Shown: positions 1 to 64,000 of the stretch, piece by piece
How positions within the stretch are numbered: position 1 is the first letter of the stretch
How the letters are laid out: the number at the start of each line of letters is the position of its first letter
NCBI GenBank assembly: GCA_963662525.1
Contig: OY759717.1
Span: 915,436 to 979,435 of the forward strand
From: Bacteroidales bacterium
Lineage (GTDB): Bacteria > Bacteroidota > Bacteroidia > Bacteroidales > FEN-979
Reading direction: 5' to 3'
Length of the DNA stretch: 64,000 nt
Translations under genes and position numbers: made by a program
Notes under the pieces: model-generated
Database searches by the model: none
Told to the model about the DNA's origin: nothing
What the model saw: the letters and a program-made list of their open reading frames with translations, nothing else

Positions 1-560
1 CTGGTTTCCTTCAGGCCATCAGGACGGCTCTTGCCATCGAACTAAAAACCCGGATGAATGTCAACATGATCCATCAGCAGGAGAACGAACTGCTTACCCT
101 TGCATTCAAAGCATTCCGGACTGTCCCTAACCTGCAGATCCTGGCCGATTCAGTAGAAGACAGGCTGGGCGTGATATCGTTTTATATACCCGGAATCCAT
201 TATAACCTGATCGTTGGCATTCTCAGCGACCGCTTTGGTATACAGGTCAGAGGCGGCTGTGCATGTGCAGGTACTTACGGGCATTTCCTGCTGAATGTAA
301 GCCATGAGAAATCAAAAAAAATCACCGAGAAGATTAACCAGGGAGATCTTTCCGAAAAACCAGGCTGGGTAAGGGTTTCCTTACACCCAACCATGACTTC
401 GGAAGAAATACTTTTTATGGCAGATGCACTGAAACAAATTGAAAAAAACCACTGGGATTGGGAAAAAGATTACTCCTATAATAAACACACCAACGAATTT
501 CAGCATAAATCCAAAATTATCATTGAAAATCAGGCAGATAACTGGTTCCATCTGCAATAA
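1..560 (+). CDS. Class V aminotransferase / cysteine desulfurase-like PLP enzyme, C-terminal part (5' end outside window)
   Basis: Reading frame is open from the window edge (GFLQAIRTALAIELKTRMNV...). C-terminal domain motifs RGGCACAGTYGHFLL and VSLHPTMTSEE are typical of class V fold enzymes. Confidence 0.6.
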   Translation, partial: GFLQAIRTALAIELKTRMNVNMIHQQENELLTLAFKAFRTVPNLQILADSVEDRLGVISFYIPGIHYNLIVGILSDRFGIQVRGGCACAGTYGHFLLNVSHEKSKKITEKINQGDLSEKPGWVRVSLHPTMTSEEILFMADALKQIEKNHWDWEKDYSYNKHTNEFQHKSKIIIENQADNWFHLQ

Positions 561-640
561 TCGTTGCAGGTATTCTGTTATGGTGCAGACATATCGTTTT
601 TTTTTCTATTTTCGCAATCAAAACAAAGAAGACTCATTGG

Positions 641-892
641 ATGCATTGTCCAAACTACGGTAACTGCCAGCTGATTCATATTGCAGGATTCGTCGAATCT
701 GAATCACTTCGTGAAGAGTATATGCAATCCTACTGTACCAACCCTCAGGAACACTGGCAATGTTGTAAACGTTACCAAACCAATAGCGTCCTTCATTTTT
801 GTCCGGATTTTGTTTTTCCTGATACAACTTTAAACCTGAGCGAAATCTTGGACAAGTTTGATGAGGAACCTTTAAAAACAAATGATCTGTAA
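641..892 (+). CDS. Small cysteine-rich hypothetical protein (CPNYGNC ... YCTNPQEHWQCC ... FCPD)
   Basis: 83-aa ORF with 7 Cys, ending 10 nt before the dsrC-like start. I recognise no family. Confidence 0.35.
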   Translation: MHCPNYGNCQLIHIAGFVESESLREEYMQSYCTNPQEHWQCCKRYQTNSVLHFCPDFVFPDTTLNLSEILDKFDEEPLKTNDL

Positions 893-902
893 TAATATTA
901 TC

Positions 903-1220
903 ATGGCTACAATTGAAATTGAAGGAAAAATAATTGAAGTTGACGGAGATGGTTTTTTATCCGATCCGACCATCTGGAATAAAGAACTTGCAGCGGCCAT
1001 TGCAAGATTTGACGGAATCCAGGAAATGAATGAGAAACACTGGGCTATCGTAAAAATAATCCGTTCCAACTGGGAAGAAAAAGGGATGGCTCCCATGATC
1101 CGTGTAATTTGTCAGCAAACCGGCGTTAAACTTCGGGAAATATACGAGTTGTTTCCTCTTGGACCTGCCCGCGGTGCATGCCGGGTTGCCGGATTACCGA
1201 AACCCGATGGTTGTGTTTAA
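903..1220 (+). CDS. dsrC: DsrC/TusE-family sulfur relay protein, DsrC-type with both conserved cysteines
   Basis: C-terminus is ...GACRVAGLPKPDGCV: a penultimate Cys plus a second Cys 11 residues upstream, as in bona fide DsrC. ATG at 903 (MATIEIEGK) is preferred over 882. Confidence 0.8.
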   Translation: MATIEIEGKIIEVDGDGFLSDPTIWNKELAAAIARFDGIQEMNEKHWAIVKIIRSNWEEKGMAPMIRVICQQTGVKLREIYELFPLGPARGACRVAGLPKPDGCV

Positions 1221-1234
1221 AATAAAAAGGTAGT

Positions 1235-1858
1235 ATGCATTGGTTTCAATTCCTCGCACTGCTCTCTTTAGCAGTATGTATTTCCTGTACATTATATCAC
1301 CTGATCCGGCTGATCCGCTTAGGCAAACCCCTGGATTATGCTCCATCTTCCGGTAAAACCTTACCAGCCATTCAGTATTCCTTCACAGGCGCCATGAGTC
1401 CTTTGAAAAAAGAATCTGCCTTCCTGCATCTCCCGACATACACTGCAGGTATACTGTACCATCTGGGAACCTTTCTTTCCATTCTGTTATTCTTCCTCTT
1501 CCTGGTTCAGATGACAATTCCGGCCAGTCTTGCTTATTTCTTTTCCGGATTTCTTCTCATCACTACAGTATGCGGAACCGGCATTCTGATCAAACGCCTT
1601 GCAAAAAAAGAACTTCGCAGCCTTTCAAGTCCCGACGATTATTTCTCTAACCTCCTGGTGACCCTTTTTCAATTGCTAACAAGCCTGCTCTTTTTCTTTC
1701 CATCCGTTCTGCCTTTCTACTATATCCTGACAAGTATCCTCCTCCTTTATTTCCCTATCGGGAAACTGAAACATGCTATTTATTTTTTTGCTGCCCGTTA
1801 TCATCTCGGCTTATTTTACGGACGGAGGGGAGTTTGGCCTCCAAAAAATTTATCATGA
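1235..1858 (+). CDS. Integral membrane protein, NarI/DsrM/HdrE-like putative di-heme b quinone-interacting subunit
   Basis: About 5 hydrophobic helices. His pairs sit in helix 2 (FLH...LYH) and helix 5 (KH...YH). Its stop overlaps the next gene's ATG (ATGA at 1855), and that gene is DsrK/HdrD-like. Confidence 0.45.
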   Translation: MHWFQFLALLSLAVCISCTLYHLIRLIRLGKPLDYAPSSGKTLPAIQYSFTGAMSPLKKESAFLHLPTYTAGILYHLGTFLSILLFFLFLVQMTIPASLAYFFSGFLLITTVCGTGILIKRLAKKELRSLSSPDDYFSNLLVTLFQLLTSLLFFFPSVLPFYYILTSILLLYFPIGKLKHAIYFFAARYHLGLFYGRRGVWPPKNLS

Positions 1859-3162
1859 CAACTCAGATGGGAACATTGAACGAAGAAACGGTAACAAAAG
1901 GACTGGAGGTTTTCGAAAACCTCTCCGACAGCAAGCTGATCACCCATCTCAATAGTTGTGTCCATTGCGGACTATGCGCGGAAAGTTGCATCTATTTTCT
2001 AGTTACAAAAGATGAACGCCTTACTCCAGCCAGGAAAGTAGATATCGTCTCATCCGTCTATCGCCGATATCATACTTTTACCGGAAAAGTATTTCCGTCT
2101 CTGGTTAATGCCCGTGACCTGGATGACGAAACCGCAAAAGAAATGGTGGATCTGCTCTTCGGCGCCTGTACAATGTGCGGCCGCTGTACATCACACTGCT
2201 CTATTGGCGTGGATATTACTTATCTCGTCAGGACCGGCAGGACCATGCTTTCAAATATGGGAATGGTCCCTGCAAGCCTTCAATCGACCGTCAATGCCGC
2301 TATTGATTCCGGCAACAACATGAGTATCCCAACTGAAGAGTTTGTAGATACCTTGAAATGGATGGAGGAAGAACTCATCGATGAAGTGAACGATCCCCGG
2401 GCTGTTATTCCAATCGATGAACCCGGTAAACGGATACTTTATACCCTGAATCCAAGAGAACCAAAATTCTATCCCCTCTCCATTGCTGCCATGGCAAAGA
2501 TATTTTTTGCTGCCGGAGAAAGCTGGACTTTATCGACAAAAATGTATGATGTTACCAATTATGCCTATTTCAGCGGAAACACGGATGAAGCCAGGATTAT
2601 CGCCGACAGGCTGCGGAAGGAAATGGAATCACTGAAATCACAAACCCTCGTTCTGGCAGAATGCGGACACGGATCCAGAGCTTTCCGCTGGGAAGCTCCG
2701 AATTATTTAAGGGATCATTTTCCTTTCGAAGTCACTACCAGCGTGGAAATCATTGCCAAATATATCCGTGAAGGCAGGATAAAACTCAACCCGGAAAAAA
2801 TAAAAGATATTGTCACTCTCCACGATCCCTGTAACCTGGTCAGAAGCGGAGGAATACTCCTCGAACAACGGTATGTATTACATCAGTTTCTGCACAACTT
2901 TGTCGAAATGACCCCACATGGAAACGACAACCATTGTTGCGGTGGAGGTGGCGGTCAGCTAGCCATGAGTGAATACAACGACAGACGACTGAAAATTGCC
3001 GAGATCAAAGCGGAACAGATCCGAAAAACAGGAGCAAAGGTTGTTGTAACCCCCTGTCATAACTGCGTTGACCAGCTGACACAAATCAATGTGACTTTCC
3101 AACTCGGAGTGCAGATAAAAACACTGGCAGAAATCGTTGCCGATGCCATTCTTCTGGATTGA
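1855..3162 (+). CDS. DsrK/HdrD-like Fe-S oxidoreductase (2x[4Fe-4S] + CCG domain)
   Basis: Ferredoxin motifs CVHCGLCAESC and CTMCGRCTSHC are followed by CCG-domain cysteines (HDPCN, HCCGGGGG, TPCHNC). The track start 1834 is a TTG; ATG 1855 overlaps the upstream stop. Confidence 0.75.
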   Translation: MTTQMGTLNEETVTKGLEVFENLSDSKLITHLNSCVHCGLCAESCIYFLVTKDERLTPARKVDIVSSVYRRYHTFTGKVFPSLVNARDLDDETAKEMVDLLFGACTMCGRCTSHCSIGVDITYLVRTGRTMLSNMGMVPASLQSTVNAAIDSGNNMSIPTEEFVDTLKWMEEELIDEVNDPRAVIPIDEPGKRILYTLNPREPKFYPLSIAAMAKIFFAAGESWTLSTKMYDVTNYAYFSGNTDEARIIADRLRKEMESLKSQTLVLAECGHGSRAFRWEAPNYLRDHFPFEVTTSVEIIAKYIREGRIKLNPEKIKDIVTLHDPCNLVRSGGILLEQRYVLHQFLHNFVEMTPHGNDNHCCGGGGGQLAMSEYNDRRLKIAEIKAEQIRKTGAKVVVTPCHNCVDQLTQINVTFQLGVQIKTLAEIVADAILLD

Positions 3163-3202
3163 TATTTCTGAAACGTGAAAAACACAGCATAATACAAAAT
3201 TT

Positions 3203-4363
3203 ATGAGCGACCTGATCTACCTCGACAATTCCGCAACAACTTTCCCAAAACCGGATGCGGTCTATGATTTCATGTACAACTTCTATAAAAAACACGGAGT
3301 AAGTCCGGGACGCTCAGGCTTCGATGCAGCTTTAGAAACTGAAGAAGTGGTTCATAAAACCCGCAAAATGCTGACAGATCTCTTTCATGGAGATGATCCG
3401 AACAGGTTGACCTTCAGCTATAATGCCAGTGATTCCCTGAATATGATCCTGCAGGGTCTTGCCGAGAAAGGCGATCATGTGATCACGACCATGCTGGAGC
3501 ATAATTCTGTGTTGCGGCCATTGCATCACCTGCATATCAATGGCATCATTGAATTAACGCATATCCCTTTCGACCATCATGGTTATGTGGATCCGGATGA
3601 CATTAAAAAGGCAATACAGACAAATACCCGGATGGTAGTGGTTAACCATTGTTCCAATGTTATCGGAACCGTTCAACCCCTAGCGGCCATCGGAAAGATC
3701 TGTAAAGATGCTGGCGTTCTGTTTATCGTTGACAGCAGCCAAAGCGCCGGAGCCATCCCTATCGATATGAAAGTCATGAATATCGATGTGCTGGTTTTTA
3801 CCGGTCATAAATGTCTGATGGGACCTACCGGTATCGGTGGTTCCTATGTAATGGAAAATGTACCGGTGAAGGGAACCCGTTTTGGCGGAACCGGAGTGCG
3901 CTCTGCCCAAAAAACACATCTGGTTGAATTCCCCTACCGCCTTGAATGCGGCACCCTCAACCTGGTGGGTGTTGCCGGTCTCCATGCGGGATTGAAATGG
4001 GTGCTGGAACAAGGCATAGAAAACCTCCACCAACAGGAGATACTCCTTTGGGATAAACTCAGGAAAGGCGTTCAGGATATTGAAAATATAATCACATATT
4101 GCGCCGAAAGTACTGAAAACCAAAATCCTGTACTGAGCCTTAACATCAAAGGATTCGAATCAGGCGATGTGGGGACCATGCTGGACGTAGACTATAATAT
4201 CGCCTGCCGTACCGGATTGCAATGTGCTCCCCTGGTCCATGTTGGAATCGGCACTGATAAAATTCATGGAACCGTGCGTCTGAGCGTCGGTCCTTTCAAT
4301 ACTGAAGCCCATATCGATGCTGCCATCCAGGCAATCAGTGAGATCGCTTCTATCCGGAGATAG
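3203..4363 (+). CDS. Cysteine desulfurase (class V aminotransferase, NifS/CsdA-like)
   Basis: IYLDNSATT N-terminus, PLP-lysine motif FTGHKCLMGPTGIGG and active-site loop ACRTGLQCAP. Confidence 0.8.
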   Translation: MSDLIYLDNSATTFPKPDAVYDFMYNFYKKHGVSPGRSGFDAALETEEVVHKTRKMLTDLFHGDDPNRLTFSYNASDSLNMILQGLAEKGDHVITTMLEHNSVLRPLHHLHINGIIELTHIPFDHHGYVDPDDIKKAIQTNTRMVVVNHCSNVIGTVQPLAAIGKICKDAGVLFIVDSSQSAGAIPIDMKVMNIDVLVFTGHKCLMGPTGIGGSYVMENVPVKGTRFGGTGVRSAQKTHLVEFPYRLECGTLNLVGVAGLHAGLKWVLEQGIENLHQQEILLWDKLRKGVQDIENIITYCAESTENQNPVLSLNIKGFESGDVGTMLDVDYNIACRTGLQCAPLVHVGIGTDKIHGTVRLSVGPFNTEAHIDAAIQAISEIASIRR

Positions 4364-4383
4364 ATTTAAATAAATTATTTTTA

Positions 4384-4402
4384 AATCGCTTTAATATCAC
4401 TA
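4384..4402 (+). promoter_or_regulatory. Conserved 19-nt box AATCGCTTTAATATCACTA upstream of the thioredoxin gene (copy 1 of 3)
   Basis: Near-identical copies occur at 32327-32345 and 36734-36752, all in the same orientation upstream of + strand genes. A TAtcTTTG -7 box lies at 4418-4425. Confidence 0.6.
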
Positions 4403-4438
4403 TTTCGAATTTCTTTTTATCTTTGTAAAAAAATCGTT

Positions 4439-4864
4439 ATGGTGATCACTTTTATTATTCTTGGAATTATCGTGTTAACCCTGGGAGTTCTGATCTTCCG
4501 TGCCATGCATAAAATGAAAAACCTGAAGGACATTCAGGAAAGTGAAAAAATCCTGATTCTGACCGATCAGAATTTTTCAGATAAAATAAAAAGCGGAGTG
4601 GTATTGGTGGATTTCTGGGCCTCCTGGTGCATGCCCTGTAAATTGATGGTCCCGGTACTGAATGAACTGGCAGAGGAACCAGATCTGAAGGTTACCATCG
4701 CCAAAGTTAATGTAGATGAAGCAAAAGCGACCGCTTCTAAATTCAATATCCGTAGTATTCCAACTATTGTTCTGTTTAAAAACGGTAAAGAAATCCATCG
4801 TTTCGTGGGTGTAAAAACAAAAGATTACCTGCTCAGGGAACTCGACCGCAGAACAAAGTTATAA
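4439..4864 (+). CDS. Membrane-anchored thioredoxin
   Basis: Single N-terminal TM helix followed by a thioredoxin fold with WASWCMPCK (WCxPC). Confidence 0.85.
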   Translation: MVITFIILGIIVLTLGVLIFRAMHKMKNLKDIQESEKILILTDQNFSDKIKSGVVLVDFWASWCMPCKLMVPVLNELAEEPDLKVTIAKVNVDEAKATASKFNIRSIPTIVLFKNGKEIHRFVGVKTKDYLLRELDRRTKL

Positions 4865-4919
4865 TCCATCAGGCGTTGAAATAGAAAAATCTATATATTT
4901 GTGATATAGCATTTTTCCT

Positions 4920-6377
4920 ATGTCAAAAATCCTCATTCTCGGTGCCGGTATTTCCGGTCATACTGCTGCCACTATCCTGAAACGAAAATTGGGTAAAAAG
5001 CATGATGTTATCGTTGTTTCGCCCAATAAGTATTATCAATGGATCCCTTCCAATATATGGGTAGGCGTAGGAGAAATGTCGGTGGATCAGGTCAGGTTTG
5101 AACTGAAACCCGTATATGATAAAATGAAGATCATTTATCATCAGGCTAAAACCCTTGCCCTTTATCCAGAAGGGAATTCTGAACATGCCGGTCCGTTTGT
5201 GAAAATTGCTTACACCGATGAGCAGAATGCTGGAAAAAATGCTGAAATTGAATATGATTTTTGTATTAATGCTACCGGACCGAAATTAAATTTTGAAGCC
5301 ACGGAAGGCCTCGGACCTGAAAAATACAGCAATTCCGTCTGTACTTATAGCCATGCTTCCAAAAGCTGGAAAGACCTGCAGGAATGTATGGCAAAAATGG
5401 AGCAAGGTGAAAAGCAGCATATCCTTATTGGGATAGGCCATCCGACAGCTACCTGCCAGGGAGCTGCATTTGAATATATCCTCAATGTAGCCAACCAGAT
5501 CAGGAAAAGGAACTTGTCATCCATGGCTGAAATTACCTGGATCACCAATGAATTCGAACTGGGTGATTTCGGAATGGGAGGAGCCTTTGTCAAACGGGGA
5601 GGATATATCACCTCAACTAAAATTTTCACAGAATCCATTCTTGCCGAATATGGTATCCGTTGGATACGTCAGGCGGGGATAAAAAGACTGGAACCCGGAA
5701 AAGCTTTTTATGAAACCCTCGACGGGGAAAATCATGAAATTGAATTCGATTTCTCCATGCTTATCCCTGCATTCAGCGGTGTCGGGTTGAAAGCATATAA
5801 TAGATCGGAAGAAGATATCTCTGCGAATGTTTTTGCACCCAGCGGTTTCCAGAAAGTGGATGCAGATTACACACCGAAATCTTTTGAGGAATGGAAAGTG
5901 GAAGATTGGCCTTCAGTATATCAGAATCCTGTTTACCCGAAACTGTTTGCCACCGGTATTGCTTTTGCCCCTCCGCATCCGATCTCCAAACCCATGAGGA
6001 GTAAAAACGGGACGATAATCGCTCCGACTCCTCCCCGTACCGGCATGCCCAGCGGAGTTACCGGAAAAATAGTGGCCCTGAACATTGTTGACCAGATAAA
6101 AACCGGTAATACCAATTTCCATCACAAAGCCTCGATGGGAAAAATGGGTGCAGCCTGTATTGTCTCCGTCAATTATGGCATGACAAAAGGAATGGCCGCC
6201 ACCATGACCGTATTTCCTATTGTTCCCGACTGGGAAAAATATCCTGATTGGGGTAGAGACTTGAGCTATACCGTCGGGGAACCCGGTCTTGCCGGCCACT
6301 GGATTAAACTACTGCTCCATTTTATGTTCCTTTATAAAGCCAAATGCAAGCCTTTCTGGTGGATGATTCCTGAATAG
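4920..6377 (+). CDS. sqr: Sulfide:quinone oxidoreductase family flavoprotein
   Basis: Rossmann N-terminus KILILGAGISGHTAA. Candidate redox cysteines in TATCQGAAFEY and GKMGAACIVS. Amphipathic C-terminal tail. A TAtaTTTG box lies at 4894-4901. Confidence 0.7.
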   Translation: MSKILILGAGISGHTAATILKRKLGKKHDVIVVSPNKYYQWIPSNIWVGVGEMSVDQVRFELKPVYDKMKIIYHQAKTLALYPEGNSEHAGPFVKIAYTDEQNAGKNAEIEYDFCINATGPKLNFEATEGLGPEKYSNSVCTYSHASKSWKDLQECMAKMEQGEKQHILIGIGHPTATCQGAAFEYILNVANQIRKRNLSSMAEITWITNEFELGDFGMGGAFVKRGGYITSTKIFTESILAEYGIRWIRQAGIKRLEPGKAFYETLDGENHEIEFDFSMLIPAFSGVGLKAYNRSEEDISANVFAPSGFQKVDADYTPKSFEEWKVEDWPSVYQNPVYPKLFATGIAFAPPHPISKPMRSKNGTIIAPTPPRTGMPSGVTGKIVALNIVDQIKTGNTNFHHKASMGKMGAACIVSVNYGMTKGMAATMTVFPIVPDWEKYPDWGRDLSYTVGEPGLAGHWIKLLLHFMFLYKAKCKPFWWMIPE

Positions 6378-6573
6378 ATCCAGTATATATAAAAATGATC
6401 ATGATGCAACCCAACAAAGTCAAAGGATATTACGAAGAAGCCTATCCTCCCCTTCCAACCAAAACTACACGGAATCTCCGTAAAAATCTTATTTTCCAGT
6501 TTTACAGATTCATTGTACTTAATTTGAAAATGATGCGGATTATTGTTGGCGGTCATTCATAATTTTTACCCTC

Positions 6574-6966
6574 ATGACCTTGTACCAAAGGTTATCAAAA
6601 CAGATCCGTTTCGACCGGAATGAATTTTCCGGGGCATTCGGTGACATTGGAACCGACCTGCCTTTAATCATTGGAATGATCATTGCCAGTGGCCTGGATA
6701 GCGCCAGCGTCCTGATCATCTATGGAGCCATGCAGGTAATCACCGCCCTTATCAATGGCGGTGGTCTGGCAATCGGATTTGAGGAACTTGCCCTGATGGT
6801 ATTTATCAAAGATATCATAGATTCCAAAAAGAGTTTCTTTATCGCTTTGCTGATGGCCCTGATATGTTGCGGCCTACCCTATGGTTACCTGGTTGGAATG
6901 ATTGTCGGAACTGTATTATTTTATATCTCCGATAAAAATATCAGAAATTATCTTAAAATACCCTGA
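6574..6966 (+). pseudogene. Truncated MOT1/SulP-like putative sulfate/molybdate transporter (only ~130 aa remain)
   Basis: The N-terminus RFDRNEFSGAFGDIGTDLPLIIGMIIASGLD matches the start of ~390-aa transporters as I remember them. The central part is missing and the ORF joins directly to a C-terminal-like helix. Confidence 0.4.
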
Positions 6967-6971
6967 TATCA

Positions 6972-7466
6972 ATGTCACTTCCGGTGTATAATAATATTAT
7001 TTTGATCAGTGGCAGCGACCGCAATGTGGGAAAAACGTTTTTCGCCTGCGAACTGATCAGGAAATTCAGGCATCTGCCGCTGGTCGGAATAAAAATATCA
7101 CCCCATTGGCATGAAATTGATCATCCGGAAAATATCCTGATCCAAAATGAATATTTTCTGATATTACATGAGACCATTGCAGATGGCAGGAAAGACAGTT
7201 CAAAAATGCTGAACAGCGGAGCTGAAAGGGTATATTATCTTCAGTCCGATGATGAGCATTTGAAAACCGCTTTCGATTATCTGAATGATCACTATATTAA
7301 GGGAAAACCTGCTGTTTGCGAATCAGCCGCCCTGAGTAAATTTATTACCCCGGCTGCACATCTCAGGATTACTGAACATACAGAGAAGGGAAAAATTGAT
7401 ATTATTCTCAATCGAATTTTTATTATGAAAAATCATTGGTCTTATACTAATCTTACTAAAATTTAA
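6972..7466 (+). CDS. Hypothetical protein, MobB-like with degenerate P-loop
   Basis: ILISGSDRNVGKTFFACELI...VGIKISPHWHEID resembles the MobB pattern (GKT ... iKHxHH.fd.D), but the first Walker A glycine is not conserved. Confidence 0.3.
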   Translation: MSLPVYNNIILISGSDRNVGKTFFACELIRKFRHLPLVGIKISPHWHEIDHPENILIQNEYFLILHETIADGRKDSSKMLNSGAERVYYLQSDDEHLKTAFDYLNDHYIKGKPAVCESAALSKFITPAAHLRITEHTEKGKIDIILNRIFIMKNHWSYTNLTKI

Positions 7467-7491
7467 AAATCTATTCACAAAAAAACAATGT

Positions 7492-7968
7492 ATGAAACAA
7501 TTATCATTTATTCTTATCGCACTGATAGGCTTATTTGCCTGTAATCAACCCAAGGAAAAAACGATTATGCACGAAGGAATGCAGGTGGATCAAACGGTTC
7601 CCGCATGCTGTGTGAAAGACGGTATTTTTATTCATATTTCAGCGGGCTATGATAACCCACATAAAGCGTTAATGCCACTGAAAATGGCCATGATGATGGC
7701 CAAGGATAAAGATGTTATCCTTTATCTCGATATTGAAGCCGTGAAAATGGTTTTAAAAGATTCCAAAGACATGAAATTTGCCGATTTCCCTCCGCTGAAA
7801 GAATTGTTGAAACATTTGATTGACGCCAAAATCACCATCATGGCTTGTCCGACATGTTTAAAAATAGCAGGGAAAACAGGAGATGACCTGATGCCTGGCG
7901 TCATGGTAGCTGAAAAAGAGAAATTTTTCAATTTCACCAAAGGAAGGATAATAACCCTTGACTATTAA
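7492..7968 (+). CDS. DsrE/DsrF-like family lipoprotein
   Basis: Lipobox LIGLFAC. The DsrE-like fold signature shows as GIFIHISAG...PLKMAMMMA...ITIMACPTCLKIAG. Confidence 0.55.
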   Translation: MKQLSFILIALIGLFACNQPKEKTIMHEGMQVDQTVPACCVKDGIFIHISAGYDNPHKALMPLKMAMMMAKDKDVILYLDIEAVKMVLKDSKDMKFADFPPLKELLKHLIDAKITIMACPTCLKIAGKTGDDLMPGVMVAEKEKFFNFTKGRIITLDY

Positions 7969-7992
7969 ATAAGAAGATTATGGAAGGGTTTT

Positions 7993-9687
7993 CTATTTAA
8001 TAATCCTGCCCTTTAATTCTTTCAAAATGGCTTTCGCCTTTTCATCATTGGGGTCGATGGCTATTACTTTCTGACAGAAATCCATGGATAACATTCCGTC
8101 TTTCTGATCTTTCGACTGATAATACTGAAGCAAATAATAAAATGCCAGGTAAGAATAAGCTTCTTTCAGTTCCTTGGCATATTTGGTAGAATCGGAATGC
8201 GCTTTTTCAATAATAGTCTCAAATACAGGTTTAGCCAAACCAAGCTTGCTATCTGAATCAATATTCACCAGGGACCAGGCTCGCCATAGGTACCCCTGAA
8301 TATAATCCGGTTGAAGCCCATTGAAATAAGCCAGGACAGAATCCGCTTTCCGGTAGTCATGCATGTTATAATAAAGCTTCCCCAGCGCATAATAATCAAA
8401 TGGCTCTGCCTTACTTCCATTTATTTTCGTCAAAAAAACTTTTTCAGCCTTCTCATATTTCTTTGAACGCGTGTATGAAAAGGCAACTTCAGATAAGACC
8501 GCAAATTGTGCAGTATCCATGGAATAAGCTGTCATTAACTGCTCAGCAGCCAGGGAATCCAGGTTGTTTTTAGATAAACTTCTTCCGAAATATAAATGAT
8601 CGGCAGTTCTCACGGAAGCGGAATCAGCCTTTGCCATGAATTTCCTGATCGACTCCAGTGCCGGTCCATATTGGGCTGTTTCATAGTAAGCATAAGCCAG
8701 CGCACGGTTGTAATCATTATTGATGGAATCCACTTTTCTAATGGAATTTAACTGGGCAATCGCTTCCTTATAATCCTGAAGTTCCATGAGTGTATTGATA
8801 TACTGTATCCTGGCAGATACATTCCCTTTGGAAAGAGTCAGAAATTTCTGGAAATTCCTTTTCGCTTCCTCATTCCTGTTCAGTTTTGCCAGAAGAAATC
8901 CCATTTCTCTATAGGCAGGTGCGTAATTGGAATCAATCTGCGTGGCTTCCTTAAAATAACCCAGGGCATTATCGTATAACCTGGCCCTTATCCAAACATG
9001 ACCGATCCTGAGTTTAGCAAGGGAGGATGCAGGATTCATGGACTGGGCTATTTTGTAATTTTCGATGGCCATGGACCCTTCATTGACCATGTAAAAATAA
9101 GCATCCCCCCGGGTCAGGTAGAGATTGAAATTCCTGTTATCCAGAATCTCAGCTTTCCGGAGTAAATCAAATACCATGGCAGTATCCTTTTTCCCAAGGA
9201 TTTTCACATAGGAATCTGCCACTTTGATATAAACCACCGCCTGTTCAGCTTTGGTGATTTTAGATGTCTTATTGGTCTTTGAAGGAAGCATGGAAAAGGC
9301 TCTCCGGAAAGATGCCTGGGCCATTTCATCGTGTTGCCTTACCAAACTGATCTTACCCAGTCCTATGTAGTTTAAAGGATTAAGAGAATCCTTGACAATA
9401 CCTGCTTTAAAAACCTGTTCAGCAGAATCGACCAGTGATTTGAATGAAGAATTCTGAGGATCGGAATAATATTTTTGAAGGTAATTATCGCCGTAATAAA
9501 AGTACGTTGTACCATCCGTGGGGTCTTTTTCAATAAGGGAGCGGAAGAGAGCCCCTGCGTCATTGAATTGTTCACTTCTTGTCAGGCTAATGGCTGTCTG
9601 AATGTCCTGGGCATTCATCTTTTCCCGAAAAACCAGGAATAGGGGTAATACAAGTAAAACAATTTTCAGCAAATTTCTAGTTTTCAT
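7993..9687 (-). CDS. Secreted TPR-repeat protein
   Basis: Signal peptide MKTRNLLKIVLLVLPLFLVF followed by many TPR-like A/Y/L repeats. The track start 9693 is a TTG, so the ATG at 9687 is preferred. Confidence 0.75.
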   Translation of the reverse strand: MKTRNLLKIVLLVLPLFLVFREKMNAQDIQTAISLTRSEQFNDAGALFRSLIEKDPTDGTTYFYYGDNYLQKYYSDPQNSSFKSLVDSAEQVFKAGIVKDSLNPLNYIGLGKISLVRQHDEMAQASFRRAFSMLPSKTNKTSKITKAEQAVVYIKVADSYVKILGKKDTAMVFDLLRKAEILDNRNFNLYLTRGDAYFYMVNEGSMAIENYKIAQSMNPASSLAKLRIGHVWIRARLYDNALGYFKEATQIDSNYAPAYREMGFLLAKLNRNEEAKRNFQKFLTLSKGNVSARIQYINTLMELQDYKEAIAQLNSIRKVDSINNDYNRALAYAYYETAQYGPALESIRKFMAKADSASVRTADHLYFGRSLSKNNLDSLAAEQLMTAYSMDTAQFAVLSEVAFSYTRSKKYEKAEKVFLTKINGSKAEPFDYYALGKLYYNMHDYRKADSVLAYFNGLQPDYIQGYLWRAWSLVNIDSDSKLGLAKPVFETIIEKAHSDSTKYAKELKEAYSYLAFYYLLQYYQSKDQKDGMLSMDFCQKVIAIDPNDEKAKAILKELKGRIIK

Positions 9688-9698
9688 AAGCAATGGTT

Positions 9699-10211
9699 TT
9701 AAATGCGAAATTTTCGCATATCATCTTTCATTCGCTCCAAATCATTAATCCAGTCCTCAATATCCTGTTCATGTTCTGTTTCTTCATTCAGGATTGTAAC
9801 AGCCATTTGATGTGTAGTATGGTCTTTCCCGTTGGTAAAGTCGGCAATTTCTTTATACCGCTGGATGGCACAGCGCTCTCCCCTCAGGTTCTGGTTCAGA
9901 ATCACTTCTACATAAGGATCATGTGGAGCTTCATATTCACAACGGGCAAATTTTGGCCAGTCGGAAGGGTTCAGCAAAGGAGTACCTCCCAATTGAATGA
10001 TTCGTGTAACAACCAACACTGCATGTCCCAGTTCCTGGTTCGCGTGAATCAGTAATTCGGGCTCTATCTCAGAACGCATGGGGCCTTCCATCAAACGGGC
10101 ACCAATCCAGTACTGATAATATGCCAGCCACTCTTCAGCCAGTGCTTCATTAAGCATGCGAAGCAATTCCTCTTTATCGAGGTTCAGAATTTCAATGCCA
10201 TGTTTTCCCAT
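9699..10211 (-). CDS. Ferritin-like / Dps-like di-iron protein
   Basis: Four-helix ferritin-like motifs (EEWLAYYQYW, ANQELGHA, EETEHEQD). A minus-strand -7 box lies at about 10230 (caaagata on the + strand). Confidence 0.65.
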   Translation of the reverse strand: MGKHGIEILNLDKEELLRMLNEALAEEWLAYYQYWIGARLMEGPMRSEIEPELLIHANQELGHAVLVVTRIIQLGGTPLLNPSDWPKFARCEYEAPHDPYVEVILNQNLRGERCAIQRYKEIADFTNGKDHTTHQMAVTILNEETEHEQDIEDWINDLERMKDDMRKFRI

Positions 10212-10254
10212 GTCTGTTTTATTTAAGTAAAATCAAAGATACAATATTTCCGGT

Positions 10255-11073
10255 TTAATGAATCTGTCCGGAAGAAATCGAAAAAACTCCGGCCCCATTC
10301 TTCCGGGCAAGCTGCATTGCTTCCTGGTTTTGCATTATCGCCCCGCCCCAATGATTAAAATTAAAGATTTCAGGGGTATCAAACCAGTTCTCAATATTCA
10401 TGCGTAGATCGAATGACAGTGTTTCCCCCTTATAGATAGTAAAAGCTGAGGAAGGGAGGCTCACCGCAAAATAGTTCTGAACAAAAGCATAAATTGAATC
10501 AACATCATATGTTGTTCCGTGATATAATTGTCCGATCCCCAGATGAAAATTAAACAACTGGATAATCCCTGAGGTATCTTTCCATTTCCCATTAATCATC
10601 AAATAATGATAGCCTCCACCTAAAACCTCCGGCCAGAACATATTCACTTCAGGCGGATTGACAAACATGAACGACTTATTCTTTTCCTTTGATATCCCAA
10701 ATATAAAATTGATGGAATCATAATCTCCGGCAGGAATCGGATCAAAAATTTGAATGGTTTTTGATGTTGGTATATTTTCATCAATATAAAAAATATCCTT
10801 CCAGTCCTCTATCCGGGTATAAGTACCATCTGATTTATAAAAGGTGATGTCGGAAATGAAGTACATCAGGTCTGTGATCAGGTAGGGATTTCCTGCAGCG
10901 TTGGTATATATCAGCTCATTTTCACTTAACGGTAATCCGTTAACCAAATGATGAAAATTAAAAACAACCTTACCGGAAGGTGCCTCAGGAATGGGGTCAC
11001 TGCTTTTTTTACAGGAAGTAAAAAAAACTCCTGAAATAAAAAGAACACCTGTTATTAAATGAATGTAACCCAC
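10255..11073 (-). CDS. Lipoprotein, MbnP-like (putative periplasmic copper-binding) family
   Basis: Lipobox FFTSC. The pattern VVFNFHHLVNGLPL...YTNAAGNPYLITDLMYFISDI...GGGYHYLMINGKW fits my recollection of MbnP-family proteins. It lies directly downstream of a copper-type TonB receptor. Confidence 0.45.
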   Translation of the reverse strand: MGYIHLITGVLFISGVFFTSCKKSSDPIPEAPSGKVVFNFHHLVNGLPLSENELIYTNAAGNPYLITDLMYFISDITFYKSDGTYTRIEDWKDIFYIDENIPTSKTIQIFDPIPAGDYDSINFIFGISKEKNKSFMFVNPPEVNMFWPEVLGGGYHYLMINGKWKDTSGIIQLFNFHLGIGQLYHGTTYDVDSIYAFVQNYFAVSLPSSAFTIYKGETLSFDLRMNIENWFDTPEIFNFNHWGGAIMQNQEAMQLARKNGAGVFSISSGQIH

Positions 11074-11142
11074 AAACTCCTATTTAAAACGACTACAAAG
11101 ATCGTAAAGATTTAAACGGTTTAAATAAGAAAATACGATAGA

Positions 11143-13320
11143 TTAAAATTTCAGATTGACCGAAAAATAGAAGACCCTACCTGGTTCATACAGCCGATCA
11201 GTGCTCCCAACAATTCTCCGGTTCAGATGCTCATAATAGGGTGTATCCATAATATTTTCAACACCAGCAATAAAAGAAGCATATTTGCAGGGAGAATAGC
11301 TGAGGGAAGCAGCCCCGGTAATAAATCCCGGTGTTTTTTGTTCCCCATAGGATTCAGATACCCGGTTCTGTTCACTGACCATCCTGAGGGAAATCCTCGG
11401 AACCAGCTTGCTTTTAAAAAATTTATAAGAGAACTGAATAGTCCCCTCCAGTGGTGGAATTTCCGGCAATGGATCATTCTTAACCGTTTCCTGTCCGGTA
11501 ACCTGACCTCCGCTGACAATATATTTAATGGCCGTAGGTTGAGTCCCGTAGGTTGCAGCCACACTGGCCAGCACACCCCATTTTTTTGATATTGGCGACT
11601 GATAAGCCATTTCAAATCCGGTTAGATATACCAGGTCGACATTGGAAAATTGCTTCACCCCCGGTGAACCCTGGGTAGAGGGTTTGATTACTGAGGGTGG
11701 GATCACTTTCCCGATAATATAATCGGTGACCAGGGAGAAAAACCCTCCTGCTGAAATACTGCCGGCCTCTTTAAATACCAGGGCAAAAGATAGATCTGCC
11801 TGGTGATTTTTTTCAGGCTTTAACTGTGGATTGCCCAAATAGTCATAAGCATCGTACTGAACCGGCATTAGTTTAATGTACCTTTCAAGTACTGACGGGC
11901 TCCGGGTTCCCCTTCCGATTGAAGCATTGAGGTAAAGCCAGGATGTTATTTGCTTTTTTATTCCCAAACCAAAACTCACATTAAAAAATGCCGAGTTCAG
12001 CTCATCAAAATAATGAATATCATCTTTAACCAGGCGGAAAGTATCCCCTGAAGTTGCAGCATTATAATCAAACCTGAGCGAAGCCGTGAAATCAAAACTG
12101 GTAAAAGGAATCTGACATTCGGCAAATCCACCGATATTATTAATGACCGCGTTTCGCCAGACGTTTGCATGTTTGACAGAGATAAAGGTATCACCATCCA
12201 TCACCATTTTCATGCTCATTTGCTTATCCCCGTCCTTGAAAACATGCTCAAAATCCAGGCCCGGGTTTATTTTAATCTTTCCGGTTTGCAAATTACCAGT
12301 GAGCTTTCCTCCTGCATTCCATGCATCAACCGTGGTAACCGCTTGCATCGTTCTACTTGCCGGTCTGTTCAGATTATCCATCACATGATGTACCGGTGAA
12401 ATATATGCCTGAAGTTGCAGGGTTTGCCAGATTTTACCTAAGTTTTCAGCCTTGTAGTTGAATGAAGCAACCTGGGTCCTATCCAATCGTTCATCCATGG
12501 GTAGTGCAGGAAAAAGAACATTCTTCCCCTCATCATAGGCATAAGACAGGATTAGCTGATGATTCTGTTTGAAAACAAAGCCTATGCCTGCATTGAAATA
12601 AAGCTTCTGAAAAGAAGTATTATACAACTCATGATTCCCGGCCGTATAACTGCCATATCCTTTATACCCTCCGCTTGCATTGAAAAATACCCTGGAATTT
12701 CCGCCCCATAGGCTGATATGCTCTCTTTGACCGTTCCAGTTGGTTTCGAAACCATACAGCAATTCACCATGAAGCTCTGGTTTTGTATAGGGATGGGGCA
12801 ATACTGTTTTCAGATTGATCATGGCGCCCAATACCGGTCCGTATTTCAGCACATAAGGGCCCTTGATGATCTCTATTTCCCTGATATTTTCAGGCTCCAC
12901 ATGCGAAGCAACCGGATCCATGCGGTTTGGACAGCCACCTTCTATCTTCACTCCATCGTTCAGCAGTACCGTCACCTGGTTGTATTTGAATCCCCTGATT
13001 ACCGGGTCAATGGCTATTCCACCCTTACGAATCCCGGAAACATTGGGTTCCATGCGCAGAAAATCACCGATATCACGAATAGACTCATATTCTATCCGAT
13101 CTAATCGGATAACTTCTCCCGGAAAATATTTTGTTTTTTGTCCCATTATCTCAACTTCTCCAAGCTGAAGCGTGTCGCTGCTGATTTGCGACATTACCGG
13201 GTTTGACGGAAAAAAGAGACAGAAAAAAAACAGTAAAAAGACAATGAAAAAATAATTCCGGGACCGATCAATGGTGATGATCTTCACATCCCTTGTGTTC
13301 AGCGCAGGTTTGTCCACCAT
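11143..13320 (-). CDS. TonB-dependent receptor, OprC/NosA-like copper type
   Basis: Plug domain and barrel ending in ...VNLKF. Carries GGCPNRMDP (C130-x3-M134) and HHVM (H312-x-M314), the CxxxM plus HxM pair described for OprC, with similar spacing. Confidence 0.75.
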   Translation of the reverse strand: MVDKPALNTRDVKIITIDRSRNYFFIVFLLFFFCLFFPSNPVMSQISSDTLQLGEVEIMGQKTKYFPGEVIRLDRIEYESIRDIGDFLRMEPNVSGIRKGGIAIDPVIRGFKYNQVTVLLNDGVKIEGGCPNRMDPVASHVEPENIREIEIIKGPYVLKYGPVLGAMINLKTVLPHPYTKPELHGELLYGFETNWNGQREHISLWGGNSRVFFNASGGYKGYGSYTAGNHELYNTSFQKLYFNAGIGFVFKQNHQLILSYAYDEGKNVLFPALPMDERLDRTQVASFNYKAENLGKIWQTLQLQAYISPVHHVMDNLNRPASRTMQAVTTVDAWNAGGKLTGNLQTGKIKINPGLDFEHVFKDGDKQMSMKMVMDGDTFISVKHANVWRNAVINNIGGFAECQIPFTSFDFTASLRFDYNAATSGDTFRLVKDDIHYFDELNSAFFNVSFGLGIKKQITSWLYLNASIGRGTRSPSVLERYIKLMPVQYDAYDYLGNPQLKPEKNHQADLSFALVFKEAGSISAGGFFSLVTDYIIGKVIPPSVIKPSTQGSPGVKQFSNVDLVYLTGFEMAYQSPISKKWGVLASVAATYGTQPTAIKYIVSGGQVTGQETVKNDPLPEIPPLEGTIQFSYKFFKSKLVPRISLRMVSEQNRVSESYGEQKTPGFITGAASLSYSPCKYASFIAGVENIMDTPYYEHLNRRIVGSTDRLYEPGRVFYFSVNLKF

Positions 13321-13633
13321 CAGATATGTCTCCCTTGATAAAGTTAATAACTACTTCCTCAGCCGGGCCTGAACAGCCTCTTATAACAGTAATCCCCCTG
13401 GAAGCAAGGTGGCTGATCGCCCCTGCACCAATATTCCCGGCAAGCATAACCGTCACTTCTTCTTTAGCCAACTGGTCGGCAATACCGGATTTACATCCAC
13501 ATCCTTCTTCTGCCTGTATCAGCCCACGCTTTACGATTTCTTTGTCCTGGGAGATGGTAAATATAGCATAACTTTCTGAGTGTCCAAAATGCTCATTGAT
13601 GAAACCATGATGGAACGGAACTGCAATTTTCAT
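13268..13633 (-). CDS. NifB/NifX/NafY-domain (FeMo-cofactor-binding fold) protein with His-rich tail
   Basis: MKIAVPFHHGFINEHFGHSESYAIFTIS..., GAGAISHL, and C-terminus ...HKGCEDHHH. It overlaps the receptor start by 53 nt. Confidence 0.7.
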   Translation of the reverse strand: MKIAVPFHHGFINEHFGHSESYAIFTISQDKEIVKRGLIQAEEGCGCKSGIADQLAKEEVTVMLAGNIGAGAISHLASRGITVIRGCSGPAEEVVINFIKGDISDGGQTCAEHKGCEDHHH

Positions 13634-13634
13634 A

Positions 13635-13961
13635 TTAAGTATTTTTATTGGTCAATAATAGAATAATATCTTTTACCTGAATCTGCTTCTCAGGGTGAAT
13701 AATCATCTGGATATGTTTTTCATTCAAAGATTTTTGAACATGGGTACCAAAATCGCCTGCAATCACTCTGCCAACATTCTTTTCCCAAAGCTTTTCGACA
13801 ATGATGCAACCCGGACATCCCTTCATGCCTTTCCCTGGATTTTCTATAATTTCGGTTGTTTCTTCTACATCATTATAGATAAAAAAATGCGAACATTTGC
13901 CGAAATGTTGATCTATGATAGCATCCTCATAAGCACTTTGAGAAGAAATTGCAGTTTTCAT
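13635..13961 (-). CDS. NifB/NifX/NafY-domain protein
   Basis: IIDQHFGKCSHFFIYN... and ...VIAGDFGTHVQ are typical of the small NifX-like family. Confidence 0.65.
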   Translation of the reverse strand: MKTAISSQSAYEDAIIDQHFGKCSHFFIYNDVEETTEIIENPGKGMKGCPGCIIVEKLWEKNVGRVIAGDFGTHVQKSLNEKHIQMIIHPEKQIQVKDIILLLTNKNT

Positions 13962-13966
13962 AATCC

Positions 13967-14383
13967 TTAAATATTATCATTAATCATTTCAATATCGACA
14001 GCATTACATAGCGGACATTCATTTACTGAAGGTTCATTCTCGGTTTTATTAAAAAAAACACCACATGTCCGGCAATGAAACCAATCATGATCAAACCAGG
14101 CATGACCCTTTTCCACCTCAATTGTTCTGGCTTCAGCCAAAGCCTGTGCAATTTTCCTCCTGGCACTTTCATATAATCGGGTAAAAGTTGGCCTTGAAAT
14201 ATTCATCGTCTGAGCAGCCTGTGATTGAGTCATCAACTCGTAATCACATAACTTGATGGAGGTATATTCTTCAAACAACAGTATTACCGACTCATTCTTT
14301 CCGGCATAATATCCGTAAGGCCTGAATCCCTTAAACTTCGGAGGATCAAAAACCGTACGGATATTTCTTGGGCGAGGCGACAT
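13967..14383 (-). CDS. DUF134 (UPF0251) HTH protein with C-terminal zinc ribbon
   Basis: MSPRPRNIRTVFDPPKFKGFRPYG, sigma-region-4-like HTH (TQSQAAQTMNISRPTFTRLYESARRKIA) and CRTCG...CPLCN. Confidence 0.75.
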   Translation of the reverse strand: MSPRPRNIRTVFDPPKFKGFRPYGYYAGKNESVILLFEEYTSIKLCDYELMTQSQAAQTMNISRPTFTRLYESARRKIAQALAEARTIEVEKGHAWFDHDWFHCRTCGVFFNKTENEPSVNECPLCNAVDIEMINDNI

Positions 14384-14419
14384 AGGATTGGTTCATACTT
14401 GCAAAAGTATAAAATTTAA

Positions 14420-14460
14420 ATGAACAAATGTTCATTATGAACAAATGTTCATTATCTTTG
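14420..14460. promoter_or_regulatory. Tandem operators ATGAACAAATGTTCATT x2 plus -7 box, in the divergent DUF134 / nifX-like intergenic region
   Basis: TGAAC-AAAT-GTTCA occurs at 14421-14434 and at 14438-14451 as an exact 17-nt direct repeat. TATCTTTG (TAnnTTTG) lies at 14453-14460. A minus-strand box (CAAAAGTA) lies at 14402-14409. Confidence 0.75.
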
Positions 14461-14489
14461 CATAATAATATTTTTCAAATTCATAAAAA

Positions 14490-14810
14490 ATGAAGATTGC
14501 AATTGCTTCTGCAGGAAATACTCTTGATTCAAAGGTTGATCAACGTTTCAGTCGCTGTTCATATTTCGCCATTTTTGACCTGGTGACCGATTCTGTTGAA
14601 TTTATTGAAAATCCGAATAAAGAAGCCCTGAACGGAGCTGGACCTGCTACGGTTCAACTTGTCGCTTCCAAAGGGATTCAGAAAATCATCTCTGGCGAAT
14701 TTGGCGTAAAAATCAAACCTATACTTGATAATCTTAAAATACAAATGATTGTCAATCAGGAATCTGAAAAAAGTATTCAACAAATAATTGAATTATTAAA
14801 AAAATCATAA
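14490..14810 (+). CDS. NifB/NifX/NafY-domain protein
   Basis: MKIAIASAGNTLDSKVDQRFSRCSYFAIFD... and ...IISGEFGVK. Confidence 0.7.
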   Translation: MKIAIASAGNTLDSKVDQRFSRCSYFAIFDLVTDSVEFIENPNKEALNGAGPATVQLVASKGIQKIISGEFGVKIKPILDNLKIQMIVNQESEKSIQQIIELLKKS

Positions 14811-14811
14811 T

Positions 14812-14991
14812 ATGCCACATCTGAATGGTACTGGCCCCGAAGGACAAGGTTCCGGAACAGGCCGTGGATTAGGAAAGTGCAAAAAAGCACCGGAAAAGGA
14901 AGCCTTACAAAAATTAGGGAAAGGCATAGGCAAACGTCGCAATGCAGGAGGAGGTAAAGGCAAAGGGAAACGTTTAAAAAGCGGACAATAA
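14812..14991 (+). CDS. DUF5320-like small Gly/Lys-rich protein (59 aa, below the ORF-track cutoff)
   Basis: Hand translation gives MPHLNGTGPEGQGSGTGRGLGKCKKAPEKEALQKLGKGIGKRRNAGGGKGKGKRLKSGQ. The MP..GTGP.G.G..TGRG.G.C start is typical of DUF5320. Confidence 0.55.
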   Translation: MPHLNGTGPEGQGSGTGRGLGKCKKAPEKEALQKLGKGIGKRRNAGGGKGKGKRLKSGQ

Positions 14992-15016
14992 GTATTTATT
15001 CAACAATCAAATTATT

Positions 15017-15265
15017 ATGCCAGGATTAAATCAAACAGGCCAGATGGGACAAGGTCCGATGACAGGTTTCAGAATGGGTCGCTGCTCAAAATTTGTAGCA
15101 AATTTCAAAAATGAAACCACTGATTCCATCGAAAGACCAGTTAAAAACCAGACAGAAAATTTTCCCGATAACGGTTTTTCATCCGGAGAAGGAAGAGAAT
15201 TTGGCCGGGGTTTTGGAAGAGGTCATGGAATGGGGCGGCAAAATCGGTTCAGGGATGGGTCTTAA
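15017..15265 (+). CDS. DUF5320-like small protein
   Basis: MPGLNQTGQMGQGPMTGFRMGRC... with a GRGFGRGHGMGR tail. Confidence 0.6.
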   Translation: MPGLNQTGQMGQGPMTGFRMGRCSKFVANFKNETTDSIERPVKNQTENFPDNGFSSGEGREFGRGFGRGHGMGRQNRFRDGS

Positions 15266-15329
15266 TTTACACATCGAGACTGAAGTGTCTCCCTTATTTT
15301 AAATTCTACACTTTTAATATATAATAACG

Positions 15330-15698
15330 ATGATAAAACGTATTGCTATCCCTATGGAAAATGGGGTTTTATGTGCTCATTTTGGCCATTGCCAAACTTT
15401 TGCCATTGTCAATGTTGAAAACGACATCATTACAGATATCAAAGAAGTTGAACCTCCTGAGCATGTTCCGGGATTATATCCACGCTGGATTGCTCAATTT
15501 GGCGTTACGGATGTTATTGCCGGAGGGATGGGACAACAGGCAATCATGTTATTCAACCAACAAAATATCAATGTTTTTGTAGGAGCACCGGTAAAAAAAG
15601 CGGAAGAACTGGTTAGCGATTTCACTGCCAATAAATTGGATCTGAACGCCAATTATTGCAATCATGACCATTCCGGGCATACCCATCACGGGCATTAA
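15330..15698 (+). CDS. NifB/NifX/NafY-domain protein with His-rich tail
   Basis: RIAIPMENGVLCAHFGHCQTFAIVNVEN, VIAGGMGQQA, and C-terminus NHDHSGHTHHGH. Confidence 0.7.
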   Translation: MIKRIAIPMENGVLCAHFGHCQTFAIVNVENDIITDIKEVEPPEHVPGLYPRWIAQFGVTDVIAGGMGQQAIMLFNQQNINVFVGAPVKKAEELVSDFTANKLDLNANYCNHDHSGHTHHGH

Positions 15699-15704
15699 TC
15701 TTTT

Positions 15705-16580
15705 ATGAAAATTGCCATTGCCAGTGGTAAAGGGGGAACCGGAAAAACCCTTATTTCTACCAATATTTTTTATTCCCTGCTGCTGAATCATTACAGGCCT
15801 TTGCTGGTTGATTGTGATGCTGAAGCACCCAATGCCATAGCTTTCTTTGAAACGATCCTGGAAAAAACGATAGAAATAACCCAACAGGTCCCGGTGATCG
15901 ATACCACAATTTGTACGTTTTGTGGAAAATGTCATGAATACTGTAACTACAACGCTATATTTTTTCTTCCCTACATGAAGATCATTCAGGTCGCTGAAGA
16001 ACTTTGTCATGGATGCGGTGCCTGCAGTGTTGCCTGTGGTTACGGAGCCATTACTGAAAAACCCGTTTCACTTGGTCAAGTTTCATTATATACGCTGAAT
16101 GGCATTCCATCCCTGGTCGAAGCAAGAATGAATATTGGAGGCATGACTCCGGTCCCGCTGATTAAAGGAGCATTAAAACAAATCCATTCTGATACGGAAA
16201 TTACCATTCTTGATTCCCCGCCAGGAACTTCCTGTCCGTTCATCACCACTGTCTCGGCGGCTGATTATGTCATCCTGGTCACTGAACCAACCCCATTCGG
16301 GCTGAGTGATTTAAAACAAAGTGTTGATACGCTGAAACAACTTGACAAGCCCTGCGGAGTCATTATTAACCGTGCTGGTTTGGGAAATAAATCCGTTCAT
16401 CAGTACCTGGAACAGGAAAATATCCCGCTTTTACTCGAAATCCCATTTGATAAAAGAATTGCCGAAACATACGCCAGGGGACAGTTGGTGATTGAAACCC
16501 AACCCTTGCTCGGTGAACAGTTATATATGACAGTCAAAACAATCATGGAACAACATGGAAATAGCAGTCATCAGCGGTAA
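15705..16580 (+). CDS. MinD/ParA-type P-loop ATPase with inserted 4Fe-4S ferredoxin domain
   Basis: KIAIASGKGGTGKT deviant Walker A, with CTFCGKCHEYC and CHGCGACSVAC inserts. Confidence 0.75.
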   Translation: MKIAIASGKGGTGKTLISTNIFYSLLLNHYRPLLVDCDAEAPNAIAFFETILEKTIEITQQVPVIDTTICTFCGKCHEYCNYNAIFFLPYMKIIQVAEELCHGCGACSVACGYGAITEKPVSLGQVSLYTLNGIPSLVEARMNIGGMTPVPLIKGALKQIHSDTEITILDSPPGTSCPFITTVSAADYVILVTEPTPFGLSDLKQSVDTLKQLDKPCGVIINRAGLGNKSVHQYLEQENIPLLLEIPFDKRIAETYARGQLVIETQPLLGEQLYMTVKTIMEQHGNSSHQR

Positions 16581-17415
16581 AGGAGGCACCGGAAAATCAA
16601 GTATCAGCGCAGCATTGGCAACTTTAAGTGAATGCGTGATGATTGCAGATTGTGATGTGGATGCGGCCAATCTTTACCTGCTGTTTAACCCGACCCATGA
16701 AGAAGAAATAGTTTATATCGGGGGACACAAAGCAAAACTTGATGGCACGAAATGCAACAATTGCGGAATTTGTCTTGAATATTGTCGTTTTGATGCTATT
16801 TCCCGGATCCAGGAAAGAATTACTATTTCGCCGACTGCCTGCGATGGTTGTTTTCTTTGCTCCCGTATTTGTCCGCAAAATGCCATAAACATGATACAGA
16901 ATGATCAAAGCCGTTTATATTCCGGTTCCTTCCGAAATGGAAAAATGGTTTATGGTCGTCTTGCTCCTGGTGAAGAAAATTCCGGGAAACTGGTAAATAT
17001 GGTCCGTGAAAAAGCGAAAAAGATAGCCAAAGAAAATCAGTTGAATACCATAATCCTTGATGGCCCCCCGGGCATCGGATGCCCGGTCATTTCAACCATT
17101 ACTGGCGTTGATCAGGTGATCATCGTGACGGAACCAACAATATCCGGGTTACACGACATGCAAAGAACCTATGCAGTCGTTCAGAAATTTAGCTTGAAAT
17201 CCCGGGTCATTATTAATAAATTCGATTTAAATCATGCGTTGAGCAATACCATCGATTTATGGTGTAAAGAACAGGAAATTCCTGTTATTGGATATCTGCC
17301 ATTTGATAAGCAAGTGGTAGAAGCCATGGTTCAAGGGATGACCATCATAGAATGGGCACCGGAACAGGAAATCAGTAAAATAATTAGACAAATCTGGAGT
17401 TACATACAAAACTAA
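16555..17415 (+). CDS. MinD/ParA-type P-loop ATPase with inserted 4Fe-4S ferredoxin domain (paralogue)
   Basis: EIAVISGKGGTGKSS, CNNCGICLEYC and CDGCFLCSRICP. It overlaps the upstream paralogue by 26 nt. Confidence 0.75.
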   Translation: MEIAVISGKGGTGKSSISAALATLSECVMIADCDVDAANLYLLFNPTHEEEIVYIGGHKAKLDGTKCNNCGICLEYCRFDAISRIQERITISPTACDGCFLCSRICPQNAINMIQNDQSRLYSGSFRNGKMVYGRLAPGEENSGKLVNMVREKAKKIAKENQLNTIILDGPPGIGCPVISTITGVDQVIIVTEPTISGLHDMQRTYAVVQKFSLKSRVIINKFDLNHALSNTIDLWCKEQEIPVIGYLPFDKQVVEAMVQGMTIIEWAPEQEISKIIRQIWSYIQN

Positions 17416-18213
17416 ATGATCATGAGTCAACTTTTTGAAAAAATCCCCATGGAAGGGGTAAAAAACATTATCGTTATTGCCTCCGGCAAAGGGGGTGTAG
17501 GTAAATCTACGGTAGCAGCCAACCTGGCTATCGCCCTGGCCCGGAACGGATTTAAAACAGCCCTGGTGGATGCTGATATTTATGGACCATCTATTCCGAA
17601 AATGTTCGGTATTGAAGATGCCAGGCCGGATGTAAGTGCCATTGGCGACAAAGAAATGATGTACCCCATTGAAAAGTTTGGAGTGAAGATCATGTCGATC
17701 GGGTTCTTTGTAGCACCTCATCAATCCTTGATCTGGAGAGGTCCTATGGCCTCCAATGCCATCATGCAATTATTCGAGAATACCCAATGGGGAGATATCG
17801 ATTATATGATTATCGACTTCCCTCCGGGAACTGGCGATATCCAGCTTACAACGGTTCAAAAACTGAATCTTACCGGTGCCATTATGGTGACCACTCCCCA
17901 GGAAATTGCCGTAAATGATGCCCGTAAAGCTGCTTCTATGTTTCTCAATCCGGATCTGAAAGTGCCGGTTCTGGGCATCATAGAGAACATGTCGTGGTTT
18001 AGCCCGGAAAAGCATCCGGAAGAACAGTATTTCATTTTCGGTCAGGGAGGCGGTCTGAAAATGGCCAAAGAATTCAACACCAAATTACTGGGTCAAATTC
18101 CACTGGTCATGGAAGTCGGTGAAGCTGCCGAACAGGGCAAGAGTGTTTTCAGTCAGCGCAATAACACTGTTGTCAAAGCATTTGAGAAAATCGCCGAAGC
18201 TATTATTTCTTAA
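17416..18213 (+). CDS. Mrp/NBP35/ApbC-family Fe-S cluster carrier ATPase
   Basis: VIASGKGGVGKSTVAANLA, DADIYGPS, MIIDFPPGTGD. The ATG follows the upstream TAA directly. Confidence 0.8.
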   Translation: MIMSQLFEKIPMEGVKNIIVIASGKGGVGKSTVAANLAIALARNGFKTALVDADIYGPSIPKMFGIEDARPDVSAIGDKEMMYPIEKFGVKIMSIGFFVAPHQSLIWRGPMASNAIMQLFENTQWGDIDYMIIDFPPGTGDIQLTTVQKLNLTGAIMVTTPQEIAVNDARKAASMFLNPDLKVPVLGIIENMSWFSPEKHPEEQYFIFGQGGGLKMAKEFNTKLLGQIPLVMEVGEAAEQGKSVFSQRNNTVVKAFEKIAEAIIS

Positions 18214-19363
18214 CGCTTTTGGCTGACTGGATCAGGTTGGAAAAATAAATAGCAAAGGGACGATAAGCCAGATGCGACCATTTCGAAAAGGGAACTTCGA
18301 TCATCAACATGGGAAACAGGATCATCAGGTGGATGACATAAATGTAATAGGTGGCCATGACCATCCCGTTTACCCTGAAAATATGAACCAGAATTCCGGT
18401 AAGGGCTGTCAGGAAAAGCAGGATCAGAAAAGTCCAGTCAGTATAATGTGAAACTTTCGACTTCTCATTCTCTTTTTTCATACGAAGCACAGAGAAATAA
18501 ACAACCCCAAATACGAGTCCGAAAGTTGTATAATATCCTAAAAGCCTTTGTGGGTGCCACCAGGCATGGATTGTATCGGTCTGGAACCACCCCAGGAAAC
18601 CCACGATCATCGTAAACAGCATAACGTAACTCGACATCAGTAAAAAATGGATGATCCAATAATTCAGTTTCCCACTTTTTACTTTCTCATAAAATGATAT
18701 CTTCTCCGTTTCACACTCAACAAGTCTCCATTGAGAAGCAAAATGAAAAACCAATTTTCCAAATTCAGTGAAATACAATTTATAAGGAATCACTAAATCT
18801 TTCTGGCTTAACACAATCTTCCGGTACATATTAAAAACATTCGACAATAAAAAAAAGGATAATAGCCCTGCCATGATCCAATCTCCCATCTCGATGATCT
18901 GCCATGGGGCAAACGTATTCAACTTCACGCCTCCCTGTTCAGTCAACGCTTCAGTCATGGGACCATGAAAAAAAATAAACAGGAAAAGGATCAGCAGCGA
19001 AAGAAAAGCAATCGCTCCTAACTCCCAGATTTTTGATGTATAGAATTTTTTCGACAAACCCGTCCAATCATAGGATCCTGTCAGGTACCTGCGCATAGCC
19101 ATCATCAGCTGCCCGGGATCGGCATTCCGCGGACAGGTCTCGGTACATTCCCCACAGTAATAGCATAACCAGGGATCAACCGAAGATTCAAGCTCATCTT
19201 TCAGCCCTAAAAGACTATATCTTAATGTTTTCCTTGGGAAAGAATTTTTTTCATCAGAAAGAGAGCAGATCGCCGTACAATTTCCACAGTTATAGCAAGC
19301 ATTAAAATCCCCGGCTCCGTATTTCCGGATCTCATCGGCAAAAAATGGGTCAATCATTGACAT
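18203..19363 (-). CDS. QmoC-like fusion of an HdrC-type 2x[4Fe-4S] domain with an HdrE/NarI-like membrane domain
   Basis: N-terminal CYNCGNCTAICS and CYYCGECTETCP, followed by about 6 TM helices containing conserved His. Confidence 0.65.
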   Translation of the reverse strand: MSMIDPFFADEIRKYGAGDFNACYNCGNCTAICSLSDEKNSFPRKTLRYSLLGLKDELESSVDPWLCYYCGECTETCPRNADPGQLMMAMRRYLTGSYDWTGLSKKFYTSKIWELGAIAFLSLLILFLFIFFHGPMTEALTEQGGVKLNTFAPWQIIEMGDWIMAGLLSFFLLSNVFNMYRKIVLSQKDLVIPYKLYFTEFGKLVFHFASQWRLVECETEKISFYEKVKSGKLNYWIIHFLLMSSYVMLFTMIVGFLGWFQTDTIHAWWHPQRLLGYYTTFGLVFGVVYFSVLRMKKENEKSKVSHYTDWTFLILLFLTALTGILVHIFRVNGMVMATYYIYVIHLMILFPMLMIEVPFSKWSHLAYRPFAIYFSNLIQSAKSVKK

Positions 19364-19369
19364 CAGGAT

Positions 19370-21382
19370 TTATTTTTTGAGTTGATAGCGATAATACTCG
19401 TCATTATCATCCATTCCGGCAGGTTCAAGTAGGAAATATTTGTTCATGGTCATCATATGCCAGGTCACCAGTTCTGCCGGAATTGAAATTGCTTCTGCAA
19501 CCTGGCGTATCGTCCTGGGCTCATTATCTTTTAAGGTATCTATGATAGAACGCCATATAGATGGAAAGTCTTTCATTCCATGCCCTGATTCCATCTCTGA
19601 TTCTGTACCGTTTTCACCTTTACTCTTCAGATCGACCGCTTTCATAAATCCATCAATCATGCCTTCAATTTCATCATTGGTAAACTGAGCAAGATCGATG
19701 GCATCTATCGGACAAACGGGGGTACACATTCCACAACCCTTGCAAACGGCTTCATTGACCGAAGCCACAACTTTGCCATTGGTTTCCATCTGAAAGATGG
19801 CATCAAATTCACATACATCCTGGCATTTCCCGCAATAATTGCAACTTTCGGCATCAATCCTTGCAATGATGGGTTCTAATTCGAGGGTTCCTTTCCGGAT
19901 GATTGCGTTAATTTTGGCTGCTGCTGATAAGGAAGACTGAACTGACTCTGAGATGTTCTTCGGTCCCTGGCATGATCCTCCCAGGAAAATGCCATTGATG
20001 ACTGTCTCAACAGGCCGGAGCTTAGGATGAATCTCATTAAAGAATCTATCGTTGCCCATGGGAATTTTTAATTTTCCGGCCACATCAGAGCTATCAGATC
20101 TGGGAATCATACCATTAACCAGAATAAGCAGATCTACCAGGATATCCATTTCCTTCTTTTCGGTCAGGTAATCCCTGATCTTTATCCGCACACCTCCTTG
20201 TTCTGCTGTCGCCTGGGGAGGATCTTTCTCCTGGTACATCAGGTAAATATCGCCAAGCCTGGATGATTTTTCAAAGAGGATTTCCTGCTTGCCATAAGTC
20301 CTGATATCACGATACAGATGAAATGCTTTGATTCCGTTGAATTTTTCATGCATGCTGATGGAAGAATGGATGGCAGCAGTACAGCAAACCCTGGAGCAGT
20401 ATTTATTTTCACCCTTGGTCTGACGCATTCCTACACAATAAATATAGGCAACAGAACGAACGACTTTTCCATCAATTTTCAAGTTTCCATGAGAAGATTT
20501 GACCAACTTGTCAAAATCATTGATAGTAAGTATACTGGGGCTGGTTCCAAAGCCATATTCTTTTTCCAATGGCTGATAGGATTCATATCCGGTGGTCACC
20601 AGAATAGCACCTGCAGTAAGATTTAATACTTCTTCCTTCACGCCCTTTACATTTACATCTATCTTGAAATTTCCCAGGCTGCCACTCACTTTTACTACCT
20701 GAGCTGAAGTGAACAAGGTAATATTGGCTTGTTTACGTATTGTTTCGAGAAGGGTATCGATCAATTTCTGTCCTTCTTCATTGATCGGGAATAATTGACC
20801 TTTTCCCGCAAGACTTCCTCCAACCTGGTCTTCTTTCTCTATCAGGTAAACCTGATTTCCCATCCTGCCAAGATCGATGGCTGCACGCAAGCCGGCAACT
20901 CCTGCCCCTATGATAAGCACAGTTTTATGAGCAGTGATTTTAATATTTTCGAGTGCCTCTGAATGAGCCACTCGTCTGATTCCCGCCCTGATCAGCCCGG
21001 CTGCCTTATAAGATGCCTGATCCGGATGATCGGAGTGCGCCCATGAACATTGTTCTCGAACATTTACCTGAACATAGTTGTACGGATTTAATCCGGCCCG
21101 TTCAGTCACTCCCCTGAAAGTATGAAGGTGAAGTTTAGGAGAACAGGATGCTACCACGATTCCGTCAAGTTTCTGCGCCTGTATATCCTTCACCATTTCC
21201 TTCTGGTTGGAGTCTGCACAAGCGAACATGACGTTCTTGGAAACGACCACACCTTCTTCATCTCCGGCTATATCACGCAGTTGCTCAACATCCACATAAT
21301 CGGAAATATTTCCGCCACAGTGGCAGATATAGACCCCTATCCTTTGTTTTTTGGTTTTATCTTCCATAATCTGTTGGTTCAT
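19370..21382 (-). CDS. hdrA: HdrA-type heterodisulfide reductase flavoprotein subunit
   Basis: N-terminal domain RIGVYICHCGGNISDYVDV...VVASCSPKLH...REQCSWAH, FAD site VLIIGAGVAGLRAA, YIYCVGMRQ...YCSRVCC, and C-terminal CNYCGKCQDVC / CKGCGMCTPVCP. There is an extra ~100-aa tail. Confidence 0.75.
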   Translation of the reverse strand: MNQQIMEDKTKKQRIGVYICHCGGNISDYVDVEQLRDIAGDEEGVVVSKNVMFACADSNQKEMVKDIQAQKLDGIVVASCSPKLHLHTFRGVTERAGLNPYNYVQVNVREQCSWAHSDHPDQASYKAAGLIRAGIRRVAHSEALENIKITAHKTVLIIGAGVAGLRAAIDLGRMGNQVYLIEKEDQVGGSLAGKGQLFPINEEGQKLIDTLLETIRKQANITLFTSAQVVKVSGSLGNFKIDVNVKGVKEEVLNLTAGAILVTTGYESYQPLEKEYGFGTSPSILTINDFDKLVKSSHGNLKIDGKVVRSVAYIYCVGMRQTKGENKYCSRVCCTAAIHSSISMHEKFNGIKAFHLYRDIRTYGKQEILFEKSSRLGDIYLMYQEKDPPQATAEQGGVRIKIRDYLTEKKEMDILVDLLILVNGMIPRSDSSDVAGKLKIPMGNDRFFNEIHPKLRPVETVINGIFLGGSCQGPKNISESVQSSLSAAAKINAIIRKGTLELEPIIARIDAESCNYCGKCQDVCEFDAIFQMETNGKVVASVNEAVCKGCGMCTPVCPIDAIDLAQFTNDEIEGMIDGFMKAVDLKSKGENGTESEMESGHGMKDFPSIWRSIIDTLKDNEPRTIRQVAEAISIPAELVTWHMMTMNKYFLLEPAGMDDNDEYYRYQLKK

Positions 21383-21388
21383 TTCTCC

Positions 21389-24142
21389 TTACACCCCATT
21401 CCCACTTAAATAAGCTGCTACTTCAGATGCTGCTGCTCCCGCAGATAAAATGGAATCAGGAATATCCATGGGAGCGGCTGCCGTGCCTGCAACAAATACA
21501 CCTTTCATGCTGGTCCTGCTTGGATTTAGCATCAATTCCGGTTGTTTGATATAGCGGAATTCATCTAAAAGCGGCGACTCGCTTTTAAAGGAACGCATCA
21601 CACCATTATCAGGTAAAACCCCCACAGAAAGAACCACCAGGTCATGGGTGAATTCTTTCACTTTACCGGTTTCAATATTTTCCACTCGAAGTGCCAGATC
21701 TCCGCTGTGATTCTCCTTCTCGTTGATGCTGGAGACTTTTCCCTTAATAAAGTTAATCCCCATGGATTTCGACTGCTGATAAAATTCCTCATATCCTTTA
21801 CCGAAGGCACGGATATCAATATAATAGATGGAGATATCAGCCATGGGTAGCGCCCCCATCAGTAATTGTGCCTGTTTGATCGAGTACATGCAGCATATCT
21901 GTGAGCAGATGGGATTGTTAACCGCGGCTAGGTTGCAGCTTCGGAAATTCTCGAGACTACTGTCACGCGATCCGGTACATAAAATATAGGCAATATTCCC
22001 GGGTGCCTTGCCATCGCCGGGACGCAGAACATTATTATAAGGACGCGTAGGAGCAATGATCCTGTCCATCTGCAGGGAATCAATTACATTGGCAAATCTT
22101 ATAGAATTATATTGTGGCTTATGTTCAGGTTTGAAAAGCTGGAATCCTGATGCAATAATTACAGCGCCCACATGAGCTTTGACTTTTTCTGTTTTCTGTG
22201 AGAAATCTATAGCAAAAGCTGGACAGGCGGAAATACATTGATGACACTCCCGGCAATTGCTGCAATCAAGGCAGCGTAACGTACTCTGGTGAACTTCTTC
22301 CTCTGTGAAAGTCAACTCTACTTCTTCGAAATCCTGGATCCTTTCTGCAACAGGCCTGACTTTGTCACTCAAAGCTGGCTGATGTAAAATACCGGGCCTG
22401 GATAAAATAGTATTTTTATCGATTGCCGGAAGCTTATCTCCGAATTCATAATTACCCAGGTCAAGTCCCTGCAAATATTTATCTATATAATACGCTGCTC
22501 TTTTACCCTGACCTGCTGCTTCTATGATCGTACTTGAACCGCTAACCGAATCACCACCGGCAAAAAGCCAGGAAAAGGAACATTGCATCGTATTGGAATC
22601 GACTTTTATCCGGCCATCTTTTTCCAGATCCAATTCCTTTTTGAATGGAGAAGTGGTTGGGTATAAACCGATAGCCTCAATCACCAGATCAACATCTTCG
22701 GTATATTCCGAACCTTTAACTTCCACCGGTTTTTTCCTGCCACTGGCATCCGGTTCACCTAATTTCATCTTGATCATTACTGCCTGGCTGATCTTTCCAT
22801 CTGTTCCGGAAAAACTTATTGGATTTCTAAGCAGCTGAAAAACAACACCTTCATCTTCTGCTTCCCTGATCTCTTCTTTCCATGCCGGCATCTCTTCCCG
22901 GCTTCTGCGATAAATAATGGATACTTTTACAGTCCCCAGTCTCATGGCAGTACGGGCCGAATCCATGGCAGTATTCCCACCGCCAATAACCATTACTTTC
23001 TTTCCCTTCAGATTGATTTTTGTACCGATTTTTGAATCTCTCAGGAAATCAAGACAAGAAACTACCCCCTTCATTTCGCTTCCGGGGATATTCAGCTTGC
23101 TGGTCTGATGCGTTCCGACTGCAATAAAAATCGCATCAAAACCTGATTCTTTTAATTCCTTTAAATGTTCAACCGGGTGATTGCATGCGATTTCAACACC
23201 AAGAGCAGTAATATTTTCAATATCCCGATCGACCACGGTGTTAGGCAGACGATATTCAGGGAGGGTCAGCTTCAACATTCCTCCAGCTTCCGGAGCGGCT
23301 TCATAAATTTTTACCTGGTGGCCGTTCAGCGCGAGATGATATGCTGCAGTAAGTCCTGCCGGACCAGAACCTACAATAGCAATTTTTTTTTCGCTTGTTT
23401 TTTCAATGCTTTTTCTAGATGCTGCCGGATATTTAGTATAATAATTTTCTGTAAAAAATCTTTTTATCCTGCGGATATCCACAGGAGCTTCAAGGCTTGC
23501 CCGTGTACATTCTCCCTGGCAGGGAGCATAACACGCACGGCCAAGGCTGCCGGGTATCGGAATATCCTCCATATGAAGGTGAAAAGCTTCTTCATATTGG
23601 CCGTTTCTAACGAGAGAAATATATCCATACGGTTTAACGCCACCGGGACAGGCAGCAATGCAGGGGGCAGAAGTATCCTGCCGATCAATGAATGCAATGC
23701 GGGGACTCGCGAGACTGAATGGGATATAAGCCACTTTCCGGCCTGCCAGGTGATGATTGTATTCATCAGAGCGAACTTCAGGACAGGCCAATTCACACTC
23801 CTGACAACCCGTGCATGACTCTGGTTTGACGTATCTGGGATGTTTTGTAATTTCCAAATGAAAGCCTTTGTCATTTCTGGTAATGTTATCCAGGTCACTA
23901 CCCATCATCAGGGTAATATTGGAATGTCTGGCTGTTTCAGACATTTTCGGAGTCGTGATACAGGCGGCACAGTCCAGTGTAGGAAAAACCTTGCTTAATT
24001 GTATCATCTTACCTCCTATCGACAGGTCTTTCTCTACCAATAAAACCTGGTAGTCCATATTGGCCAGCGTTAATGCGGCCTCCTGGCCGGCAATACCACC
24101 ACCGATCACCAGTACATCAAATTTTTTTTCCTGATTGTTCAT
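21389..24142 (-). CDS. HdrL-like large HdrA homologue with inserted GltD/NfnB-type NAD(P)H module
   Basis: HdrA N-terminus FDVLVIGGGIAGQEAA and core YILCTGSRD...ICSQICCMY are split by a GltD-like block (CIAACPGG..., KIAIVGSGPAGLTAAYHL, VMVIGGGNTAMDSARTA, YRRSREEMPAWKEE). Confidence 0.7.
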   Translation of the reverse strand: MNNQEKKFDVLVIGGGIAGQEAALTLANMDYQVLLVEKDLSIGGKMIQLSKVFPTLDCAACITTPKMSETARHSNITLMMGSDLDNITRNDKGFHLEITKHPRYVKPESCTGCQECELACPEVRSDEYNHHLAGRKVAYIPFSLASPRIAFIDRQDTSAPCIAACPGGVKPYGYISLVRNGQYEEAFHLHMEDIPIPGSLGRACYAPCQGECTRASLEAPVDIRRIKRFFTENYYTKYPAASRKSIEKTSEKKIAIVGSGPAGLTAAYHLALNGHQVKIYEAAPEAGGMLKLTLPEYRLPNTVVDRDIENITALGVEIACNHPVEHLKELKESGFDAIFIAVGTHQTSKLNIPGSEMKGVVSCLDFLRDSKIGTKINLKGKKVMVIGGGNTAMDSARTAMRLGTVKVSIIYRRSREEMPAWKEEIREAEDEGVVFQLLRNPISFSGTDGKISQAVMIKMKLGEPDASGRKKPVEVKGSEYTEDVDLVIEAIGLYPTTSPFKKELDLEKDGRIKVDSNTMQCSFSWLFAGGDSVSGSSTIIEAAGQGKRAAYYIDKYLQGLDLGNYEFGDKLPAIDKNTILSRPGILHQPALSDKVRPVAERIQDFEEVELTFTEEEVHQSTLRCLDCSNCRECHQCISACPAFAIDFSQKTEKVKAHVGAVIIASGFQLFKPEHKPQYNSIRFANVIDSLQMDRIIAPTRPYNNVLRPGDGKAPGNIAYILCTGSRDSSLENFRSCNLAAVNNPICSQICCMYSIKQAQLLMGALPMADISIYYIDIRAFGKGYEEFYQQSKSMGINFIKGKVSSINEKENHSGDLALRVENIETGKVKEFTHDLVVLSVGVLPDNGVMRSFKSESPLLDEFRYIKQPELMLNPSRTSMKGVFVAGTAAAPMDIPDSILSAGAAASEVAAYLSGNGV

Positions 24143-24537
24143 GAGAGCTCAGCTAAAATTTTACTGAAATTGGCCATGTGACTTGCAAACGATTCTGCAC
24201 AAACGGAACACAGCGCAGCCATTCGGATACGCTTGGGGCTTATCCCCTTCTCCTTCATCTGTTTCTGTGCTTCTGTGATGATATTGTTGGTCAATTCCGG
24301 ACAGCGGGAGCTGAAGGAACATTCATGTCCATCAGCTGCAATAAAAACGCCATCGAAACCCTGCTCAAAAGCACGTAGTATCCACCTTGGTTTTATCCCC
24401 GATGAACAGGGAAGGCTGATTACATATACCGATGGCGAATAATGAATTTTACGCAAACCGGCCTGGTCAATACCCGGATCAGAAATCTTTTCGGTAGAGA
24501 AAACCAGAATCTTAGGTGATCTTTGGGCTAAATTCAT
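24139..24537 (-). CDS. MvhD/FlpD-like [2Fe-2S] electron-transfer subunit
   Basis: KILVFSTEK...ISLPCSSGIKPRWILRAFEQGFDGVFIAADGHECSF. The track start 24582 is a TTG, so ATG 24537 is preferred. The stop overlaps the HdrL start. Confidence 0.7.
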   Translation of the reverse strand: MNLAQRSPKILVFSTEKISDPGIDQAGLRKIHYSPSVYVISLPCSSGIKPRWILRAFEQGFDGVFIAADGHECSFSSRCPELTNNIITEAQKQMKEKGISPKRIRMAALCSVCAESFASHMANFSKILAELS

Positions 24538-24645
24538 GTTTTTAATTATAAATACCTCACCCGGGAAAGTTTTAGCGATCAACCTTCTGCTTCATTTTAT
24601 AAATGAACAAGGAAAAAATAATGGAGGTATCCGGGTGAGGAAAAA

Positions 24646-24897
24646 TTATGCTTTCTTAAGAAACAGTCGGGAGTAACTATCTTCTTCAACAATACCAAGG
24701 TATTCATGACTCATCTTCTGGCACCATCTGGGAATATCTATTTTTGTACCTTCATCAGCAGAATAAATCTCCATAATTTCACCGGATTCTATTTCCCCAA
24801 TGGCTTTCTTGGCAGCCAATAATGGTCCAGGACAGGCAGTACCACGTGCATCAACAATTTTATTCGATTTTAGATTTTTTAATTCTTCTAAGCTCAT
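24646..24897 (-). CDS. tusA: TusA-family sulfurtransferase
   Basis: VDARGTACPGPLLAAKKAI (CPxP motif) in an 83-aa protein. Confidence 0.8.
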   Translation of the reverse strand: MSLEELKNLKSNKIVDARGTACPGPLLAAKKAIGEIESGEIMEIYSADEGTKIDIPRWCQKMSHEYLGIVEEDSYSRLFLKKA

Positions 24898-24914
24898 TAT
24901 GTATTCTCCTTATA

Positions 24915-25460
24915 TTATATGAATAATTGAATTTTGCTTTCCTGTGCATCAGATAAAAATGTTCCCACTCCACAAATTGTCATTTCCGGGTAATCAATCA
25001 TTTCTTCTTTTTTAAATCCCATCAGATTCATCGACATCTCACAGATATTGATTTCAACTCCAAGTTCTGCGGCCGTTTTAAACATCTCTTCCAGAGATGC
25101 AACCTTATGTTTCTTCATGATCCCTTTGATCATTAATGTTCCCATTCCCCACATGTTCATATTTGAAAGTTTAACTTTCCTGCTTCCTTTAGGGAGCATT
25201 ATACCAAACATTTTCTCCATTAAATTCTTCCCTTTCCCGCTCTTCAGGGGATCCCTCAATGAAGATATAGCCCAGAAAGTAAAAAACAATTTAACTTTCA
25301 TATCATAGGCCGCAGCTCCGGTTGCTATTATCAAGGCAGCCAGAATCTTGTCCATGTCGCCTGAGAATACGACCATGGAAACCTGGTCCTTTGTTCCAGC
25401 TTCAAGCTTTCCAATACGCTTTTGAAGATCAGATAATTGTTGTTCAAAATTATCATTCAT
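24915..25460 (-). CDS. DsrE/DsrF-like family protein (COG2210-type, coiled N-terminus)
   Basis: VSMVVFSGDMDKILAALIIATGAAAYDMKVKLFFTFWA...ICEMSMNLMG. It is the first gene of the operon. A putative minus-strand -7 box lies at 25504-25511. Confidence 0.6.
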   Translation of the reverse strand: MNDNFEQQLSDLQKRIGKLEAGTKDQVSMVVFSGDMDKILAALIIATGAAAYDMKVKLFFTFWAISSLRDPLKSGKGKNLMEKMFGIMLPKGSRKVKLSNMNMWGMGTLMIKGIMKKHKVASLEEMFKTAAELGVEINICEMSMNLMGFKKEEMIDYPEMTICGVGTFLSDAQESKIQLFI

Positions 25461-25563
25461 GAAATTGATATTTTATATATTAATATAGTTAGATTTATGC
25501 TTACAAAAATAAAAGTGTTATTGTAATGTATAGACTGTCGTCTTGTGGTGTATTTCGCAAATA

Positions 25564-25583
25564 AATGTGATATTTGTCACATT
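25564..25583. promoter_or_regulatory. Perfect CRP/FNR-type palindrome AATGTGA-TATTTG-TCACATT
   Basis: TGTGA at 25566-25570 and TCACA at 25577-25581. It lies in the divergent region between the dsrE-tusA-hdr operon and the cobO-like operon. Confidence 0.65.
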
Positions 25584-25623
25584 GTTCTCCGGCAAATTTT
25601 TCATAGAAATAAAAAAAACACTA

Positions 25624-25647
25624 ATGAACAAATGTTCATTATTTTTG
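25624..25647 (+). promoter_or_regulatory. Operator ATGAACAAATGTTCAT fused to -7 box TATTTTTG (cobO-like operon promoter)
   Basis: This is the same composite as at 14437-14460 and 29778-29801: TGAAC-N4-GTTCA, then 1 nt, then TAnnTTTG. Confidence 0.7.
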
Positions 25648-25728
25648 TGAAAAATTATTTTTGGTCATTTATATAATTCACCTCAATCCCAGACGGAAAA
25701 TTCTTTATTGTTATTCAAGCCGGATTGA

Positions 25729-26244
25729 ATGAAAGGATATCTGCAAGTATATACCGGAAACGGAAAAGGTAAAACGACTGCTGCTTTAGGACTGGCTCTG
25801 AGAGCAGCAGGGGCCGGTAAAAAGGTATTCTTTGCCCAGTTTGTTAAAGGAATGCCCTATTCGGAAATTGATGCTATCCATAAATTTATCCCTGAAATTC
25901 ATGTACAACAATTCGGACGTGATTGTTTTATCATCAATGAACCCACGGAAGAGGATATTGTTGCCGCACGCCTGGGCTTACAAAAAGTATCGGAGATAAT
26001 GGCCACAGGGAATTATGATTTGATTATCTTAGATGAGGCCTGCATCGCTGTTTTTTATCAATTATTCTCCGTTGAAGAATTAATGGAGGTTCTGAAAGGA
26101 AGACCCGAATTTATGGAAGTCATTGTCACCGGCCGATATGCAAGCCCTGAACTGATAGAAATGGCCGACCTGGTAACCGATATGACAGAAATTAAACATT
26201 ATTATAAGCAAGGGATTATTGCCAGAAAAGGAATTGAGTTCTAA
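25729..26244 (+). CDS. Cob(I)yrinic acid a,c-diamide adenosyltransferase family P-loop protein (CobO/BtuR-like)
   Basis: MKGYLQVYTGNGKGKTTAALGLALRAAGAGKKV...LIILDE. Confidence 0.75.
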   Translation: MKGYLQVYTGNGKGKTTAALGLALRAAGAGKKVFFAQFVKGMPYSEIDAIHKFIPEIHVQQFGRDCFIINEPTEEDIVAARLGLQKVSEIMATGNYDLIILDEACIAVFYQLFSVEELMEVLKGRPEFMEVIVTGRYASPELIEMADLVTDMTEIKHYYKQGIIARKGIEF

Positions 26245-26263
26245 TGATTATTATACCCGTTAA

Positions 26264-27124
26264 ATGTTCATGGATGATTTAACCCCTATCCTGATAAAAG
26301 TCGTTCTGGAAACACTGAAGATCACCCTGATTGTTTTTGTCATGATGGTTCTGGTTGATTTGCTTAATGTTTGGACGAATGGAAATATTACCAGGTTTCT
26401 TCAAAAAGGAAGCCGGTTTAAGCAATATGTTTTATCTTCCTCGATTGGAGCGCTGCCTGGTTGTTTCGGAGCCTTTACCAATGTTTCTTTATATGTCCAT
26501 GGCCTGATCAGTTTAGGAGCCCTCACCGGAGCAATGGCCGCTGCCTCGGGAGATGAAGCCTTTGTTATGCTTTCCCTCTTCCCGAAAACGGCACTAATAC
26601 TGATCCTTATCCTTTTTATAATTGGAATTCTGGTTGGCTGGACCACCGACATGTTGATTAAAAAAACCGGGTTTAAACCTTGTATTGACTGTAAAGACCA
26701 GAAAGTGCACCCCAGGGAAAGAGGATTTGTTCACTATATGAAAGAACATGTCTGGACTCATATTATTAAAAAACACCTATGGAAAACAATGTTATGGACA
26801 TTTGGCGCCATGCTATTTGTCGAATTCGGAATTCAGTTTTTCCATCTGGATTCATTTTCCACGCAATATCCCATGGTACTCCTCTTTATTGCAGCCTTGA
26901 TGGGTCTTATCCCTGAATCGGGACCTCATATGGTATTTATCAGCCTTTATGCCGCCGGATTGGTCCCTTTCCCGGTTTTATTCACCAGTGCCTTTGTTCA
27001 GGATGGACATGGCATGTTGCCCATGCTTTCATATTCTGTTAAAGATTCTCTTTTGATAAAATCTGTGAATCTTGGCATTGGTATATCATTGGGGCTGATC
27101 ATGCTTTTAACAGGTATAAAATGA
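26264..27124 (+). CDS. Polytopic membrane protein, ArsP_2 / putative metal permease-like
   Basis: About 8-10 TM helices. Motifs GALPGCFGAF, IPESGPHMVF and QDGHGMLPML resemble that family as I remember it. Confidence 0.45.
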   Translation: MFMDDLTPILIKVVLETLKITLIVFVMMVLVDLLNVWTNGNITRFLQKGSRFKQYVLSSSIGALPGCFGAFTNVSLYVHGLISLGALTGAMAAASGDEAFVMLSLFPKTALILILILFIIGILVGWTTDMLIKKTGFKPCIDCKDQKVHPRERGFVHYMKEHVWTHIIKKHLWKTMLWTFGAMLFVEFGIQFFHLDSFSTQYPMVLLFIAALMGLIPESGPHMVFISLYAAGLVPFPVLFTSAFVQDGHGMLPMLSYSVKDSLLIKSVNLGIGISLGLIMLLTGIK

Positions 27125-27753
27125 AATCATTATTCGAACAATTATCAACCGACATACGTTTTCAGGAAGGACTGAATGCCTGCATCAGTTGTGGTACCTG
27201 CACGGCCATTTGTCCTGCTGCCCAGTTTTCCGACTACGACCCGAGAACCTTGGTCGAAACGGTCCAAAGAAGAGATGAATCGCTGTTACTGGATTTATTA
27301 AAAGGTGATACCATCTGGCGTTGCGGAGAATGTCTTTCCTGTAAAACCCGCTGTCCCAGGGGAAATACACCCGGGTATCTCATTCAGTCGCTCCGTGCTT
27401 TATCTATAAAAACAGGTGTGTTTGCAGATTCTGAGCAGGGAAGATTTCAACTTCACCTGAAAAGAACATTGGGCGAACATATGCTAAAGTACGGGTATTG
27501 CGTGTATATTGATGAAATTGATACTGATCATTACCCGGAGCAGGGACCGGTATGGGAATGGTACAGGGAGAACAGGATAGCCATCCTTGATCGTTTAGGC
27601 TCCAATTATAATCAGAAGGGTGCTGGCACCCTGAGAAAGATATCTGATCAATCCCTGGCCGATCTTCAGGCTATTTTTATCGAAACAGGTGCAATAAAAC
27701 GTTTTGAACAAATCGAAAGTGCTTGCCGGAAAGGAGTTTCAGATGAAAAATAA
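27121..27753 (+). CDS. hdrC: HdrC-like heterodisulfide reductase Fe-S subunit
   Basis: CISCGTCTAICP and CGECLSCKTRCP. The ATGA overlaps the upstream stop. Confidence 0.7.
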   Translation: MKSLFEQLSTDIRFQEGLNACISCGTCTAICPAAQFSDYDPRTLVETVQRRDESLLLDLLKGDTIWRCGECLSCKTRCPRGNTPGYLIQSLRALSIKTGVFADSEQGRFQLHLKRTLGEHMLKYGYCVYIDEIDTDHYPEQGPVWEWYRENRIAILDRLGSNYNQKGAGTLRKISDQSLADLQAIFIETGAIKRFEQIESACRKGVSDEK

Positions 27754-28807
27754 AAATCAGCAATGGCTGAACTATCAAAAAGAAATTGCCGACGATCATT
27801 ATTATTTCGCACGCTCCTGCATCCGGCAAAACTTTTTTCCCGCTTCTGAGACCATTTTTCTGAAAATCCTGCGCGAAGAACTAGGGAAGGATATTTTCGA
27901 CGACCCGGAACAAACCACTTGCACCGGTATTGCCTATCATTCAGGGATCCTCCCCTTTGAAACAACCATGACGGTAGTTGCCCGGCAATTTGCCCTGATG
28001 ACCGAAGCCGGATATGAGAATTTCGTTTGCTCCTGTGTCACCTCCTTCGGCATTTATACAGAAGTACTGGAAACCTGGAGAAACTTTCCAGAGGAGGAAA
28101 AAAAAACACGGGATGCACTGTTCAAGGCCACCGGGAAAACCTTCAAAATTCCAGCCAACCTTGTGCATACCAGCGATATCATCTATAAATTCAGAAATGA
28201 AATAGCTGAGAAAGCAAGGCTTACATTGAAAAACCATCTCACGGGAGATGCTTTGAAAATTGTAGACCATATCGGATGTCATTATGCTAAAATTTTTCCC
28301 TCGAAAGGGATCGGAGGAGCCGAATATCCGTATGTCCTTGCCGGCCTGATCGACAGCTGGGGCGGTCAGCAGGTTGATTACCCTGAACGCAGGCACTGCT
28401 GTGGATTTGGGTTCAGGCAATACCTGATTAAAGAAAACAGGGGGTATTCATTGTCAAATTCCAGAAAAAAATTTGAATCCATGCAGCCTTACCATCCGGA
28501 TCTGATCATTGCCAATTGCCCGGGCTGTACATTTTTCCTCGATCGCTGGCAATATGTCATCAGTGAAACTGAATGTAAAACATACGACACAGAAGGATAC
28601 GGATTTCCGGTGTTGACCTATGAAGAACTCGCGGGATTGGTTCTTGGATATAATCCATGGGATCTGGGATTGCAGCTTCACCAGGTGGATGTTGAACCAC
28701 TTTTACGCAAACTTGGAGTAAATTATTCACCTGCCGGTAAATACCTGGGAAAAAACGGAGTAAATTTGGGGCAACCTGAAAAACCGGGACGACTCAAAAC
28801 CGGATGA
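27743..28807 (+). CDS. hdrB: HdrB-like subunit (CCG domains)
   Basis: CCG-type cysteines (TCTGIAYH, CSCVTSFG, RRHCCGFGF, NCPGCTFF). The track start 27704 is a TTG; ATG 27743 overlaps the hdrC stop. Confidence 0.65.
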   Translation: MKNKNQQWLNYQKEIADDHYYFARSCIRQNFFPASETIFLKILREELGKDIFDDPEQTTCTGIAYHSGILPFETTMTVVARQFALMTEAGYENFVCSCVTSFGIYTEVLETWRNFPEEEKKTRDALFKATGKTFKIPANLVHTSDIIYKFRNEIAEKARLTLKNHLTGDALKIVDHIGCHYAKIFPSKGIGGAEYPYVLAGLIDSWGGQQVDYPERRHCCGFGFRQYLIKENRGYSLSNSRKKFESMQPYHPDLIIANCPGCTFFLDRWQYVISETECKTYDTEGYGFPVLTYEELAGLVLGYNPWDLGLQLHQVDVEPLLRKLGVNYSPAGKYLGKNGVNLGQPEKPGRLKTG

Positions 28808-28822
28808 ACAAACAAGGCCAGA

Positions 28823-29746
28823 ATGAATGATCATTCACCTCATAATAACCCTTCGGGTCGGTTAATCATAAGCATTTTACTCAATGGTTTGATTACCATT
28901 GCAGAGATTGCTGGTGGTATTTTTTCCAACAGCCTGGCATTGATTTCCGATGCCATCCATAACCTGAGTGATACCATGGCACTGATCCTTGCCTGGACAG
29001 CCAATAAAGTCGGCAGAAGGAAACCGGACACCAGACGTACCTTCGGATATAAACGCTTTGAAATCCTTTCCGCTTTTATAAATGCCTCTGTATTAACTGC
29101 GATTTCCATCTACCTTATCTATGAAGCCGTCTTGAGGGTTCTTCACCCTGAACCGGTCAAATCGGGAATCATGTTTATTATAGCCCTGGCAGGTTTATTG
29201 GCCAACCTGATTTCCATGTTATTCCTGCGCAGGGATTCCAAACACAGCCTGAATGTCAAAGCCGCTTACCTTCATTTATTGGGTGACACCCTTTCATCTA
29301 TTGCCGTCATAGCAGGCGCTGCCCTGATTTATTTCACCCAAATCCTTTGGATAGATCCTGTCATGACCCTTATCATCAGCATAGTTATCATCATTCAAGC
29401 CTATAAAATTCTTCGTGAGTCAATTGATATCCTCATGCAGAGCACCCCATCCAGACTAAATCTTGACGAAATCAGGGAAGTTATTGAAAAACACCCCCTG
29501 GTCAGGAATTTACATCATGTTCACTGCTGGCAATTACAGGACCAAGACGTCCTTTTTGAAGCCCATATTGAAGTAGAAAAAGACATGAAGGTGAGCGAAT
29601 CCAACATCCTGATGGAAGAAATCCGGCATCTCCTGGCCAAGCATTTCCAGATTTCCCATACCACACTACAAGCAGAGTATGATTGCTGTGAAGATACTGA
29701 GATGATAAAACTGAAAGTTGACCGGAAAATTCAGCGCCACATCTAA
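28823..29746 (+). CDS. Cation diffusion facilitator (CzcD/ZitB-type) metal efflux transporter
   Basis: SLALISDAIHNLSD and LHLLGDTLSS motifs, 6 TM helices and a cytoplasmic C-terminal domain. Confidence 0.8.
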   Translation: MNDHSPHNNPSGRLIISILLNGLITIAEIAGGIFSNSLALISDAIHNLSDTMALILAWTANKVGRRKPDTRRTFGYKRFEILSAFINASVLTAISIYLIYEAVLRVLHPEPVKSGIMFIIALAGLLANLISMLFLRRDSKHSLNVKAAYLHLLGDTLSSIAVIAGAALIYFTQILWIDPVMTLIISIVIIIQAYKILRESIDILMQSTPSRLNLDEIREVIEKHPLVRNLHHVHCWQLQDQDVLFEAHIEVEKDMKVSESNILMEEIRHLLAKHFQISHTTLQAEYDCCEDTEMIKLKVDRKIQRHI

Positions 29747-29777
29747 AAAATCCTAAATAGAAAATAACACTTGTATT

Positions 29778-29801
29778 ATGAACTTTTGTTCATTATTTTT
29801 G
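29778..29801 (+). promoter_or_regulatory. Operator ATGAACTTTTGTTCAT fused to -7 box TATTTTTG (peroxiredoxin promoter)
   Basis: TGAAC at 29779-29783, GTTCA at 29788-29792 and TATTTTTG at 29794-29801, 38 nt before the ATG. Confidence 0.7.
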
Positions 29802-29838
29802 TTAATTCATATTTATCCCACTAACTAAAAACAAGAAA

Positions 29839-30537
29839 ATGGAAACAAATCAAGTCATTGCAATGCCAAGAATAGGCGATTCAGCGCCGGCCTTCAGCGC
29901 TGTGACTACACAAGGCAATATCAATTTTCCAGCCGACTATCAGGGACAATGGGTCATCCTGTTCAGCCATCCTGCCGACTTTACTCCGGTCTGCACCTCA
30001 GAATTCATGACCTTCGCATCCATGCAGGAAGAGTTTAAATCACTTAATTGCATGCTCGTCGGTTTGTCGGTTGACGGACTTTACAGCCATATTGCGTGGC
30101 TCCGCACCATCAAGGAGAAGATTGAATATAAAGGCATGAAAAATGTTGAGGTGAACTTCCCGCTGATCGAGGACATCACCATGGAAGTGGCTAAGAAATA
30201 TGGCATGATACAGCCGGGAGAAAGCAATACAAAAGCGGTTAGGGCAGTATTCTTTATCGATCCGAAAGGAATAATCAGGGCCATTATTTATTACCCCCTC
30301 TCAATGGGAAGAAATTTCGATGAACTGAAACGTGCATTAATTGCCATGCAAACTGCCGATAAATTCCAGGTAGCTACCCCTGCTGACTGGCGTCCCGGAG
30401 ATGATGTTATCGTTCCTACCGCAGGATCATGTGGCACCGCGAAAGACCGCATGGAATCAAAAGACCCTGATGTAACCTGTTACGACTGGTTTTTCTGCAC
30501 TAAAAAATTGAGTAGGGAGAAGGTCAACGAAAAGTAG
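29839..30537 (+). CDS. 1-Cys/Prx6-type peroxiredoxin
   Basis: VILFSHPADFTPVCTSEF. Confidence 0.85.
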   Translation: METNQVIAMPRIGDSAPAFSAVTTQGNINFPADYQGQWVILFSHPADFTPVCTSEFMTFASMQEEFKSLNCMLVGLSVDGLYSHIAWLRTIKEKIEYKGMKNVEVNFPLIEDITMEVAKKYGMIQPGESNTKAVRAVFFIDPKGIIRAIIYYPLSMGRNFDELKRALIAMQTADKFQVATPADWRPGDDVIVPTAGSCGTAKDRMESKDPDVTCYDWFFCTKKLSREKVNEK

Positions 30538-30544
30538 AAGTGGT

Positions 30545-30760
30545 TTAACCTTGCAGTTTTACCTTATTATGTGACCAAAAATACAGGGAGAGAAAAATGG
30601 AAGTCGTGACCACCGCCAATGCAATGTAACAAAACATGCCACAATAAAACCCTTCCTTAGCGCCACAAACATTTGCAAAGCATCCAATAACTGCTATGAC
30701 AATATAATCTACAAATAAAATAAGAGATAAAACACTGAACAAAACAAGCAGCTTTTTCAT
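30545..30760 (-). CDS. Small Cys-rich membrane protein, hypothetical
   Basis: MKKLLVLFSVLSLILF... has two TM helices and 5 Cys. The start is uncertain; an ATG at 30817 is also possible. Confidence 0.35.
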   Translation of the reverse strand: MKKLLVLFSVLSLILFVDYIVIAVIGCFANVCGAKEGFYCGMFCYIALAVVTTSIFLSLYFWSHNKVKLQG

Positions 30761-30837
30761 ATATAGAATTTCACATAAAAGTACTGCATCCATATGACCA
30801 AGGATGATTATGTGCATTGAATCATCCCAATTTCAAA

Positions 30838-30853
30838 TGTGAGATAGATCACA
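30838..30853. promoter_or_regulatory. Perfect CRP-type site TGTGA-GATAGA-TCACA, 17 nt upstream of the crp/fnr-family gene
   Basis: Read directly from the sequence. It is the second copy of the TGTGA-N6-TCACA core seen at 25566-25581. Confidence 0.65.
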
Positions 30854-30869
30854 AAAATTTTGACTAGCG

Positions 30870-31577
30870 ATGAAAAGCAACGATACCATCCCAGAACCGA
30901 CCTTAAAATGCAGTTGTTGCAGCGAAAAATCCTGCGCATCACTGGTATTAAATAATGAGGAATTAAACGTTCTTAGCAATAATTGCTGTGAAGCCGCATT
31001 TGTCCGCAATGAAACTGTCCTGAAAGAAGGGTCTTTCACTTCCCATATTATTTATTTAAGAACCGGGCTGGTTAAAGAGTCAAAAAAGAATGAAAGAGGA
31101 CAGGAACACATCATGCAGATCATTAAAAGCCATGCTTATCTTGGATTGCCTTCCCTGTTCGGAGACAGGATCAACCAGTATTCCTATACGGCATTAACCA
31201 ATGTTACCGTTTGCTTTATTGATGTGAATGTATATAAACAGATGATCCTGGAGAATGGAAAATTCTCTTATGAGATTCTGGCCACCGTATGCAGGGAAAG
31301 CCTGAATAATTATCACCAACTGGTAAATAAGCAGCAGAAGCAATTAAGCGGAAAAATTGCCGATACCCTACTGTATTTTTCCCGGAATATTTTCGAAAGC
31401 AATCATTACGAACTTCCCCTGAACAGGAATGAAATAGCCGGTCTCATCGGATCCAGCCGGGAAAGTGTGACGAAACAGTTAAACCACTTTGTGGCCGATG
31501 GCCTGATCAGTTTAAAAGGCCGCTCCATTGAACTCCTTGGAATCGATAAACTTGAAAAAATCAGCAAATTCGGATAA
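30870..31577 (+). CDS. Crp/Fnr-family transcriptional regulator with Cys-rich N-terminus
   Basis: N-terminal LKCSCCSEKSC...NNCC, a cNMP-like beta-roll, and C-terminal HTH (RNEIAGLIGSSRESVTKQLNHF). Confidence 0.8.
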   Translation: MKSNDTIPEPTLKCSCCSEKSCASLVLNNEELNVLSNNCCEAAFVRNETVLKEGSFTSHIIYLRTGLVKESKKNERGQEHIMQIIKSHAYLGLPSLFGDRINQYSYTALTNVTVCFIDVNVYKQMILENGKFSYEILATVCRESLNNYHQLVNKQQKQLSGKIADTLLYFSRNIFESNHYELPLNRNEIAGLIGSSRESVTKQLNHFVADGLISLKGRSIELLGIDKLEKISKFG

Positions 31578-31620
31578 AAGGTTAAATAACCTCCTGATCA
31601 TATCAATAACTCTGATAGGT

Positions 31621-32241
31621 TCAGGTTTTCCTTGATCTGGCTACCAATAAAAATACCGGGTATTCCCTGACAATTCCACCTTCCCCTGTTTTTTTAATCA
31701 CAAAACATGGCTGGTGCCTTACATTGGCAAAACCTTTTCCGACAAGCTTTTCCGCTATGGTTTCCGGATTAAACCCCTGGTGACCGGTAAAGGAGGCGTC
31801 ATGAAAAGAACCATCCTCCGGATAAAGATCAGCAATGGCCAGGTATCCACCCGACTTGAGCAGCCCATGAAATTTTTTCAGCATGGTTTCAATATCAGCA
31901 ACATGATGAAAAACCATCTGGGTATATAGGATGTCATATTGTCCCGAAAAATCTTCTTTCTCCAGATCAAGAACATGGGCTTCCATATGACAGATTCCCT
32001 GAGAAATGATCTTTTCATTCATGATCCTTACCATTTCCTTCGAATTATCCAGCAAAGTGATTTCCGAAAATTTTTCTTTGAGTTCAAGACTTAAAAGCCC
32101 GGTGCCTGCTCCAAACTCGAGGGCAGACATATCTTCCCTAGCGGGTATCATCTCCAGTAATTTAGCTGCAATGGCCTGCGAGCGCTCAAGATGCATCGGA
32201 TTGGCATCCCAACCCGCAGCTTTTTGATCAAATTCACTCAT
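31621..32241 (-). CDS. Class I SAM-dependent methyltransferase
   Basis: LEFGAGTGLLS motif I, DILYTQMVFHH. Confidence 0.75.
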   Translation of the reverse strand: MSEFDQKAAGWDANPMHLERSQAIAAKLLEMIPAREDMSALEFGAGTGLLSLELKEKFSEITLLDNSKEMVRIMNEKIISQGICHMEAHVLDLEKEDFSGQYDILYTQMVFHHVADIETMLKKFHGLLKSGGYLAIADLYPEDGSFHDASFTGHQGFNPETIAEKLVGKGFANVRHQPCFVIKKTGEGGIVREYPVFLLVARSRKT

Positions 32242-32326
32242 GGATGTAAGATTCTAAATTTGAACTGCCAGTATTTGATATAAAACCGGTGTTTTTAATG
32301 CAAAGATAAAAAAAATAAATTAATTA

Positions 32327-32345
32327 AATCGCCTTAGTATCACTA
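32327..32345 (+). promoter_or_regulatory. Conserved box AATCGCCTTAGTATCACTA (copy 2 of 3)
   Basis: The same box occurs at 4384 and 36734. The upstream flank aaataaatta is also shared with copy 1. Confidence 0.55.
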
Positions 32346-32430
32346 TTTAAATTAGAAGAATATCTATTTATTCACAATTATTATTTAAGTTTGTTATTGA
32401 TCAGTATTTTACCATGAAAAACCACAAATT

Positions 32431-34092
32431 ATGTATGAGCATTACACCGTTTCACGTTACCTCCTGCATCGTTTGCAGGAGATCGGGATTAAACATCTCT
32501 TCGGGGTACCAGGTGATTACAGCCTTGACTTCCTGGACGAGGTGATGGAAAGTCCCATTCAATGGGTGGGAAATTGCAATGAACTGAATGCCGGTTACGC
32601 AGCCGACGGTTATGCCCGCCTGAACGGAGCCGGTGCTGCAGTTGTTACATACGGCGTTGGTGGACTGAGTATTATCAATGCCGTTGCCGGAGCCTTTGCC
32701 GAGCAAGTGCCGGTGATCATCATCAATGCGGCTCCCCCGGCACGGCGCAGGGAATCGGGTGCCATGGTCCATCACCTGGTATCAAATTATTATCTGCAAC
32801 TTGACATCTTCAAAAAGATTACTGCCGATTCAGCCCTCCTTTCTGATCCCCATACTGCTCCTGATGAAATCGACCGGGTGATCAGTAACTGCATCGCCAG
32901 AAAATTGCCCGGCTATCTGGAACTTCCCGCCGACATCACCCATGCTCCATGCCGCGCCCCCGGTGAAATGATCAAGGCCACACCGCTCATCTCTGACCCG
33001 GAAAGTTTAGCTGAATGTGTAGCAGAGGCTGCGGAAATGTTTAATAAATCGGCTCATCCCATTATCCTGGCCGGCGTTGAATTACTCCGCTTCGGGCTCG
33101 CGAATGAAGCGCTCCATCTGGTTGAAACCACGGAAGTCCCCTTTGCCACCATGCTGAGCAGCAAATCGGTCTTGCCCGAACTTCATCCTCAGTTTACCGG
33201 GATGTACCAGGGGGGCTGGAGCAAAGAGGCGCTTCGCCGCCAGGTGGAAGATTCCGACTGCCTGTTGTCCCTCGGTGTATGGATGACAGACCTGGATACC
33301 GGCCTGTTCAGCATGAACCTCGACAACCGCCGGATGATCAGCGTAGGCAGTGGACAAGTCCGTATTGGCAGCCATTATTATCACCAGATACAACTGGGCG
33401 ATTTTATGCGCGAATTAACGCTTTTGGTGCATCCCCGCTCCTACCTTGCTTCGCATCCTGCTGAATCCTACCGTCCCCGGCAAACCTTTATTCCCCAGCC
33501 ATCATGTATCCTCACTGCCCCGCGACTCTATGAATGTCTTAATTTCTATCTGAACGACCAGATGATTCTCCTGGCCGAGCCTGGCGATGCCTTCTGCGCG
33601 GCCCCTGAATTCCATATCGAAGAGGCAGAAAACTTCATCGTTCAGGCCTATTATTGTTCCATCGGCTACTGTACTCCGGCTGCCCTGGGCGTTTCCCTGG
33701 CCCGTCCCTCGAAACGGACGCTGATACTCTCGGGCGATGGCGCCTTCCAGATGACCGCCCAGGAGGTTTCCACCCTGGCCAAACAACACTGTCCAGCCCT
33801 GATCATAATCATCAATAATGATGGCTACCTGATCGAACGCCGCCTCCATAAAGATGGCGCCTATAACGATATCAGGATGTGGAAATACGCGGAATTACCC
33901 GGGATCTTTGATGATGGATCGTTTGCCACAGGTATACGCGTAACCAACGAGGAAGGACTTGATCATGCCATGAAGACTGCTATCGCTGCTAAAGATAAAC
34001 TCGTGCTCATCGAAGCCTGCCTGCCCCACCGCGACTGTTCAGCAGGCCTGGAAAGACTTGGGAATGCTTTCAGAAAGGCACAGCAAAAATAG
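32431..34092 (+). CDS. Thiamine-diphosphate alpha-keto-acid decarboxylase (indolepyruvate/phenylpyruvate/pyruvate decarboxylase family)
   Basis: YLLHRLQEIGIKHLFGVPGDYSLDFLD, NELNAGYAADGYAR and the ThDP motif GDGAFQMTAQE...NNDGY. It is much more GC-rich than its neighbours. Confidence 0.8.
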   Translation: MYEHYTVSRYLLHRLQEIGIKHLFGVPGDYSLDFLDEVMESPIQWVGNCNELNAGYAADGYARLNGAGAAVVTYGVGGLSIINAVAGAFAEQVPVIIINAAPPARRRESGAMVHHLVSNYYLQLDIFKKITADSALLSDPHTAPDEIDRVISNCIARKLPGYLELPADITHAPCRAPGEMIKATPLISDPESLAECVAEAAEMFNKSAHPIILAGVELLRFGLANEALHLVETTEVPFATMLSSKSVLPELHPQFTGMYQGGWSKEALRRQVEDSDCLLSLGVWMTDLDTGLFSMNLDNRRMISVGSGQVRIGSHYYHQIQLGDFMRELTLLVHPRSYLASHPAESYRPRQTFIPQPSCILTAPRLYECLNFYLNDQMILLAEPGDAFCAAPEFHIEEAENFIVQAYYCSIGYCTPAALGVSLARPSKRTLILSGDGAFQMTAQEVSTLAKQHCPALIIIINNDGYLIERRLHKDGAYNDIRMWKYAELPGIFDDGSFATGIRVTNEEGLDHAMKTAIAAKDKLVLIEACLPHRDCSAGLERLGNAFRKAQQK

Positions 34093-34162
34093 AGACCGCA
34101 AGTTTATCGGGATTTGGTTGTCTAAGTATTAAAACAAATCCTAAACCTAAAAAGAAAAGAAC

Positions 34163-34555
34163 ATGAAAACTTTATGCAGAATGCTATTAACTTTTGCTGC
34201 AATGGTATTTATTGCCAATCTGACATTTTCTCAGAAAACAGCAAAGACACAAGATGTTCAAAAAGCCACTATGACCGTTTCCAATACTCAGGGAAAATTC
34301 GTTGATGCCAATAAAAATGGGGTTTGCGATAATTTTGAAGCCCGCGGAAAAACCGTTAAAGGCGCTAACTTTGTAGATAAAAACGGGGATGGGGTTTGCG
34401 ATAACCGGTCTAACTCAGGCAAAGGACTTGGAAAAGGAAAAAGAAACTGCTGTTGCCAGGGTTTACAACACAGGCATGGGCAGGGAAATGGCAACTATTG
34501 CGGTCAGGGTCGCCATTATGGCAATGGACCCGGATGCGGCAATAAAAGTAATTGA
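34163..34555 (+). CDS. Secreted Gly/Cys/Asn-rich small protein with two EF-hand-like loops
   Basis: Signal peptide, then DANKNGVCDNFE and DKNGDGVCDNRS, and a CCC/Gly-rich tail. Confidence 0.4.
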   Translation: MKTLCRMLLTFAAMVFIANLTFSQKTAKTQDVQKATMTVSNTQGKFVDANKNGVCDNFEARGKTVKGANFVDKNGDGVCDNRSNSGKGLGKGKRNCCCQGLQHRHGQGNGNYCGQGRHYGNGPGCGNKSN

Positions 34556-34630
34556 AATCCGCGAAATCACTATATTCTTTCAATCTTTGATTAAAAAATT
34601 TCGCAGAAGACCAGAAAATTGAACCTTATT

Positions 34631-35911
34631 TTATCTGTTTTTAAAGGCGGCTATGCCTGCAAATTTTGAATTATCACCCATTTCGTGTTCGATACGCATC
34701 AACTGGTTAAATTTCTCGACCCGCTCACCCCGGCATCCACTGCCGGTTTTCAGATGCCCGGCATTGACTGCAACCGTAAGATCAGCGATGAAACTATCCA
34801 CGGTTTCGCCGCTGCGGTGCGATACAAAACAGTTATAATTGTTGCGATATGCCAATTCAATAGTTTCCAGGGTTTCTGTGACGGTCCCGATCTGGTTCAG
34901 TTTGATCAGCACCGAATTAGCCACATGCTGTTTGATTCCTCTGGCAAGAATGGATTTGTTGGTGCAGAAGATATCATCGCCAACGATCTCGATCTTGTTA
35001 CCCATCGATCTGGTCAGGTTTTCCCATCCTGCCCAGTCGTTTTCAGCCAGACCGTCTTCGAGGAGTACGATAGGGTATTGCGCAACCCAGCTTTCCCATA
35101 ATTTAACCATATGATCGCTGCTCACCAGTTTTTGTGAACTTTTAAAGAATTTATATTGTCCGTCCTCCCACATTTCGCTGGCAGCAGGGTCAAGACAAAT
35201 GCTCACTTCTTGTCCTGGTTGATATCCTGCTTTAATGATGGCTTCTAAAATCATTTCCACGGCTTCTTCATTGGATTTCAGGTCGGGTGCAAAACCACCT
35301 TCATCACCCACTCCGGTACTAAGACCTTTTGATTTCAGAACCGATTTCAGCATATGAAATACTTCCATTCCCATACGGATTGATTCTGTGAATGATTTTG
35401 CCCCATGGGGTGCGATCATGAATTCCTGAAAATCAACATTGTTATCGGCATGTTTTCCCCCATTGATGACGTTCATACATGGAACAGGCAGTACATGAGC
35501 ATTGGTTCCTCCAAGATATTGGTAAAGAGGAAGTCCGGCACTTTCGGCTTCAGCCCTGGCATAAGCCATGGAAACTGCCAGAATGGCGTTGGCACCGAGT
35601 TTTGATTTATTGTCCGTACCATCGAGTCCGATCATGTAATAATCGAGTTCTCGCTGATTTACGAAGAATTTGCCCTCCAGTTCAGGAGCCAGAATGTTGT
35701 TGACATTATCAACCGCTTTGAGGACGCCTTTACCCCCATAACGCTTTTTATCGCCATCACGCAACTCACAAGCTTCACGCTCGCCTGTGGATGCTCCGCT
35801 GGGCACCATGGCACGCGACATGGTGCCGTCTTCCAGGGTCAGAACTGCTTCAACTGTTGGATTACCCCTTGAATCAAGGATTTCGATGGCATTAATTTGT
35901 TCTATTTCCAT
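34631..35911 (-). CDS. eno: Enolase (phosphopyruvate hydratase)
   Basis: [22 protein letters not shown]...[15 protein letters not shown]. Confidence 0.95.
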
Positions 35912-35932
35912 ATATTTAGTTTTTGTGGTAAG

Positions 35933-36154
35933 TTACTTTTCTTTCTCACCCGGATCCTTCATATCGTTGTCAAGCTGAAGGATTTCTTCATCCATTGAAA
36001 GAATTTTCAACAGATGTCTGGGCAGAAATGCAAAATTAGCAATTATTGTGGAAATTACAGCACTGCCGATCACGACTGCAACAAGGTAGGAATATTGTTG
36101 CTTACTGATGATTCCATTGGTCAGTCCGTAAAGAGCTGAATTCGTTATCTGTTT
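35933..36154 (-). pseudogene. 3' remnant of a cation:proton antiporter-like gene (no start codon)
   Basis: Hand translation gives ...TNSALYGLTNGIISKQQYSYLVAVVIGSAVISTIIANFAFLPRHLLKILSMDEEILQLDNDMKDPGEKEK*. The frame opens right after an in-frame TGA. Confidence 0.45.
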
Positions 36155-36233
36155 TCACCGCGATGTCAATATCGCTCAAGAAACCGTCATCGCCTCTGGA
36201 AAAAGATCCCCTTTCTCCAGACGAAGTACTCAT
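36102..36233 (-). pseudogene. 43-codon fragment with a nucleotidyltransferase (MntA-like) motif
   Basis: MSTSSGERGSFSRGDDGFLSDIDIAVKTDNEF... (GSxxRG-x6-SDIDIAV). It runs into the antiporter remnant in a different frame. Confidence 0.35.
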
Positions 36234-36257
36234 ACTTGTTCGAAAAAACCGGAAGTC

Positions 36258-36644
36258 TTACAAAGCCATAATCACTCTTTTCAGCTTTTCCGTAACCTCT
36301 GATGCCAGCGGTTCCAGGGCAGGATTATGAATGGCCATCATGGAAGCCAGTGGATTGACAGCTGAAATTTCGATCAAACCATTTTCCTGTTCAATTAAGG
36401 TGATATTGCAGGGCAACATGGTCCCGATTTTATCCTCTGCCTGCAGCGCTTTGTATGCGAACCCGGGATTACAGGCACCGAGAATACGGTACTTTTTGAA
36501 ATTCACACCGAGTTTCTCGTTCAGTTTTCCCTGAATATCGATATCTGAAATAACGCCAAAACCTTCTGTTTTTAAGGCTTCTGTTGCCAGATGTATCGCC
36601 TCTTCAAAAGAGACGTTCAGCATTTTACTGAAAAAATAGTCCAT
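36258..36644 (-). CDS. DUF302 domain protein
   Basis: FEEAIHLATEALKTEGFGVISDIDIQ...YRILGACNP. Confidence 0.7.
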   Translation of the reverse strand: MDYFFSKMLNVSFEEAIHLATEALKTEGFGVISDIDIQGKLNEKLGVNFKKYRILGACNPGFAYKALQAEDKIGTMLPCNITLIEQENGLIEISAVNPLASMMAIHNPALEPLASEVTEKLKRVIMAL

Positions 36645-36662
36645 GGTTAATGTGCTAATTTA

Positions 36663-36699
36663 TGAATGCATGAATGCAAGAATGCACGAATGCAGGAAT
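36663..36699. repeat. Tandem octamer NGAATGCA, about 4.5 copies
   Basis: The units are tgaatgca, tgaatgca, agaatgca, cgaatgca, ggaat. They lie 19 nt upstream of the DUF302 start. Confidence 0.8.
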
Positions 36700-36733
36700 A
36701 AAAATTTTGGCAAAGATAATTAATATCTGATTG

Positions 36734-36752
36734 AATCGCTTTAGTATCACTA
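36734..36752 (+). promoter_or_regulatory. Conserved box AATCGCTTTAGTATCACTA (copy 3 of 3) upstream of osmC-like gene
   Basis: It is followed by the TATCTTTG -7 box at 36761-36768 and the ATG at 36785. Confidence 0.6.
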
Positions 36753-36784
36753 AATTTTTTTATCTTTGTACAAAAAACAATCCT

Positions 36785-37204
36785 ATGTCAACACAAGTTA
36801 TTGATGTTCAATGGGCGTCAGACCTGGCATTTAAGACGAATGTCAACGGTTTTGAGATCATGCTGGATGCGGATGAAAAAGTTGGCGGGCACAACCTGGG
36901 TCCACGCCCCAAACCTTTCCTCCTGGTTGCCCTGGGTGGTTGTACCGGTATGGATGTGATAGCTATCCTGAAGAAGATGCGCATTGAACCCACATATTTT
37001 AATGTGAAGGTGGAGGGTAATCTCACGGAGGATCATCCCAGACATTTCACAAAGATCCATCTGATCTATGAATTCAGGGGGAACAACCTGCCGATGGAGC
37101 AACTTCAGAAAGCGGTCAGCCTCTCCCAGGAAAGGTATTGCGGGGTTTCAGAAACCTTGAAGAAATCGGTGGAGATCAGTTCGGAAATTCAGATTCTTGA
37201 ATAA
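36785..37204 (+). CDS. OsmC/Ohr-family peroxiredoxin-like protein
   Basis: GPRPKPFLLVALGGCTGMDV...ERYCGV (two conserved Cys). The track start 36731 is a TTG lying inside the promoter. Confidence 0.8.
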   Translation: MSTQVIDVQWASDLAFKTNVNGFEIMLDADEKVGGHNLGPRPKPFLLVALGGCTGMDVIAILKKMRIEPTYFNVKVEGNLTEDHPRHFTKIHLIYEFRGNNLPMEQLQKAVSLSQERYCGVSETLKKSVEISSEIQILE

Positions 37205-37266
37205 TATTCTGTGCGTTACGCAAGTTTTCGGGTAATGGTTTGTCTAATGATAAAACTGGTTTGTGA

Positions 37267-37797
37267 ATGACCGATCCGGAATTGATTGAAGGAATCCTTC
37301 AGCGTGACCGCAATGCCTTCCAATACCTGGTGAATCAATACCAGAAGCAGGTGATCAAGACCGCTTATTATTTTTTAGGGAATATGGAAGAAGCTGAAGA
37401 TCTTTCTCAGGAAATTTTCATGGAAATTATCGATTCCATTGGAAAATTCAGGGGTTCTGCTGCTTTATCGACCTGGATTTACCGCATTACGGTTAATAAA
37501 TCCCTGAACAGGGTGCAAAGGAATAAACGGAGGGACATTTTTGCCCGGATTACCGGGAAGGAACCTTCCATTTTCAACCATTCCATGGAAAGCAATGAGA
37601 CCCGTGAAATCATATACAGGGAGATCCGGCGTTTACCTGAAAATCAGCGAATCGCATTCACCCTTCACAAATTCGATGATATTTCGTATAAAGAGATCGC
37701 CGGTATCATGCAACTCAGTCTTTCATCAGTGGAATCCCTGATACACAGGGCAAAAATCAATCTTCAGAAAAAACTGACGCCTTATGACCTTATTTGA
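37267..37797 (+). CDS. ECF-type RNA polymerase sigma-70 factor
   Basis: Region 2 (AEDLSQEIFMEI...STWIYRITVNKSLN) and region 4 (YKEIAGIMQLSLSSVESLIHRAKINL). Confidence 0.85.
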   Translation: MTDPELIEGILQRDRNAFQYLVNQYQKQVIKTAYYFLGNMEEAEDLSQEIFMEIIDSIGKFRGSAALSTWIYRITVNKSLNRVQRNKRRDIFARITGKEPSIFNHSMESNETREIIYREIRRLPENQRIAFTLHKFDDISYKEIAGIMQLSLSSVESLIHRAKINLQKKLTPYDLI

Positions 37798-38134
37798 TGA
37801 TAAAAATCGCGAGCATGCATTTGACCGCTTTTTTGAGCAGGAGAAAGGGCTTGAACCCAATCCCTTTATGGCCACACGCATCCTGCAGTATATCGATACC
37901 ACCCTCGCTTCCCGGGAGCCGGGACTTGTTTTCAGGAAGCATCGGCTTGCTCAGCCAATCACGGCAGCCATCAGTCTACTACTGGCCTTGTTCATTGGGT
38001 TTGCCCTGGGGAAGATGGGCAGCAATAATCAGACTGCTGTTCCTGATGGATCGCAAACCCTGGAAATCCTGAAGAGCGATCTTTTTATTCATGATTTTGT
38101 GGATGATAATAAAACATTTTTAAGCAACAATTAA
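37784..38134 (+). CDS. Putative anti-sigma factor (single TM)
   Basis: It overlaps the sigma gene's stop and has one TM helix (ITAAISLLLALFIGFALG). Confidence 0.5.
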   Translation: MTLFDDKNREHAFDRFFEQEKGLEPNPFMATRILQYIDTTLASREPGLVFRKHRLAQPITAAISLLLALFIGFALGKMGSNNQTAVPDGSQTLEILKSDLFIHDFVDDNKTFLSNN

Positions 38135-38144
38135 AAATACAGAT

Positions 38145-38657
38145 ATGGAAATCTACAAGAAAAACCGTTTACTGTTCTGGTTACTGCTTTTTTTAATTGT
38201 GATCAATCTTACCGCTATTATCAGTTTCTTCTTTTTCATTCAGAAAGATACTTCCCCGGCCTGTAATGCATCGAAAGCAGGGAAATGCAATGTTTTTCAG
38301 CAGGAGTTGAATTTATCGGAAAGCCAATCGGTGAAGGTGGAGGAAATCAATGCCATCTACCGGAGTAATTCAGAACCTCTGGTTGCATCCATCCGGGAAA
38401 AACGGGCAGGGATTATGAATGAACTGGAAAGCAACCAGCCCGACACCAGCATTTTGGCTGGGTATTCTCTGGAACTTTCCCAGCTTCAGAATAAAATGCA
38501 AATAGAAAATATCCGGCAGTATCTTGCCTTAAAAAGAATATGCAATCCAGAACAGCTGCAACGCTTATCGGCCCTCTACCGCGATTTATACGGATGTCCC
38601 GTAAAGGAAAAGAAAATGCAACATCGTTACCGTCACGGACAGGGGAAAGGCAGATAA
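38145..38657 (+). CDS. Spy/CpxP-family (LTxxQ) periplasmic stress protein
   Basis: N-terminal anchor, LNLSESQSVKVEEI and LSQLQNKM repeats, and a basic tail. Confidence 0.6.
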   Translation: MEIYKKNRLLFWLLLFLIVINLTAIISFFFFIQKDTSPACNASKAGKCNVFQQELNLSESQSVKVEEINAIYRSNSEPLVASIREKRAGIMNELESNQPDTSILAGYSLELSQLQNKMQIENIRQYLALKRICNPEQLQRLSALYRDLYGCPVKEKKMQHRYRHGQGKGR

Positions 38658-38909
38658 TTATTTCTTATCCTTCTTATCTTTCTTTTCTTTCTTATCCTTT
38701 TTCCCTTTTTTCTTATTACAGGTACAACGGTCGCTGGTAAGTGATTTCAGCAGTTCCAGATGTTTCTCGTGAATTTCGATAAGTTTATCGATTTTCTTTT
38801 CCAACAAGTTCGTATCGGGAAAAAACTGCTTGTCGCAGGTATTGGTTTCAATATCCTTCAGGACTTTGAGCATCTGCTCGAGTAGAATTTCTCTTTCTGC
38901 CATGGTCAT
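38658..38909 (-). CDS. Hypothetical small protein with Lys-rich KKDKK tail
   Basis: 83-aa ORF whose stop abuts the convergent Spy gene stop. The tail is low-complexity. Confidence 0.3.
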   Translation of the reverse strand: MTMAEREILLEQMLKVLKDIETNTCDKQFFPDTNLLEKKIDKLIEIHEKHLELLKSLTSDRCTCNKKKGKKDKKEKKDKKDKK

Positions 38910-39041
38910 TATATTTATTCAAATATACAAAATACCTATCAATTCCTTTCTGTCATAAAAAAAAATTAATCCTTACATTTGTTTCAATAAAAGAAACAGA
39001 TGAAGCAATTCCATTCTACCGGTCCTGAAGGGGAGAAAGAA

Positions 39042-39833
39042 ATGACATTTTGGGAACACCTAGATGAGCTGAGGGGTACTTTATGGAGAATTATTATTGC
39101 AGTCATTGTTACTTCCATTCTTGCATTTACATTCAAAGAGATACTCTTCGACCAGGTTTTACTTGCACCGAAATCGAAAGATTTCATCACTTATCGTTTG
39201 CTTTGTCAATTTGGAGAATGGATTTCCATGCCTTCACTATGCATTGATCCTTCAAAATTCAACCTGATCAATATTAATTTGGCCGGGCAATTCATGTCGC
39301 ACATGAACATTTCGCTGGTTGCCGGTTTGATGCTCGCCTTGCCTTATGTTCTCTGGGAACTCTGGAGATTTATTAAGCCCGGTCTGACAGCAATAGAAAT
39401 TCGTCATTCCCGAGGAATCGTGACCATCACCTCGTTTCTGTTTTTGCTTGGTGCAGCTTTCAGTTATTTCATTGTTGCTCCTCTGATGATCAATTTCCTG
39501 GGAGGATATGAGGTAAGTCCTTCGGTCACAAACCAGATTGCTCTTACCTCCTATGTGAGCTCGATTACGCTGATGACCTTGCTGATGGGTTTGCTTTTTG
39601 AGTTGCCTGTAATCGTGCTTTTCCTTACACGGATAGGAATACTGACTCCCGGATTCCTGAAAAAATACCGTAAACATACTGCGATCGCCATTCTCATTAT
39701 TGCCGGTGTAATAACCCCCAGTCCTGATATTTTCAGTCAGCTGATCGTGGCTATACCACTTTATGCACTCTTTGAACTCAGCCTGGTCATCTCGGCAAGG
39801 AGTCACAGGAAACGACAGAATCTTGCCGGATAG
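39042..39833 (+). CDS. tatC: Twin-arginine translocase subunit TatC
   Basis: MTFWEHLDELRGTLWRIIIAVIV... with 6 TM helices. An ATG at 39000 is also possible. Confidence 0.85.
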   Translation: MTFWEHLDELRGTLWRIIIAVIVTSILAFTFKEILFDQVLLAPKSKDFITYRLLCQFGEWISMPSLCIDPSKFNLININLAGQFMSHMNISLVAGLMLALPYVLWELWRFIKPGLTAIEIRHSRGIVTITSFLFLLGAAFSYFIVAPLMINFLGGYEVSPSVTNQIALTSYVSSITLMTLLMGLLFELPVIVLFLTRIGILTPGFLKKYRKHTAIAILIIAGVITPSPDIFSQLIVAIPLYALFELSLVISARSHRKRQNLAG

Positions 39834-39895
39834 CGTTGTAACCTTCCTTTTCGGTCTGCGTCTAAAACGCAATTCAAAATAATATTTTAAATATC

Positions 39896-40345
39896 ATGGA
39901 ACCAAAACGATTTTACAGAAGTACGAGTGACCGAAAAATTGCCGGTGTTGCCGGTGGTCTGGCAGAATATTTTGTCATGGACCCCTTGCTGGTCCGGCTT
40001 ATCTTTGTGGTCCTCGTCTTTGCCGGAGGAGGTGGCGGCCTGATCTATCTCATCCTCTGGATTGTCACACCTGAGAAGCCCTTTGATCCAAGTTCAACCA
40101 TTAATCAAACAGTCATGGAAAATCAGCCAAGCCAACAGCCCGAAGGTGCTTTACCTCCAAAAAAAGAGCCACGTAAAAAAGGCAGCCTTATTGGTGGGTT
40201 AGTTCTCATCACGTTAGGATCACTTTTTCTCATTGATGAGTTCATCCCGAACCTTGATTTCGGTGATCTCTGGCCAGTCATTCTGATTGTGATCGGTATC
40301 GGATTATTGATCAATACTGTAATTGGAAGAAATCAACATAATTAA
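39896..40345 (+). CDS. PspC-domain membrane protein
   Basis: RFYRSTSDRKIAGVAGGLAEYFVMDPLLVRLIFVVL. Confidence 0.8.
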   Translation: MEPKRFYRSTSDRKIAGVAGGLAEYFVMDPLLVRLIFVVLVFAGGGGGLIYLILWIVTPEKPFDPSSTINQTVMENQPSQQPEGALPPKKEPRKKGSLIGGLVLITLGSLFLIDEFIPNLDFGDLWPVILIVIGIGLLINTVIGRNQHN

Positions 40346-40357
40346 CACTGCTGAATT

Positions 40358-41311
40358 ATGAAATACAAACATGTTTTTTGGGGAATCGTCCTCATCGCCA
40401 TCGGCGTCCTCTTCATCCTGAATAATGTCGGAGTTTTTGAATTTGGATGGCGCACCTTATGGAGTTTATGGCCATTGATCCTCATTTTCTGGGGGATTTC
40501 CATATTGCCGGTGAAAGAATGGATGAAAATTACCGGGCTGGTAGTCGTACTGGCTTTTACCATCATTTTCTTTCAAAGGCTTACCGATCATGCACCCTGG
40601 TTTCATTTCCGCAATTTCGACCATGGTCATTGGCATGGCGACTGGGATAGTGAAGATGAAGATGAAGACGATAATTCACCTACTGCCAATTATCAGGAGC
40701 AGCACCTTAGTGTTCCTTTTGATTCGGTCACCCGGAAAGGCATTCTAACCCTGGATGCTGCTGCCGGGAACTTCAAATTAATGGGTGTTACCAATGATTT
40801 CCTCGACTTCAACAAGAAAGGATATATTGGTGATTACTCCTTAACGACTTCCGACGCAAATGCTGTCAAGTGCATTACGCTGAAAACCCAGGAATCTCAT
40901 ATTAAAGGTGGTTTAAGCAATAACCAGGTTGACATCAAGATCAATGAAAAGCCTTCATGGAATTTCAATTTTGATATCGGAGCTGCTGAGATAATTATGG
41001 ACCTAAGCATGTATAAAATTGATACCGCAACCTTGAATGCTGGTGCTTCTTCGATGGATATCAAACTTGGGGAGAAAAATCCTTTAAGTGTATGGACTTT
41101 CAATGCCGGAGCCTCTTCCATAAAAATAAATATCCCAAAAAACAGCGGTTGCCAGGTTTATTCGGAATCATTTATGGTCAGTAAAGAATTTGATGGTTTT
41201 GAAAAGAAGGGAGACCGTACCTATCAGACCATGAATTTCGCTGGCAGTAAAAATAAAATCTATATTACGATCAAAACAGCCATTTCAAAAATAGAGATCA
41301 CCCGTTACTAA
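40358..41311 (+). CDS. LiaF/DUF5668-like membrane protein with C-terminal beta-rich (toastrack-like) domain
   Basis: N-terminal WGIVLIAIGVLFILNNVG...WPLILIFWGISIL, an acidic linker, and repeated NAGASS beta units. Confidence 0.5.
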   Translation: MKYKHVFWGIVLIAIGVLFILNNVGVFEFGWRTLWSLWPLILIFWGISILPVKEWMKITGLVVVLAFTIIFFQRLTDHAPWFHFRNFDHGHWHGDWDSEDEDEDDNSPTANYQEQHLSVPFDSVTRKGILTLDAAAGNFKLMGVTNDFLDFNKKGYIGDYSLTTSDANAVKCITLKTQESHIKGGLSNNQVDIKINEKPSWNFNFDIGAAEIIMDLSMYKIDTATLNAGASSMDIKLGEKNPLSVWTFNAGASSIKINIPKNSGCQVYSESFMVSKEFDGFEKKGDRTYQTMNFAGSKNKIYITIKTAISKIEITRY

Positions 41312-42081
41312 TCTGATTCCAGAAATTCCGAAACGATCCTTAAAAATTCCCCCGGAGCGTCAGCGTGAACCCAATGCGAGGCATTCGCGATGGTAGTCAC
41401 TACTGCTCGGGGGAATTTTCTTTTCATAAGGCCTATATCCCCATCGCTGATATAGGAAGAAAAACCTCCCCTGATAAACAAGGCGGGTCCTTCATAAATA
41501 CCGCCAGCATCAACCTCTTCAAAAACAGATAAAAGATTTTGGTTGATGGATGCCAGGTTTAACCGCCAGTCGAGAGTTCCACGGGTACGCCAATAAACAT
41601 TTTTCAGCAGAAACTGACGCAGCTTTGCACTGGGAACTCGATGTCGGAGCTGATGATCTATATCAGATCTTGATTTTGCAACTGAAAAATCAACCCCTAG
41701 CATTGCATCGATCAATTGCTGGTGTTCCATGCTGGGAGGATATTTCCTCAGACTGATATCCACAACAACCAACTTCTCCACAAGCCCTGGTTGATGCAAG
41801 GCAAACAGCATGGAAGCCTTTCCTCCCAAAGAATGCCCCAGCAGATCAATGTTATGCAAATTATTGTCTTCCAGAAGCTCCAGCAAATCGTCTTCCAGGG
41901 AGGGGAAATCAAAGACCGGACTATGGGGCGACTGGCCATGGTTACGCAAGTCGGGAATATAAACTGAATACTTCGTTCCAATCGATTTTGCAAAACTCAT
42001 CCAATTATCGGAAAGGCCAAATAAACCGTGAAGAATGAGCAGGGGCTTACCCTCTCCAACATGTCGGTAAAAGAGCTTCAT
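41308..42081 (-). CDS. Alpha/beta hydrolase (YbfF-like esterase)
   Basis: LLILHGLFG and the GHSLGG nucleophile elbow. Confidence 0.8.
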   Translation of the reverse strand: MKLFYRHVGEGKPLLILHGLFGLSDNWMSFAKSIGTKYSVYIPDLRNHGQSPHSPVFDFPSLEDDLLELLEDNNLHNIDLLGHSLGGKASMLFALHQPGLVEKLVVVDISLRKYPPSMEHQQLIDAMLGVDFSVAKSRSDIDHQLRHRVPSAKLRQFLLKNVYWRTRGTLDWRLNLASINQNLLSVFEEVDAGGIYEGPALFIRGGFSSYISDGDIGLMKRKFPRAVVTTIANASHWVHADAPGEFLRIVSEFLESD

Positions 42082-42207
42082 TCAGGATAAGTTTATTAAC
42101 ACAATTTTGTTGAAAAATAATCAATAGCCCTTGTCAAAAATACATAAAATTGTTACCTATTTGCAATCGATTTTTTTCGGTTAAAAATTAAAATTCAGAA
42201 AACAAAA

Positions 42208-43479
42208 ATGGAAAAAGTTCCAAACGAAAAACCGCTCACAACACAACCCCCAACCTCAGAAGAAGAAGAGCCTCCAAGTAAACAAACATTCATAGACGAA
42301 GCCTCCCTTTTAGACGAATATTTAAAATCACGAACAGATAGAGACAAGTCGGTTATCAGCGACCGTTCCCTTCAATTCCTTCAAACATACTTTCCTGAAG
42401 CCACCGTTAAAGACTGGAACAACTGGCATTGGCAGATTAAAAATTCCGCCCGTTCCATTGAACAACTGTCGCGGTATATCAATCTTTCAGACAATGAAGT
42501 AAGGCCTGAGGCGGAAAATTCCCAGTCACTTCCTTTACGGATTTCACCTTACTATATCAGTCTTCTTGATCAGAACGATCCGGAACAAGCTTTAAGAAAA
42601 AGTGTCGTTCCGGTATTTGATGAATTTCTGATTCATACAGGAGAGGCATCAGATCCATTATCAGAAGAACATGACAGTCCTGTTCCGAATATCGTTCACC
42701 GTTATCCTGACCGTGTATTGTTTCTGGTCACTGGTTTCTGCTCCACTTATTGCCGGTATTGCACCCGAACCCGGATGGTCGCCAAAGACAAGTGCCATAT
42801 CGGAGTGAAAGCCTGGGAGGCAGGATTGAATTACATAGAACAACATCCTGAAATTCGGGATGTGCTGGTTTCCGGCGGCGACCCGCTGACCATGCCCGAC
42901 CTTCACGTGGAGTATCTGTTGTCGCGTTTACGCAGCATTCCTCATGTGGAGATCATCAGGATAGGGACAAAAGTTCCGGTGGTCCTTCCTCAGCGAATCA
43001 CACGTCCACTGGTCAATATGCTGAAAAAATACCATCCCTTGTATCTCAGTATTCATTTCACTCATGCCGATGAGATCACCGCTGAAGTAAATGAAGCCTG
43101 TGAAAAGCTCGTCAATGCGGGTATTCCCCTGGGAAGCCAGACTGTATTGCTGAAAGGAATCAATGACGATATACAGGTGATGAAAAACCTGATGCATGCT
43201 TTGCTGAAGATCAGGGTTCGTCCATACTACCTCTACCAATGCGATCCCGTGGTCGGTTCCGGGCATTTCCGTACGACCATCGAAAAAGGCCTGGAAATCA
43301 TCAGAGGACTCAGGGGACATACATCAGGTTATGCTGTACCAACATTTGTTGTTGATGCCCCGGGGGGAGGAGGAAAAATTCCTTTACTTCCGGATTATTA
43401 CCTTGGCCATGAGGAAGGCTATGCCTTATTGAAGAATTACGAGGATAAAGTTTTCAGGTATCCTGATTTCCCCAGTTGA
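42208..43479 (+). CDS. KamA-family radical SAM lysine 2,3-aminomutase
   Basis: CSTYCRYCTR cluster motif, GGDPL, a conserved C-terminal region, and a ~50-aa acidic N-terminal extension. Confidence 0.8.
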   Translation: MEKVPNEKPLTTQPPTSEEEEPPSKQTFIDEASLLDEYLKSRTDRDKSVISDRSLQFLQTYFPEATVKDWNNWHWQIKNSARSIEQLSRYINLSDNEVRPEAENSQSLPLRISPYYISLLDQNDPEQALRKSVVPVFDEFLIHTGEASDPLSEEHDSPVPNIVHRYPDRVLFLVTGFCSTYCRYCTRTRMVAKDKCHIGVKAWEAGLNYIEQHPEIRDVLVSGGDPLTMPDLHVEYLLSRLRSIPHVEIIRIGTKVPVVLPQRITRPLVNMLKKYHPLYLSIHFTHADEITAEVNEACEKLVNAGIPLGSQTVLLKGINDDIQVMKNLMHALLKIRVRPYYLYQCDPVVGSGHFRTTIEKGLEIIRGLRGHTSGYAVPTFVVDAPGGGGKIPLLPDYYLGHEEGYALLKNYEDKVFRYPDFPS

Positions 43480-43480
43480 C

Positions 43481-44455
43481 ATGACCATCGGCCTCACCTA
43501 CGACCTTCGGTCAGCATATCTGAAGGAAGGCTTTTCGGAAGAAGAAACCGCGGAATTTGATAAAGAAAGCACCCTGGAAGGCATAGAGACCGCCCTTCAC
43601 AAATTCGGTTATGCTACCGATCGTATCGGGCATCTGCGGCAGCTGATGGTCAGGCTACAAAACGGCGACCGCTGGGACTTGGTATTCAATATCTGCGAAG
43701 GCATGTTTGGCGTCGGACGTGAAAGCCAGGTTCCCTGCCTGCTGGATGCATACCGTATCCCCTATACCTTTTCAGATCCCCTGGTACTCTCACTAACCCT
43801 GAACAAAGCCATGACCAAAAGGGTAATGCGGGAGATCGGTGTTCCTACGCCTGATTTTACTGTGATTACCAATGAAAGTGATATAGAGGCTGTCACTTTA
43901 CCTTATCCTTTGTTCTTTAAACCGAACGAAGAAGGTTCAGGGAAAGGGATCGGTTATAAATCCCTGGCGAAATCGCCGGAGGATTTCAGAAAACACTGTT
44001 CCTCCTTATTGAAAAGCCTGAAGCAGCCGATCCTGGTGGAAACCTTCCTTCCCGGAAGAGAATTTACCACCGGTATTGTCGGGACCGGAGAAAACAGCTT
44101 TGTGGTCGGCACCCTTGAAATCGTTTACAATCCTGAAATGGAAACGAAAATCTATTCCTATGAAGTGAAATCGAATTATGAACAGTATGTCACTTACCGC
44201 GTTCCGGAAGAATCCATTGTGAACTCCTGTGCCCTCCTTGCCCTGAAGGCATGGAAGGGTTTAGGCGGAAGGGATGCAGGAAGGATCGATCTGAGAATGG
44301 ATGGAACGGGAAAGCTGAATTTTATTGAAATAAATCCGTTACCCGGACTGAATCACATCACCTCTGATCTCCCGATCCTGTGTTATCACAATCACTTTAC
44401 TTTTGATTTCCTCATAGAAAAAATTATAAACTCCGCACTTTTGCGCATTTCCTAA
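43481..44455 (+). CDS. ATP-grasp ligase, D-Ala-D-Ala ligase-like (1)
   Basis: PLFFKPNEEGSGKGI, GREFTTGIVG, GRIDLRMDGTGKLNFIEINPLPGL. Confidence 0.7.
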   Translation: MTIGLTYDLRSAYLKEGFSEEETAEFDKESTLEGIETALHKFGYATDRIGHLRQLMVRLQNGDRWDLVFNICEGMFGVGRESQVPCLLDAYRIPYTFSDPLVLSLTLNKAMTKRVMREIGVPTPDFTVITNESDIEAVTLPYPLFFKPNEEGSGKGIGYKSLAKSPEDFRKHCSSLLKSLKQPILVETFLPGREFTTGIVGTGENSFVVGTLEIVYNPEMETKIYSYEVKSNYEQYVTYRVPEESIVNSCALLALKAWKGLGGRDAGRIDLRMDGTGKLNFIEINPLPGLNHITSDLPILCYHNHFTFDFLIEKIINSALLRIS

Positions 44456-44465
44456 TTTCCTTATA

Positions 44466-45461
44466 ATGAATAAGCTGGCGGTCATATTATTCAATAAAAT
44501 TTCGAAGAATCCGGGAGACGACGAACTGGATGTGCTGGAACAGGTCGAAATAGTTGAAAAGGCCATGAAAGGCCTCGGGTTAAGGGTCAGGCAGGTGCAG
44601 CTCGACCTGAACCTTAAAAAGGCCATGGTTTCATTACAGAAATTAAATCCCCTGGTCATATTCAACCTGGCTGAGACCATTGAAAACCATGGAGAATTCG
44701 CGTACATAGCTCCTGCCCTGCTCACCCATCTGAATATTCCTTACACAGGTTCTCCGCTGATCCCCATGTTTTTCGCCTCCAATAAAGTCAGGGCGAAAAT
44801 TGAAATGAAAAGGCTTGGTATTCCAACCCCTTCCTGGTTTATGATAGATGAGCTGAAAAAACTTGATCCCGGGAAAAAATATATCGTCAAGCCCATCTGG
44901 GAAGAAGGATCTCTCGGACTGGATGAAGATTGCATTTTTATGGGAAATAACAGGAAATTTATAGCCAATATTGAAAAAAAGAATAAAAACTATTTTTTCG
45001 TAGAAGAATTTGTGGAAGGCAGGGAATTCAATATTTCCATTATCGCCAGCAGGAAAGGGCCGGAAGTGCTGCCTTTTGCTGAAATGACCTTCATCGATTA
45101 TCCGAAGGATAAGCCAAGGATCATGGGATATACGGCGAAATGGAAAGAAAATTCATTTGAATATACGCACACCCTGCGCACTTTTGAAATATCCAGCCTG
45201 GATGAATCCGTTTTCAAAAAGATGAGACAGATTTGCAAAAGATGCTGGAATTCCATGGGACTGATGGGCTATGTGAGACTGGATTTCAGGATCGACCGGA
45301 ATTCCAAACCTTATGTGATTGATATCAATGCCAATCCCTGCCTTTCAGGATCAGGAGGGTTTATGGCTGCTTCTGAGCGGGCTGGTTTGAATACCCAAGA
45401 AATCATGCGCAGGATCATTGAGGATGCTTTAGGATATCCATTACCAACATTTAAAAAATAA
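44466..45461 (+). CDS. ATP-grasp ligase, D-Ala-D-Ala ligase-like (2)
   Basis: YIVKPIWEEGSLGL, GREFNISII, GYVRLDFRIDRNSKPYVIDINANPCLS. Confidence 0.7.
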   Translation: MNKLAVILFNKISKNPGDDELDVLEQVEIVEKAMKGLGLRVRQVQLDLNLKKAMVSLQKLNPLVIFNLAETIENHGEFAYIAPALLTHLNIPYTGSPLIPMFFASNKVRAKIEMKRLGIPTPSWFMIDELKKLDPGKKYIVKPIWEEGSLGLDEDCIFMGNNRKFIANIEKKNKNYFFVEEFVEGREFNISIIASRKGPEVLPFAEMTFIDYPKDKPRIMGYTAKWKENSFEYTHTLRTFEISSLDESVFKKMRQICKRCWNSMGLMGYVRLDFRIDRNSKPYVIDINANPCLSGSGGFMAASERAGLNTQEIMRRIIEDALGYPLPTFKK

Positions 45462-45465
45462 CCGG

Positions 45466-45957
45466 ATGACAGAAAACCAGATGATAACCTTCAGGACTGA
45501 TGTCAGGGAGGAAGACATTTCCATCGTACGTGAAATTATTGTTTCCACCGGTTTTTTTTATGATATCGAAGTACCTGTCGCCGTTGAACTGGTAAGGGAA
45601 AGATATGAGCAAGGCCAGAACAGTGATTATCATGTTCTTTTTGCCGAGGTGGACGGAAAAACGGTAGCCTATTCCTGTTTTGGTCATATTGCAGGCACTG
45701 AAGGCAGTTTTGATCTGTACTGGATTGCCACGCATAACGACTGCAGGGGGAAAGGAACAGGAAAGCAATTGCTGGAAGAAACCGAAAAAGTCATTCGGAA
45801 GATGGGTGGCCGTTTGCTGATAGCGGAAACCTCGACCCTTGAAAAATATGCACCCACAAGGTATTTCTACGAAAAAGCGGGATATGTCCTGGAGGCAGAA
45901 ATAAAGGATTATTACAAGATTGGCGACGGCAAGGTGATTTACATCAAACGGTTTTAA
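45466..45957 (+). CDS. GNAT-family N-acetyltransferase
   Basis: Motif A: HNDCRGKGTGKQLLEE. Confidence 0.75.
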   Translation: MTENQMITFRTDVREEDISIVREIIVSTGFFYDIEVPVAVELVRERYEQGQNSDYHVLFAEVDGKTVAYSCFGHIAGTEGSFDLYWIATHNDCRGKGTGKQLLEETEKVIRKMGGRLLIAETSTLEKYAPTRYFYEKAGYVLEAEIKDYYKIGDGKVIYIKRF

Positions 45958-46766
45958 AGATATTGCTTTTGCAACTGCCTGATCAATTCAGGAGTCAACT
46001 TTTCCTGTTTACGGATATCATCAAATTTACTCAATAAATCCTCCACCGTCAATCTTCTTTTCTCCTCTGCACCAATATCATCTATGATCCGGCCATGATG
46101 CATCATGATAGTACGGGATCCCAGTTCCAAAGCTTGTTTCATGGAATGGGTAACCATCAGGGCAGTTAGTTTTCCTTCCCCGACAAATCGTTGGGTCAGA
46201 TGAATTACCTGTGATGCAGTCTTTGGATCGAGGGCAGCGGTATGTTCATCCAGCAGCAGAACTTCCGGTGTCCGCATCACCGCCATCAGCAAAGTCACAG
46301 CCTGGCGTTGACCGCCGGATAAGCTGGCCATGACGTGATCCAGGCGGTTTTCCAATTGCATTTCAAGGGAAGCCAGCTTCTCACGGAAAATTGCCATTAG
46401 ATTTTTCGTCAGGCTTATCCTTGGAAAGCGTGATTTACCCCTGAAATAAGCCATTAGCAGGTTCTCAGCCAGAGTCATATCAGAGGCTGTTCCGGCATAT
46501 GGGTTCTGAAAAACCCTTGACATGGATGAAGCCCTTTCAAAATCACTTTTACCTGTGATATCTTTACCGTTAAGAAAAACTTTCCCCTGGTCAGGGAAGA
46601 TTGTTCCCGCGATGGCATTCAGCAAGCTTGACTTCCCGGATCCGTTGGTACCTATGATGGTCACAAACTCATGGGGCTGAATCTGAAGGTTGATATCACA
46701 GAGGGCATCCACCTCATCGATAGAGTGGTGATTGAATTTCACGCCGATATTCCGGAGCACGATCAT
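45954..46766 (-). CDS. ABC transporter ATP-binding protein (COG1101-type)
   Basis: GTNGSGKSS, LSGGQRQA, LLLDEHTAALD. Confidence 0.85.
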   Translation of the reverse strand: MIVLRNIGVKFNHHSIDEVDALCDINLQIQPHEFVTIIGTNGSGKSSLLNAIAGTIFPDQGKVFLNGKDITGKSDFERASSMSRVFQNPYAGTASDMTLAENLLMAYFRGKSRFPRISLTKNLMAIFREKLASLEMQLENRLDHVMASLSGGQRQAVTLLMAVMRTPEVLLLDEHTAALDPKTASQVIHLTQRFVGEGKLTALMVTHSMKQALELGSRTIMMHHGRIIDDIGAEEKRRLTVEDLLSKFDDIRKQEKLTPELIRQLQKQYL

Positions 46767-48736
46767 TCTTTCCTGATTTTTATATTTGAATTCAGATCCG
46801 TTGAATCGACCAGCAGGTAAGGTTTTTTGTTCAGTATTCCGTCTTTGATCGAGGCATCCACTTTCTGAATAATTTCGGCGGGAATTTTGATCTTCATTTC
46901 TTTCTGAACGTCATAATTAAGGCCAGTAACCTGGTGCTTATACAATTCATAAGGGATTGATGCCGGATTTTCGCCCTTGAGTATGCGATTTACGAGATGT
47001 GCAGCTTGCTGCCCGCTGACATAATACTCATAACCGCAAACCATCAACGGGCCCTTAGAAAAACATCCGGCATCCGTGGCAAAAACGGGTATTTTTTTCC
47101 GGTGTGAAATCCTGATTACCGATTCGATGGCATCTGATACCGTGAGATCATTGATAAGCACAAATGCTTTGATATTTTTTGAAGCCAGCGCTTGGGCTGC
47201 CTGTTGCACATCATGGGTTCCGGAAACCGAAATTTCTTCCAGGATGAATTGCGGAAAGTCCCTCAGGACTCTTTTCAGATCTCCCAGATTCGCTTTGGTA
47301 TTTGGGAAAGCAGGATTATACATGGTGCCAATGCGTTGTTTACCCGGATAGATGAGGGTCATCATTTCAAGCAGTTCCCGGATAGGAGCCGATCCGTATA
47401 TCCCCGTGATATTCGGTGGATGATTGACAGAACTACTACCCACACCGATGATAAACGGGTTGGCAACCGTAGCGAATACGACAGGCTTATCCTTGATTTT
47501 ATTGGCTACAGCCTGGGTTGAAGCCGTTGAAATGGGAATAAAAATATCAACTCCACTGCTGATATACTGGTCAACGATGGTTTTGTTTGTCGGAATATCC
47601 CCTTCGGCATTCTGCTCGAGGATGATGCAACTTTTTCCTTCCACATATCCCAGCTTTTTCATCTCATCACGAAAGCCATCCCGGGTTTTTGTGAGAATGT
47701 CGCTTTCGTTGGCCAGGATCAGACCGATTTTCGGAATTTTCTGTTCTTTTTCCTGTTTGTGATACCATTTATTTCCCATAAATCCCATAAAAATGATAAT
47801 CCCAGCCAGAACAGAAAAGAGAACAGTCTTAGGGTATTTCCTCAGGAAATTAAAAACCGGTCCCTGAAGCCAGGTGGCTTCTGTAAAAGCCCGGGAAAGA
47901 ATAAGAGTAAGCAGAACAAATAATGCGGTAATGATCTTCAGGTCGTTGGGATCGAGTCCGATCATTAATGCCATGGCAACGGCAAGACGAAAGACTACCG
48001 TACCGATGATGACAGAAATGACACAGACAACTACCTTCCTTCCGGGGAACAAAGCCTGTCCGATAATAACGGCAGCCAGACTATAAATAATTGATCCTAT
48101 CCCCATGCCTATGTCGGCAAATCCCTGGTACTGGGCAACCAGCGCTCCCGACATACCCACCAATCCGTTGGAAAAAGAAATCCCGAAAATTTTAATCCGG
48201 TCAACACTTACCCCCTGGGCTGAAACCATGACCGGGTTATTCCCGGTAGCTCGCATTGTAAGGCCAAAATCTGATTTCAGGAAATACGACATCAGCAGCC
48301 AGAAGATGATCATCACAGTAAGGAATAAAACACCGGTCCATAGCTCCGGGTCAATGCCGGGATTGAATTTCTCAAAAACGGAAATCAGGGAAGTATGGTG
48401 CAACAGGGAGATATTGGATTTCCCCATGATGTGAAGGTTAACGGAATACAGTCCGGTCATAACGAGGATGCCTGAAAGCAATCCTTCCACTTTAAATTTG
48501 GTATGAATAATTCCCGTGAAAAAGCCAGCCAGAGCTCCTGCTAAAAACGCAATGGGGATGGTGAGCAAGGGGTTCCATCCATGGACGATCAGGATGGATC
48601 CGACGGCAGCGCCGGTTGTAAAGCTGCCATCAATGGTGATATCGGGAAAAGAATAATATTTATAGGTAATGAAAGTCCCCATGGCCATAAAGGCATAGAG
48701 AAACCCAAGATTCACCGCTCCTATCCAGACTTCCAT
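46763..48736 (-). CDS. ABC permease fused to a C-terminal periplasmic substrate-binding domain (COG4120 + COG2984-like)
   Basis: About 300 aa of polytopic permease, an extra TM (VLFSVLAGIIIFMGFMG), then an SBP-like domain (KIGLILANES...IFIPISTASTQA...). Confidence 0.65.
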   Translation of the reverse strand: MEVWIGAVNLGFLYAFMAMGTFITYKYYSFPDITIDGSFTTGAAVGSILIVHGWNPLLTIPIAFLAGALAGFFTGIIHTKFKVEGLLSGILVMTGLYSVNLHIMGKSNISLLHHTSLISVFEKFNPGIDPELWTGVLFLTVMIIFWLLMSYFLKSDFGLTMRATGNNPVMVSAQGVSVDRIKIFGISFSNGLVGMSGALVAQYQGFADIGMGIGSIIYSLAAVIIGQALFPGRKVVVCVISVIIGTVVFRLAVAMALMIGLDPNDLKIITALFVLLTLILSRAFTEATWLQGPVFNFLRKYPKTVLFSVLAGIIIFMGFMGNKWYHKQEKEQKIPKIGLILANESDILTKTRDGFRDEMKKLGYVEGKSCIILEQNAEGDIPTNKTIVDQYISSGVDIFIPISTASTQAVANKIKDKPVVFATVANPFIIGVGSSSVNHPPNITGIYGSAPIRELLEMMTLIYPGKQRIGTMYNPAFPNTKANLGDLKRVLRDFPQFILEEISVSGTHDVQQAAQALASKNIKAFVLINDLTVSDAIESVIRISHRKKIPVFATDAGCFSKGPLMVCGYEYYVSGQQAAHLVNRILKGENPASIPYELYKHQVTGLNYDVQKEMKIKIPAEIIQKVDASIKDGILNKKPYLLVDSTDLNSNIKIRKE

Positions 48737-49947
48737 CAGTAATTATCGAGATTCATAACTCCAATAAATCCACTTTTGATTTTTGATTCTGGTAATGTAT
48801 GAATAACTTTCTCAACTTCAAATTCCCGGCAAACACGATCAAGCTCTGAACTGAATTCAGAGGGTTTCTGGCTGATCAGCCGGTTATCAAAAATGGCAGA
48901 ATGAAAATGCAGGTCTGCTGCCTCGGGTAAATTCTTTTTAATACTCGGACTTAAAAGATTTCGATCCTTGACCACTAATCCTGCGGCGATGATTGTTTTA
49001 TTAATATCCTCCCCATCCAGTGAAAAGTTCACCCATTGGGTAAAATTATCGTCATCCAGAATACTCCCCTGATCTGGTTCATTTCCATGAATGGGGGATT
49101 TTCTCAGCGACATTCCCAGCATTCCGCCGCTACGGCCAAGCACCACCATGCCAAATAAACCTGATCCGGCAATTTTTGCAGCAGCTTGAGCTAAATTTTC
49201 CAGGGTCGGGATGTCAACACAGGCTTCGAAATGCAGAACAGCTGAAAATTCCCCCTTGAACCCGAATCCATATAAAAAATTCACGGCATGTTGAGAATCA
49301 CTGGTATAATAGGAATAGTCAACAAGTGGTCGCTTAACAGCCGGGAAAGAAAAGAAATGATGGCCGATAACAATTGATTCTCCGAAAAAGTTTTTACTAT
49401 CATCAAAATCATCGCCCAGAACAGCCAGTCCCGTACCAAATTGAATGTTGCCTTGCTGAATTCTGACAACATCCTCCTGTCCATATGCAGAAGTCTGTAA
49501 TTTATCAGCAGAGCCAATCGGAAAACAGGTTCCCCCCTTCCGATCAAAGGTTTGATAAGTAAAATTGATCCCCTGAAATTCAAAGAACGCAGATTTTTCT
49601 TTTTGAACCGAAGGCTGAATAAAATCACGAAGCGAAATTCCATCCTGAAGAATATGCAGGAACTGGTCCATTCCGCTGAGGCGCAAAACTTCATGGACAG
49701 GAGCAGGCACAGAGAGCAATATCAGCCTTCCGCCGATCAGGGCAAGTGATTTATGGGTCTGCAGGATGACCCTGAGTCCGGCACTGCTCATGTAGGTAAC
49801 AGCGGAAAGATTAACAGCAAGGAACCGCTGTCCGTCGGCAGCAGCTTGTTCAAACGCCATTTTAATCTCTGAAGCAGTTAATCCATCAATGCGTCCTTCG
49901 ATGGAAAGGACATCCACATTATCTTGTTTGGCAGAAAAAATTTTCAT
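48736..49947 (-). CDS. STAS-domain (anti-sigma antagonist-like) protein with ~300-aa unknown C-terminal domain
   Basis: VLSIEGRIDGLTASE...LSAVTYMSSAGLRVIL. I recognise nothing in the remainder. Confidence 0.6.
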   Translation of the reverse strand: MKIFSAKQDNVDVLSIEGRIDGLTASEIKMAFEQAAADGQRFLAVNLSAVTYMSSAGLRVILQTHKSLALIGGRLILLSVPAPVHEVLRLSGMDQFLHILQDGISLRDFIQPSVQKEKSAFFEFQGINFTYQTFDRKGGTCFPIGSADKLQTSAYGQEDVVRIQQGNIQFGTGLAVLGDDFDDSKNFFGESIVIGHHFFSFPAVKRPLVDYSYYTSDSQHAVNFLYGFGFKGEFSAVLHFEACVDIPTLENLAQAAAKIAGSGLFGMVVLGRSGGMLGMSLRKSPIHGNEPDQGSILDDDNFTQWVNFSLDGEDINKTIIAAGLVVKDRNLLSPSIKKNLPEAADLHFHSAIFDNRLISQKPSEFSSELDRVCREFEVEKVIHTLPESKIKSGFIGVMNLDNY

Positions 49948-51128
49948 GACTGTCCGGAAAAACGGATTGCCAGTAAGGTTATATCATCAGATTGTGGAAC
50001 TTCAGCTGAAAAGCTGTTCACATCCTGAAGCAGGTCCCTGACAACCTCATCCAGATTCTTGTCGAATGTGGGCTTAAGAAATATTTCAAGACGTTCTTCC
50101 CCAAATGCTTTTTCTGCCTTATTGAATGCCTCAGTTACTCCATCTGTATAAAGAAACAAGGTATCTCCGGGATTCAGGTGGGTCTTTTTTGATTTAAAAG
50201 TAAAATCTTCCATACAGCCCAGGATCGTCCCCCCGGTCATTTCCACCTTGGAAAGTCCGTTCCGGCTTATCGTATAAGGGGCATTATGACCTGCATTCAC
50301 ATAATCCAATTCCCCGGTAAGGGTATTCAGGATACCGTAGAATACGGTAACAAACATGCAGGAAACACTCTCATTGCACAAGAGATTATTAACATAATGC
50401 ATACACTCATCCGGTGGAATACCTTTTAAACCGGTAGCCCTGATCAGGGTCCGGCTGACCGCCATAAAAATAGCAGCAGGCACACCTTTCCCCGAAACAT
50501 CTCCGATAACAAATCCCAGCCGGTCGTTGTCGATCATGAAAAAATCAAAAAAATCGCCTCCCACTTCTTTGGCAGCTACCATGGCTGCATGAATATCGAA
50601 GTCCTTGCGGTTTGGGAAAGGCGGAAAAACTTTCGGCAGGATGGCCTGCTGTATCTCGCGTGCAGTCTGAAGATCGTGTTGTATCGAAATCAGCTGATCA
50701 TGTTCCTCCAGGGAGGTACGGATCTGCAGGATTTCCTCCATAGTCTTGTTGATCGTGATCTCCAGGTCCTCAAAATTGATTGGTTTGGTTAAAAAATCAA
50801 ATGCACCCCGGTTCATGGCTGTACGGATATTATCCATATCACCGTAGGCAGAAACCACTACGGTTTTCAAGCCAGGATTCTTCAGTTCCTTCAGTTTCAG
50901 TAACAAGGTCAGACCATCCATTTCAGGCATGTTGATATCCGACAGGATAATTCCGATCTCGGGAAATTCGATAAGACGGGTTAGTGCTTCAAGCCCATTA
51001 TGAGCAAACACAAAATCATAAACACCATCGCGTATCTGACGGCGGAATTTCTGGCGGATCAAAGGTTCGAGGTCGATTTCATCATCGACAACCATGATTT
51101 TAATGCTGGAGGTGTTGAGTTCGGACAT
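49944..51128 (-). CDS. Response regulator receiver fused to PP2C/SpoIIE phosphatase (RsbU-like)
   Basis: REC domain (MVVDDE...LSDINMPEMDG) and PP2C domain (GGDFFDF...GDVSGKGVPAA...DDITLL). Confidence 0.85.
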   Translation of the reverse strand: MSELNTSSIKIMVVDDEIDLEPLIRQKFRRQIRDGVYDFVFAHNGLEALTRLIEFPEIGIILSDINMPEMDGLTLLLKLKELKNPGLKTVVVSAYGDMDNIRTAMNRGAFDFLTKPINFEDLEITINKTMEEILQIRTSLEEHDQLISIQHDLQTAREIQQAILPKVFPPFPNRKDFDIHAAMVAAKEVGGDFFDFFMIDNDRLGFVIGDVSGKGVPAAIFMAVSRTLIRATGLKGIPPDECMHYVNNLLCNESVSCMFVTVFYGILNTLTGELDYVNAGHNAPYTISRNGLSKVEMTGGTILGCMEDFTFKSKKTHLNPGDTLFLYTDGVTEAFNKAEKAFGEERLEIFLKPTFDKNLDEVVRDLLQDVNSFSAEVPQSDDITLLAIRFSGQS

Positions 51129-51166
51129 ATATTACAGATTTAAACAGTAAAATAGTAAAATCATTT

Positions 51167-52027
51167 TTATTTTTTTGGCAGGGTTATGATGAATTCGGTA
51201 AATTCCCCTTCTTGGCTATTGACCATGATCTCTCCTTCATGGTCATGAATAATGTCCCGGCTGATTGAAAGTCCCAGACCTGTGCCGGAACCGGCTGGTT
51301 TAGTAGTAAAGAAGGGTGTAAATATTTTATCCACAACAGCCTGAGGAATTCCATTGCCATTGTCGCGAATACCGATCTGAATTTTATCGCCAAGGTTTTT
51401 CGTTTCAACACTTAAAAGCGGAAAATAGGTTTCCTTCAATTCCTTTTTCTTCTGTGCCGTGGCATAGCAGGAGTTGTTAATCAGGTTTAGAAATACACGA
51501 CTGAGGTCCTGAGGAACAACATTAATCATTCCGATGGTGTGGTCGAAACTGGTTTCGATTTTTATGTTAAATGTATTATCGGTTGCCCGCATGCCATGGT
51601 AACCCAGGTTGATATATTCTGATAAAAGGGTGTTAATGTCGGTAGCTTGTGTTTCTCCTGCTTTCCCCCGGGCATGTAGCAGGATGCCGCGGATGATGTT
51701 GTCAGCCCGTTTCCCATGCTCTATGATTTTTTTTGCATTATCTTCGAGATCAGAAAGAATAGCCTCAATTTCCGTATTTTTTTCAGCATCAGGCGATGTT
51801 AAGAGAGAGGCCAATTCCTGCCGCAGTTCCCGGATCAGTTCAATGGAAAGTTCTGAGAAATTAGTAATAAAGTTCAGGGGGTTCTTTATCTCATGCGCAA
51901 TTCCAGCCGTCAATTGCCCGAGGGATGCCATTTTTTCGGATTGAAGCAATTGTTTCCTGATGGCCTCTATTTCTGAAGTTTTATCCCGAAAATCAGCGGA
52001 TAAATTCTGGTCAAGGGGTAGCGACAT
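51167..52027 (-). CDS. Soluble histidine kinase (HisKA + HATPase_c, no sensor domain)
   Basis: H-box GIAHEIKNPL, N-box NLINNSCYA, DNGNGIP, GSGTGLGLSIS. Confidence 0.85.
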   Translation of the reverse strand: MSLPLDQNLSADFRDKTSEIEAIRKQLLQSEKMASLGQLTAGIAHEIKNPLNFITNFSELSIELIRELRQELASLLTSPDAEKNTEIEAILSDLEDNAKKIIEHGKRADNIIRGILLHARGKAGETQATDINTLLSEYINLGYHGMRATDNTFNIKIETSFDHTIGMINVVPQDLSRVFLNLINNSCYATAQKKKELKETYFPLLSVETKNLGDKIQIGIRDNGNGIPQAVVDKIFTPFFTTKPAGSGTGLGLSISRDIIHDHEGEIMVNSQEGEFTEFIITLPKK

Positions 52028-52143
52028 GTGAGTAAGCTTTGTGTAAAATTATGCTATTTCATTAAAGTTCCATAAAAATATTAAGATTTTTGAATCATAT
52101 TTGTTTAAATTTGGTTGAAATAAAACCTCTTTATTGACAACCC

Positions 52144-55100
52144 ATGACATCGTCGAGCTTTCACGTTAACCCTTTTCCTGGCATACGAAGCTATGAGATT
52201 GAAGAAGATGAATTGTTTTTTGGCAGGGAATTACAGGTAAAGGAATTGATTGACAAATTATCCATAACCCGTTTTCTGGCAATTGTCGGGTCTTCAGGTT
52301 GTGGAAAATCTTCCCTTATCAAAGCCGGTTTGATTCCGTCATTGCTAAAAAACAAGTCGGAAAGAATACAGAACAAATGGCGTCTTTCGATTTTCAAACC
52401 CGGAGATGATCCCCTGAAAAACCTTGCCCATTCTCTGGCTGACGGCTCACATCCGGCTGAACCCATTGCCGATATGCTAAAATCCGGGCCGGATGGCCTG
52501 ATTAAAATATTAAAACAGCAAAATAACGGGGTATCACATCTGATCATCATTGACCAGTTTGAAGAACTTTTCCGGTTTAAGAAAACCCGTGCCAGCACTC
52601 AGAATTTTGCAGAAGCCTCTCAATTTGTTGACCTTTTCACCCATACCATAAAACAAAAAGAGGTTCCTGTATATGTGGTGCTGTCGATGCGCACCGACTT
52701 TCTCGATGATTGTACGGAATACCGGGATCTCAGTGAAATCATCAACCAGGGGTATTATCTGGTCCCCCGCATGAAATCAGAAGAACGGAGAATGGCTATC
52801 ACAGGTCCCATTCAGGTAAAAGGAGGATCGATAAGTGAAGATCTTGTGGAACGTTTACTGGATGAAGTTGGAGACGATCCTGATCAGTTACCGATTCTGC
52901 AGCATGCTCTTATGCGTACCTGGGATTACTGGTCCCTGAACCGAATCGGAGAGCAGCCGATATCAATGGTCCACTATGAAGCGATCGGAACCATGAAAGA
53001 AGCGCTCTCTGTGCACCTGGAAGAAATTTACAATGAACTCAGGGATCAGTCGGGCAAATTCCTGGCTGAGAAATTATTCAAGGCACTGACAGATGTTGGG
53101 ACGGACAGCCGAGGCACCAGACGGCCGACTCAACTCCGGGAAATCTGTACGCTTGCTGATGCGAAAACTGAGGAAATGGTGAGGATCATTGACAGCTTCC
53201 GGGAACCAGGAAGGGCTTTCCTGATGCCTCCGGGGCAGGTAGAACTGGATACCGGGACAACAGTCGATATTTCTCATGAAAGCATTATGAGGGTTTGGGT
53301 AAGACTAAGGAAATGGGTCGAAGAAGAAAGCCGGTCAGCCCAATTGTACCTCAGGTTATCAAAATCCGCAGAACTCTACCAGGAAGGGAAAACAGGGCTC
53401 TGGGTCAACCCGGAACTCCAGCTTGCCTTACAATGGAAGGAGCAGAATAAACCCAATGCCACCTGGGCCATGCGTTATGATCCGGCCTTCGACAGGGCGA
53501 TGACCTTCCTGGATTACAGCAAGAAACAACACGATCTGGAAATTTCACGAAAAGAAAATCAACAAAAAAGAAACCTTAAACGGGCCCGGAATTTCGCCGT
53601 CATCCTGGGTGTGGCCTCGGTCATCTCCATCCTTTTCCTGATCATCTCCCTCAATCTTCGTTTCAAGGCTGAAGCCAGCAGAAAAGAAGCGCTGGAAAAA
53701 CAGAAGCTGGCTGTGGCAGCCAGCAAACGTACTGAAGAACAACGCAAAGAAGCCATTTTACAAAAACGCATTTCCAATCAGCAGCAGGAAATTGCAGAGC
53801 AGCAAAAGCTGATTACGGAACAGCAACGCCAATATGCGGTGAAACAGCAGGAGATTGCCCAACAGCAAACCAAGGTGGCCATTACCGAAAGACAAAAAGC
53901 AGATGTTGCTACCGGAGAAGCGTTGGAAGCCAGAGATGAAGCTCAGGTTCAACGGCAGGAGGCCGTCACCCAAAAACAGATTGCCGACAATGAAAGGGTA
54001 AAAGCAGAAGAATCTGAAAAAAACACTCAGCGACTCAGGTTGCTTTCTGTTGCACGAACGATGGCTATCCAGGCGATACAGTTTTCAGGCACACTGAAAG
54101 ACGATCTGCCTGCATTACTTGCCCTTCAAGCATATCAATTCAACCTGGAAAATCAGGGAAGGGTCAATGATCCGGATATCTATGCAGCTCTTTCTGTTAT
54201 CCTGAATGATCAAACGATCCTGCGCGAACATGAGGATGGCGTCCGTGCCATCGCACTTTCAAAAGATGGAAAAATCCTGGTCTCCTGTGGGGACGATGGT
54301 AATATTTTTCAATGGCAGACAGGAAATCCGGCCGCAGAACCGATATCCCTTAAACTTCCAAAATCAAATCATGAAAATTTCCGTTCAGTTATTATCACTA
54401 CGGATCAGAAATACATTGTTGCCGGAACTTTCAGCGGAAAACTGTTCATCTGGAATTATACCAATTCCCAGGCAATACCAATCATTGTCCAGGCACATAC
54501 TGCCGCTATTAATGATCTTACCTCCAACCCTTCCAAGAAACAATTTGCCAGTTGCGGTTCCGATGGGAAGATATTCCTCTGGAATTATGAAAATGATAAA
54601 TTCTATAAAAACCTGATCGACTCTGTGAAAACAAAAGTCAATGCCATTGCCATTGACCCCGGGGGGAAATTTCTGGTTTCCGGAAGTTCAGATGGTAAAT
54701 TGAACCTTTTTGACCTGCAATTAAAAAACAGAAACATTCAAAACATATATTCCTCGGCTGATCCAGTTTTGTCGATTGCCCTTAGTAATGATGGGAAATT
54801 ACTGGCAGCGGGATTTTCAAGCGGGTCTGTCCGGATCTGGAATACGGCTGACTTCTCCGGATCGCTCATGGAAATGATCGGCCGGCATTCCAGCGGTGTA
54901 ACTGCCCTGGCATTCAACGGGAATGGGAACTACCTTGCCTCATCCGGCTATGACCGTACGATAAAAATAAGCAACATTCAATCACGGGAAGGCAAGCCTG
55001 TTTCTATTGAAAAACATGATCTCTGGGTTTATGACATTACTTTTTCCCCCGACGACAAGTACCTGTTTTCCTGCAGTGCCGATAAAACTATACGGATTTT

Positions 55101-55230
55101 TTCGACCGAATGTTCAGGTATGACAGTAAAACTGAGTAAGACAATCAAACGGAATATGACGCCTGAAGAATGGAATAAATATATCGGATCAGATATTCCT
55201 TATGAAAGGACCAGGCCGGATCTTCCTTAA
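52144..55230 (+). CDS. STAND-type P-loop NTPase - TM helix - Gln-rich coiled coil - WD40 propeller protein
   Basis: FFGRE...AIVGSSGCGKSSL Walker A, LIIIDQFEELF Walker B, TM helix FAVILGVASVISILFLIISL, a QQQEIAEQQ coil, and about 7 WD repeats (e.g. SCGDDGNIFQW, SGYDRTIKI). Confidence 0.8.
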   Translation: MTSSSFHVNPFPGIRSYEIEEDELFFGRELQVKELIDKLSITRFLAIVGSSGCGKSSLIKAGLIPSLLKNKSERIQNKWRLSIFKPGDDPLKNLAHSLADGSHPAEPIADMLKSGPDGLIKILKQQNNGVSHLIIIDQFEELFRFKKTRASTQNFAEASQFVDLFTHTIKQKEVPVYVVLSMRTDFLDDCTEYRDLSEIINQGYYLVPRMKSEERRMAITGPIQVKGGSISEDLVERLLDEVGDDPDQLPILQHALMRTWDYWSLNRIGEQPISMVHYEAIGTMKEALSVHLEEIYNELRDQSGKFLAEKLFKALTDVGTDSRGTRRPTQLREICTLADAKTEEMVRIIDSFREPGRAFLMPPGQVELDTGTTVDISHESIMRVWVRLRKWVEEESRSAQLYLRLSKSAELYQEGKTGLWVNPELQLALQWKEQNKPNATWAMRYDPAFDRAMTFLDYSKKQHDLEISRKENQQKRNLKRARNFAVILGVASVISILFLIISLNLRFKAEASRKEALEKQKLAVAASKRTEEQRKEAILQKRISNQQQEIAEQQKLITEQQRQYAVKQQEIAQQQTKVAITERQKADVATGEALEARDEAQVQRQEAVTQKQIADNERVKAEESEKNTQRLRLLSVARTMAIQAIQFSGTLKDDLPALLALQAYQFNLENQGRVNDPDIYAALSVILNDQTILREHEDGVRAIALSKDGKILVSCGDDGNIFQWQTGNPAAEPISLKLPKSNHENFRSVIITTDQKYIVAGTFSGKLFIWNYTNSQAIPIIVQAHTAAINDLTSNPSKKQFASCGSDGKIFLWNYENDKFYKNLIDSVKTKVNAIAIDPGGKFLVSGSSDGKLNLFDLQLKNRNIQNIYSSADPVLSIALSNDGKLLAAGFSSGSVRIWNTADFSGSLMEMIGRHSSGVTALAFNGNGNYLASSGYDRTIKISNIQSREGKPVSIEKHDLWVYDITFSPDDKYLFSCSADKTIRIFSTECSGMTVKLSKTIKRNMTPEEWNKYIGSDIPYERTRPDLP

Positions 55231-55267
55231 TTAATTATGTTCATGGCAAAATTGAACAGATAAAAAA

Positions 55268-57874
55268 ATGGTTATGCTTAAACGATACTTACCGCTTGTA
55301 TTTATCTCCCTCTTCGCGGGACTGAGTCTTTCGGGAATTATTTTACCATTGCAGGCCAGAGCGCAGGCATGCAGCGATGTAACCCTGAATGACTCCAGGA
55401 AGTTTTATGAAAACGGAAAGTTTAATGATGTCATCAGATCCCTTGAATCATGTATCGACAGAGGGTTCAATGAAAAACAAAAAGTGGAAGCTTACCGCTT
55501 GTTAGCCATGACCTACATTGCCCTGGATTCTATTGACCTGGCCACCATACATACCGGATTTCTGCTTCAGATCAATCCAACCTATGAAGCCAACCTCTTC
55601 GATCCTCCGGCATTTATTAAAATGGTCAATACCATGAAGCTGGCCGGTGGAACCCAGGTGGTCACATCTGTTTCAAAGAAAGCAGAATCTATTTATGAAG
55701 CTCCTGCCACCATCGTTGTTATTACCCGGGAAGACATTAAAAAACGGGGTTATAACGACCTCGTTGAATTGCTGAAAGATGTTCCCGGCTTTGACCTTAC
55801 CTTGTTCTATGGTCCTGAATATGCCAATGTTTACCAGCGGGGATTCCGTCAGAACAATACCGAAAAAACCTTATTGCTGTTTGATGGTATCGAGGAAAAT
55901 GACTTGTGGACAAACTGGGCATACATCGACAGGCAATATCCCTTGAGCAATATTGAAAGGGTGGAAATCATTTACGGACCGGCATCCACCATGTATGGTC
56001 CCAATGCCTTTGCCGGGGTCATCAACGTGATCATGCAGAATTCTGTGGATGCCATCAAACCCGGAAGGAGTATTGGTATCAGCGCCAATGCAAATATCGG
56101 AACGTATAAAACCGGAACGGTCGATCTCAGCATTTCAGGGAAAAGACGGAATATGTCATTCACGGTAACCGGGAGACTTTATCATTCCGACGAAATGGAC
56201 CTTTCCAGTCAGAAATATTTTGATTACAATCCGGATGTCTATAACAGTGTGGATTATAATAAGCTGCTCGACATTAATTCAGGTGCAAAGCAATACCTCA
56301 TCGACAACAAGCTTCCTTTCTCCAATCCCTATTACAGCCTTTCAGCCGATTCCAGCCAGCTTACCCTGACGCCATTAGGTGCCGAAACTGCTAGAAACCT
56401 CGATAAATCCGCCTATGATCAGGTTGTAAAAGGACATCTGATCGGGTTTACCAATCCTACAAACAGCTGGCTTGTCAATGCGAAAGTCAAGATCGGTGGC
56501 TTTACAGTCGGATTTCAGACCTGGAGATATAGCCGTGGTGGAACTACACAGTACACAGACACATACGTAGCCGGCTCCGACAACGGATTTAACTGGATTC
56601 CACAGCTGACTTACTTTTTTGCAAAATATGAAAATCAGATCAGTGAAAAAGTTTTCTTTTCCAACCTTACGACCTATCGTATCCATGCCGTGACCGATGA
56701 AACAAGCTTTGTTTCCGTTTCCAATTATGCTCGCGGAAATAAAAATCTCACCGACCTTGTTGCCAACAAAGCCCCCGACTGGATCACCTTGTATATGTAT
56801 GAACTTTCAAAACAGCTTCGTACAGAATTCAAGGTCATTTATCGGCCGGTATCAAGATTTGACCTGGTATCCGGTCTTGAAATAAGGAACAGTACACTTC
56901 AGGGAGCTTATTATACCAGCCTTACCCCTACCCCCCAGGATTCCGCGGTAATCCTTCCTTCTCCCAAAGGCGGGAATGAGTTTAATGTATGGGATCTCGG
57001 GGTTTATACACAGGGAACTTTCCAGGCATTCCGAAAATTAAAGATCACCCTGGGACTTCGTTACGATTTTAACCGGGTACGCGACAATGATGGCTTCGGT
57101 AACGAACTAAGTCCGCGTGTTGCCCTGGTTTATTCTCCCGGAAAATTCACCTTCAAAGCCATCTACTCCAGGGGGATCATGAATGTCTCGAACTGGACAA
57201 AATACTCCGCGGCAGGAAACCGGATTCCCAATCCCAGCCTGAAAACGGAAAACATGCAGAACTTCGAGATCAGTGCAGGATTCCGCCTGAACAAGGCATT
57301 TCATGCCGACATTACCATTTACCGCGACTACATCTACAATGTGGTCGGAACAGTAAAAGTTGACGGCAGTTCAGGCAAAGTCCAGAATCAGAATATCGGA
57401 AAATTCGAGATCACCGGAATAATGGCAAATGCCGTTTACCAGATCGAATCATTTTCCGCGTATTTCAATTACACCTTTTGCGATCCCAAACAAACTTATT
57501 CAGAAGCTGGTGATGTTGACAACCGGGTGGGAGATATTTCCAGTCACCAGTTTAACCTAGGTGCGGATAAAGTCTTTTTCAACCAGCTGGATGTGAACCT
57601 TCGGCTTAATTTCGTTGGTAACCGTCCTACAGGAGAAGGAACCACGGTTCCGCTAAATACCGATGTTTTTCCAACCACAGCCATTTTGAACGGCGCCATC
57701 AGCTATTCCAATAAAAAGATCGTCCCCGGACTTGCCCTTCAGCTGGTTTGCAATAATATTTTAGATACGAAGTATTTTGACCCGGGCACCAAAGCTGCCG
57801 ACGGCGTCAACAGTCCCACGGCAATCTTACAAAGAGGAAGGCATTTCCTTCTTAAACTATCATATGATCTCTAA
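55268..57874 (+). CDS. TonB-dependent-receptor-like outer membrane protein with N-terminal TPR-like module
   Basis: Signal peptide and plug domain (IYEAPATIVVITREDIKKRGYNDLVELLKDVPGF, VEIIYGPASTMYGPNAFAGVINV), followed by a long beta-barrel. Confidence 0.7.
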   Translation: MVMLKRYLPLVFISLFAGLSLSGIILPLQARAQACSDVTLNDSRKFYENGKFNDVIRSLESCIDRGFNEKQKVEAYRLLAMTYIALDSIDLATIHTGFLLQINPTYEANLFDPPAFIKMVNTMKLAGGTQVVTSVSKKAESIYEAPATIVVITREDIKKRGYNDLVELLKDVPGFDLTLFYGPEYANVYQRGFRQNNTEKTLLLFDGIEENDLWTNWAYIDRQYPLSNIERVEIIYGPASTMYGPNAFAGVINVIMQNSVDAIKPGRSIGISANANIGTYKTGTVDLSISGKRRNMSFTVTGRLYHSDEMDLSSQKYFDYNPDVYNSVDYNKLLDINSGAKQYLIDNKLPFSNPYYSLSADSSQLTLTPLGAETARNLDKSAYDQVVKGHLIGFTNPTNSWLVNAKVKIGGFTVGFQTWRYSRGGTTQYTDTYVAGSDNGFNWIPQLTYFFAKYENQISEKVFFSNLTTYRIHAVTDETSFVSVSNYARGNKNLTDLVANKAPDWITLYMYELSKQLRTEFKVIYRPVSRFDLVSGLEIRNSTLQGAYYTSLTPTPQDSAVILPSPKGGNEFNVWDLGVYTQGTFQAFRKLKITLGLRYDFNRVRDNDGFGNELSPRVALVYSPGKFTFKAIYSRGIMNVSNWTKYSAAGNRIPNPSLKTENMQNFEISAGFRLNKAFHADITIYRDYIYNVVGTVKVDGSSGKVQNQNIGKFEITGIMANAVYQIESFSAYFNYTFCDPKQTYSEAGDVDNRVGDISSHQFNLGADKVFFNQLDVNLRLNFVGNRPTGEGTTVPLNTDVFPTTAILNGAISYSNKKIVPGLALQLVCNNILDTKYFDPGTKAADGVNSPTAILQRGRHFLLKLSYDL

Positions 57875-57881
57875 TTGAACT

Positions 57882-58766
57882 ATGGGTATGACTACATACA
57901 GAAAAATTATCGACGATGCATCACTCTGGGGAGAATTATACGAACCCCTCAAGCCTAAAACGGATCAGGGAAAAGGGTTAAGGGTTGTTTTATTTACCAG
58001 TTGTAATTGCGGCAATACCGTAATTAAAAACCTGTCTCTTTTCGAACAAAAGTATCCCAGCTTATTGAATTTAGTCGGTGCTGCAACGGATGAACCTGTG
58101 GATCCAAAGGCCAGAATATCGCTGAAACAGCGGATTTGGAGCCAATTTACCCCGGAGCAAAGGGTGAAACTCAAGAATAAAATCATTGAATCCAGCATGG
58201 AAGCGGGTATTCCATGTTATACCGGAGCGGTAAAAACGGAGTATTTCCGGAATCTCTATAAAATCTGGAATCCGGATGTGCTGATCATGTTTTGCTTCGG
58301 ACAAAAACTGGATTCCTTTCTGTTCCAATTTCCTGCCATGGGCGCCTATAATTTTCATCCTTCCGATCTTCCCAAACAAATCGGTGCAGGAACCCAGCCC
58401 TTCCAGAATGCCATCAGGAATGGATTAAAAACCTCCCCTATGGTCATCCATCAGGTCACTGAACTGATCGATATGGGTCCCATCGTCGGGGTTTCCACCC
58501 CGATTAACATCTGCCTTGCTGATGGCAGTTATCCGAAAAACCTGATCACCTTGCTTGAAAAAACAACCAGCATCGGCGGATGGATGAGCATTCAATTGAT
58601 TGCTGAGATCAATCAATGCCTGTCAAAAGGGAAACGCACCCCATTAGACTGGATTGACTTCGAAAAAGAGTTTCCTGACAATATCAAACGATTCCTGATG
58701 TCGCCTGCTATCAATGATCCGGATGAGATGTATAAGGTCCCGCTTCATCCTTTACTGTTAAAATGA
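57882..58766 (+). CDS. Formyltransferase-fold enzyme (Fmt/PurN-like catalytic N-H-D retained)
   Basis: PDVLIMFCFGQKL...GAYNFHPSDLP...TQPFQNAI...QVTELIDMGPIVG parallels the Fmt pattern pDl.vv.ayg.il...iNvHaSLLP...lDtG. Confidence 0.5.
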   Translation: MGMTTYRKIIDDASLWGELYEPLKPKTDQGKGLRVVLFTSCNCGNTVIKNLSLFEQKYPSLLNLVGAATDEPVDPKARISLKQRIWSQFTPEQRVKLKNKIIESSMEAGIPCYTGAVKTEYFRNLYKIWNPDVLIMFCFGQKLDSFLFQFPAMGAYNFHPSDLPKQIGAGTQPFQNAIRNGLKTSPMVIHQVTELIDMGPIVGVSTPINICLADGSYPKNLITLLEKTTSIGGWMSIQLIAEINQCLSKGKRTPLDWIDFEKEFPDNIKRFLMSPAINDPDEMYKVPLHPLLLK

Positions 58767-61681
58767 ATGATGCCTTTATGAAAAAGAGAGACTGGCTGAC
58801 AAAAATATTGAATATCCGTGGTGAGGAATTCAAGCCTGTATTCCTGCTGATGCTTTTTTCATTCTTTATCGGTCTCTCTCTTTCATTCTATTTTACAGCG
58901 TCCAATGCCATTTTCCTGAAGCATTTTCCTCCCAAAATGATTCCCGTTTCCTTCATTGCCTCGGGGATTATTGTTTGTTTAGCCTGGTGGATTTTTTCCC
59001 TTATTGATAAAAAGCTGAGTTTTTTCCATCAGGTCGCCTTAAAATTTCTCTTTGTTTTCACCACAGTCCTCGCGATTAGCCTGGGAGTATGGGCATTCGA
59101 CACTCCCTGGCTGGCATTTGTCATGTACACCTGGGTAAGAGTAATGGTATATATTACCCTGGTGAATTTCTGGGGCATGGCAGGAAAGCTTTTCAATATC
59201 CGCCAGGGAAAAAGGATTTTCGGACTCATCAGCGTAGGTGAAGTTATTTCGATCATTATCGGGTATTTCTCTATTCCCCTGATCCTTCAGTTCCTGAAAG
59301 CACCTGACTTATTATTCCTGGCTTCCTTTTCTCTTTTCATCTGCCTGATCATGGTATTCCTTATTTTCAGAACTTTCGGCGACCAGCTCCAGGCGGCTAA
59401 AATACCGACAGCTCAATCCAGAACCACGGTTAAATCAGAATGGAACTACCTGAACCTGCTGAAAAAACCATATTTCCTGTTGATTTCTCTGATGGCTTTG
59501 TTGCCCATTTTCGGATATCTATTTATTGATTTCCTTTTCCTGGCCCAGACCAAAAGGGAGTTTGTGAACAACCCTGAAACCATTGCCAGTTTCTTCGGGA
59601 TTTTTCTGGGTATAGTCGCCATCGTCGAGCTGATATTCAAACTGTTTTCAGGAAGACTTCTCGATAAATATGGGCTGAAACCCAGCCTGGTTTCTTTGCC
59701 TTTTATCCTTGCTTTCAGTGTATTGCTGGCAGCGGTTTTCGGCAGCCTGTACGGCCCCACCGGACTTTTCTTTGCATTCATCGCCCTGGCCCGGTTATTT
59801 GAAAGGTCAGTGAGAGGTGCGGTATATGAACCTGCTTTCCAGTTACTCTACCAGCCTGTTCCCAACGAACAACGACTTGCCTTCCAGAATCAGATCGAAG
59901 GAATTCCCAAAGCGCTTGGAACTGTCGTTACAGGAGTAGTCATCCTGTTGCTTTCGGCTTTCTCCGCATTTAACCTGGTGCATTTTAACTATTTCTTCCT
60001 GATCATCCTGGGTATTTGGATATGGCTTGCCTTTAAAATGTATGATGAATACAGAAACCTGCTCAAGGTTAAGATCAGTGAAATCAAACATGCCATCCTG
60101 AAACCTGATGAATCGGACATGGCCATCATCAGAAAATCGTTGAACCAGGTGTCACCGGAAAAATTTCAAAGAATGGTTGAAGTGTTTGAAAAAGTGGCTC
60201 CCGCTTCTGTTGACGAGGCCATGGACAAATCTTTCCCCGATACTCCTGATGCCATCCGGCTTAAAATACAGGAGAAAAGAGAACAAAGCCAGAAGGAGAT
60301 CAGGGAAGCAGAAGATTATCCTTTCGAGTTCCTCGTTCATCTGGCTCATTCTGCAGATCCTGAAACGCGTGAACAGGCAGCAAGGTTACTGGGATATTCA
60401 GGAAGATATAACACCTATAAAATTCTTATCCAATTACTGAAAGATCCGGCGGCCAAAGTTAAAAAAGCGGCGCTGATCTCATCCGGAAGGATCAGACGAT
60501 ATGAACTCTGGCCTATCCTGATGGAACACCTGACATCTCCTGATTATGGTAATATCGCCTCCATCGCGGTTAAGATGATCGGGGCCCCGATACTAAATGA
60601 ACTCGATCATCATTTTGATAAAATCGCCGATCATAAGCTGGCCCAGATACGGATCATCAGAATCTATGAATCAGTCGGCGGGGAAAAAGCAGTTAAACTA
60701 CTGAGAAATAAAATCAGTTACCCTGATATGGATGTCCGGAACCAGGTCATGCTTTCCCTGAGCAATCTTGAATACCATGCCTCTATTTCTGAAACGCCTT
60801 TTATCCAACAGAACATCGAAGAAACCGCAGAAACAATAGTATGGATCATGGCAGCACTAATGGATATTGGCGGATCACAGGAAACGCTCATCCTCCAGAA
60901 CGCCTTGCTGCAGGAGATGGAAGAGAAAAAAGAAAACATCTTCCTGCTGCTTTCTTTGCTTTATGAAGCAAGGACGATCAGTCATATCCGCGAAACCATC
61001 GAAAGCCAGGACACCAAGGCCCGGATATATGCCCTGGAGATCTGTGATATGACTTTTTCCGATGAGATCAAAGATCTCTTCCTTCCCCTTTTTGAGGATA
61101 TTTCCATCCCGGAACGACTGCACCGTTTCCGTTATCGTTTTCCCCAAACCAGCCTCAACCTTCACGAAAGATTATACGAGATCATTAACAAGGATTTTAC
61201 AAAAATTAACCGTTGGACGAAAGCTTGCGCCATTTACCTTCTCGGTCAACAGGAAATTCAAATGGAAGATGGCACCAGTACCATGCTGGCAGCCCATATG
61301 GTAAACCCGGATCTGCTGATTGCAGAAATTGCCGGATGGATGTTGTATTGCCGGGATAAAAAATATTATTATAATACCCTGGCAAGGTTTGAAAAAAAAG
61401 AAATTCCTGGCATAAAAATGATTATAAATAAAATAAAAATTCGGGAAAAGAACCCTGGAACCCTGCTGTATGAAAAAATCCTTGGGTTGAAAGAACAAGC
61501 TTTATTTGCACCAGTTCCCGAAGTGAATCTGGTAACCCTGGCCATCAACCTCCGGGATCAGGATCATACAAGCATCCCCGATGACGTTTTGTTTGATTTT
61601 ATGACCGGCGACCTGAATTTGACCGAACGATACCTCAACCTCAGCGTTACTGAACATGTTAAAAAGAAGGACTATGTATAA
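58763..61681 (+). CDS. MFS/TLC(Npt)-like transporter fused to HEAT-repeat domain and truncated cNMP-like end
   Basis: About 12 TM helices in the first ~430 aa. These are followed by ARM/HEAT-like repeats (ETREQAARLLGYSG, AKVKKAALISSGRI, MDVRNQVMLSL). The protein ends in a YEKILGLKEQALFAPVP segment. Confidence 0.55.
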   Translation: MNDAFMKKRDWLTKILNIRGEEFKPVFLLMLFSFFIGLSLSFYFTASNAIFLKHFPPKMIPVSFIASGIIVCLAWWIFSLIDKKLSFFHQVALKFLFVFTTVLAISLGVWAFDTPWLAFVMYTWVRVMVYITLVNFWGMAGKLFNIRQGKRIFGLISVGEVISIIIGYFSIPLILQFLKAPDLLFLASFSLFICLIMVFLIFRTFGDQLQAAKIPTAQSRTTVKSEWNYLNLLKKPYFLLISLMALLPIFGYLFIDFLFLAQTKREFVNNPETIASFFGIFLGIVAIVELIFKLFSGRLLDKYGLKPSLVSLPFILAFSVLLAAVFGSLYGPTGLFFAFIALARLFERSVRGAVYEPAFQLLYQPVPNEQRLAFQNQIEGIPKALGTVVTGVVILLLSAFSAFNLVHFNYFFLIILGIWIWLAFKMYDEYRNLLKVKISEIKHAILKPDESDMAIIRKSLNQVSPEKFQRMVEVFEKVAPASVDEAMDKSFPDTPDAIRLKIQEKREQSQKEIREAEDYPFEFLVHLAHSADPETREQAARLLGYSGRYNTYKILIQLLKDPAAKVKKAALISSGRIRRYELWPILMEHLTSPDYGNIASIAVKMIGAPILNELDHHFDKIADHKLAQIRIIRIYESVGGEKAVKLLRNKISYPDMDVRNQVMLSLSNLEYHASISETPFIQQNIEETAETIVWIMAALMDIGGSQETLILQNALLQEMEEKKENIFLLLSLLYEARTISHIRETIESQDTKARIYALEICDMTFSDEIKDLFLPLFEDISIPERLHRFRYRFPQTSLNLHERLYEIINKDFTKINRWTKACAIYLLGQQEIQMEDGTSTMLAAHMVNPDLLIAEIAGWMLYCRDKKYYYNTLARFEKKEIPGIKMIINKIKIREKNPGTLLYEKILGLKEQALFAPVPEVNLVTLAINLRDQDHTSIPDDVLFDFMTGDLNLTERYLNLSVTEHVKKKDYV

Positions 61682-64000
61682 ATCTGTTTTATTCTTTCTT
61701 TGCTTACTCTGGCTTGTCAACATTAAGGCTCATGCCATTGACCGCCTGGAAAACGGAAATCCCTACCTGAAAAATTTCACTGCCCGCGAATATAAAGCCC
61801 ATGCCCAGAATTTTGCTATTGTAACCGACAAGAAAGGGATCATGTATTTTGGGAATTTCGCCGGAGTACTCCAGTTTGACGGGATAAACTGGCGGCTTAT
61901 CACCACCGAAAAAATAACTAAAGTGTCCTCTTTGTCCATCGACAGCAATGGAACCATTTTCGTCGGGGCCAGGGGCGAGATCGGATACATCTCTATCCTG
62001 GCTGATGGTGAAATGGTTTTTCAGTCACTAATATCTCCCGGTTCCAAAATAAATACTCAATTTCAGGAAGTCAGAAATACTTGTTGCACCCCCCGGGGAA
62101 CTTATTTTATTACTGCTCATGAGCTTCTTATCTGGAATAACCATAAACTTGATTCATGGCATTCAGAAACAGAAATTCTGGCAGGTTTTTATCTGAACCA
62201 CCGGTTTTATCTCCAGATGAAAGAAACCGGATTGGCTGAATTCGAAAATTATAAACTCATCCCGGTCAAAGGAGGAGAAGCATTATCTGGAGCCATCGAG
62301 ATAAAATCTATGCTGCCGTATAAGAATGAAGAGATCTTGATAGCCACGGGAACCCAGGGATTGTATCTCCTGGCAAATAACAGTGTCTCGGATATCAATA
62401 CCCGGGCGGATGAACTTTTTCATCAGAAGATCATCACTTCAGCCACCCGGCTTTCCAATGGCAACTTTGCCTTTGGAACAACACGGGAAGGCATTATTAT
62501 CATGTATCCTGACGGAAATATCTGTCAGATCATTGACAAAAATGCCGGATTATCCAACGATTACATTCAGTACCTGTTTGCCGATCAGCACAATCACCTT
62601 TGGGCTGCGTTGAATAACGGCATCTCCATGATAGAAATACCCTCCCATCTCTCCTATTTTGATGAATCTTCCGGATTAACCGCCGGAGTGACCCAAATTG
62701 AGCGGGTTCAAGGGAACCTCGTGGTTTCCACTTACCAGGGTCTGTATTTCTATGATGAGAAACTCGCGGGATTCAAGCCCGCACCAGGTATTATTACTGC
62801 CTGTTGGGCCATACTTCCATTTGAAAATGAATTACTGGCTGCCACCACCCAGGGACTTTTCACGGTCTGGAATCAGCAGCCACGCCTGATCAGTGACGGG
62901 TTCTGCCTTTCCATGACTGAATCAGCTGCCGATCCGGCTGCCGTTTATGTTGGACAAACAGATGGGTTATTCCGCCTGAAAAAAAACGGGATCCGCTGGG
63001 AATCTAATAAAATATCAGGCTTATCCGGTGAAATACGCGATCTCCATGAGGATTTAAAAGGAAACATCTGGGGCAATAGTTTATTATCGGGTTTGTTCCG
63101 TTATTCTCCATCTTTCAGGAAAACTGACTTCTTCAACCAGTCATCTGGCCTGCCCGAATCCGGTAGCAACAGCCTAAACTTCATCGATGGCAATGTGATC
63201 AATGCCACACGCGACGGGATCTTTATTTTCGATCAACAGGCATCCGTTTTCAAACCCTATAACTTCCTGGTTCAGGATAGCGCTACAGCCAACCCCTGGT
63301 TCACTTCCTTAGTCCAGGATGAGCAACGCAATATATGGACTACTGCAGGAGATGAGACTGAAATCACCCTTTATAAAAAAAATCAAAAATCCTGGGAGGC
63401 AATACAAATTCCATTTTTACCTATTGAAGAAGTTGTCGTCTGGACAATCTATCCTGAACCGCATGGATTGATCTGGTTTGGTGGTCCTGATGGACTGATC
63501 TGCTATGATCCGGAAATCCCTTTACTCAATCAAACCATTTCGCCTGCCCTGATACGGAAAGTTACTGTAAATAACGATTCCCTGATTTTTGCCGGAAATA
63601 TTCCCCTGGGAAAGGACAGCCTGATCATGAGGAATACAATTCTCCGTTACCAGGATAACAGCATCCGCTTTGAATTTTCCGTTCCTTATTATACAGCAAG
63701 AGGAGATATTGAATTCCAGTACAAACTGGAAGGCTTCGAGGAAACCTGGTCGGGTTGGTCAACCCAGAGCCACAAGGAATACACCAACTTACCGAAAGGG
63801 AATTTCGTCTTTCGTGTGAAAGCCAGGAATGTTTATGGCACCATTAGCGAAGAAGCAACTTTCAAACTCAGGATTCTCTCCCCCTGGTATTCAGAATGGT
63901 GGGCTTACCTGTTTTATATCATGATGGCCGGAGGTATTGTGTACCTATTTGTTTTGCTGAGAAACCGACAGCTCCTGAAAGAAAAAAAAGAACTGGAACA
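61674..64000 (+). CDS. Two-component sensor with beta-propeller (Reg_prop) repeats and Y_Y_Y domain, 3' end outside window
   Basis: Hand translation gives MYKSVLFFLCLLWLVNIKAHA (signal peptide), with the frame open to the window end. It finishes ...FEFSVPYYTARGDIEFQYKLEGFEETWSGW...LSPWYSEWWAYLFYIMMAGGIVYLF (Y_Y_Y plus TM). It is absent from the ORF track because no stop lies in the window. Confidence 0.75.
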   Translation, partial: MYKSVLFFLCLLWLVNIKAHAIDRLENGNPYLKNFTAREYKAHAQNFAIVTDKKGIMYFGNFAGVLQFDGINWRLITTEKITKVSSLSIDSNGTIFVGARGEIGYISILADGEMVFQSLISPGSKINTQFQEVRNTCCTPRGTYFITAHELLIWNNHKLDSWHSETEILAGFYLNHRFYLQMKETGLAEFENYKLIPVKGGEALSGAIEIKSMLPYKNEEILIATGTQGLYLLANNSVSDINTRADELFHQKIITSATRLSNGNFAFGTTREGIIIMYPDGNICQIIDKNAGLSNDYIQYLFADQHNHLWAALNNGISMIEIPSHLSYFDESSGLTAGVTQIERVQGNLVVSTYQGLYFYDEKLAGFKPAPGIITACWAILPFENELLAATTQGLFTVWNQQPRLISDGFCLSMTESAADPAAVYVGQTDGLFRLKKNGIRWESNKISGLSGEIRDLHEDLKGNIWGNSLLSGLFRYSPSFRKTDFFNQSSGLPESGSNSLNFIDGNVINATRDGIFIFDQQASVFKPYNFLVQDSATANPWFTSLVQDEQRNIWTTAGDETEITLYKKNQKSWEAIQIPFLPIEEVVVWTIYPEPHGLIWFGGPDGLICYDPEIPLLNQTISPALIRKVTVNNDSLIFAGNIPLGKDSLIMRNTILRYQDNSIRFEFSVPYYTARGDIEFQYKLEGFEETWSGWSTQSHKEYTNLPKGNFVFRVKARNVYGTISEEATFKLRILSPWYSEWWAYLFYIMMAGGIVYLFVLLRNRQLLKEKKELE

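Follow-up and report, generated by a model that had tools for sequence, protein, structure and literature searches.

The window analyzed here, a 64,000-nt stretch of a Bacteroidales genome, opens with a run of plus-strand genes that includes a tight operon of four: a two-cysteine DsrC of 105 aa (903..1220), a 207-aa membrane protein, M, with a predicted NarI/HmcE/TmcC-like fold (1235..1858), a 435-aa putative catalytic Fe-S subunit of the DsrK/HmcF/TmcB type, K (1855..3162), and a 386-aa member of the cysteine desulfurase family, CSD2 (3203..4363). Upstream of this unit, positions 1..560 encode the C-terminal part of CSDup, a class V PLP enzyme of 487 aa, and an 83-aa Cys-rich ORF, orf83, occupies 641..892; downstream are a thioredoxin with a hydrophobic N-terminal membrane helix (4439..4864) and a 485-aa homolog of sulfide:quinone oxidoreductase (SQR; 4920..6377). 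An earlier note on this DNA had listed these genes, and we recovered every one of them at the same positions, including the two class V enzymes that flank the set (CSDup upstream, CSD2 downstream) and the succession of DsrC, the NarI-like M and K, a CCG protein of the DsrK/HdrD type whose start overlaps the stop of M (ATGA).

DsrC matches PF04358 (E = 3.7e-33) and TIGR03342 (98.7 bits). Its C-terminus reads ...GACRVAGLPKPDGCV, which corresponds to CysA-x10-CysB-Val with Cys93 and Cys104 as the two cysteines, and the arm GAC(R/K)(V/I)AGLPKPDGCV is kept in all 78 of the 78 DsrC family members, CysA being invariant in the family alignment. The ending KPDGCV is common to all three lineages described below, and solved DsrCs have KPTGCV. 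The assignment of this protein as a dissimilatory DsrC rather than a TusE, which the earlier note had based on the two cysteines, is upheld by similarity, as E values lie between 1e-23 and 1e-30 for solved DsrCs but reach only 5e-8 for TusE, and by its score on the TusE model of 67 bits against a cut-off of 191.

M matches the NCBIfam models HmcE (E = 4e-8) and TmcC (4e-4), and a sequence-level search gave no match to NarI or PF02665. When its AlphaFold model (pLDDT 81.5) was compared with the PDB using Foldseek, 8 of the 8 top matches were NarI, with a TM of approximately 0.5, and M is accordingly modeled as a membrane partner of the NarI fold. The heme-ligand histidines expected of such a protein are retained in part: His76 and His180 are near-universal across the wider family, whereas His65 and His190 are present in most members but missing from some. 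Because only two histidines are universal, the di-heme arrangement of NarI is not assured for M, and its heme content and link to quinone are uncertain.

K contains two CxxCxxCxxxC (4Fe-4S) motifs, an AECGH motif (C270/H272) with the presumed catalytic, non-ligating cysteine, and a single CCG motif (C326, CC361/362, C401xxC404), which is the predicted site of a non-cubane [4Fe-4S] cluster; all are conserved in essentially all 81 sequences. DsrK, HmcF, and TmcB likewise have one CCG motif and a conserved cysteine within (G/T)ECGH (PMC10861901). The NCBIfam scores of K are 297 bits for HmcF, 287 for TmcB, and 226 for DsrK, each under its cut-off (400 bits for DsrK; 750 and 735 for the HmcF/TmcB equivalogs), and in a neighbor-joining tree K forms a separate clade beside HmcF/TmcB and outside the DsrK branch. 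The score of 226 against 400 bits and this placement rule out DsrK proper, so that of the description of K as DsrK-like the DsrK/HdrD-type CCG architecture stands but the identity with DsrK does not. The last gene of the operon, CSD2, matches TIGR01977 with 426 bits (cut-off 377), and its closest solved homologs are group II cysteine desulfurases (5b7s, E = 6e-53). The PLP lysine (GHK203) and the catalytic cysteine C341 are conserved, RTGLQC341A aligning with RSGHHCA of a solved homolog, and CSD2 is therefore predicted to be a group II cysteine desulfurase.

To judge how general this arrangement is, we rely on the 80 best loci from 388 species with a K relative. The order DsrC-M-K-CSD2 recurs in these loci, where the median distances between successive genes are 14, 3, and 33 bp. 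The four-gene set is intact wherever the contig is long enough except for two loci without a CSD2 match; CSD2 adjoins K in 76 of the 80. This recurrence is far beyond chance. The carriers of the operon are many species of anaerobic Bacteroidales and Ignavibacteria. The same four genes occur in different orders in two more distant lineages, one in which the desulfurase is convergent to DsrC-M-K (L090/L091) and one in which it comes first with DsrC-M-K after it (L092), and the desulfurases of these lineages are 56% and 48% identical to CSD2, respectively. An orthologous class V enzyme is the sole invariable partner of DsrC-M-K, and the link survives three gene orders. Among relatives we also find a K::DsrC-like fusion and M::K fusions. 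The earlier note knew of no described pathway of this kind in Bacteroidota, and our literature search found no account of the cassette or of its gene arrangement.

The accessory genes are far less constant. The window cuts off the start of CSDup (PF00266, E = 1.7e-9 for the fragment), which has the Cys motif GGCACAG; two loci that are 100% (L083) and 99.9% (L088) identical to the window carry it at its full 487 aa. It adjoins the core in approximately 31 of the 80 related loci, and an orf83 tblastn match does so in 33. The conserved extent of the cassette is therefore smaller than first described: DsrC-M-K-CSD2 is kept, but orf83 and the 487-aa enzyme are found in only about 40% of loci. A called gene in public collections, orf83 has five invariant cysteines (C3, C9, C32, C42, and C54), gave no match in Pfam and NCBIfam searches, and yielded an unreliable AlphaFold model (pLDDT 47). 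The thioredoxin (TIGR01068, 120 bits, cut-off 96.8; WCMPC) lies beside the core only in the window locus, in L017, and partly in L022, approximately 2 of the 80 related loci. The SQR homolog matches the Aquifex SQR (3hyv) at E = 1e-33 and the Acidithiobacillus SQR at about 2e-29, with cysteines at both aligned SICT/AICI sites, and of the 80 loci only L017 and L022 have a type I SQR close to the core, encoded there on the opposite strand. Both flanking genes are thus present here as reported, but because they are so seldom near the core elsewhere, the part of the earlier model that was built on them is not general.

Several known systems resemble the cassette. One group is formed by the minimal DsrMK complexes (DsrM-1 type) that accompany DsrC in sulfate/sulfite reducers among Gram-positive bacteria and archaea. 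They have in common with the cassette a two-cysteine DsrC, a NarI-type membrane subunit in the absence of J, O, and P, and a cytoplasmic partner in which two cubane clusters are combined with a single CCG motif and the ECGH cysteine; the predicted activity, that of a quinol:DsrC-sulfur oxidoreductase, is shared as well. Unlike these, the cassette has no visible DsrAB partner and has a cysteine desulfurase as its operon partner, K fails the DsrK model and falls outside its branch, C-H-N-C-x-D in K replaces the C-A-I-C-K of three model-confirmed DsrK references, and the DsrC arm has Asp rather than Thr at position -3. The Desulfovibrio proteins TmcBC and HmcEF, parts of the Tmc and Hmc transmembrane complexes, are the best profile matches of K and M, form the sister branch of K, and share the CHNC signature, single CCG motif, and ECGH motif; however, K scores far under their equivalog cut-offs, and the cassette lacks a periplasmic cytochrome c (TmcA/HmcA) or any further Tmc/Hmc subunit. 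We know of no sulfate reduction in the host group of the cassette, unlike in the Desulfovibrio hosts of Tmc and Hmc. As in SufS-SufE, CsdA-CsdE, and IscS-TusA-TusBCD-TusE, a group II class V desulfurase gene stands beside one for a small Cys-bearing carrier, and TusE and DsrC belong to one Pfam family, but the two-cysteine carrier of the cassette is paired with a membrane redox complex and lacks a linked biosynthetic end-user. Finally, methanogen HdrDE and Mycobacterium smegmatis EtfD (9ojn) pair a NarI/HdrE-type membrane domain with an HdrD-type Fe-S/CCG domain that communicates with the quinone or methanophenazine pool, and the M::K fusions resemble EtfD; in contrast to K, HdrD, the reductase of CoM-S-S-CoB, has two CCG motifs, the substrate oxidized by EtfD is ETF, and the match of K to 9ojn is weak (E = 1e-8) and covers the CCG part only.

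The best reading of the locus, in our view, is quinone-linked reduction of DsrC sulfane sulfur fed by the cysteine desulfurase. We consider it a little short of an even chance that the product of the locus is a membrane-bound persulfide reductase with DsrC at its center, working without dissimilatory sulfite reductase.

An alternative, which we hold to be unlikely, is that the cassette is the cytoplasmic end of zero-valent sulfur reduction (sulfur, polysulfide, or thiosulfate respiration), with sulfane sulfur passing via YeeE/YedE, rhodanese, TusA, DsrE2, or SQR to DsrC and then to M-K, and CSD2 acting mainly as a sulfurtransferase or minor donor rather than as the sulfur source. The wider neighborhood is consistent with this. 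Immediately upstream of the window are a PsrC/NrfD-like gene, two YeeE/YedE halves, and a rhodanese, and family matches identify a linked second sulfur-trafficking/redox operon on the minus strand (18203..25460) that encodes DsrE2-like, TusA, MvhD/FlpD, HdrA::GltD fusion, HdrA-like, and QmoC-like proteins; in 11 of the 80 loci, the first five genes of an operon of this type come directly after CSD2 and share its strand. In seven loci a type III SQR, DUF1641, a TusE-like protein, and DsrE2 are upstream of the cassette, and record titles place the carriers in sulfidic or anoxic habitats. However, these sulfur-gene neighbors differ from genome to genome and only the class V enzyme is constant, and CSD2 has all catalytic residues of a true desulfurase.

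It is also quite unlikely that CSD2 and DsrC form a biosynthetic relay that gives sulfur for tRNA thiolation, a thio-cofactor, or Fe-S assembly in the manner of TusE, with M-K merely re-reducing a DsrC disulfide or giving two electrons for sulfide release. Class V desulfurases are the classical sulfur donors in biosynthesis, public annotations label such DsrCs "tRNA 2-thiouridine synthesizing protein E", and a NifX-like gene adjoins the cassette in 12 loci and is present in the window together with Mrp and MinD-Fer4 genes of the Fe-S maturation type. Against this, the TusE score is far below the equivalog cut-off and dissimilatory DsrCs are much closer, CysA never varies, the cassette has no linked gene for TusBCD, MnmA, or a scaffold, its neighbors are of the dissimilatory type, and we know of no biosynthetic relay with a dedicated membrane quinone module.

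The opposite direction, in which M-K would oxidize a DsrC persulfide, derived from sulfide via SQR or from cysteine, and reduce menaquinone, is very unlikely. Going by general knowledge of their orders, the carriers are probably for the most part fermentative anaerobes, and although SQR is within the operon of the window and DsrMK(JOP) has been proposed to oxidize persulfurated DsrC in sulfur oxidizers (PMC8477390), the pathway would be a dead end with no reverse DsrAB or sHdr to take the DsrC trisulfide, and SQR is adjacent in just two to three genomes. An ordinary Dsr pathway, with dsrAB elsewhere in the genome and the desulfurase an unrelated neighbor, is highly improbable. We know of no sulfite reductase in Bacteroidales or Ignavibacteria. 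As the earlier note had stated, no dsrAB is visible among the window ORFs scanned, and the clustered ±8 kb flanks of related loci contain none either. DsrC with a DsrMK-type pair is the minimal set of companions of DsrAB, and some MAGs labeled Ignavibacteriae were reported to have reductive Dsr proteins (PMC8477390); however, K falls below the DsrK model and branches with HmcF/TmcB, the desulfurase link is retained in three gene orders, and among the 950 dsrAB genomes of one survey, those from Bacteroidota were Chlorobia and Kapabacteria only, with neither Bacteroidales nor Ignavibacteria in the list (PMC10591310). Selenium handling, with CSD2 as a selenocysteine lyase, DsrC as a perselenide carrier, and K reducing to selenide, is scarcely credible, as CSD2 belongs to a family (TIGR01977) that includes the selenocysteine lyase SclA but reaches only 322 of the 525 bits required by the SclA model, no selD or Sec-machinery gene recurs in the neighborhoods of related loci, and, for a trace element, building a membrane quinone module would be costly.

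Under the favored reading of a DsrC persulfide reductase, CSD2 would strip sulfur from L-cysteine, giving alanine and an enzyme persulfide, as the 487-aa class V enzyme may likewise do in some genomes. The persulfide would then pass to Cys104 of DsrC, comparable to transfer from SufS to SufE or from IscS through TusA and TusBCD to TusE; we know of no DsrC for which persulfide transfer from a cysteine desulfurase has been shown. TusA, DsrE2, rhodanese, the TusE-like protein, and SQR, where near the core, probably supply the same DsrC pool. The loaded arm would enter K, whose non-cubane cluster would reduce the sulfane sulfur to H2S, possibly via Cys270; alternatively, Cys93 would resolve the persulfide to a DsrC disulfide that K then reduces. 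Menaquinol, oxidized at M, would be the electron source. These steps have counterparts in related complexes: experiments showed that DsrMKJOP has menadiol:DsrC-trisulfide oxidoreductase activity and liberates sulfide (PMC10861901), the conserved cysteine of DsrK has been observed persulfidated with a sulfur relay proposed, and the DsrM of minimal DsrMK complexes is predicted to oxidize quinol in the manner of NarI (bioRxiv 10.64898/2026.08.25.746951).

The proposed steps would sum to the net reaction cysteine + MKH2 -> alanine + H2S + MK. The SQR in the window operon would oppose this direction, turning sulfide into sulfane sulfur with reduction of quinone. By a rough estimate from textbook free energies, the cysteine/alanine + H2S couple lies near -100 mV, slightly below menaquinone at -74 mV, so quinol-driven reduction would be near equilibrium with perhaps little or no energy conserved. 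An operon of DsrC, a membrane reductase, and a cysteine desulfurase suggests that sulfur from cysteine may reach sulfide by a quinone-linked route not described before, and, if this is true, the net reaction would be an electron sink and may add to the proton-motive force.

All cassette and accessory genes of the locus lie on the plus strand of the window and are separated by short intergenic gaps. The 3′-terminal portion of a gene for a class V PLP enzyme (1–560) is followed by an 83-aa Cys-rich open reading frame (orf83, 641–892), DsrC (903–1220; PF04358, E = 3.7e-33), a membrane protein of 207 aa (M, 1235–1858) with weak HmcE and TmcC matches, an iron–sulfur protein of 435 aa (K, 1855–3162) that matches the HmcF, TmcB, and DsrK models below their cut-offs, and a cysteine desulfurase of 386 aa (CSD2, 3203–4363; TIGR01977). 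A thioredoxin with a hydrophobic helix at its N-terminus (4439–4864), which passes TIGR01068, and an SQR homolog of 485 aa (4920–6377) that matches the Aquifex SQR lie further downstream. The stop codon of M and the start codon of K overlap as ATGA. The gene set listed in an earlier note is confirmed by the gene coordinates, the profile searches, and the match of the SQR homolog to a solved SQR. A scan for sigma-70 consensus promoters and terminators returned a weak hairpin 3′ of the upstream class V gene and nothing else usable, the consensus not being informative for Bacteroidota promoters.

Using one genome per GTDB species, we found relatives of K in 388 species and examined the best 80, in which K is 66–84% identical to the window protein. 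By their labels, approximately 64 of these 80 loci belong to MAGs of Bacteroidales or of further Bacteroidota (Prolixibacteraceae, Rikenellaceae, and Lentimicrobiaceae among them) and 12 to Ignavibacteria; by their record titles, most of the 80 originate from anoxic lakes, sediments, groundwater, and digesters. One contig labeled "Alphaproteobacteria bacterium" (L009, SACF01000007.1) has the gene order of a Bacteroidales contig (L008), matches the window proteins at almost the same coordinates and identities as that contig does, and is probably a mis-binned or mislabeled MAG. Wherever the contig reaches, the order DsrC-M-K-CSD2 is constant in the best 80 of the 388 species, with median gaps of 14, 3, and 33 bp; the exceptions are two loci without a CSD2 match (L055 and L073). 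In the same best 80 of 388, the core is adjoined by orf83 in 33 loci, by the 487-aa class V enzyme in about 31, by a Crp/FNR regulator in 20, and by a thioredoxin in one or two, and a type I SQR lies near it on the opposite strand in two. Because this adjacency is limited to two or three genomes, the SQR and the thioredoxin were rejected as core parts, and the earlier view that these flanking genes serve the system does not apply generally. An ECF sigma/TatC block is located directly 3′ of CSD2 in several relatives (L008, L012, L014, L020, and L022). In the window the corresponding genes, which encode an ECF sigma factor, a putative anti-sigma protein, a Metal_resist protein, TatC, and neighboring membrane proteins (37267–40345), lie approximately 33 kb from the cassette; this difference shows large-scale rearrangement around a stable four-gene core.

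The arrangement recurs in two more distant lineages. In one (L090/L091), where K has 50% identity to the window protein, DsrC-M-K is accompanied by a desulfurase gene in convergent orientation, whose product shares 56% identity with CSD2; in the other (L092), with K at 41% identity, a desulfurase (48% identity to CSD2) comes first and DsrC-M-K follows. In addition, relatives of K include fusion proteins (P0269 at L093, 2019–3668; P0271 at L094; P0284; and P0270). Among these fusions are a K::DsrC-like protein, the DsrC part of which lacks the terminal cysteines and which adjoins a PF02665 NarI protein and a separate DsrC, M::K proteins of 661–670 aa, and a fusion of K to a response-regulator receiver. 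The fusions support the view that M, K, and DsrC are coupled physically as well as functionally.

The window DsrC scores 98.7 bits against TIGR03342 (cut-off 53.5), which together with the PF04358 match places it in the DsrC family. It ends in GACRVAGLPKPDGCV and therefore has both redox cysteines in the canonical spacing, CysA-x10-CysB with CysB penultimate, and both are invariant in all 78 members. Relative to the -CV ending of solved DsrCs there is a single substitution (T to D), so that the protein passes the two-cysteine/DiSCo test for DsrC (AGLPKPTG(not N)CA, one mismatch allowed); the ending KPDGCV, with Asp where solved DsrCs carry Thr, is common to all three lineages. Solved DsrCs match the window protein with e values of 3.5e-30 to 8e-23 compared with 5.5e-8 for the TusE-type 7syb, and the TusE equivalog model is failed (67 bits, cut-off 191). 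The two cysteines and the far stronger matches to solved DsrCs than to 7syb uphold the earlier assignment to dissimilatory DsrC and not to TusE.

On NCBIfam models K scores 297 bits for HmcF (NF045711, cut-off 750), 287 bits for TmcB (NF045724, cut-off 735), and 226 bits for DsrK (NF045796, cut-off 400), and thus stays below every curated cut-off. It carries two ferredoxin-type 4Fe-4S motifs (C35xxC38xxC41xxxC45 and C105xxC108xxC111xxxC115), an AECGH motif (C270/H272), and a single five-Cys CCG motif (C326...C361C362G...C401xxC404), the cysteines of which are all invariant in 81 sequences. This is the full combination published for the DsrK, HmcF, and TmcB group, in which the conserved Cys of the (G/T)ECGH motif is non-ligating (Barbosa et al. 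2024, PMC10861901). The same work indicated that the ECGH cysteine is catalytic and showed that DsrMKJOP is a menadiol:DsrC-trisulfide oxidoreductase from which sulfide is released (Barbosa et al. 2024, PMC10861901). In a 2026 cryo-EM preprint the ECGH Cys was observed in persulfidated form and a sulfur relay to a single non-cubane cluster was proposed, and in minimal DsrMK complexes DsrM was predicted to oxidize quinol like NarI (bioRxiv 10.64898/2026.08.25.746951).

Several features set K apart from DsrK proper. In the AF0502-type DsrK of the Archaeoglobus fulgidus DsrMKJOP the last CCG Cys is Asp, whereas K keeps Cys (CHNC), as has also been reported for HmcF, TmcB, and the DsrK paralogs of dsrMK sets (PMC10861901). 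Two residues past CHNC, K has an invariant Asp, and the resulting CHNC-x-D is shared by K, HmcF, and TmcB, whereas the three reference proteins that pass the DsrK cut-off of 400 (P0287, P0298, and P0331) read C-A-I-C-K. In a neighbor-joining tree without support values, in which representatives from an exhaustive HMMER search were labeled by NCBIfam models, the clade of the window K and several unnamed lineages lie beside the HmcF/TmcB branch, to which the clade is sister, and separate from the sequences passing the DsrK model. On curated score and tree position we rejected the reading that K is DsrK. Of the earlier description of K as a DsrK/HdrD-like CCG protein, the motifs and the overlap with M stand, whereas K itself falls on the HmcF/TmcB side. 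A cytochrome c gene is absent from the annotated genes and the Pfam scan of the locus, and the other Hmc/Tmc subunits that define membership in those complexes were not found there.

M matches NCBIfam models weakly (HmcE, 33 bits, E = 4e-8; TmcC, 20 bits). In sequence comparisons with PF02665/NarI there was no Pfam match, a profile search of PDB sequences came back empty, and hhalign against Escherichia coli NarI returned a probability of 1%. By contrast, when the AlphaFold model of M (pLDDT 81.5) was compared with known structures by Foldseek, the best eight PDB matches were all NarI chains (probability 0.99–1.00, TM 0.47–0.52, E = 0.04–0.14). The predicted structure thus has a NarI-like five-helix fold by a modest match, and this fold comparison is the sole link to NarI; the 5-TM NarI-like protein proposed earlier is borne out in its predicted fold and not at the sequence level. 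In the DsrM/NarI family the heme ligands are four conserved His, a pair each on helices 2 and 5. Among 77 M sequences His76 is present in all, His180 in 76, His65 in 75, and His190 in 62, with Gln at the last position in 14; some family members have three His in total, and of these four histidines the sister lineages retain His76 and His180 only. From this pattern, one bis-His heme is plausible throughout the family, and a second heme is likely in most members and not in all.

CSD2 scores 426 bits against TIGR01977 (cut-off 377), its PLP lysine (GHK203) and catalytic Cys (RTGLQC341A) are conserved, and solved group II desulfurases align with it along its full length. These features point to a member of the cysteine desulfurase family, for which desulfurase activity and persulfide transfer to DsrC are predicted. 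Among the accessory proteins, orf83 has five invariant cysteines and no family match in Pfam or NCBIfam profiles; a word-based search identified 10 homologs, and its AlphaFold model (pLDDT 47.5) is unreliable. The SQR homolog aligns with the Aquifex SQR 3hyv over residues 4–290 (E = 1.2e-33) and keeps cysteines at two aligned SICT/AICI sites, and it fails the type III selenoprotein-subtype model, its sole NCBIfam SQR match (50 bits, cut-off 525).

The best-supported reading of these data, to which we give slightly less than an even chance, is a three-step relay. The desulfurase would remove sulfur from cysteine, the desulfurase-bound sulfur would pass to Cys104 of DsrC as a persulfide, and the DsrC-bound sulfane sulfur would be reduced to sulfide at K with quinol electrons delivered via M. 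K may use its ECGH cysteine for this directly, or it may act once Cys93 has converted the persulfide into a disulfide. The sequences show the protein features and the gene linkage; that sulfur is transferred, where the electrons come from, and which way the module runs are inferred. The cysteine/alanine + H2S couple lies at roughly −100 mV as estimated from textbook free energies; a quinol-driven reduction would therefore operate close to equilibrium, which weakens the idea of energy conservation.

The wider gene context bears on sulfur and redox chemistry as well. Contigs of the same strain, identical to the window (L083, 1–1766, and L088, 1–3202), extend the locus 3.2 kb beyond the window start and encode, directly 5′ of the 487-aa class V enzyme, a partial PsrC/NrfD-like polysulfide-reductase membrane subunit, two YeeE/YedE (Sulf_transp) halves, and a 212-aa rhodanese. 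On the minus strand, an operon at 18203–25460 encodes a DsrE2-like protein, TusA, MvhD/FlpD, an HdrA::GltD fusion of 917 aa (NAD(P)-binding), an HdrA-like protein of 670 aa, and a QmoC-like membrane Fe-S protein (200 bits on the qmoC model, cut-off 300). Judged from its genes, this operon resembles a quinone-interacting complex of the Qmo kind, combined with sulfur carriers and lacking AprAB, and its first five genes are found directly 3′ of CSD2 in 11 of the best 80 of the 388 species. In seven genomes (L002, L014, L016, L017, L020, L023, and L024) a second module about 3.5 kb upstream of the cassette comprises a type III SQR that scores 629 bits on the "selenoprotein subtype" model but carries Cys in these genomes, a DUF1641 protein, a 103-aa TusE-like DsrC homolog with the penultimate Cys only, and a DsrE2-like protein. 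The cassette is therefore embedded in sulfane-sulfur trafficking genes that vary between genomes. That the cassette serves to reduce zero-valent sulfur in general, the desulfurase of the constant core playing a side role, is unlikely in our assessment; a biosynthetic sulfur relay is somewhat less likely again, and an oxidative operation of the module, that is, in the direction opposite to the proposed relay, is improbable.

Other genes of the window were noted alongside these. A 158-aa DsrE/DsrF-like protein (7492–7968, plus strand; PF02635, E = 1e-6) carries at its N-terminus a signal containing a lipobox-like LFAC and may be periplasmic or a lipoprotein, which would be unusual in its family. 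An ArsP_2-type 10-TM permease is followed by a 210-aa HdrC-like 4Fe-4S protein and a 367-aa HdrB-like CCG protein (26264–28807, plus strand), which makes this a third CCG-type redox module in the window. The region 13967–18213 encodes a DUF134 protein, a NifX-like protein (PF02579), two CbiA/MinD-type ATPases with ferredoxin inserts, and an Mrp/NBP35 (NUBPL) ATPase, a type of cluster that recurs in anaerobes; in addition, 12 related loci have a weak NifX-like gene 5′ of the 487-aa class V enzyme. Side by side at 9699–13320 (minus strand) are genes for a ferritin-like protein, an MbnP-like protein, and a TonB-dependent receptor, which probably serve metal uptake or storage.

No NIR_SIR/DsrAB proteins were found among the window ORFs scanned, in agreement with the earlier remark that no dsrAB is visible, and no recurrent dsrAB was found in the regions flanking the related loci (best 80 of 388). 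In a survey of 950 dsrAB-encoding genomes the Bacteroidota carriers were Chlorobia and Kapabacteria only, and Bacteroidales and Ignavibacteria are unmentioned among the carriers (PMC10591310). Taken together, the window ORFs, the flanks of the 80 loci, and the published survey suggest that the source genome likely lacks dsrAB, and we consider a canonical Dsr role of the cassette very improbable. Selenium handling is the least probable reading: CSD2 fails the SclA selenocysteine lyase model (NF040779, 322 bits, cut-off 525) and there is no selD in the neighborhoods.

Full-text literature searches yielded no description of a DsrC/DsrMK/cysteine desulfurase cassette, in line with the earlier remark that the arrangement was not known as a described pathway in Bacteroidota. 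No curated family model names K or M, and public labels of the cassette proteins are "TusE," "hypothetical," "nitrate reductase gamma subunit," and "Fe-S oxidoreductase." By sequence, all parts of the cassette belong to known families; what we rate as new is a DsrC/HmcEF-TmcBC-like module that is partnered with a cysteine desulfurase in place of sulfite reductase.

DsrC and DsrMK are regarded as hallmarks of sulfur metabolism based on sulfite reductase and serve as markers in metagenome surveys, and to our knowledge DsrAB is not known from the lineages that carry the cassette. We tentatively propose, at odds well short of even, that the relay constitutes an unrecognized anaerobic respiration or electron sink in hundreds of Bacteroidales and Ignavibacteria species and in at least two distant lineages, in which cysteine sulfur loaded onto DsrC by the desulfurase would be the terminal acceptor of a minimal quinol-oxidizing HmcEF/TmcBC-like complex, yielding alanine and H2S without sulfite reductase. 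If so, DsrC and DsrMK-type genes would be unreliable metagenome markers of Dsr-dependent sulfur metabolism. The finding itself accounts for the current labels of the cassette proteins and makes it possible to correct them. A conserved desulfurase-coupled operon would separate DsrC/DsrK chemistry from sulfite reduction and would provide a three-protein system in which to test the reduction of protein-bound sulfane sulfur by a DsrK-type non-cubane cluster. For anoxic lakes, sediments, and digesters, it would also indicate a new way in which organisms form sulfide from organic sulfur.

Follow-up and report, generated by a model that had tools for sequence, protein, structure and literature searches.

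The ORP (orange protein) cluster of D. vulgaris Hildenborough (orp3-4-5/orpR/orp7-8-9, DVU2103-2109) is specific to anaerobes, and its core combines MinD-ferredoxin ATPases in tandem with several PF02579 proteins and one ATPase of Mrp-like type. The complex has the biochemistry of an Fe-S carrier system, and a role in cell division has been proposed but is unproven. MrpORP transfers Fe-S clusters to Orp3 and Orp4, and Orp8, the ORP protein, binds the Mo-Cu-S cluster [S2MoS2CuS2MoS2] non-covalently (PMC6345978). The orp operons are activated according to redox potential by OrpR, a [4Fe-4S]-PAS sigma54 enhancer-binding protein. IssA of Pyrococcus furiosus (PF2025) is an iron-sulfur storage protein that stores thioferrate (PMC5524996) as nanoparticles.

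Here we describe a locus in a stretch of 64,000 nucleotides of Bacteroidales DNA (the window). Judged from its genes, we consider it reasonably likely that the locus represents the anaerobe-specific ORP cluster in a Bacteroidales form, under the control of a different regulator. A previous sequence-only reading had taken it for a recurring anaerobe gene set without an assigned function, but its core is the published, still poorly understood ORP cluster. A published function for this exact module, which would have spoken against that reading, therefore exists in part: the ORP core is already known, whereas the ORP literature searched has nothing on DUF134, DUF5320 or the operator, which go beyond the published system.

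Gene content of the locus

The ten genes listed in the sequence-only reading, and the intergenic region with the operator, were recovered at the same positions, and all ORFs were above the Pfam gathering scores. On the minus strand, the gene of the DUF134 regulator (13967-14383; PF02001, 71.1 bits) is followed after 5 bp by NifX-2 (13635-13961; PF02579, 49.7 bits) and then by NifX-1 (13268-13633; PF02579, 65.7 bits), which has the tail CAEHKGCEDHHH. On the plus strand lie NifX-3 (14490-14810; PF02579), DUF5320-a (14812-14991, 59 aa; 39.6 bits, cutoff 27), DUF5320-b (15017-15265, 82 aa; 36.7 bits), NifX-4 (15330-15698; PF02579), the CbiA/MinD-family MinD-ferredoxin ATPases type A (15705-16580) and type B (16555-17415) and an Mrp/ApbC-like P-loop ATPase (17416-18213; PF10609, 309.8 bits). 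The 59-aa DUF5320 gene is real, as its score and hundreds of homologues of about 60 aa in identical gene order show. Both His-rich tails that had been described (...CEDHHH and ...HDHSGHTHHGH) are found in the sequences, and the absence of nitrogenase genes was borne out among window ORFs of at least 150 aa.

Two subtypes can be told apart among the four PF02579 proteins: the ORP/MTH1175/IssA type, with NifX-2 and NifX-3, and the HFGH type, with NifX-1 and NifX-4. The PDB matches of NifX-1 are TM1816 and PH0822, and the best match of NifX-2 is MTH1175. NifX-3, which groups with Orp8 and the IssA clade, matched MTH1175 (1.6e-12), TM1290 (2.3e-11) and the D. gigas ORP (2wfb, 5.8e-8). NifX-4 aligned with positions 265-364 of the MrpORP model NF041136 (112.6 bits), while the Mrp-like ATPase aligned with positions 2-249 (266.9 bits, below the cutoff of 450). 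MrpORP is thus split here into a separate Mrp-like ATPase and a free-standing equivalent of its C-terminal Di-Nase domain, NifX-4, whose motifs CAHFGHCQ ... CNHDH and His-rich tail match the description of MrpORP (PMC6345978).

The Mrp-like ATPase shares the PF10609 match and the deviant Walker A motif GKGGVGKS with the Mrp/NBP35/ApbC carriers, although its score against the ApbC model was below the cutoff (291.9 versus 348 bits). Unlike these carriers, it has no DUF59 domain and no cysteine at all, and the sequence WFSPEKHPEE stands in place of the CPxCG motif. This variant without CxxC is kept in 14/14 Bacteroidota-type copies of the module. Because the defining motif is missing, the protein is not a canonical Fe-S carrier of the Mrp/NBP35 kind, as had been assumed, and the Fe-S transfer mechanism of MrpORP is not directly transferable to it. 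The two MinD-ferredoxin ATPases fit the published description of Orp3/4. Each contains two CxxCxxCxxxC motifs, and type A has a P-loop, two [4Fe-4S] motifs and the invariant elements DxD and PPGxxCP. By homology and synteny, these MinD-like ATPases, in which 2x[4Fe-4S] ferredoxin domains are inserted, are the counterparts of Orp3 and Orp4, type A being listed as Orp4/Orp3-like and type B as Orp3/Orp4-like.

DUF5320 proteins are cationic and Gly-rich, with a pI of 9.5-11.9 and a single Cys; DUF5320-a has a pI of 10.9 and 29% Gly, and DUF5320-b a pI of 10.2 and GRGFGRG repeats. In composition they are similar to the tail with which Pyrococcus IssA binds thioferrate, the comparison of PF17253 with that tail being one of composition. 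The compositional criteria for the IssA clade (pI of at least 9, fewer than 5 Cys and a Gly share of at least 20% over the final 40 residues) were satisfied both by a virtual fusion of NifX-3 with DUF5320 and by a natural fusion of a NifX-3-type protein with DUF5320, a single case (L017) from a MAG. No DUF5320 fusion was present among the 120 nearest NifX-3 homologues. In Desulfobacterota, NifX proteins with Gly/Arg-rich tails and a coiled coil were found.

Conservation of the module

When related genomes were searched, the cluster was found to recur as a unit, a check that had been proposed earlier. The module is present in 80 genomes of Bacteroidota, Desulfobacterota, Chloroflexota and Archaea. 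Among 49 loci with full flanks, 46 contain the MinD-ferredoxin pair, 47 NifX, 24 DUF134, 24 DUF5320 and 23 Mrp. The gene order is identical in three loci (L006-L008). In Desulfobacterota loci, fused MrpORP-type proteins of 402-491 aa are encoded at the equivalent position. Enhancer-binding proteins with a GAFTGA motif adjoin the module in L059 and L071; neither a GAFTGA protein nor a GG-N10-GC element was found in the window.

DUF134 and its predicted operator

DUF134 has a sigma70-region-4/DeoR-like HTH and a C-terminal Cys4 ribbon (C103, C106, C122 and C125), of which the CxxC-x15-CxxC pattern is nearly invariant among 41 homologues. The pLDDT of its AF2 model is 81.5, and above 94 in the HTH region, to which fold matches were restricted. 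As the earlier reading had noted, the intergenic region bears an operator: its 106 bp contain ATGAACAAATGTTCATT twice, as tandem perfect copies (14420-14453), with the 16-bp palindromes ATGAACAAATGTTCAT (operators 1 and 2; 14420-14435 and 14437-14452) that are kept upstream of DUF134 in other genomes.

The Bacteroides promoter -7 consensus is TAnnTTTG. From the sequence, a Bacteroidetes-type -7 box TACTTTTG can be read for the DUF134 operon (14402-14409, minus strand) and a box TATCTTTG for the plus-strand operon directly after operator 2 (14453-14460). Two further sites on the plus strand, operator 3 (ATGAACAAATGTTCAT) and operator 4 (ATGAACTTTTGTTCAT), each with a -7 box TATTTTTG (operator and box together at 25624-25647 and 29778-29801), lie upstream of an operon starting with a CobA/BtuR-like gene (25729-29746) and of a 1-Cys peroxiredoxin gene (29839-30537), respectively. 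The window thus contains four exact sites, compared to 0.53 expected by chance, and each abuts a TAnnTTTG box. This composite recurs in many Bacteroidota loci.

In 27/39 loci, a perfect TG(N3)-N4-(N3')CA palindrome was found no more than 150 nt from the DUF134 start, and the density of palindromes near these starts was 4.27 per kb, compared to 0.094 per kb elsewhere (45-fold enrichment). The other 12 loci have no perfect palindrome, several having imperfect ones. Operator variants follow lineage, and a residue of the recognition helix goes with the operator, being Thr with TGAAC arms (13/13) and Ala with TGAGA arms (10/10); this covariation is in essence a contrast of two clades and so confounded by phylogeny. 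The operator also occurs upstream of module genes in loci without a DUF134 gene nearby. These comparisons suggest that DUF134 is the controlling switch of the module, most likely a repressor, since the palindrome occupies the -33/spacer position of Bacteroidetes promoters.

Fusions of DUF134 with PF02579 make up 29 of the best 150 DUF134 representatives, with all four NifX subtypes represented, and for this reason the NifX-like domain is probably a sensor module for DUF134. Examples are P0374, with a NifX-2-type domain (38.7% identical over 106 aa), and P0432, with a NifX-1-type domain (45% identical). NifX-2 is the proposed sensor or ligand-binding partner in our locus. DUF134 is sometimes found without NifX, as in L090.

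Neighbouring operons

The two further operons with a DUF134-type operator are putative members of the regulon. The operon at 25729-29746 encodes CobA/BtuR-like, ArsP_2 permease, HdrC-like, HdrB-like (CCG) and CDF efflux proteins; in L003 this same operon, again with that operator, is divergent from DUF134. Directly downstream of NifX-1 lie genes for a TonB-dependent receptor, an MbnP-like protein and a Dps-like ferritin (9699-13320, minus strand), which probably belong to one transcription unit with NifX-1, since there is a 53-bp overlap and the gaps measure 44-70 bp. The link to a copper-type TonB receptor claimed earlier needs a correction: TonB-copper is the best NCBIfam match of the adjoining receptor, but the score of 217 bits does not reach the cutoff of 472. 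TonB/MbnP genes do not generally accompany the module; near it, other loci contain ferritin, Zip and Fe-dependent enzymes. The Hdr/Qmo-like operon is indeed adjacent, with 3' ends overlapping by 11 bp, but it is convergent and not conserved beside the module elsewhere, and adjacency was the sole basis for tying the module to Hdr/Qmo maturation.

Proposed mechanism and alternative explanations

We propose that a DUF134 dimer binds the palindrome ATGAACA-N2-TGTTCAT. It would autoregulate DUF134-NifX-2-NifX-1, possibly with the TonB receptor, MbnP and Dps genes, and control the divergent operon from NifX-3 to Mrp, the CobA-like/permease/HdrCB-like/CDF operon and the peroxiredoxin gene. The adjacent NifX-like protein would act as a sensor whose metal-sulfur loading state modulates DNA binding. 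Both binding and sensing are predicted by comparison. With less certainty, NifX-like proteins may serve as scaffolds or holders for Fe-S or other metal sulfides, the Gly/Arg-rich single-Cys DUF5320 peptides may act in trans like the IssA tail, and the MinD-ferredoxin pair and the Mrp-like ATPase may drive loading, release or positioning through ATP and redox. Together they might store and traffic Fe-S (metal sulfide), in connection with metal import/export and peroxide defence. The earlier idea of metal-cluster handling agrees with the published biochemistry of the homologues MrpORP, Orp8 and IssA.

It is unlikely that the module serves in positioning for cell division or chromosome segregation in the manner of MinD/ParA systems, with the Fe-S domains as mere redox inputs. 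The two ATPases do belong to the MinD/ParA superfamily, MrpORP is located at the cell pole, Orp3/Orp4 have MinD-like C-terminal amphipathic helices, and the published ORP hypothesis is cell division and not storage. However, the accessible part of that literature grades the role as putative and awaiting confirmation, no division or segregation genes occur in this or related loci, cluster-binding PF02579 proteins always accompany the module, and the co-regulated genes encode metal transport, ferritin/Dps, peroxiredoxin and Hdr-like Fe-S proteins.

Handling of a heterometal sulfide (Mo/W-Cu-S), or detoxification of thiometallates or copper, in place of Fe-S storage also seems improbable to us. 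NifX-3 is related to ORP with its Mo-Cu-S cluster, the DUF134 operon runs on into the TonB receptor and MbnP-like genes, and the CDF and ArsP_2 exporters share the operator. However, the TonB-copper match falls far short of its cutoff, this association is restricted to some loci, NifX-3 is nearer to MTH1175 (IssA clade) than to ORP, other loci have the ferritin, Zip and Fe-dependent enzymes mentioned above, and no Mo/W transport or molybdopterin genes were found in the locus.

FNR-type sites resemble a TGAAC-N4-GTTCA geometry (5-N4-5). That a Crp/Fnr-family regulator binds the palindromes and DUF134 is a passenger or has another role is quite improbable: the geometry is FNR-like, a Crp/Fnr-family gene (30870-31577) follows shortly downstream of the peroxiredoxin site and another is 4 kb from DUF134 in L089, but the palindrome tracks DUF134 across phyla and shifts with its recognition helix, the site is not at an activator position, and L003-L008 have no Crp-family gene within 5-6 kb on either side of the query gene.

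Comparison with known systems

Like the ORP cluster of D. vulgaris, the locus has tandem MinD-like ATPases with two [4Fe-4S] ferredoxin motifs each, several single-domain PF02579 proteins including one of ORP type, an Mrp/NBP35-like ATPase together with Di-Nase domain content, and a divergent operon pair around a shared regulatory region, and both occur in anaerobes only. It differs in the split MrpORP with a cysteine-free ATPase half, in the two DUF5320 genes, and in having DUF134 and a promoter-proximal palindrome instead of the sigma54/IHF/OrpR system.

With IssA the locus shares the PF02579/IPR003731 domain of the MTH1175/IssA clade and a disordered, cationic segment that is rich in Gly, contains aromatic residues and has one Cys. 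In contrast to IssA, this segment is encoded separately, as DUF5320, and has a conserved N-terminal motif of its own, MPxxDxTGPxGxGPxTGRxxGxC.

DUF134 is predicted to take the place of the sigma54 activator OrpR in this cluster. Like OrpR, it would be a dedicated regulator inside the cluster that acts on both divergent operons through palindromic sites, and metal-cluster-based sensing is plausible for it as well. The two belong to unrelated families and differ in mechanism: OrpR activates sigma54 promoters from upstream and has a PAS sensor, whereas DUF134 is an HTH protein whose site overlaps the promoter, probably repressing it, and for which a NifX-like domain or protein is proposed as sensor.

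Gene content and conservation of the locus

The ten genes of the locus surround one intergenic region. The minus strand carries NifX-1 (13268-13633) and NifX-2 (13635-13961), both of family PF02579, and DUF134 (13967-14383), which passes the Pfam model PF02001 (DUF134/UPF0251) with 71.1 bits against a gathering cutoff of 27. On the plus strand, NifX-3 (14490-14810, PF02579) is followed by DUF5320-a (14812-14991) and DUF5320-b (15017-15265), both of PF17253, NifX-4 (15330-15698, PF02579), the CbiA/MinD-type ATPases MinDFer-1 (15705-16580) and MinDFer-2 (16555-17415), each with two CxxCxxCxxxC motifs, and a Mrp-like gene (17416-18213, PF10609). Using ORF listing and Pfam scans, all genes named in the sequence-only reading were found at these positions, and the His-rich tails that it had described were confirmed in the proteins. 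The 59-aa DUF5320-a gene proved to be real as well, as it scores 39.6 bits (cutoff 27), has hundreds of homologues of about 60 aa and occupies the same position in other genomes. A nitrogenase-related role was rejected, since no nitrogenase genes are present among the window ORFs of at least 150 aa, as had been stated before, and the equivalog scores are far below their cutoffs (TIGR02663, nifX, 16.9 versus 112; TIGR01290, nifB, 19.8 versus 343). An Rfam scan of 7-32 kb at the gathering threshold returned no riboswitch or RNA element, and a scan for sigma70 promoters and terminators, a method ill-suited to Bacteroidota, gave background levels only.

To assess conservation, one genome per species was scanned with a MinD-ferredoxin alignment. 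The scan yielded 80 loci, distributed over Bacteroidota, Desulfobacterota, Chloroflexota, Planctomycetota, further bacterial phyla and several lineages of Archaea, the phylum labels being those of MAG records, some of which are possibly mis-binned. Genes were counted in the 49 loci with full flanks by scoring all ORFs with HMMs built from the window and related loci. The tandem MinD-ferredoxin pair was found in 46 of these 49 loci, at least one NifX-like gene in 47 and at least two in 39, while DUF134 and DUF5320 were each present in 24 and the Mrp-like gene in 23. The recurring order is DUF134, NifX (~105 aa), DUF5320 (~60 aa), DUF5320 (~80 aa), NifX (~112-124 aa) and the two MinD-ferredoxin genes. 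Carriers available in culture include Mangrovibacterium marinum DSM 28823 (L016), Plebeiibacterium marinum (L025), Geofilum (L032) and Maribellus (L034). Variable inserts occur within or behind the module in three related loci (L006, 6844-8907; L007, 8714-9064; L008, 7215-8563 and 10673-12133), encoding an ARMT1-like protein (DUF89), a Zip metal permease, a CGGC-domain protein, a radical SAM protein and the Fe-dependent enzyme peptide deformylase.

The locus is a variant of the ORP cluster

The decisive lead to the 'orange protein' (ORP) complex came from NF041136, the NCBIfam equivalog for the 'iron-sulfur cluster carrier protein MrpORP'. This model matches the Mrp-like protein over positions 2-249 (266.9 bits) and NifX-4 over positions 265-364, its C-terminal domain (112.6 bits), both scores falling under the cutoff of 450. 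MrpORP is Orp9, which is described as forming a physical complex with Orp3, Orp4, Orp5 and Orp8 in Desulfovibrio vulgaris Hildenborough. Orp3 and Orp4 are MinD-like proteins with two [4Fe-4S] motifs apiece, and Orp5 and Orp8 are the PF02579 members, Orp8 being the Mo-Cu-S 'orange protein' itself. The window likewise harbours an adjacent pair of the Orp3/Orp4 type, with a P-loop and two CxxCxxCxxxC motifs in both proteins, and single-domain PF02579 proteins, of which there are four. One of these, NifX-3, is of the ORP/Orp8 type and matches the D. gigas ORP structure 2wfb with E = 5.8e-8, although the PDB relatives MTH1175 and TM1290 are still closer. In addition, NifX-4 has the CxHFGHC and C-x-H motifs which one report (PMC6345978) gives as features of the MrpORP Di-Nase domain.

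Some features set the window apart from D. vulgaris. There, MrpORP consists of a Mrp/NBP35 domain with a CxxC motif fused to the Di-Nase domain, whereas the window has separate genes and no CxxC. Moreover, the D. vulgaris cluster relies on sigma54 promoters and the sigma54 activator OrpR, while DUF134 holds the regulator position in the window. A search of the window in six frames found no GAF[TS]GA motif, and the intergenic region lacks a GG-N10-GC element. The Desulfobacterota loci tie the two forms together, because their MrpORP-type proteins are fused (402-491 aa) and genes for GAFTGA enhancer-binding proteins adjoin some of these copies.

Taken together, the locus is very probably homologous to the ORP cluster, of which it is a new variant. 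Since the gene set matches the ORP complex, the earlier claim that it has no assigned function does not hold, even though the physiological role of ORP is itself still unsettled. The interpretation as an uncharacterised metallocluster-handling system is therefore supported in part, the element that falls away being that the system is unknown.

Tandem operators and a candidate DUF134 regulon

The intergenic operator noted before was confirmed, with ATGAACAAATGTTCATT present in two perfect tandem copies, and the palindromic operator ATGAACAAATGTTCAT of this region is the candidate target of DUF134. The exact operator recurs at 25624-25639 and a copy with one mismatch lies at 29778-29793, giving four sites in the window versus 0.53 expected, and all four TGAAC-N4-GTTCA cores are exact. 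The sites at 14437, 25624 and 29778 are each followed immediately by a TAT[CT]TTTG box, and the operators at 25624-25639 and 29778-29793 each abut the -7 box TATTTTTG. The fourth site (14420-14435) is located 10 nt upstream of the minus-strand box TACTTTTG. We take these boxes to be the Bacteroidetes -7 element (consensus TAnnTTTG). The operator thus occupies the spacer/-33 region, a repressor-like position. A further half-site of the operator, ATTGGTTCATA, is found at 14387-14397, where it is flanked by the minus-strand -7 box on one side and by the start codon of DUF134 on the other.

The operator at 25624-25639 lies upstream of an operon encoding a CobA/BtuR-like P-loop protein, an ArsP_2 permease, HdrC-like and HdrB-like (CCG) proteins and a CDF exporter, and the one at 29778-29793 is upstream of a 1-Cys peroxiredoxin gene. 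These positions suggest a local DUF134 regulon. In the related locus L003, whose DUF134 is 67% identical, the matching CobA-like operon is divergent from DUF134 and has the same operator.

We also searched 1.06 Mb of related loci. A first definition of the operator (ATGA...TCAT, the centre being fully palindromic as well) captured only 9 of 39 loci and, as too strict, was replaced by a 5-N4-5 definition. With the latter, 27 of the 39 loci have perfect TG(N3)-N4-(N3')CA palindromes no more than 150 nt from the start of DUF134; their density there is 4.27 per kb, compared to 0.094 per kb elsewhere. The variants differ with lineage: the core TGAAC..GTTCA is that of the window clade, TGAGAATATTCTCA has nine occurrences, TGAGCATATGCTCA is found in Zixibacteria and Dehalococcoidales, and TGCACATATGTGCA in Calditrichaceae. 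In the recognition helix, the residue preceding the invariant Arg (T67 in the window protein) is Thr in all 13 TGAAC cases and Ala in all 10 TGAGA cases, a pattern that is suggestive of a helix residue following the operator but is confounded by phylogeny. In loci without a nearby DUF134 gene, the operator still precedes module genes. Outside the window, too, DUF134 is found together with ferritin and peroxiredoxin genes; in L008 (2260-5659) a ferritin and a 1-Cys peroxiredoxin gene lie between two DUF134-NifX pairs, and an AhpC-family gene is situated upstream of the first pair.

DUF134 as a likely regulator with a proposed NifX-like sensor

The AF2 model of DUF134 (pLDDT 81.5 overall, above 94 in the HTH region) consists of an HTH like those of sigma70 region 4 and DeoR and, behind it, a small Cys4 region rich in beta structure. 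The four cysteines are nearly invariant among homologues. A profile search against PDB returned the DeoR HTH at 7e-4 and weak zinc-ribbon matches, and a Foldseek search of PDB with the model gave HTH matches (E > 0.07) and no full-length relative. In the literature searched, no functional study of DUF134/UPF0251 (COG1342, PF02001), DUF5320 or COG1149 was found. We regard DUF134 as a likely operator-binding regulator, judging from its predicted fold and the distribution of the operator.

A profile search of 1.84 billion representatives identified 4,757 DUF134 clusters at E <= 1e-3. Among the best 150 of these 4,757 representatives, 29 are fusions of DUF134, the Cys ribbon and PF02579, and Pfam confirmed the DUF134-PF02579 fusion in 8 of 10 proteins tested. 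Natural single-chain fusions are the database proteins P0367, P0374, P0379, P0388, P0396, P0408, P0432 and P0453. For instance, P0374 combines a DUF134 very like that of the window with a domain of the NifX-2 type, which shows 38.7% identity over 106 aa, and is the one-polypeptide equivalent of the adjacent window genes DUF134 and NifX-2. Further fusions use NifX-1-, NifX-3- or NifX-4-type domains, so that all four window subtypes are represented. Such fusions have the architecture of a one-component regulator, from which we infer that the cluster-loading state of the NifX-like module would control DUF134. As a prediction from comparative genomics, a model combining DUF134, a NifX-like sensor, the operator and its regulon is well supported.

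Genes flanking the locus

The minus-strand unit runs on with little or no gap into genes for a TonB receptor (best match TonB-copper, under the cutoff), an MbnP-like protein and a Dps-like ferritin, which are probably co-regulated with the DUF134 operon. On the other side, an operon at 18203-25460 on the minus strand is convergent with the plus-strand unit and overlaps it by 11 bp. It encodes DsrE2-like, TusA-like and MvhD/HdrA C-terminal-like proteins, a 917-aa HdrA/GltD fusion, a 670-aa HdrA-like protein and a QmoC-like membrane subunit (200 bits versus a cutoff of 300), and is a sulfur-relay and Hdr/Qmo-like electron-transfer complex. The Hdr/Qmo-like genes reported by the sequence-only reading are thus real. 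They do not keep their place next to the module in other genomes, and their link to the locus is one of adjacency.

Sulfur-trafficking and Fe-S genes are unusually frequent in the first 31 kb of the window (0-31 kb). The stretches at 54-4363 and 7492-7968 hold cysteine desulfurase-like genes (Aminotran_5) together with genes for an HdrD-like Fer4+CCG protein and a further DsrE-like protein. Further along, a lysine 2,3-aminomutase-like radical SAM gene precedes two ATP-grasp (D-Ala-D-Ala ligase-like) genes and one for a GNAT acetyltransferase (42208-45957); together these may form a pathway for a beta-lysine-derived compatible solute or peptide. At 48736-55230, a STAS protein, a response regulator-SpoIIE phosphatase and a histidine kinase (a partner-switching or two-component set) adjoin a 1028-aa nSTAND1 NTPase with WD40 repeats.

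A cysteine-free Mrp-like ATPase

The product of 17416-18213 (+) had been taken for a Mrp/NBP35 Fe-S carrier. Its membership of this P-loop ATPase family stands (PF10609, 309.8 bits; deviant Walker A GKGGVGKS), but it has no cysteine at all. In Mrp/NBP35/ApbC carriers a conserved CxxC ligates the bridging [4Fe-4S] cluster, and PMC6345978 describes this motif in Mrp/NBP35 as essential for that cluster. As the window protein is without CxxC, it should not be filed as a canonical Fe-S carrier.

When 34 module-associated Mrp proteins were aligned, the CPxCG motif after ENMS was found to be kept in Desulfobacterota, other bacteria and Archaea. Where it is expected, the window protein has WFSPEKHPEE, and W[FY][ST]PxxHP[DE]E substitutes for CPxCG in all 14 Bacteroidota-type copies. 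Besides the window, the variant occurs in loci L009, L010, L012, L015-L017, L019, L021, L022, L025 and L051; CPxCG is also missing from three Dehalococcoidia copies. Conservation of the replacement motif suggests that the Mrp-like protein is likely functional, perhaps as the ATPase that partners NifX-4, the free-standing Di-Nase protein. Such a conserved cysteine-free variant cannot operate as the known Fe-S carriers do.

DUF5320 resembles the tail of IssA in composition

DUF5320 proteins start with the motif MPxxDxTGPxGxGPxTGRxxGxC, which has one invariant cysteine. Gly/Arg/aromatic repeats come next, with a coiled coil after them in long forms; the pI of most is 9.5-11.9. A comparable composition has been described for IssA of Pyrococcus furiosus, which binds thioferrate, forms nanoparticles and is induced by sulfide or S0 (PMC5524996). 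Its thioferrate-binding tail is unstructured, cationic, Gly- and aromatic-rich and contains the only cysteine of the protein. The same study placed MTH1175 in the IssA clade and characterised the clade by a pI of at least 9, fewer than 5 Cys and at least 20% Gly in the last 40 residues. MTH1175 is also the best PDB match (1.6e-12) of NifX-3, a candidate IPR003731 protein of this clade.

However, IssA carries its cationic tail on the same polypeptide, whereas NifX-3 alone has a pI of 7.8 and 5% Gly. The IssA-clade composition is reached only by a virtual NifX-3+DUF5320 fusion or by a natural fusion in L017, where a 168-aa protein joins the NifX-3 type and DUF5320. No NifX-DUF5320 fusions were found among the 120 nearest NifX-3 homologues. 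In the window, NifX-3 ends 2 bp upstream of DUF5320-a, and many Desulfobacterota NifX proteins have Gly/Arg/Met-rich tails and a coiled coil. The likeness of DUF5320 to the IssA tail is one of composition. By this analogy, storage and trafficking of Fe-S or metal-sulfide with IssA-like tails acting in trans is plausible, at somewhat less than an even chance.

Discussion

The ORP complex, described more than a decade ago, is conserved in anaerobic Bacteria and Archaea. The published proposal is a role in septum or Z-ring positioning. The probably co-regulated set in the window, comprising metal import and export, a Dps-like ferritin, a peroxiredoxin and Hdr-like Fe-S proteins, points to metal-sulfur homeostasis and not to cell division.

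Combining the lines of evidence, fused or adjacent DUF134 and NifX-like proteins might represent a widespread class of transcription factors (~4,700 clusters) that sense metal-sulfur clusters and had not been recognised before. In Bacteroidota these would govern an IssA-like machine for thioferrate-type Fe-S storage and trafficking, in which DUF5320 provides the cationic tail of the storage protein as a separate peptide and the Orp3/4-type MinD-ferredoxin ATPases drive loading or release. We put this joint reading forward tentatively, as it is rather unlikely to hold in full. If true, it would assign a concrete physiological role to the ORP complex and, if confirmed, would mean that Fe-S storage of the thioferrate type reaches beyond hyperthermophilic archaea into common anaerobic Bacteroidota. 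It would also provide first functional hypotheses for two DUFs, with DUF134 as a cluster-responsive regulator using a NifX-like sensor and DUF5320 as an IssA-like cationic tail in trans.

The variant offers a simple regulatory handle on the ORP cluster, in which a 16-bp operator and a small HTH protein replace sigma54, IHF and the enhancer-binding protein. Beyond the known ORP system, our analysis adds this regulatory model, the DUF5320 hypothesis and the cysteine-free Mrp.

Follow-up and report, generated by a model that had tools for sequence, protein, structure and literature searches.

Among described systems, the closest to the locus analysed here is the orp divergon of Desulfovibrio vulgaris Hildenborough with its regulator OrpR (DVU2106), in which two divergent operons encode NifX-like (Di-Nase/ORP) proteins, two Fe-S MinD-type ATPases and an Mrp/NBP35 carrier, a dedicated regulator gene lies within the cluster, the binding sites are palindromic, the regulator represses its own expression and the whole is specific to anaerobes (PMC8359166, PMC3897727, PMC6345978). 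The locus, which lies in a 64-kb window (the whole stretch of DNA that was analysed), recalls it on these points, autorepression being predicted here. However, OrpR, an enhancer-binding activator of the sigma-54 type with a [4Fe-4S] PAS sensor, controls only the two orp operons, whereas the promoters of the window are of the primary-sigma Bacteroidota type with the operator in the spacer, a repressor geometry, and a DUF134 protein of 138 aa is the candidate regulator. The set of genes behind these promoters is also wider, with HdrCB-like, CobO-like and peroxiredoxin genes, as well as Cys/Met-PLP genes in other genomes, and the Mrp protein of the window lacks the fused Di-Nase domain of MrpORP (266.9 bits against a cut-off of 450). 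IscR, SufR and RirA, which control Fe-S assembly and carrier genes, are HTH regulators that are autoregulated and sense cluster status via cysteine ligands. The same logic is proposed for DUF134, although the families are unrelated and the putative sensor would be a NifX-like (Nitro_FeMo-Co) domain, a Cys4 ribbon or both.

The AlphaFold2 model of the DUF134 protein has a mean pLDDT of 81, rising above 90 over the HTH, a three-helix fold like those of sigma-70 region 4 and of the N-terminal HTH of Bacillus subtilis DeoR (SorC family). Over 40-50 residues it can be superposed with 0.6-0.9 Å on both ECF sigma region 4 and the operator-bound DeoR DNA-binding domain (7bhy, 5fgm, 3hug), and identity to the latter is 35% over 40 residues. 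In contrast to these proteins, DUF134 combines a conserved PxFxGFKPxG segment in its N-terminal part with a Cys4 ribbon in its C-terminal part, contains neither the SorC sugar-binding domain nor sigma regions 2 or 3, and would recognise a dyad instead of a -35 hexamer.

The 16-bp palindrome ATGAAC-N4-GTTCAT occurs four times in the window, always in intergenic DNA (Table 1). The 17-nt unit ATGAACAAATGTTCATT forms an exact tandem pair (14420-14436 and 14437-14453) and is found a third time at 25624-25640, and the variant ATGAACTTTTGTTCATT lies at 29778-29794, exactly where the initial annotation had placed the four sites. The TGAAC-N4-GTTCA core has exactly four perfect matches in 64 kb, against a mean of 0.08 and a maximum of 1 in dinucleotide-preserving shuffles of the window. 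When one to three mismatches to the core were allowed, extra matches appeared at background level only, so the sites stand apart as a clearly delimited class. At all three plus-strand promoters a gap of exactly 1 nt separates the core from TAnnTTTG, as had been noticed before, and the 24-nt pattern ATGAACWWWTGTTCATTATNTTTG that combines both elements has three exact matches against 0.01 expected. Since TAnnTTTG occurs in the window 51 times on both strands, or ~4e-4 per position and strand, the identical offset of the three boxes is not due to chance. The distances from these boxes to the start codons downstream are 30 nt (14490), 82 nt (25729) and 38 nt (29839), and the extra tandem copy is indeed 11 nt from the minus-strand box.

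Table 1. Predicted regulatory sites and associated genes in the window
Feature	Position	Strand	Remarks
MbnP-like protein	10255-11073	-	co-directional with DUF134 operon
TonB-dependent receptor	11143-13320	-	co-directional with DUF134 operon; overlaps NifX-like gene
Second NifX-like protein, DUF134 operon	13268-13633	-	
NifX-like (Nitro_FeMo-Co) protein	13635-13961	-	directly downstream of DUF134; proposed sensing partner; fused to DUF134 in many species
DUF134 (PF02001) protein, 138 aa	13967-14383	-	sigma-70-region-4-like HTH, recognition helix ISRPTFTR, C-terminal CxxC...CxxC ribbon; proposed regulator
-7 box TACTTTTG	14402-14409	-	DUF134 operon promoter; 18 nt upstream of DUF134 ATG (14383); equivalent box kept in relatives
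Operator copy 1	14420-14436		ATGAACAAATGTTCAT plus T, first unit of exact 17-bp tandem duplication; around -33 region of minus-strand DUF134 promoter
Operator copy 2	14437-14453		abuts plus-strand -7 box
-7 box TATCTTTG	14453-14460	+	NifX-like/DUF5320/MinD/Mrp operon promoter; predicted from consensus
ORP-like operon, whole	14490-18213	+	
NifX-like	14490-14810	+	ORP-like operon
DUF5320, two genes	14812-14991, 15017-15265	+	ORP-like operon
Second NifX-like	15330-15698	+	ORP-like operon
MinD-type ATPases with ferredoxin inserts, two	15705-16580, 16555-17415	+	ORP-like operon
Mrp/NBP35 Fe-S carrier	17416-18213	+	ORP-like operon
Operator copy 3	25624-25639		adjoins -7 box of CobO-like operon
-7 box TATTTTTG	25640-25647	+	CobO-like operon promoter; predicted from consensus
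CobO-like operon, whole	25729-29746	+	
CobO-like P-loop protein	25729-26244	+	CobO-like operon
ArsP_2 permease	26264-27124	+	CobO-like operon
HdrC-like ferredoxin	27121-27753	+	CobO-like operon
HdrB-like CCG protein	27743-28807	+	CobO-like operon
CDF transporter	28823-29746	+	CobO-like operon
Operator copy 4 ATGAACTTTTGTTCAT	29778-29793		-33-like CTTG at 29770-29773
-7 box TATTTTTG	29794-29801	+	peroxiredoxin promoter; predicted from consensus
1-Cys peroxiredoxin	29839-30537	+	regulon member; Prx behind operator-bearing promoters in 9 other chains and in L007

We consider it probable, with good confidence, that the four palindromes are operators of the DUF134 protein, which would repress its targets via the promoter spacer. 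Most likely a DUF134 dimer binds ATGAAC-N4-GTTCAT; physical binding, the dimeric state and the direction of regulation are inferred. In Bacteroidota the palindrome fills the predicted promoter spacer, 20 nt long, that separates the -33 element from the -7 box, its outer TA being the TA of TAnnTTTG, so that the bound protein should exclude primary-sigma RNA polymerase and thus act as a repressor. The predicted targets are the two divergent ORP-like operons, DUF134-NifX-NifX-TonB receptor (with autoregulation) and NifX-DUF5320-DUF5320-NifX-MinD/Fer4-MinD/Fer4-Mrp, the CobO-like/ArsP_2/HdrCB-like/CDF operon and the 1-Cys peroxiredoxin gene, whose identities had been assigned correctly at the outset. 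The TonB-dependent receptor and the MbnP-like gene probably, but not certainly, belong to the DUF134 operon; the order of the genes is the same in a related locus, L003. Altogether the targets are an ORP-like (orange-protein complex) iron-sulfur set: to NifX-like, DUF5320, MinD-ferredoxin and Mrp proteins it adds those of the HdrCB-like, CobO-like and peroxiredoxin genes and of the Cys/Met-PLP genes.

The association between motif and DUF134 was found in both directions. A scan of 185,579 species genomes with the pattern ATGAACNNNNGTTCATTANNTTTG, in which the -7 box was required, matched at least 119 loci against ~17 expected by chance according to our estimate; the count of loci is a lower bound and no measure of regulon size. 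Among the matches listed almost all are from Bacteroidota, 70 of 121 sites have a DUF134 homologue as the first ORF downstream, and DUF134 is present in 84 of 119 loci. Conversely, among 80 metagenome loci picked by DUF134 protein similarity alone, the core (at most one mismatch) lies within 250 bp upstream in all 75 that have at least 80 bp of upstream sequence, and is exact in 57 of them. In the 394 kb of these metagenome loci the exact core occurs 66 times (0.45 expected), and the -7 box abuts 59 of the 66 at the same offset as in the window. This fixed position, in loci picked without regard to the motif, bears out the earlier proposal that the operator sits in the promoter spacer. The near-obligate association of motif and DUF134, together with the changes in the recognition helix described below, strongly supports the suggestion that the DUF134 HTH protein is the regulator and controls its own operon.

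The initial annotation had also advised scanning other genomes. Across a comparative set of ~200 related loci from genomes and metagenomes, the sites are confined to promoters, and the genes behind these make up a coherent set. Of 175 sites, 119 lead into DUF134, and DUF134-NifX is the commonest operon core, NifX being found in 114 of the 175 chains; elsewhere, operator-bearing promoters lead into DUF5320 (28), MinD-Fer4 (23), Prx (9), Mrp (8), HdrC (8), ferritin (3) and CobO (2) genes. The recurring core is thus NifX/DUF5320/MinD/Mrp, and the putative membership of CobO and CDF comes from few genomes. In loci with DUF134 proteins 67-82% identical, the exact site is kept in the divergent region beside DUF134 and the divergent partner varies (DUF5320-Mrp, Mrp-HdrCB or CobO-ArsP_2-HdrCB), so that separate targets of the window are placed directly beside the regulator in relatives. 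In locus L007, CobO-ArsP_2-HdrCB is divergent from DUF134 with one operator common to both. Regulon membership varies: in L003 the ArsP_2-HdrCB genes are in another operon without a site. The tandem second copy at 14420-14453 is peculiar to the source genome, its closest relatives having a single operator common to both divergent promoters.

In Firmicutes, Spirochaetes and Gammaproteobacteria, DUF134, NifX or Mrp genes are preceded by palindromes with the same 6-4-6 layout and other half-sites. SRPTFTR, invariant in the Bacteroidota DUF134 alignment, pairs with ATGAAC; in Roseburia, Selenomonas, Treponema, Peptoclostridium and Subdoligranulum the helix is (S/A)R(A/T)T(I/V)(Q/T) and the site ATTGAC-N4-GTCAAT; and in Acetoanaerobium, a Klebsiella plasmid and Salinivibrio SRQT(F/L) occurs together with ATTGGC/ATTAGC-type sites. 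At the sequence level, the half-site is thus shown to change in parallel with the DUF134 recognition helix across phyla, in a comparison of only eight loci, some with imperfect sites (e.g. the Klebsiella plasmid and Salinivibrio). The proposed regulon had been described as local, but it is the local instance of one conserved across Bacteroidota and, in this small sample, seen in other phyla.

The operator is also longer than the TGAAC-N4-GTTCA first described, which is correct as a core: it spans ~16-22 bp, with a weak symmetry extension (AT-n-ATGAAC-N4-GTTCAT-n-AT) and an outer AT/TA position that is at the same time the TA of the -7 box. Activators of the MerR type also bind the promoter spacer, between -33/-7-type elements, so the direction of regulation is a prediction. 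DUF134 might likewise be an activator or dual regulator, which would remodel the spacer as MerR does or replace weak -33 recognition via its sigma-region-4-like HTH. The dyad, centred around -20, does sit exactly between the two elements, operator copies 2 and 3 have no recognisable -33 TTTG, and the Desulfovibrio orp genes are under positive control (PMC8359166). Nevertheless, we regard this alternative as unlikely. The 20-nt spacer is of normal length and not over-long, and about half of 117 sites, among the matches listed, keep a TTG/TTTG -33-like element. At ~15 of 121 promoters among the listed matches of the genome scan and in about half of the metagenome DUF134 loci, a second operator covers the predicted transcription start, 26 bp further downstream, an arrangement which fits repression and is hard to reconcile with activation. 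The operator also overlaps the TA of the -7 box. As DUF134 also has no MerR domain, steric repression is more likely.

A very unlikely candidate is the FNR-like Crp-family protein encoded at 30870-31577, ~330 bp downstream of the peroxiredoxin gene, which has an N-terminal cysteine cluster. The 14-bp palindrome layout fits the Crp/Fnr family, and the FNR site TTGAT-N4-ATCAA has the same 5-4-5 arrangement. However, this gene has a CRP-type palindrome of its own, the perfect TGTGA-N6-TCACA at 30838-30853, 17 nt before the start codon, which recurs beside the crp orthologue in L003, and the recognition helix of the protein is CRP-like (R-E-x3-K). A second such palindrome is found in the window at 25566-25581. 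Moreover, among the matches listed, only 5 of 119 motif loci hold a Crp-family ORF, as opposed to the 84 with DUF134.

The initial annotation had offered an ArsR/SmtB-type metal sensor encoded elsewhere, in control of the CDF exporter and related genes. Operators of this family contain TGAA...TTCA-type inverted repeats, and the targets include a CDF transporter and an ArsP_2 permease. This proposal did not hold and is highly improbable: a scan of 57 window ORFs revealed no ArsR/HTH_5 protein, the HTH_5 gene of L003 is in an operon without a TGAAC site, the motif tracks DUF134 both ways with half-sites that shift with its recognition helix, and the conserved core does not consist of metal exporters. 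The sites can hardly be SOS boxes: several papers name GAAC-N4-GTTC as the LexA motif core and the 14-bp dyad is laid out as in the Gram-positive Cheo box CGAAC-N4-GTTCG, but the outer bases are T/A (then A/T) instead of C/G, none of the identified downstream families is an SOS gene while DUF134 follows most sites, and Bacteroidetes have no canonical LexA, their SOS regulators binding GGA-N5-TCC or CTAA-N5-TTAG (PMC8565304). The resemblance is coincidental, and Crp/Fnr, ArsR and LexA were all rejected as the regulator. Finally, a repeat, mobile sequence or RNA-level hairpin, as the exact 17-bp tandem duplication and the perfect dyad symmetry might suggest, deserves almost no credence given the promoter-restricted distribution of the sites: the predicted start is downstream of the primary site, which is therefore not transcribed from that promoter, the fixed half-sites around four freely varying central nucleotides are a signature of protein recognition, and no Rfam match was found in 13500-31000.

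As for the signal, DUF134 is fused to a Nitro_FeMo-Co domain in 10 of the 10 long family members tested, and this NifX-like domain is probably the sensor. By analogy with OrpR and MrpORP, we conjecture that the signal is probably read via a metal-sulfur cluster, on the adjacent NifX-like protein or on the Cys4 ribbon, which may instead be a purely structural zinc site. We know of no transcription factor with a NifX-like (Nitro_FeMo-Co) domain as sensor, and a literature search for one found none. For DUF134, a widespread and uncharacterised family, these results thus predict for the first time an operator, a set of target genes and a partner for sensing.

The window contains four perfect matches to TGAAC-N4-GTTCA, compared with 0.08 in shuffled sequence, and searches of the 64 kb allowing one to three mismatches found no further operator sites above background counts. 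The four sites described in the initial annotation, including the exact tandem pair, were thus confirmed, and so was the fixed offset claimed there between operator and TAnnTTTG, since the 24-nt unit that includes this box has three exact matches in the window versus 0.01 expected. As TAnnTTTG occurs at only approximately 4e-4 per position and strand, three boxes at a single identical offset are not attributable to chance. TAnnTTTG at -7 is an element of the Bacteroidota primary-sigma promoter (PMC7366714), and by their sequence the boxes in the window are consistent with such promoters. The predicted -7 boxes lie 30-82 nt 5' of start codons, and in the host genome sequence (43% G+C) TAnnTTTG precedes numerous unrelated start codons at the usual spacing. 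A -33 TTTG-like element is present only at site 4 (CTTG), with none at sites 2 and 3.

Operator sites, genes and neighbouring features of the window
Feature	Position	Strand	Remarks
Operator tandem pair ATGAACAAATGTTCATT (sites 1 and 2)	14420-14453		Exact repeat; sequence inspection
Third operator copy, ATGAACAAATGTTCATT (site 3)	25624-25640		Sequence inspection
Fourth operator copy, ATGAACTTTTGTTCATT (site 4)	29778-29794		Sequence inspection
DUF134 gene	13967-14383	minus	Leads away from tandem sites; start 38 bp from site 1
Genes after DUF134		minus	Two NifX-like Nitro_FeMo-Co proteins, TonB-dependent receptor, MbnP-like protein
Genes from tandem sites		plus	NifX-like, two DUF5320, NifX-like, two MinD-type ATPases with ferredoxin inserts, Mrp/NBP35 carrier
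Genes after site 3			CobO-like, ArsP_2, HdrC-like, HdrB-like, CDF
Gene after site 4			1-Cys peroxiredoxin
Crp/Fnr-family gene	30870-31577		FNR-like N-terminal Cys cluster (C14, C16, C17, C22)
CRP-type dyad TGTGAGATAGATCACA	30838-30853		Perfect TGTGA-N6-TCACA; 17 nt 5' of Crp-family gene start
CRP-type dyad TGTGATATTTGTCACA	25566-25581		Between DsrE/TusA/Hdr-like operon and CobO-like operon
Sulfur and electron-bifurcation-like cluster	18203-25460	minus	DsrE2, TusA, MvhD/FlpD-like, two HdrA-like flavoproteins (917 and 670 aa), ferredoxin-like 386-aa protein
-7 box noted with this cluster	25504-25511	minus	
DsrC and cysteine-desulfurase-like gene	54-1858		Left end of window
ECF sigma factor	37267-37797		Followed by 116-aa ORF without Pfam match (possibly anti-sigma), then weak Metal_resist match (37267-38657)
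Divergent OsmC and DUF302	36785 (OsmC), 36644 (DUF302)		Near ECF sigma gene; own -7 boxes at 36761 and 36711

One of the regulators put forward for these sites was the adjacent HTH protein DUF134 (PF02001, UPF0251, COG1342), which in the window matches PF02001 with E = 1.2e-19 and 71 bits (cut-off 27). The proposed scan of other genomes was run with the pattern ATGAACNNNNGTTCATTANNTTTG on one genome per species (185,579 species) and gave at least 119 stretches, nearly all from Bacteroidota, the estimated chance yield being about 17 for equiprobable bases. Among the matches listed, which do not include the genome of the window, 70 of 121 sites had as first ORF after the promoter a homologue of DUF134 (identity 31-53%), and a DUF134 gene was present in 84 of 119 loci. 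Other first genes behind the operator, among the same matches, encode NifX-like, DUF5320, Cys_Met_Meta_PP and HdrC-like proteins, an 80-aa Cys-rich membrane protein without Pfam match, a Gly-rich zinc-ribbon peptide, an ARMT1-like protein and a methyltransferase. One family of membrane proteins, 78-87 aa long with a CxxC...CxxxC pattern and no Pfam match, recurs as first gene behind DUF134-type operators, often just 5' of DUF134 (loci L023, L029, L040, L088, L092, L101, L104, L113 and L114).

From gene to motif, 80 metagenomic loci were selected solely on the presence of a gene for a relative of DUF134 (41-74% identity). The core was found within 250 bp of the DUF134 start in all 75 loci with enough upstream sequence (exact in 57), typically 42-50 nt from the ATG and with TAnnTTTG directly after. 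These loci hold 66 exact cores versus 0.45 expected, and 59 of the 66 abut a -7 box, so that the position of the operator within the promoter spacer, noticed at first in the window, is conserved. Taken together, the comparisons in both directions bear out the neighbouring DUF134 protein as the predicted regulator. In approximately half of the metagenomic loci another operator follows exactly 26 bp further downstream and covers the predicted transcription start. This spacing equals 2.5 helical turns and the second copy often has one mismatch (L141-L204 and others); the copies in the window are 17 bp apart.

In an alignment of 117 sites the half-sites were fixed by the search pattern, leaving the centre and the left flank free. 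The central 4 nt are variable; ATAT and AAAT predominate, and GTAG and GCAG occur as well. The left flank mirrors the right one, position -2 being T in 98 and position -3 being A in 80 of the 117 sites; the dyad therefore reaches approximately 22 bp and its outer TA is the TA of the -7 box. About half of these sites show a TT(G/T) -33-like element 4 nt 5' of the operator, with phased A-tracts further upstream, and where this element is placed as expected the operator occupies the whole 20-nt promoter spacer.

In three related genomes (L003, L005 and L007), whose DUF134 orthologues are 82%, 71% and 67% identical, respectively, the region divergent from DUF134 contains a single exact TGAAC-ATTT-GTTCA directly adjoining a -7 box. 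What lies on the other side of the operator varies among them (DUF5320-Mrp, Mrp-HdrC-HdrB or CobO-ArsP_2-HdrC-HdrB); thus, targets that are separate in the window adjoin the regulator directly in relatives. Additional sites in these genomes precede Cys_Met_Meta_PP genes, one of which is followed by a peroxiredoxin gene. Only the present genome (L001 being this same locus) has the exact 17-bp operator duplication, and in close relatives a single operator is common to both divergent promoters. Moreover, the distance from the DUF134 -7 box to the operator is 11 nt in the window versus 18 nt in relatives. This suggests that the tandem operator is a recent slippage event, which gave each divergent promoter an operator of its own.

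Conservation beside DUF134 could make this gene a mere target of some other protein, and the strongest argument that it encodes the binder comes from a small sample outside Bacteroidota, eight loci obtained by tblastn of annotated plasmid and chromid records. Their DUF134 promoters contain dyads of identical 6-4-6 layout with different half-sites. Sites of the ATTGAC-ATAT-GTCAAT type occur in Roseburia, Selenomonas, Treponema, Peptoclostridium and Subdoligranulum, with recognition helices (S/A)R(A/T)T(I/V)(Q/T), and those of the ATTGGC/ATTAGC type in Acetoanaerobium, Klebsiella plasmids and Salinivibrio, with helices SRQT(F/L). Across these eight loci and Bacteroidota, SRPTFTR goes with ATGAAC, (S/A)R(A/T)T(I/V) with ATTGAC and SRQT with ATTGGC. 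Because helix and half-site change in parallel, DUF134 is likely the binder. The gene contexts are DUF134-NifX-ATPase-ATPase-MrpORP in Peptoclostridium, Mrp followed by a DUF134-NifX fusion in Selenomonas, and DUF134-NifX-PaaI in the Klebsiella plasmids and Salinivibrio; additional sites lie 5' of Mrp in Selenomonas and 5' of NifX in Salinivibrio.

Conjugative enterobacterial plasmids carry a DUF134-NifX-PaaI thioesterase-Dps cassette, as in Klebsiella quasipneumoniae NZ_CP034132.1 (L214, 47538-49483) and about 170 similar records (Klebsiella 69, Citrobacter 57, Escherichia 17). Its neighbours are an IS5075 transposase and an ArsR-family gene; 5' of DUF134 lie two dyads centred on GCATATGC. 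A 4HBT/PaaI-type thioesterase recurs near DUF134-regulated genes (L005 6965-7363, L007 6070-6453, L213 and L214), divergent from the Cys_Met_Meta_PP promoter in Bacteroidota and directly 3' of DUF134-NifX in Gammaproteobacteria.

In the Bacteroidota DUF134 proteins the recognition helix is invariant (ISRPTFTR type), and all share a W-x-C-x2-C...C-x2-C ribbon. An AlphaFold2 model has a mean pLDDT of 81, above 90 over the HTH, which is a match to region 4 of ECF sigma factors and to the DNA-binding domain of DeoR; a structure search found no solved DUF134 structure. The family comprises 4,797 clusters at 50% identity in a representative search whose best 150 matches are all close relatives, and a homologue search with only the HTH core returned truncated Bacteroidota proteins and no distant phyla. 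The commonest operon core is DUF134-NifX. All ten long members tested, as well as Phocaeicola and Bacteroides forms, are fusions of DUF134 with Nitro_FeMo-Co, and other members have an extra Cys/His-rich module like the small regulon peptides. It is plausible that the NifX-like partner domain is a cluster sensor.

The model best supported by the sequence comparisons is that DUF134 would bind the operators and sterically repress the target promoters, its own operon included, in response to a cluster-dependent signal that may be read by the Cys4 ribbon, the NifX-like partner or both. The direction of regulation is deduced from where the operator lies and from the second operators that cover the predicted start of transcription; the sole indications of the signal are the domain fusions and the analogy with OrpR, the sigma-54-type regulator of the orange protein (ORP) complex in Desulfovibrio, and with MrpORP. 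It is possible that DUF134 acts instead as a MerR-type activator. The Crp/Fnr-family protein encoded near site 4 was rejected as the binder, since its gene has TGTGA-N6-TCACA dyads of its own and only 5 of 119 loci among the matches listed contain a Crp-family ORF. These dyads look like a second, separate and probably redox-sensing regulon, which shares the intergenic region 25461-25728 with a DUF134 operator; TGTGATATTTGTCACA recurs beside the crp orthologue in L003 (8158-8173). The ArsR/SmtB-type metal sensor that had been offered as an alternative was not supported, as a scan of 57 ORFs of the window gave no HTH_5/ArsR match. The LexA/Cheo box has the same core, but Bacteroidetes SOS motifs differ (PMC8565304), and no SOS families (lexA, recA, uvr, dinB, umuDC) were identified downstream of the sites. 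An RNA element was dismissed, no Rfam family being found in 13500-31000.

With DUF134 as the putative repressor, its targets can be compared with the Desulfovibrio ORP divergon, with which the window shares small Nitro_FeMo-Co proteins, two MinD-type ATPases with ferredoxin motifs, Mrp/NBP35 and divergent operons (PMC8359166, PMC6345978). NCBIfam links the ORP-like genes of the window to MrpORP. However, the window Mrp (265 aa, without Di-Nase domain) scores 266.9 bits against the MrpORP equivalog cut-off of 450, and its Di-Nase proteins are separate genes, whereas MrpORP is a fusion of Mrp and Di-Nase. The promoters differ as well, those of the window carrying TAnnTTTG while Desulfovibrio orp uses sigma-54 and OrpR; a scan of ORFs from 4439 to 38657 revealed no sigma-54 enhancer-binding protein. 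In Peptoclostridium the same ORP-like gene order has DUF134 at its head. The DUF134 assignment shows ORP-like genes outside Desulfovibrio under a different, predicted dedicated regulator. What the ORP complex does is still unclear, in Desulfovibrio as well (PMC8359166), and the complex is now tied to peroxiredoxin, HdrCB-like and sulfur-amino-acid genes.

Repressor-operator regulons in general are an already known type of system. What is new here is that an uncharacterised family is assigned an operator and a regulon, together with a likely sensor; a literature search, with curated regulon databases outside its reach, found no functional description of DUF134, UPF0251, COG1342, PF02001 or the motif. 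This large and widespread HTH family would thereby gain a defined operator, a regulon and a circuit for its own regulation, all predicted, and it is present in Bacteroides, Phocaeicola, Parabacteroides and Prevotella, genera that include inhabitants of the human gut and mouth. The pairing of ATGAAC, ATTGAC and ATTGGC with the recognition helix provides a specificity rule open to swap tests, and the operator could be used for regulon annotation and for the construction of regulated promoters in Bacteroidota. As DUF134 is repeatedly fused to NifX-like domains, the latter may be cluster-sensing domains of a new type. A wider proposal, to which we give slightly less than an even chance, is that DUF134/UPF0251 (about 4,800 clusters at 50% identity) is a cross-phylum family of self-regulating transcription factors for the ORP/NifX-like metal-sulfur-cluster machinery of anaerobes, binding 6-4-6 dyads set by the helix and sensing through a fused or co-encoded NifX-like (Nitro_FeMo-Co) cluster-binding domain. 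If this is true, DUF134 would represent a previously undescribed class of metallocluster-sensing regulators and would do in Bacteroidota, Firmicutes and Spirochaetes what sigma-54 and OrpR do in Desulfovibrio.
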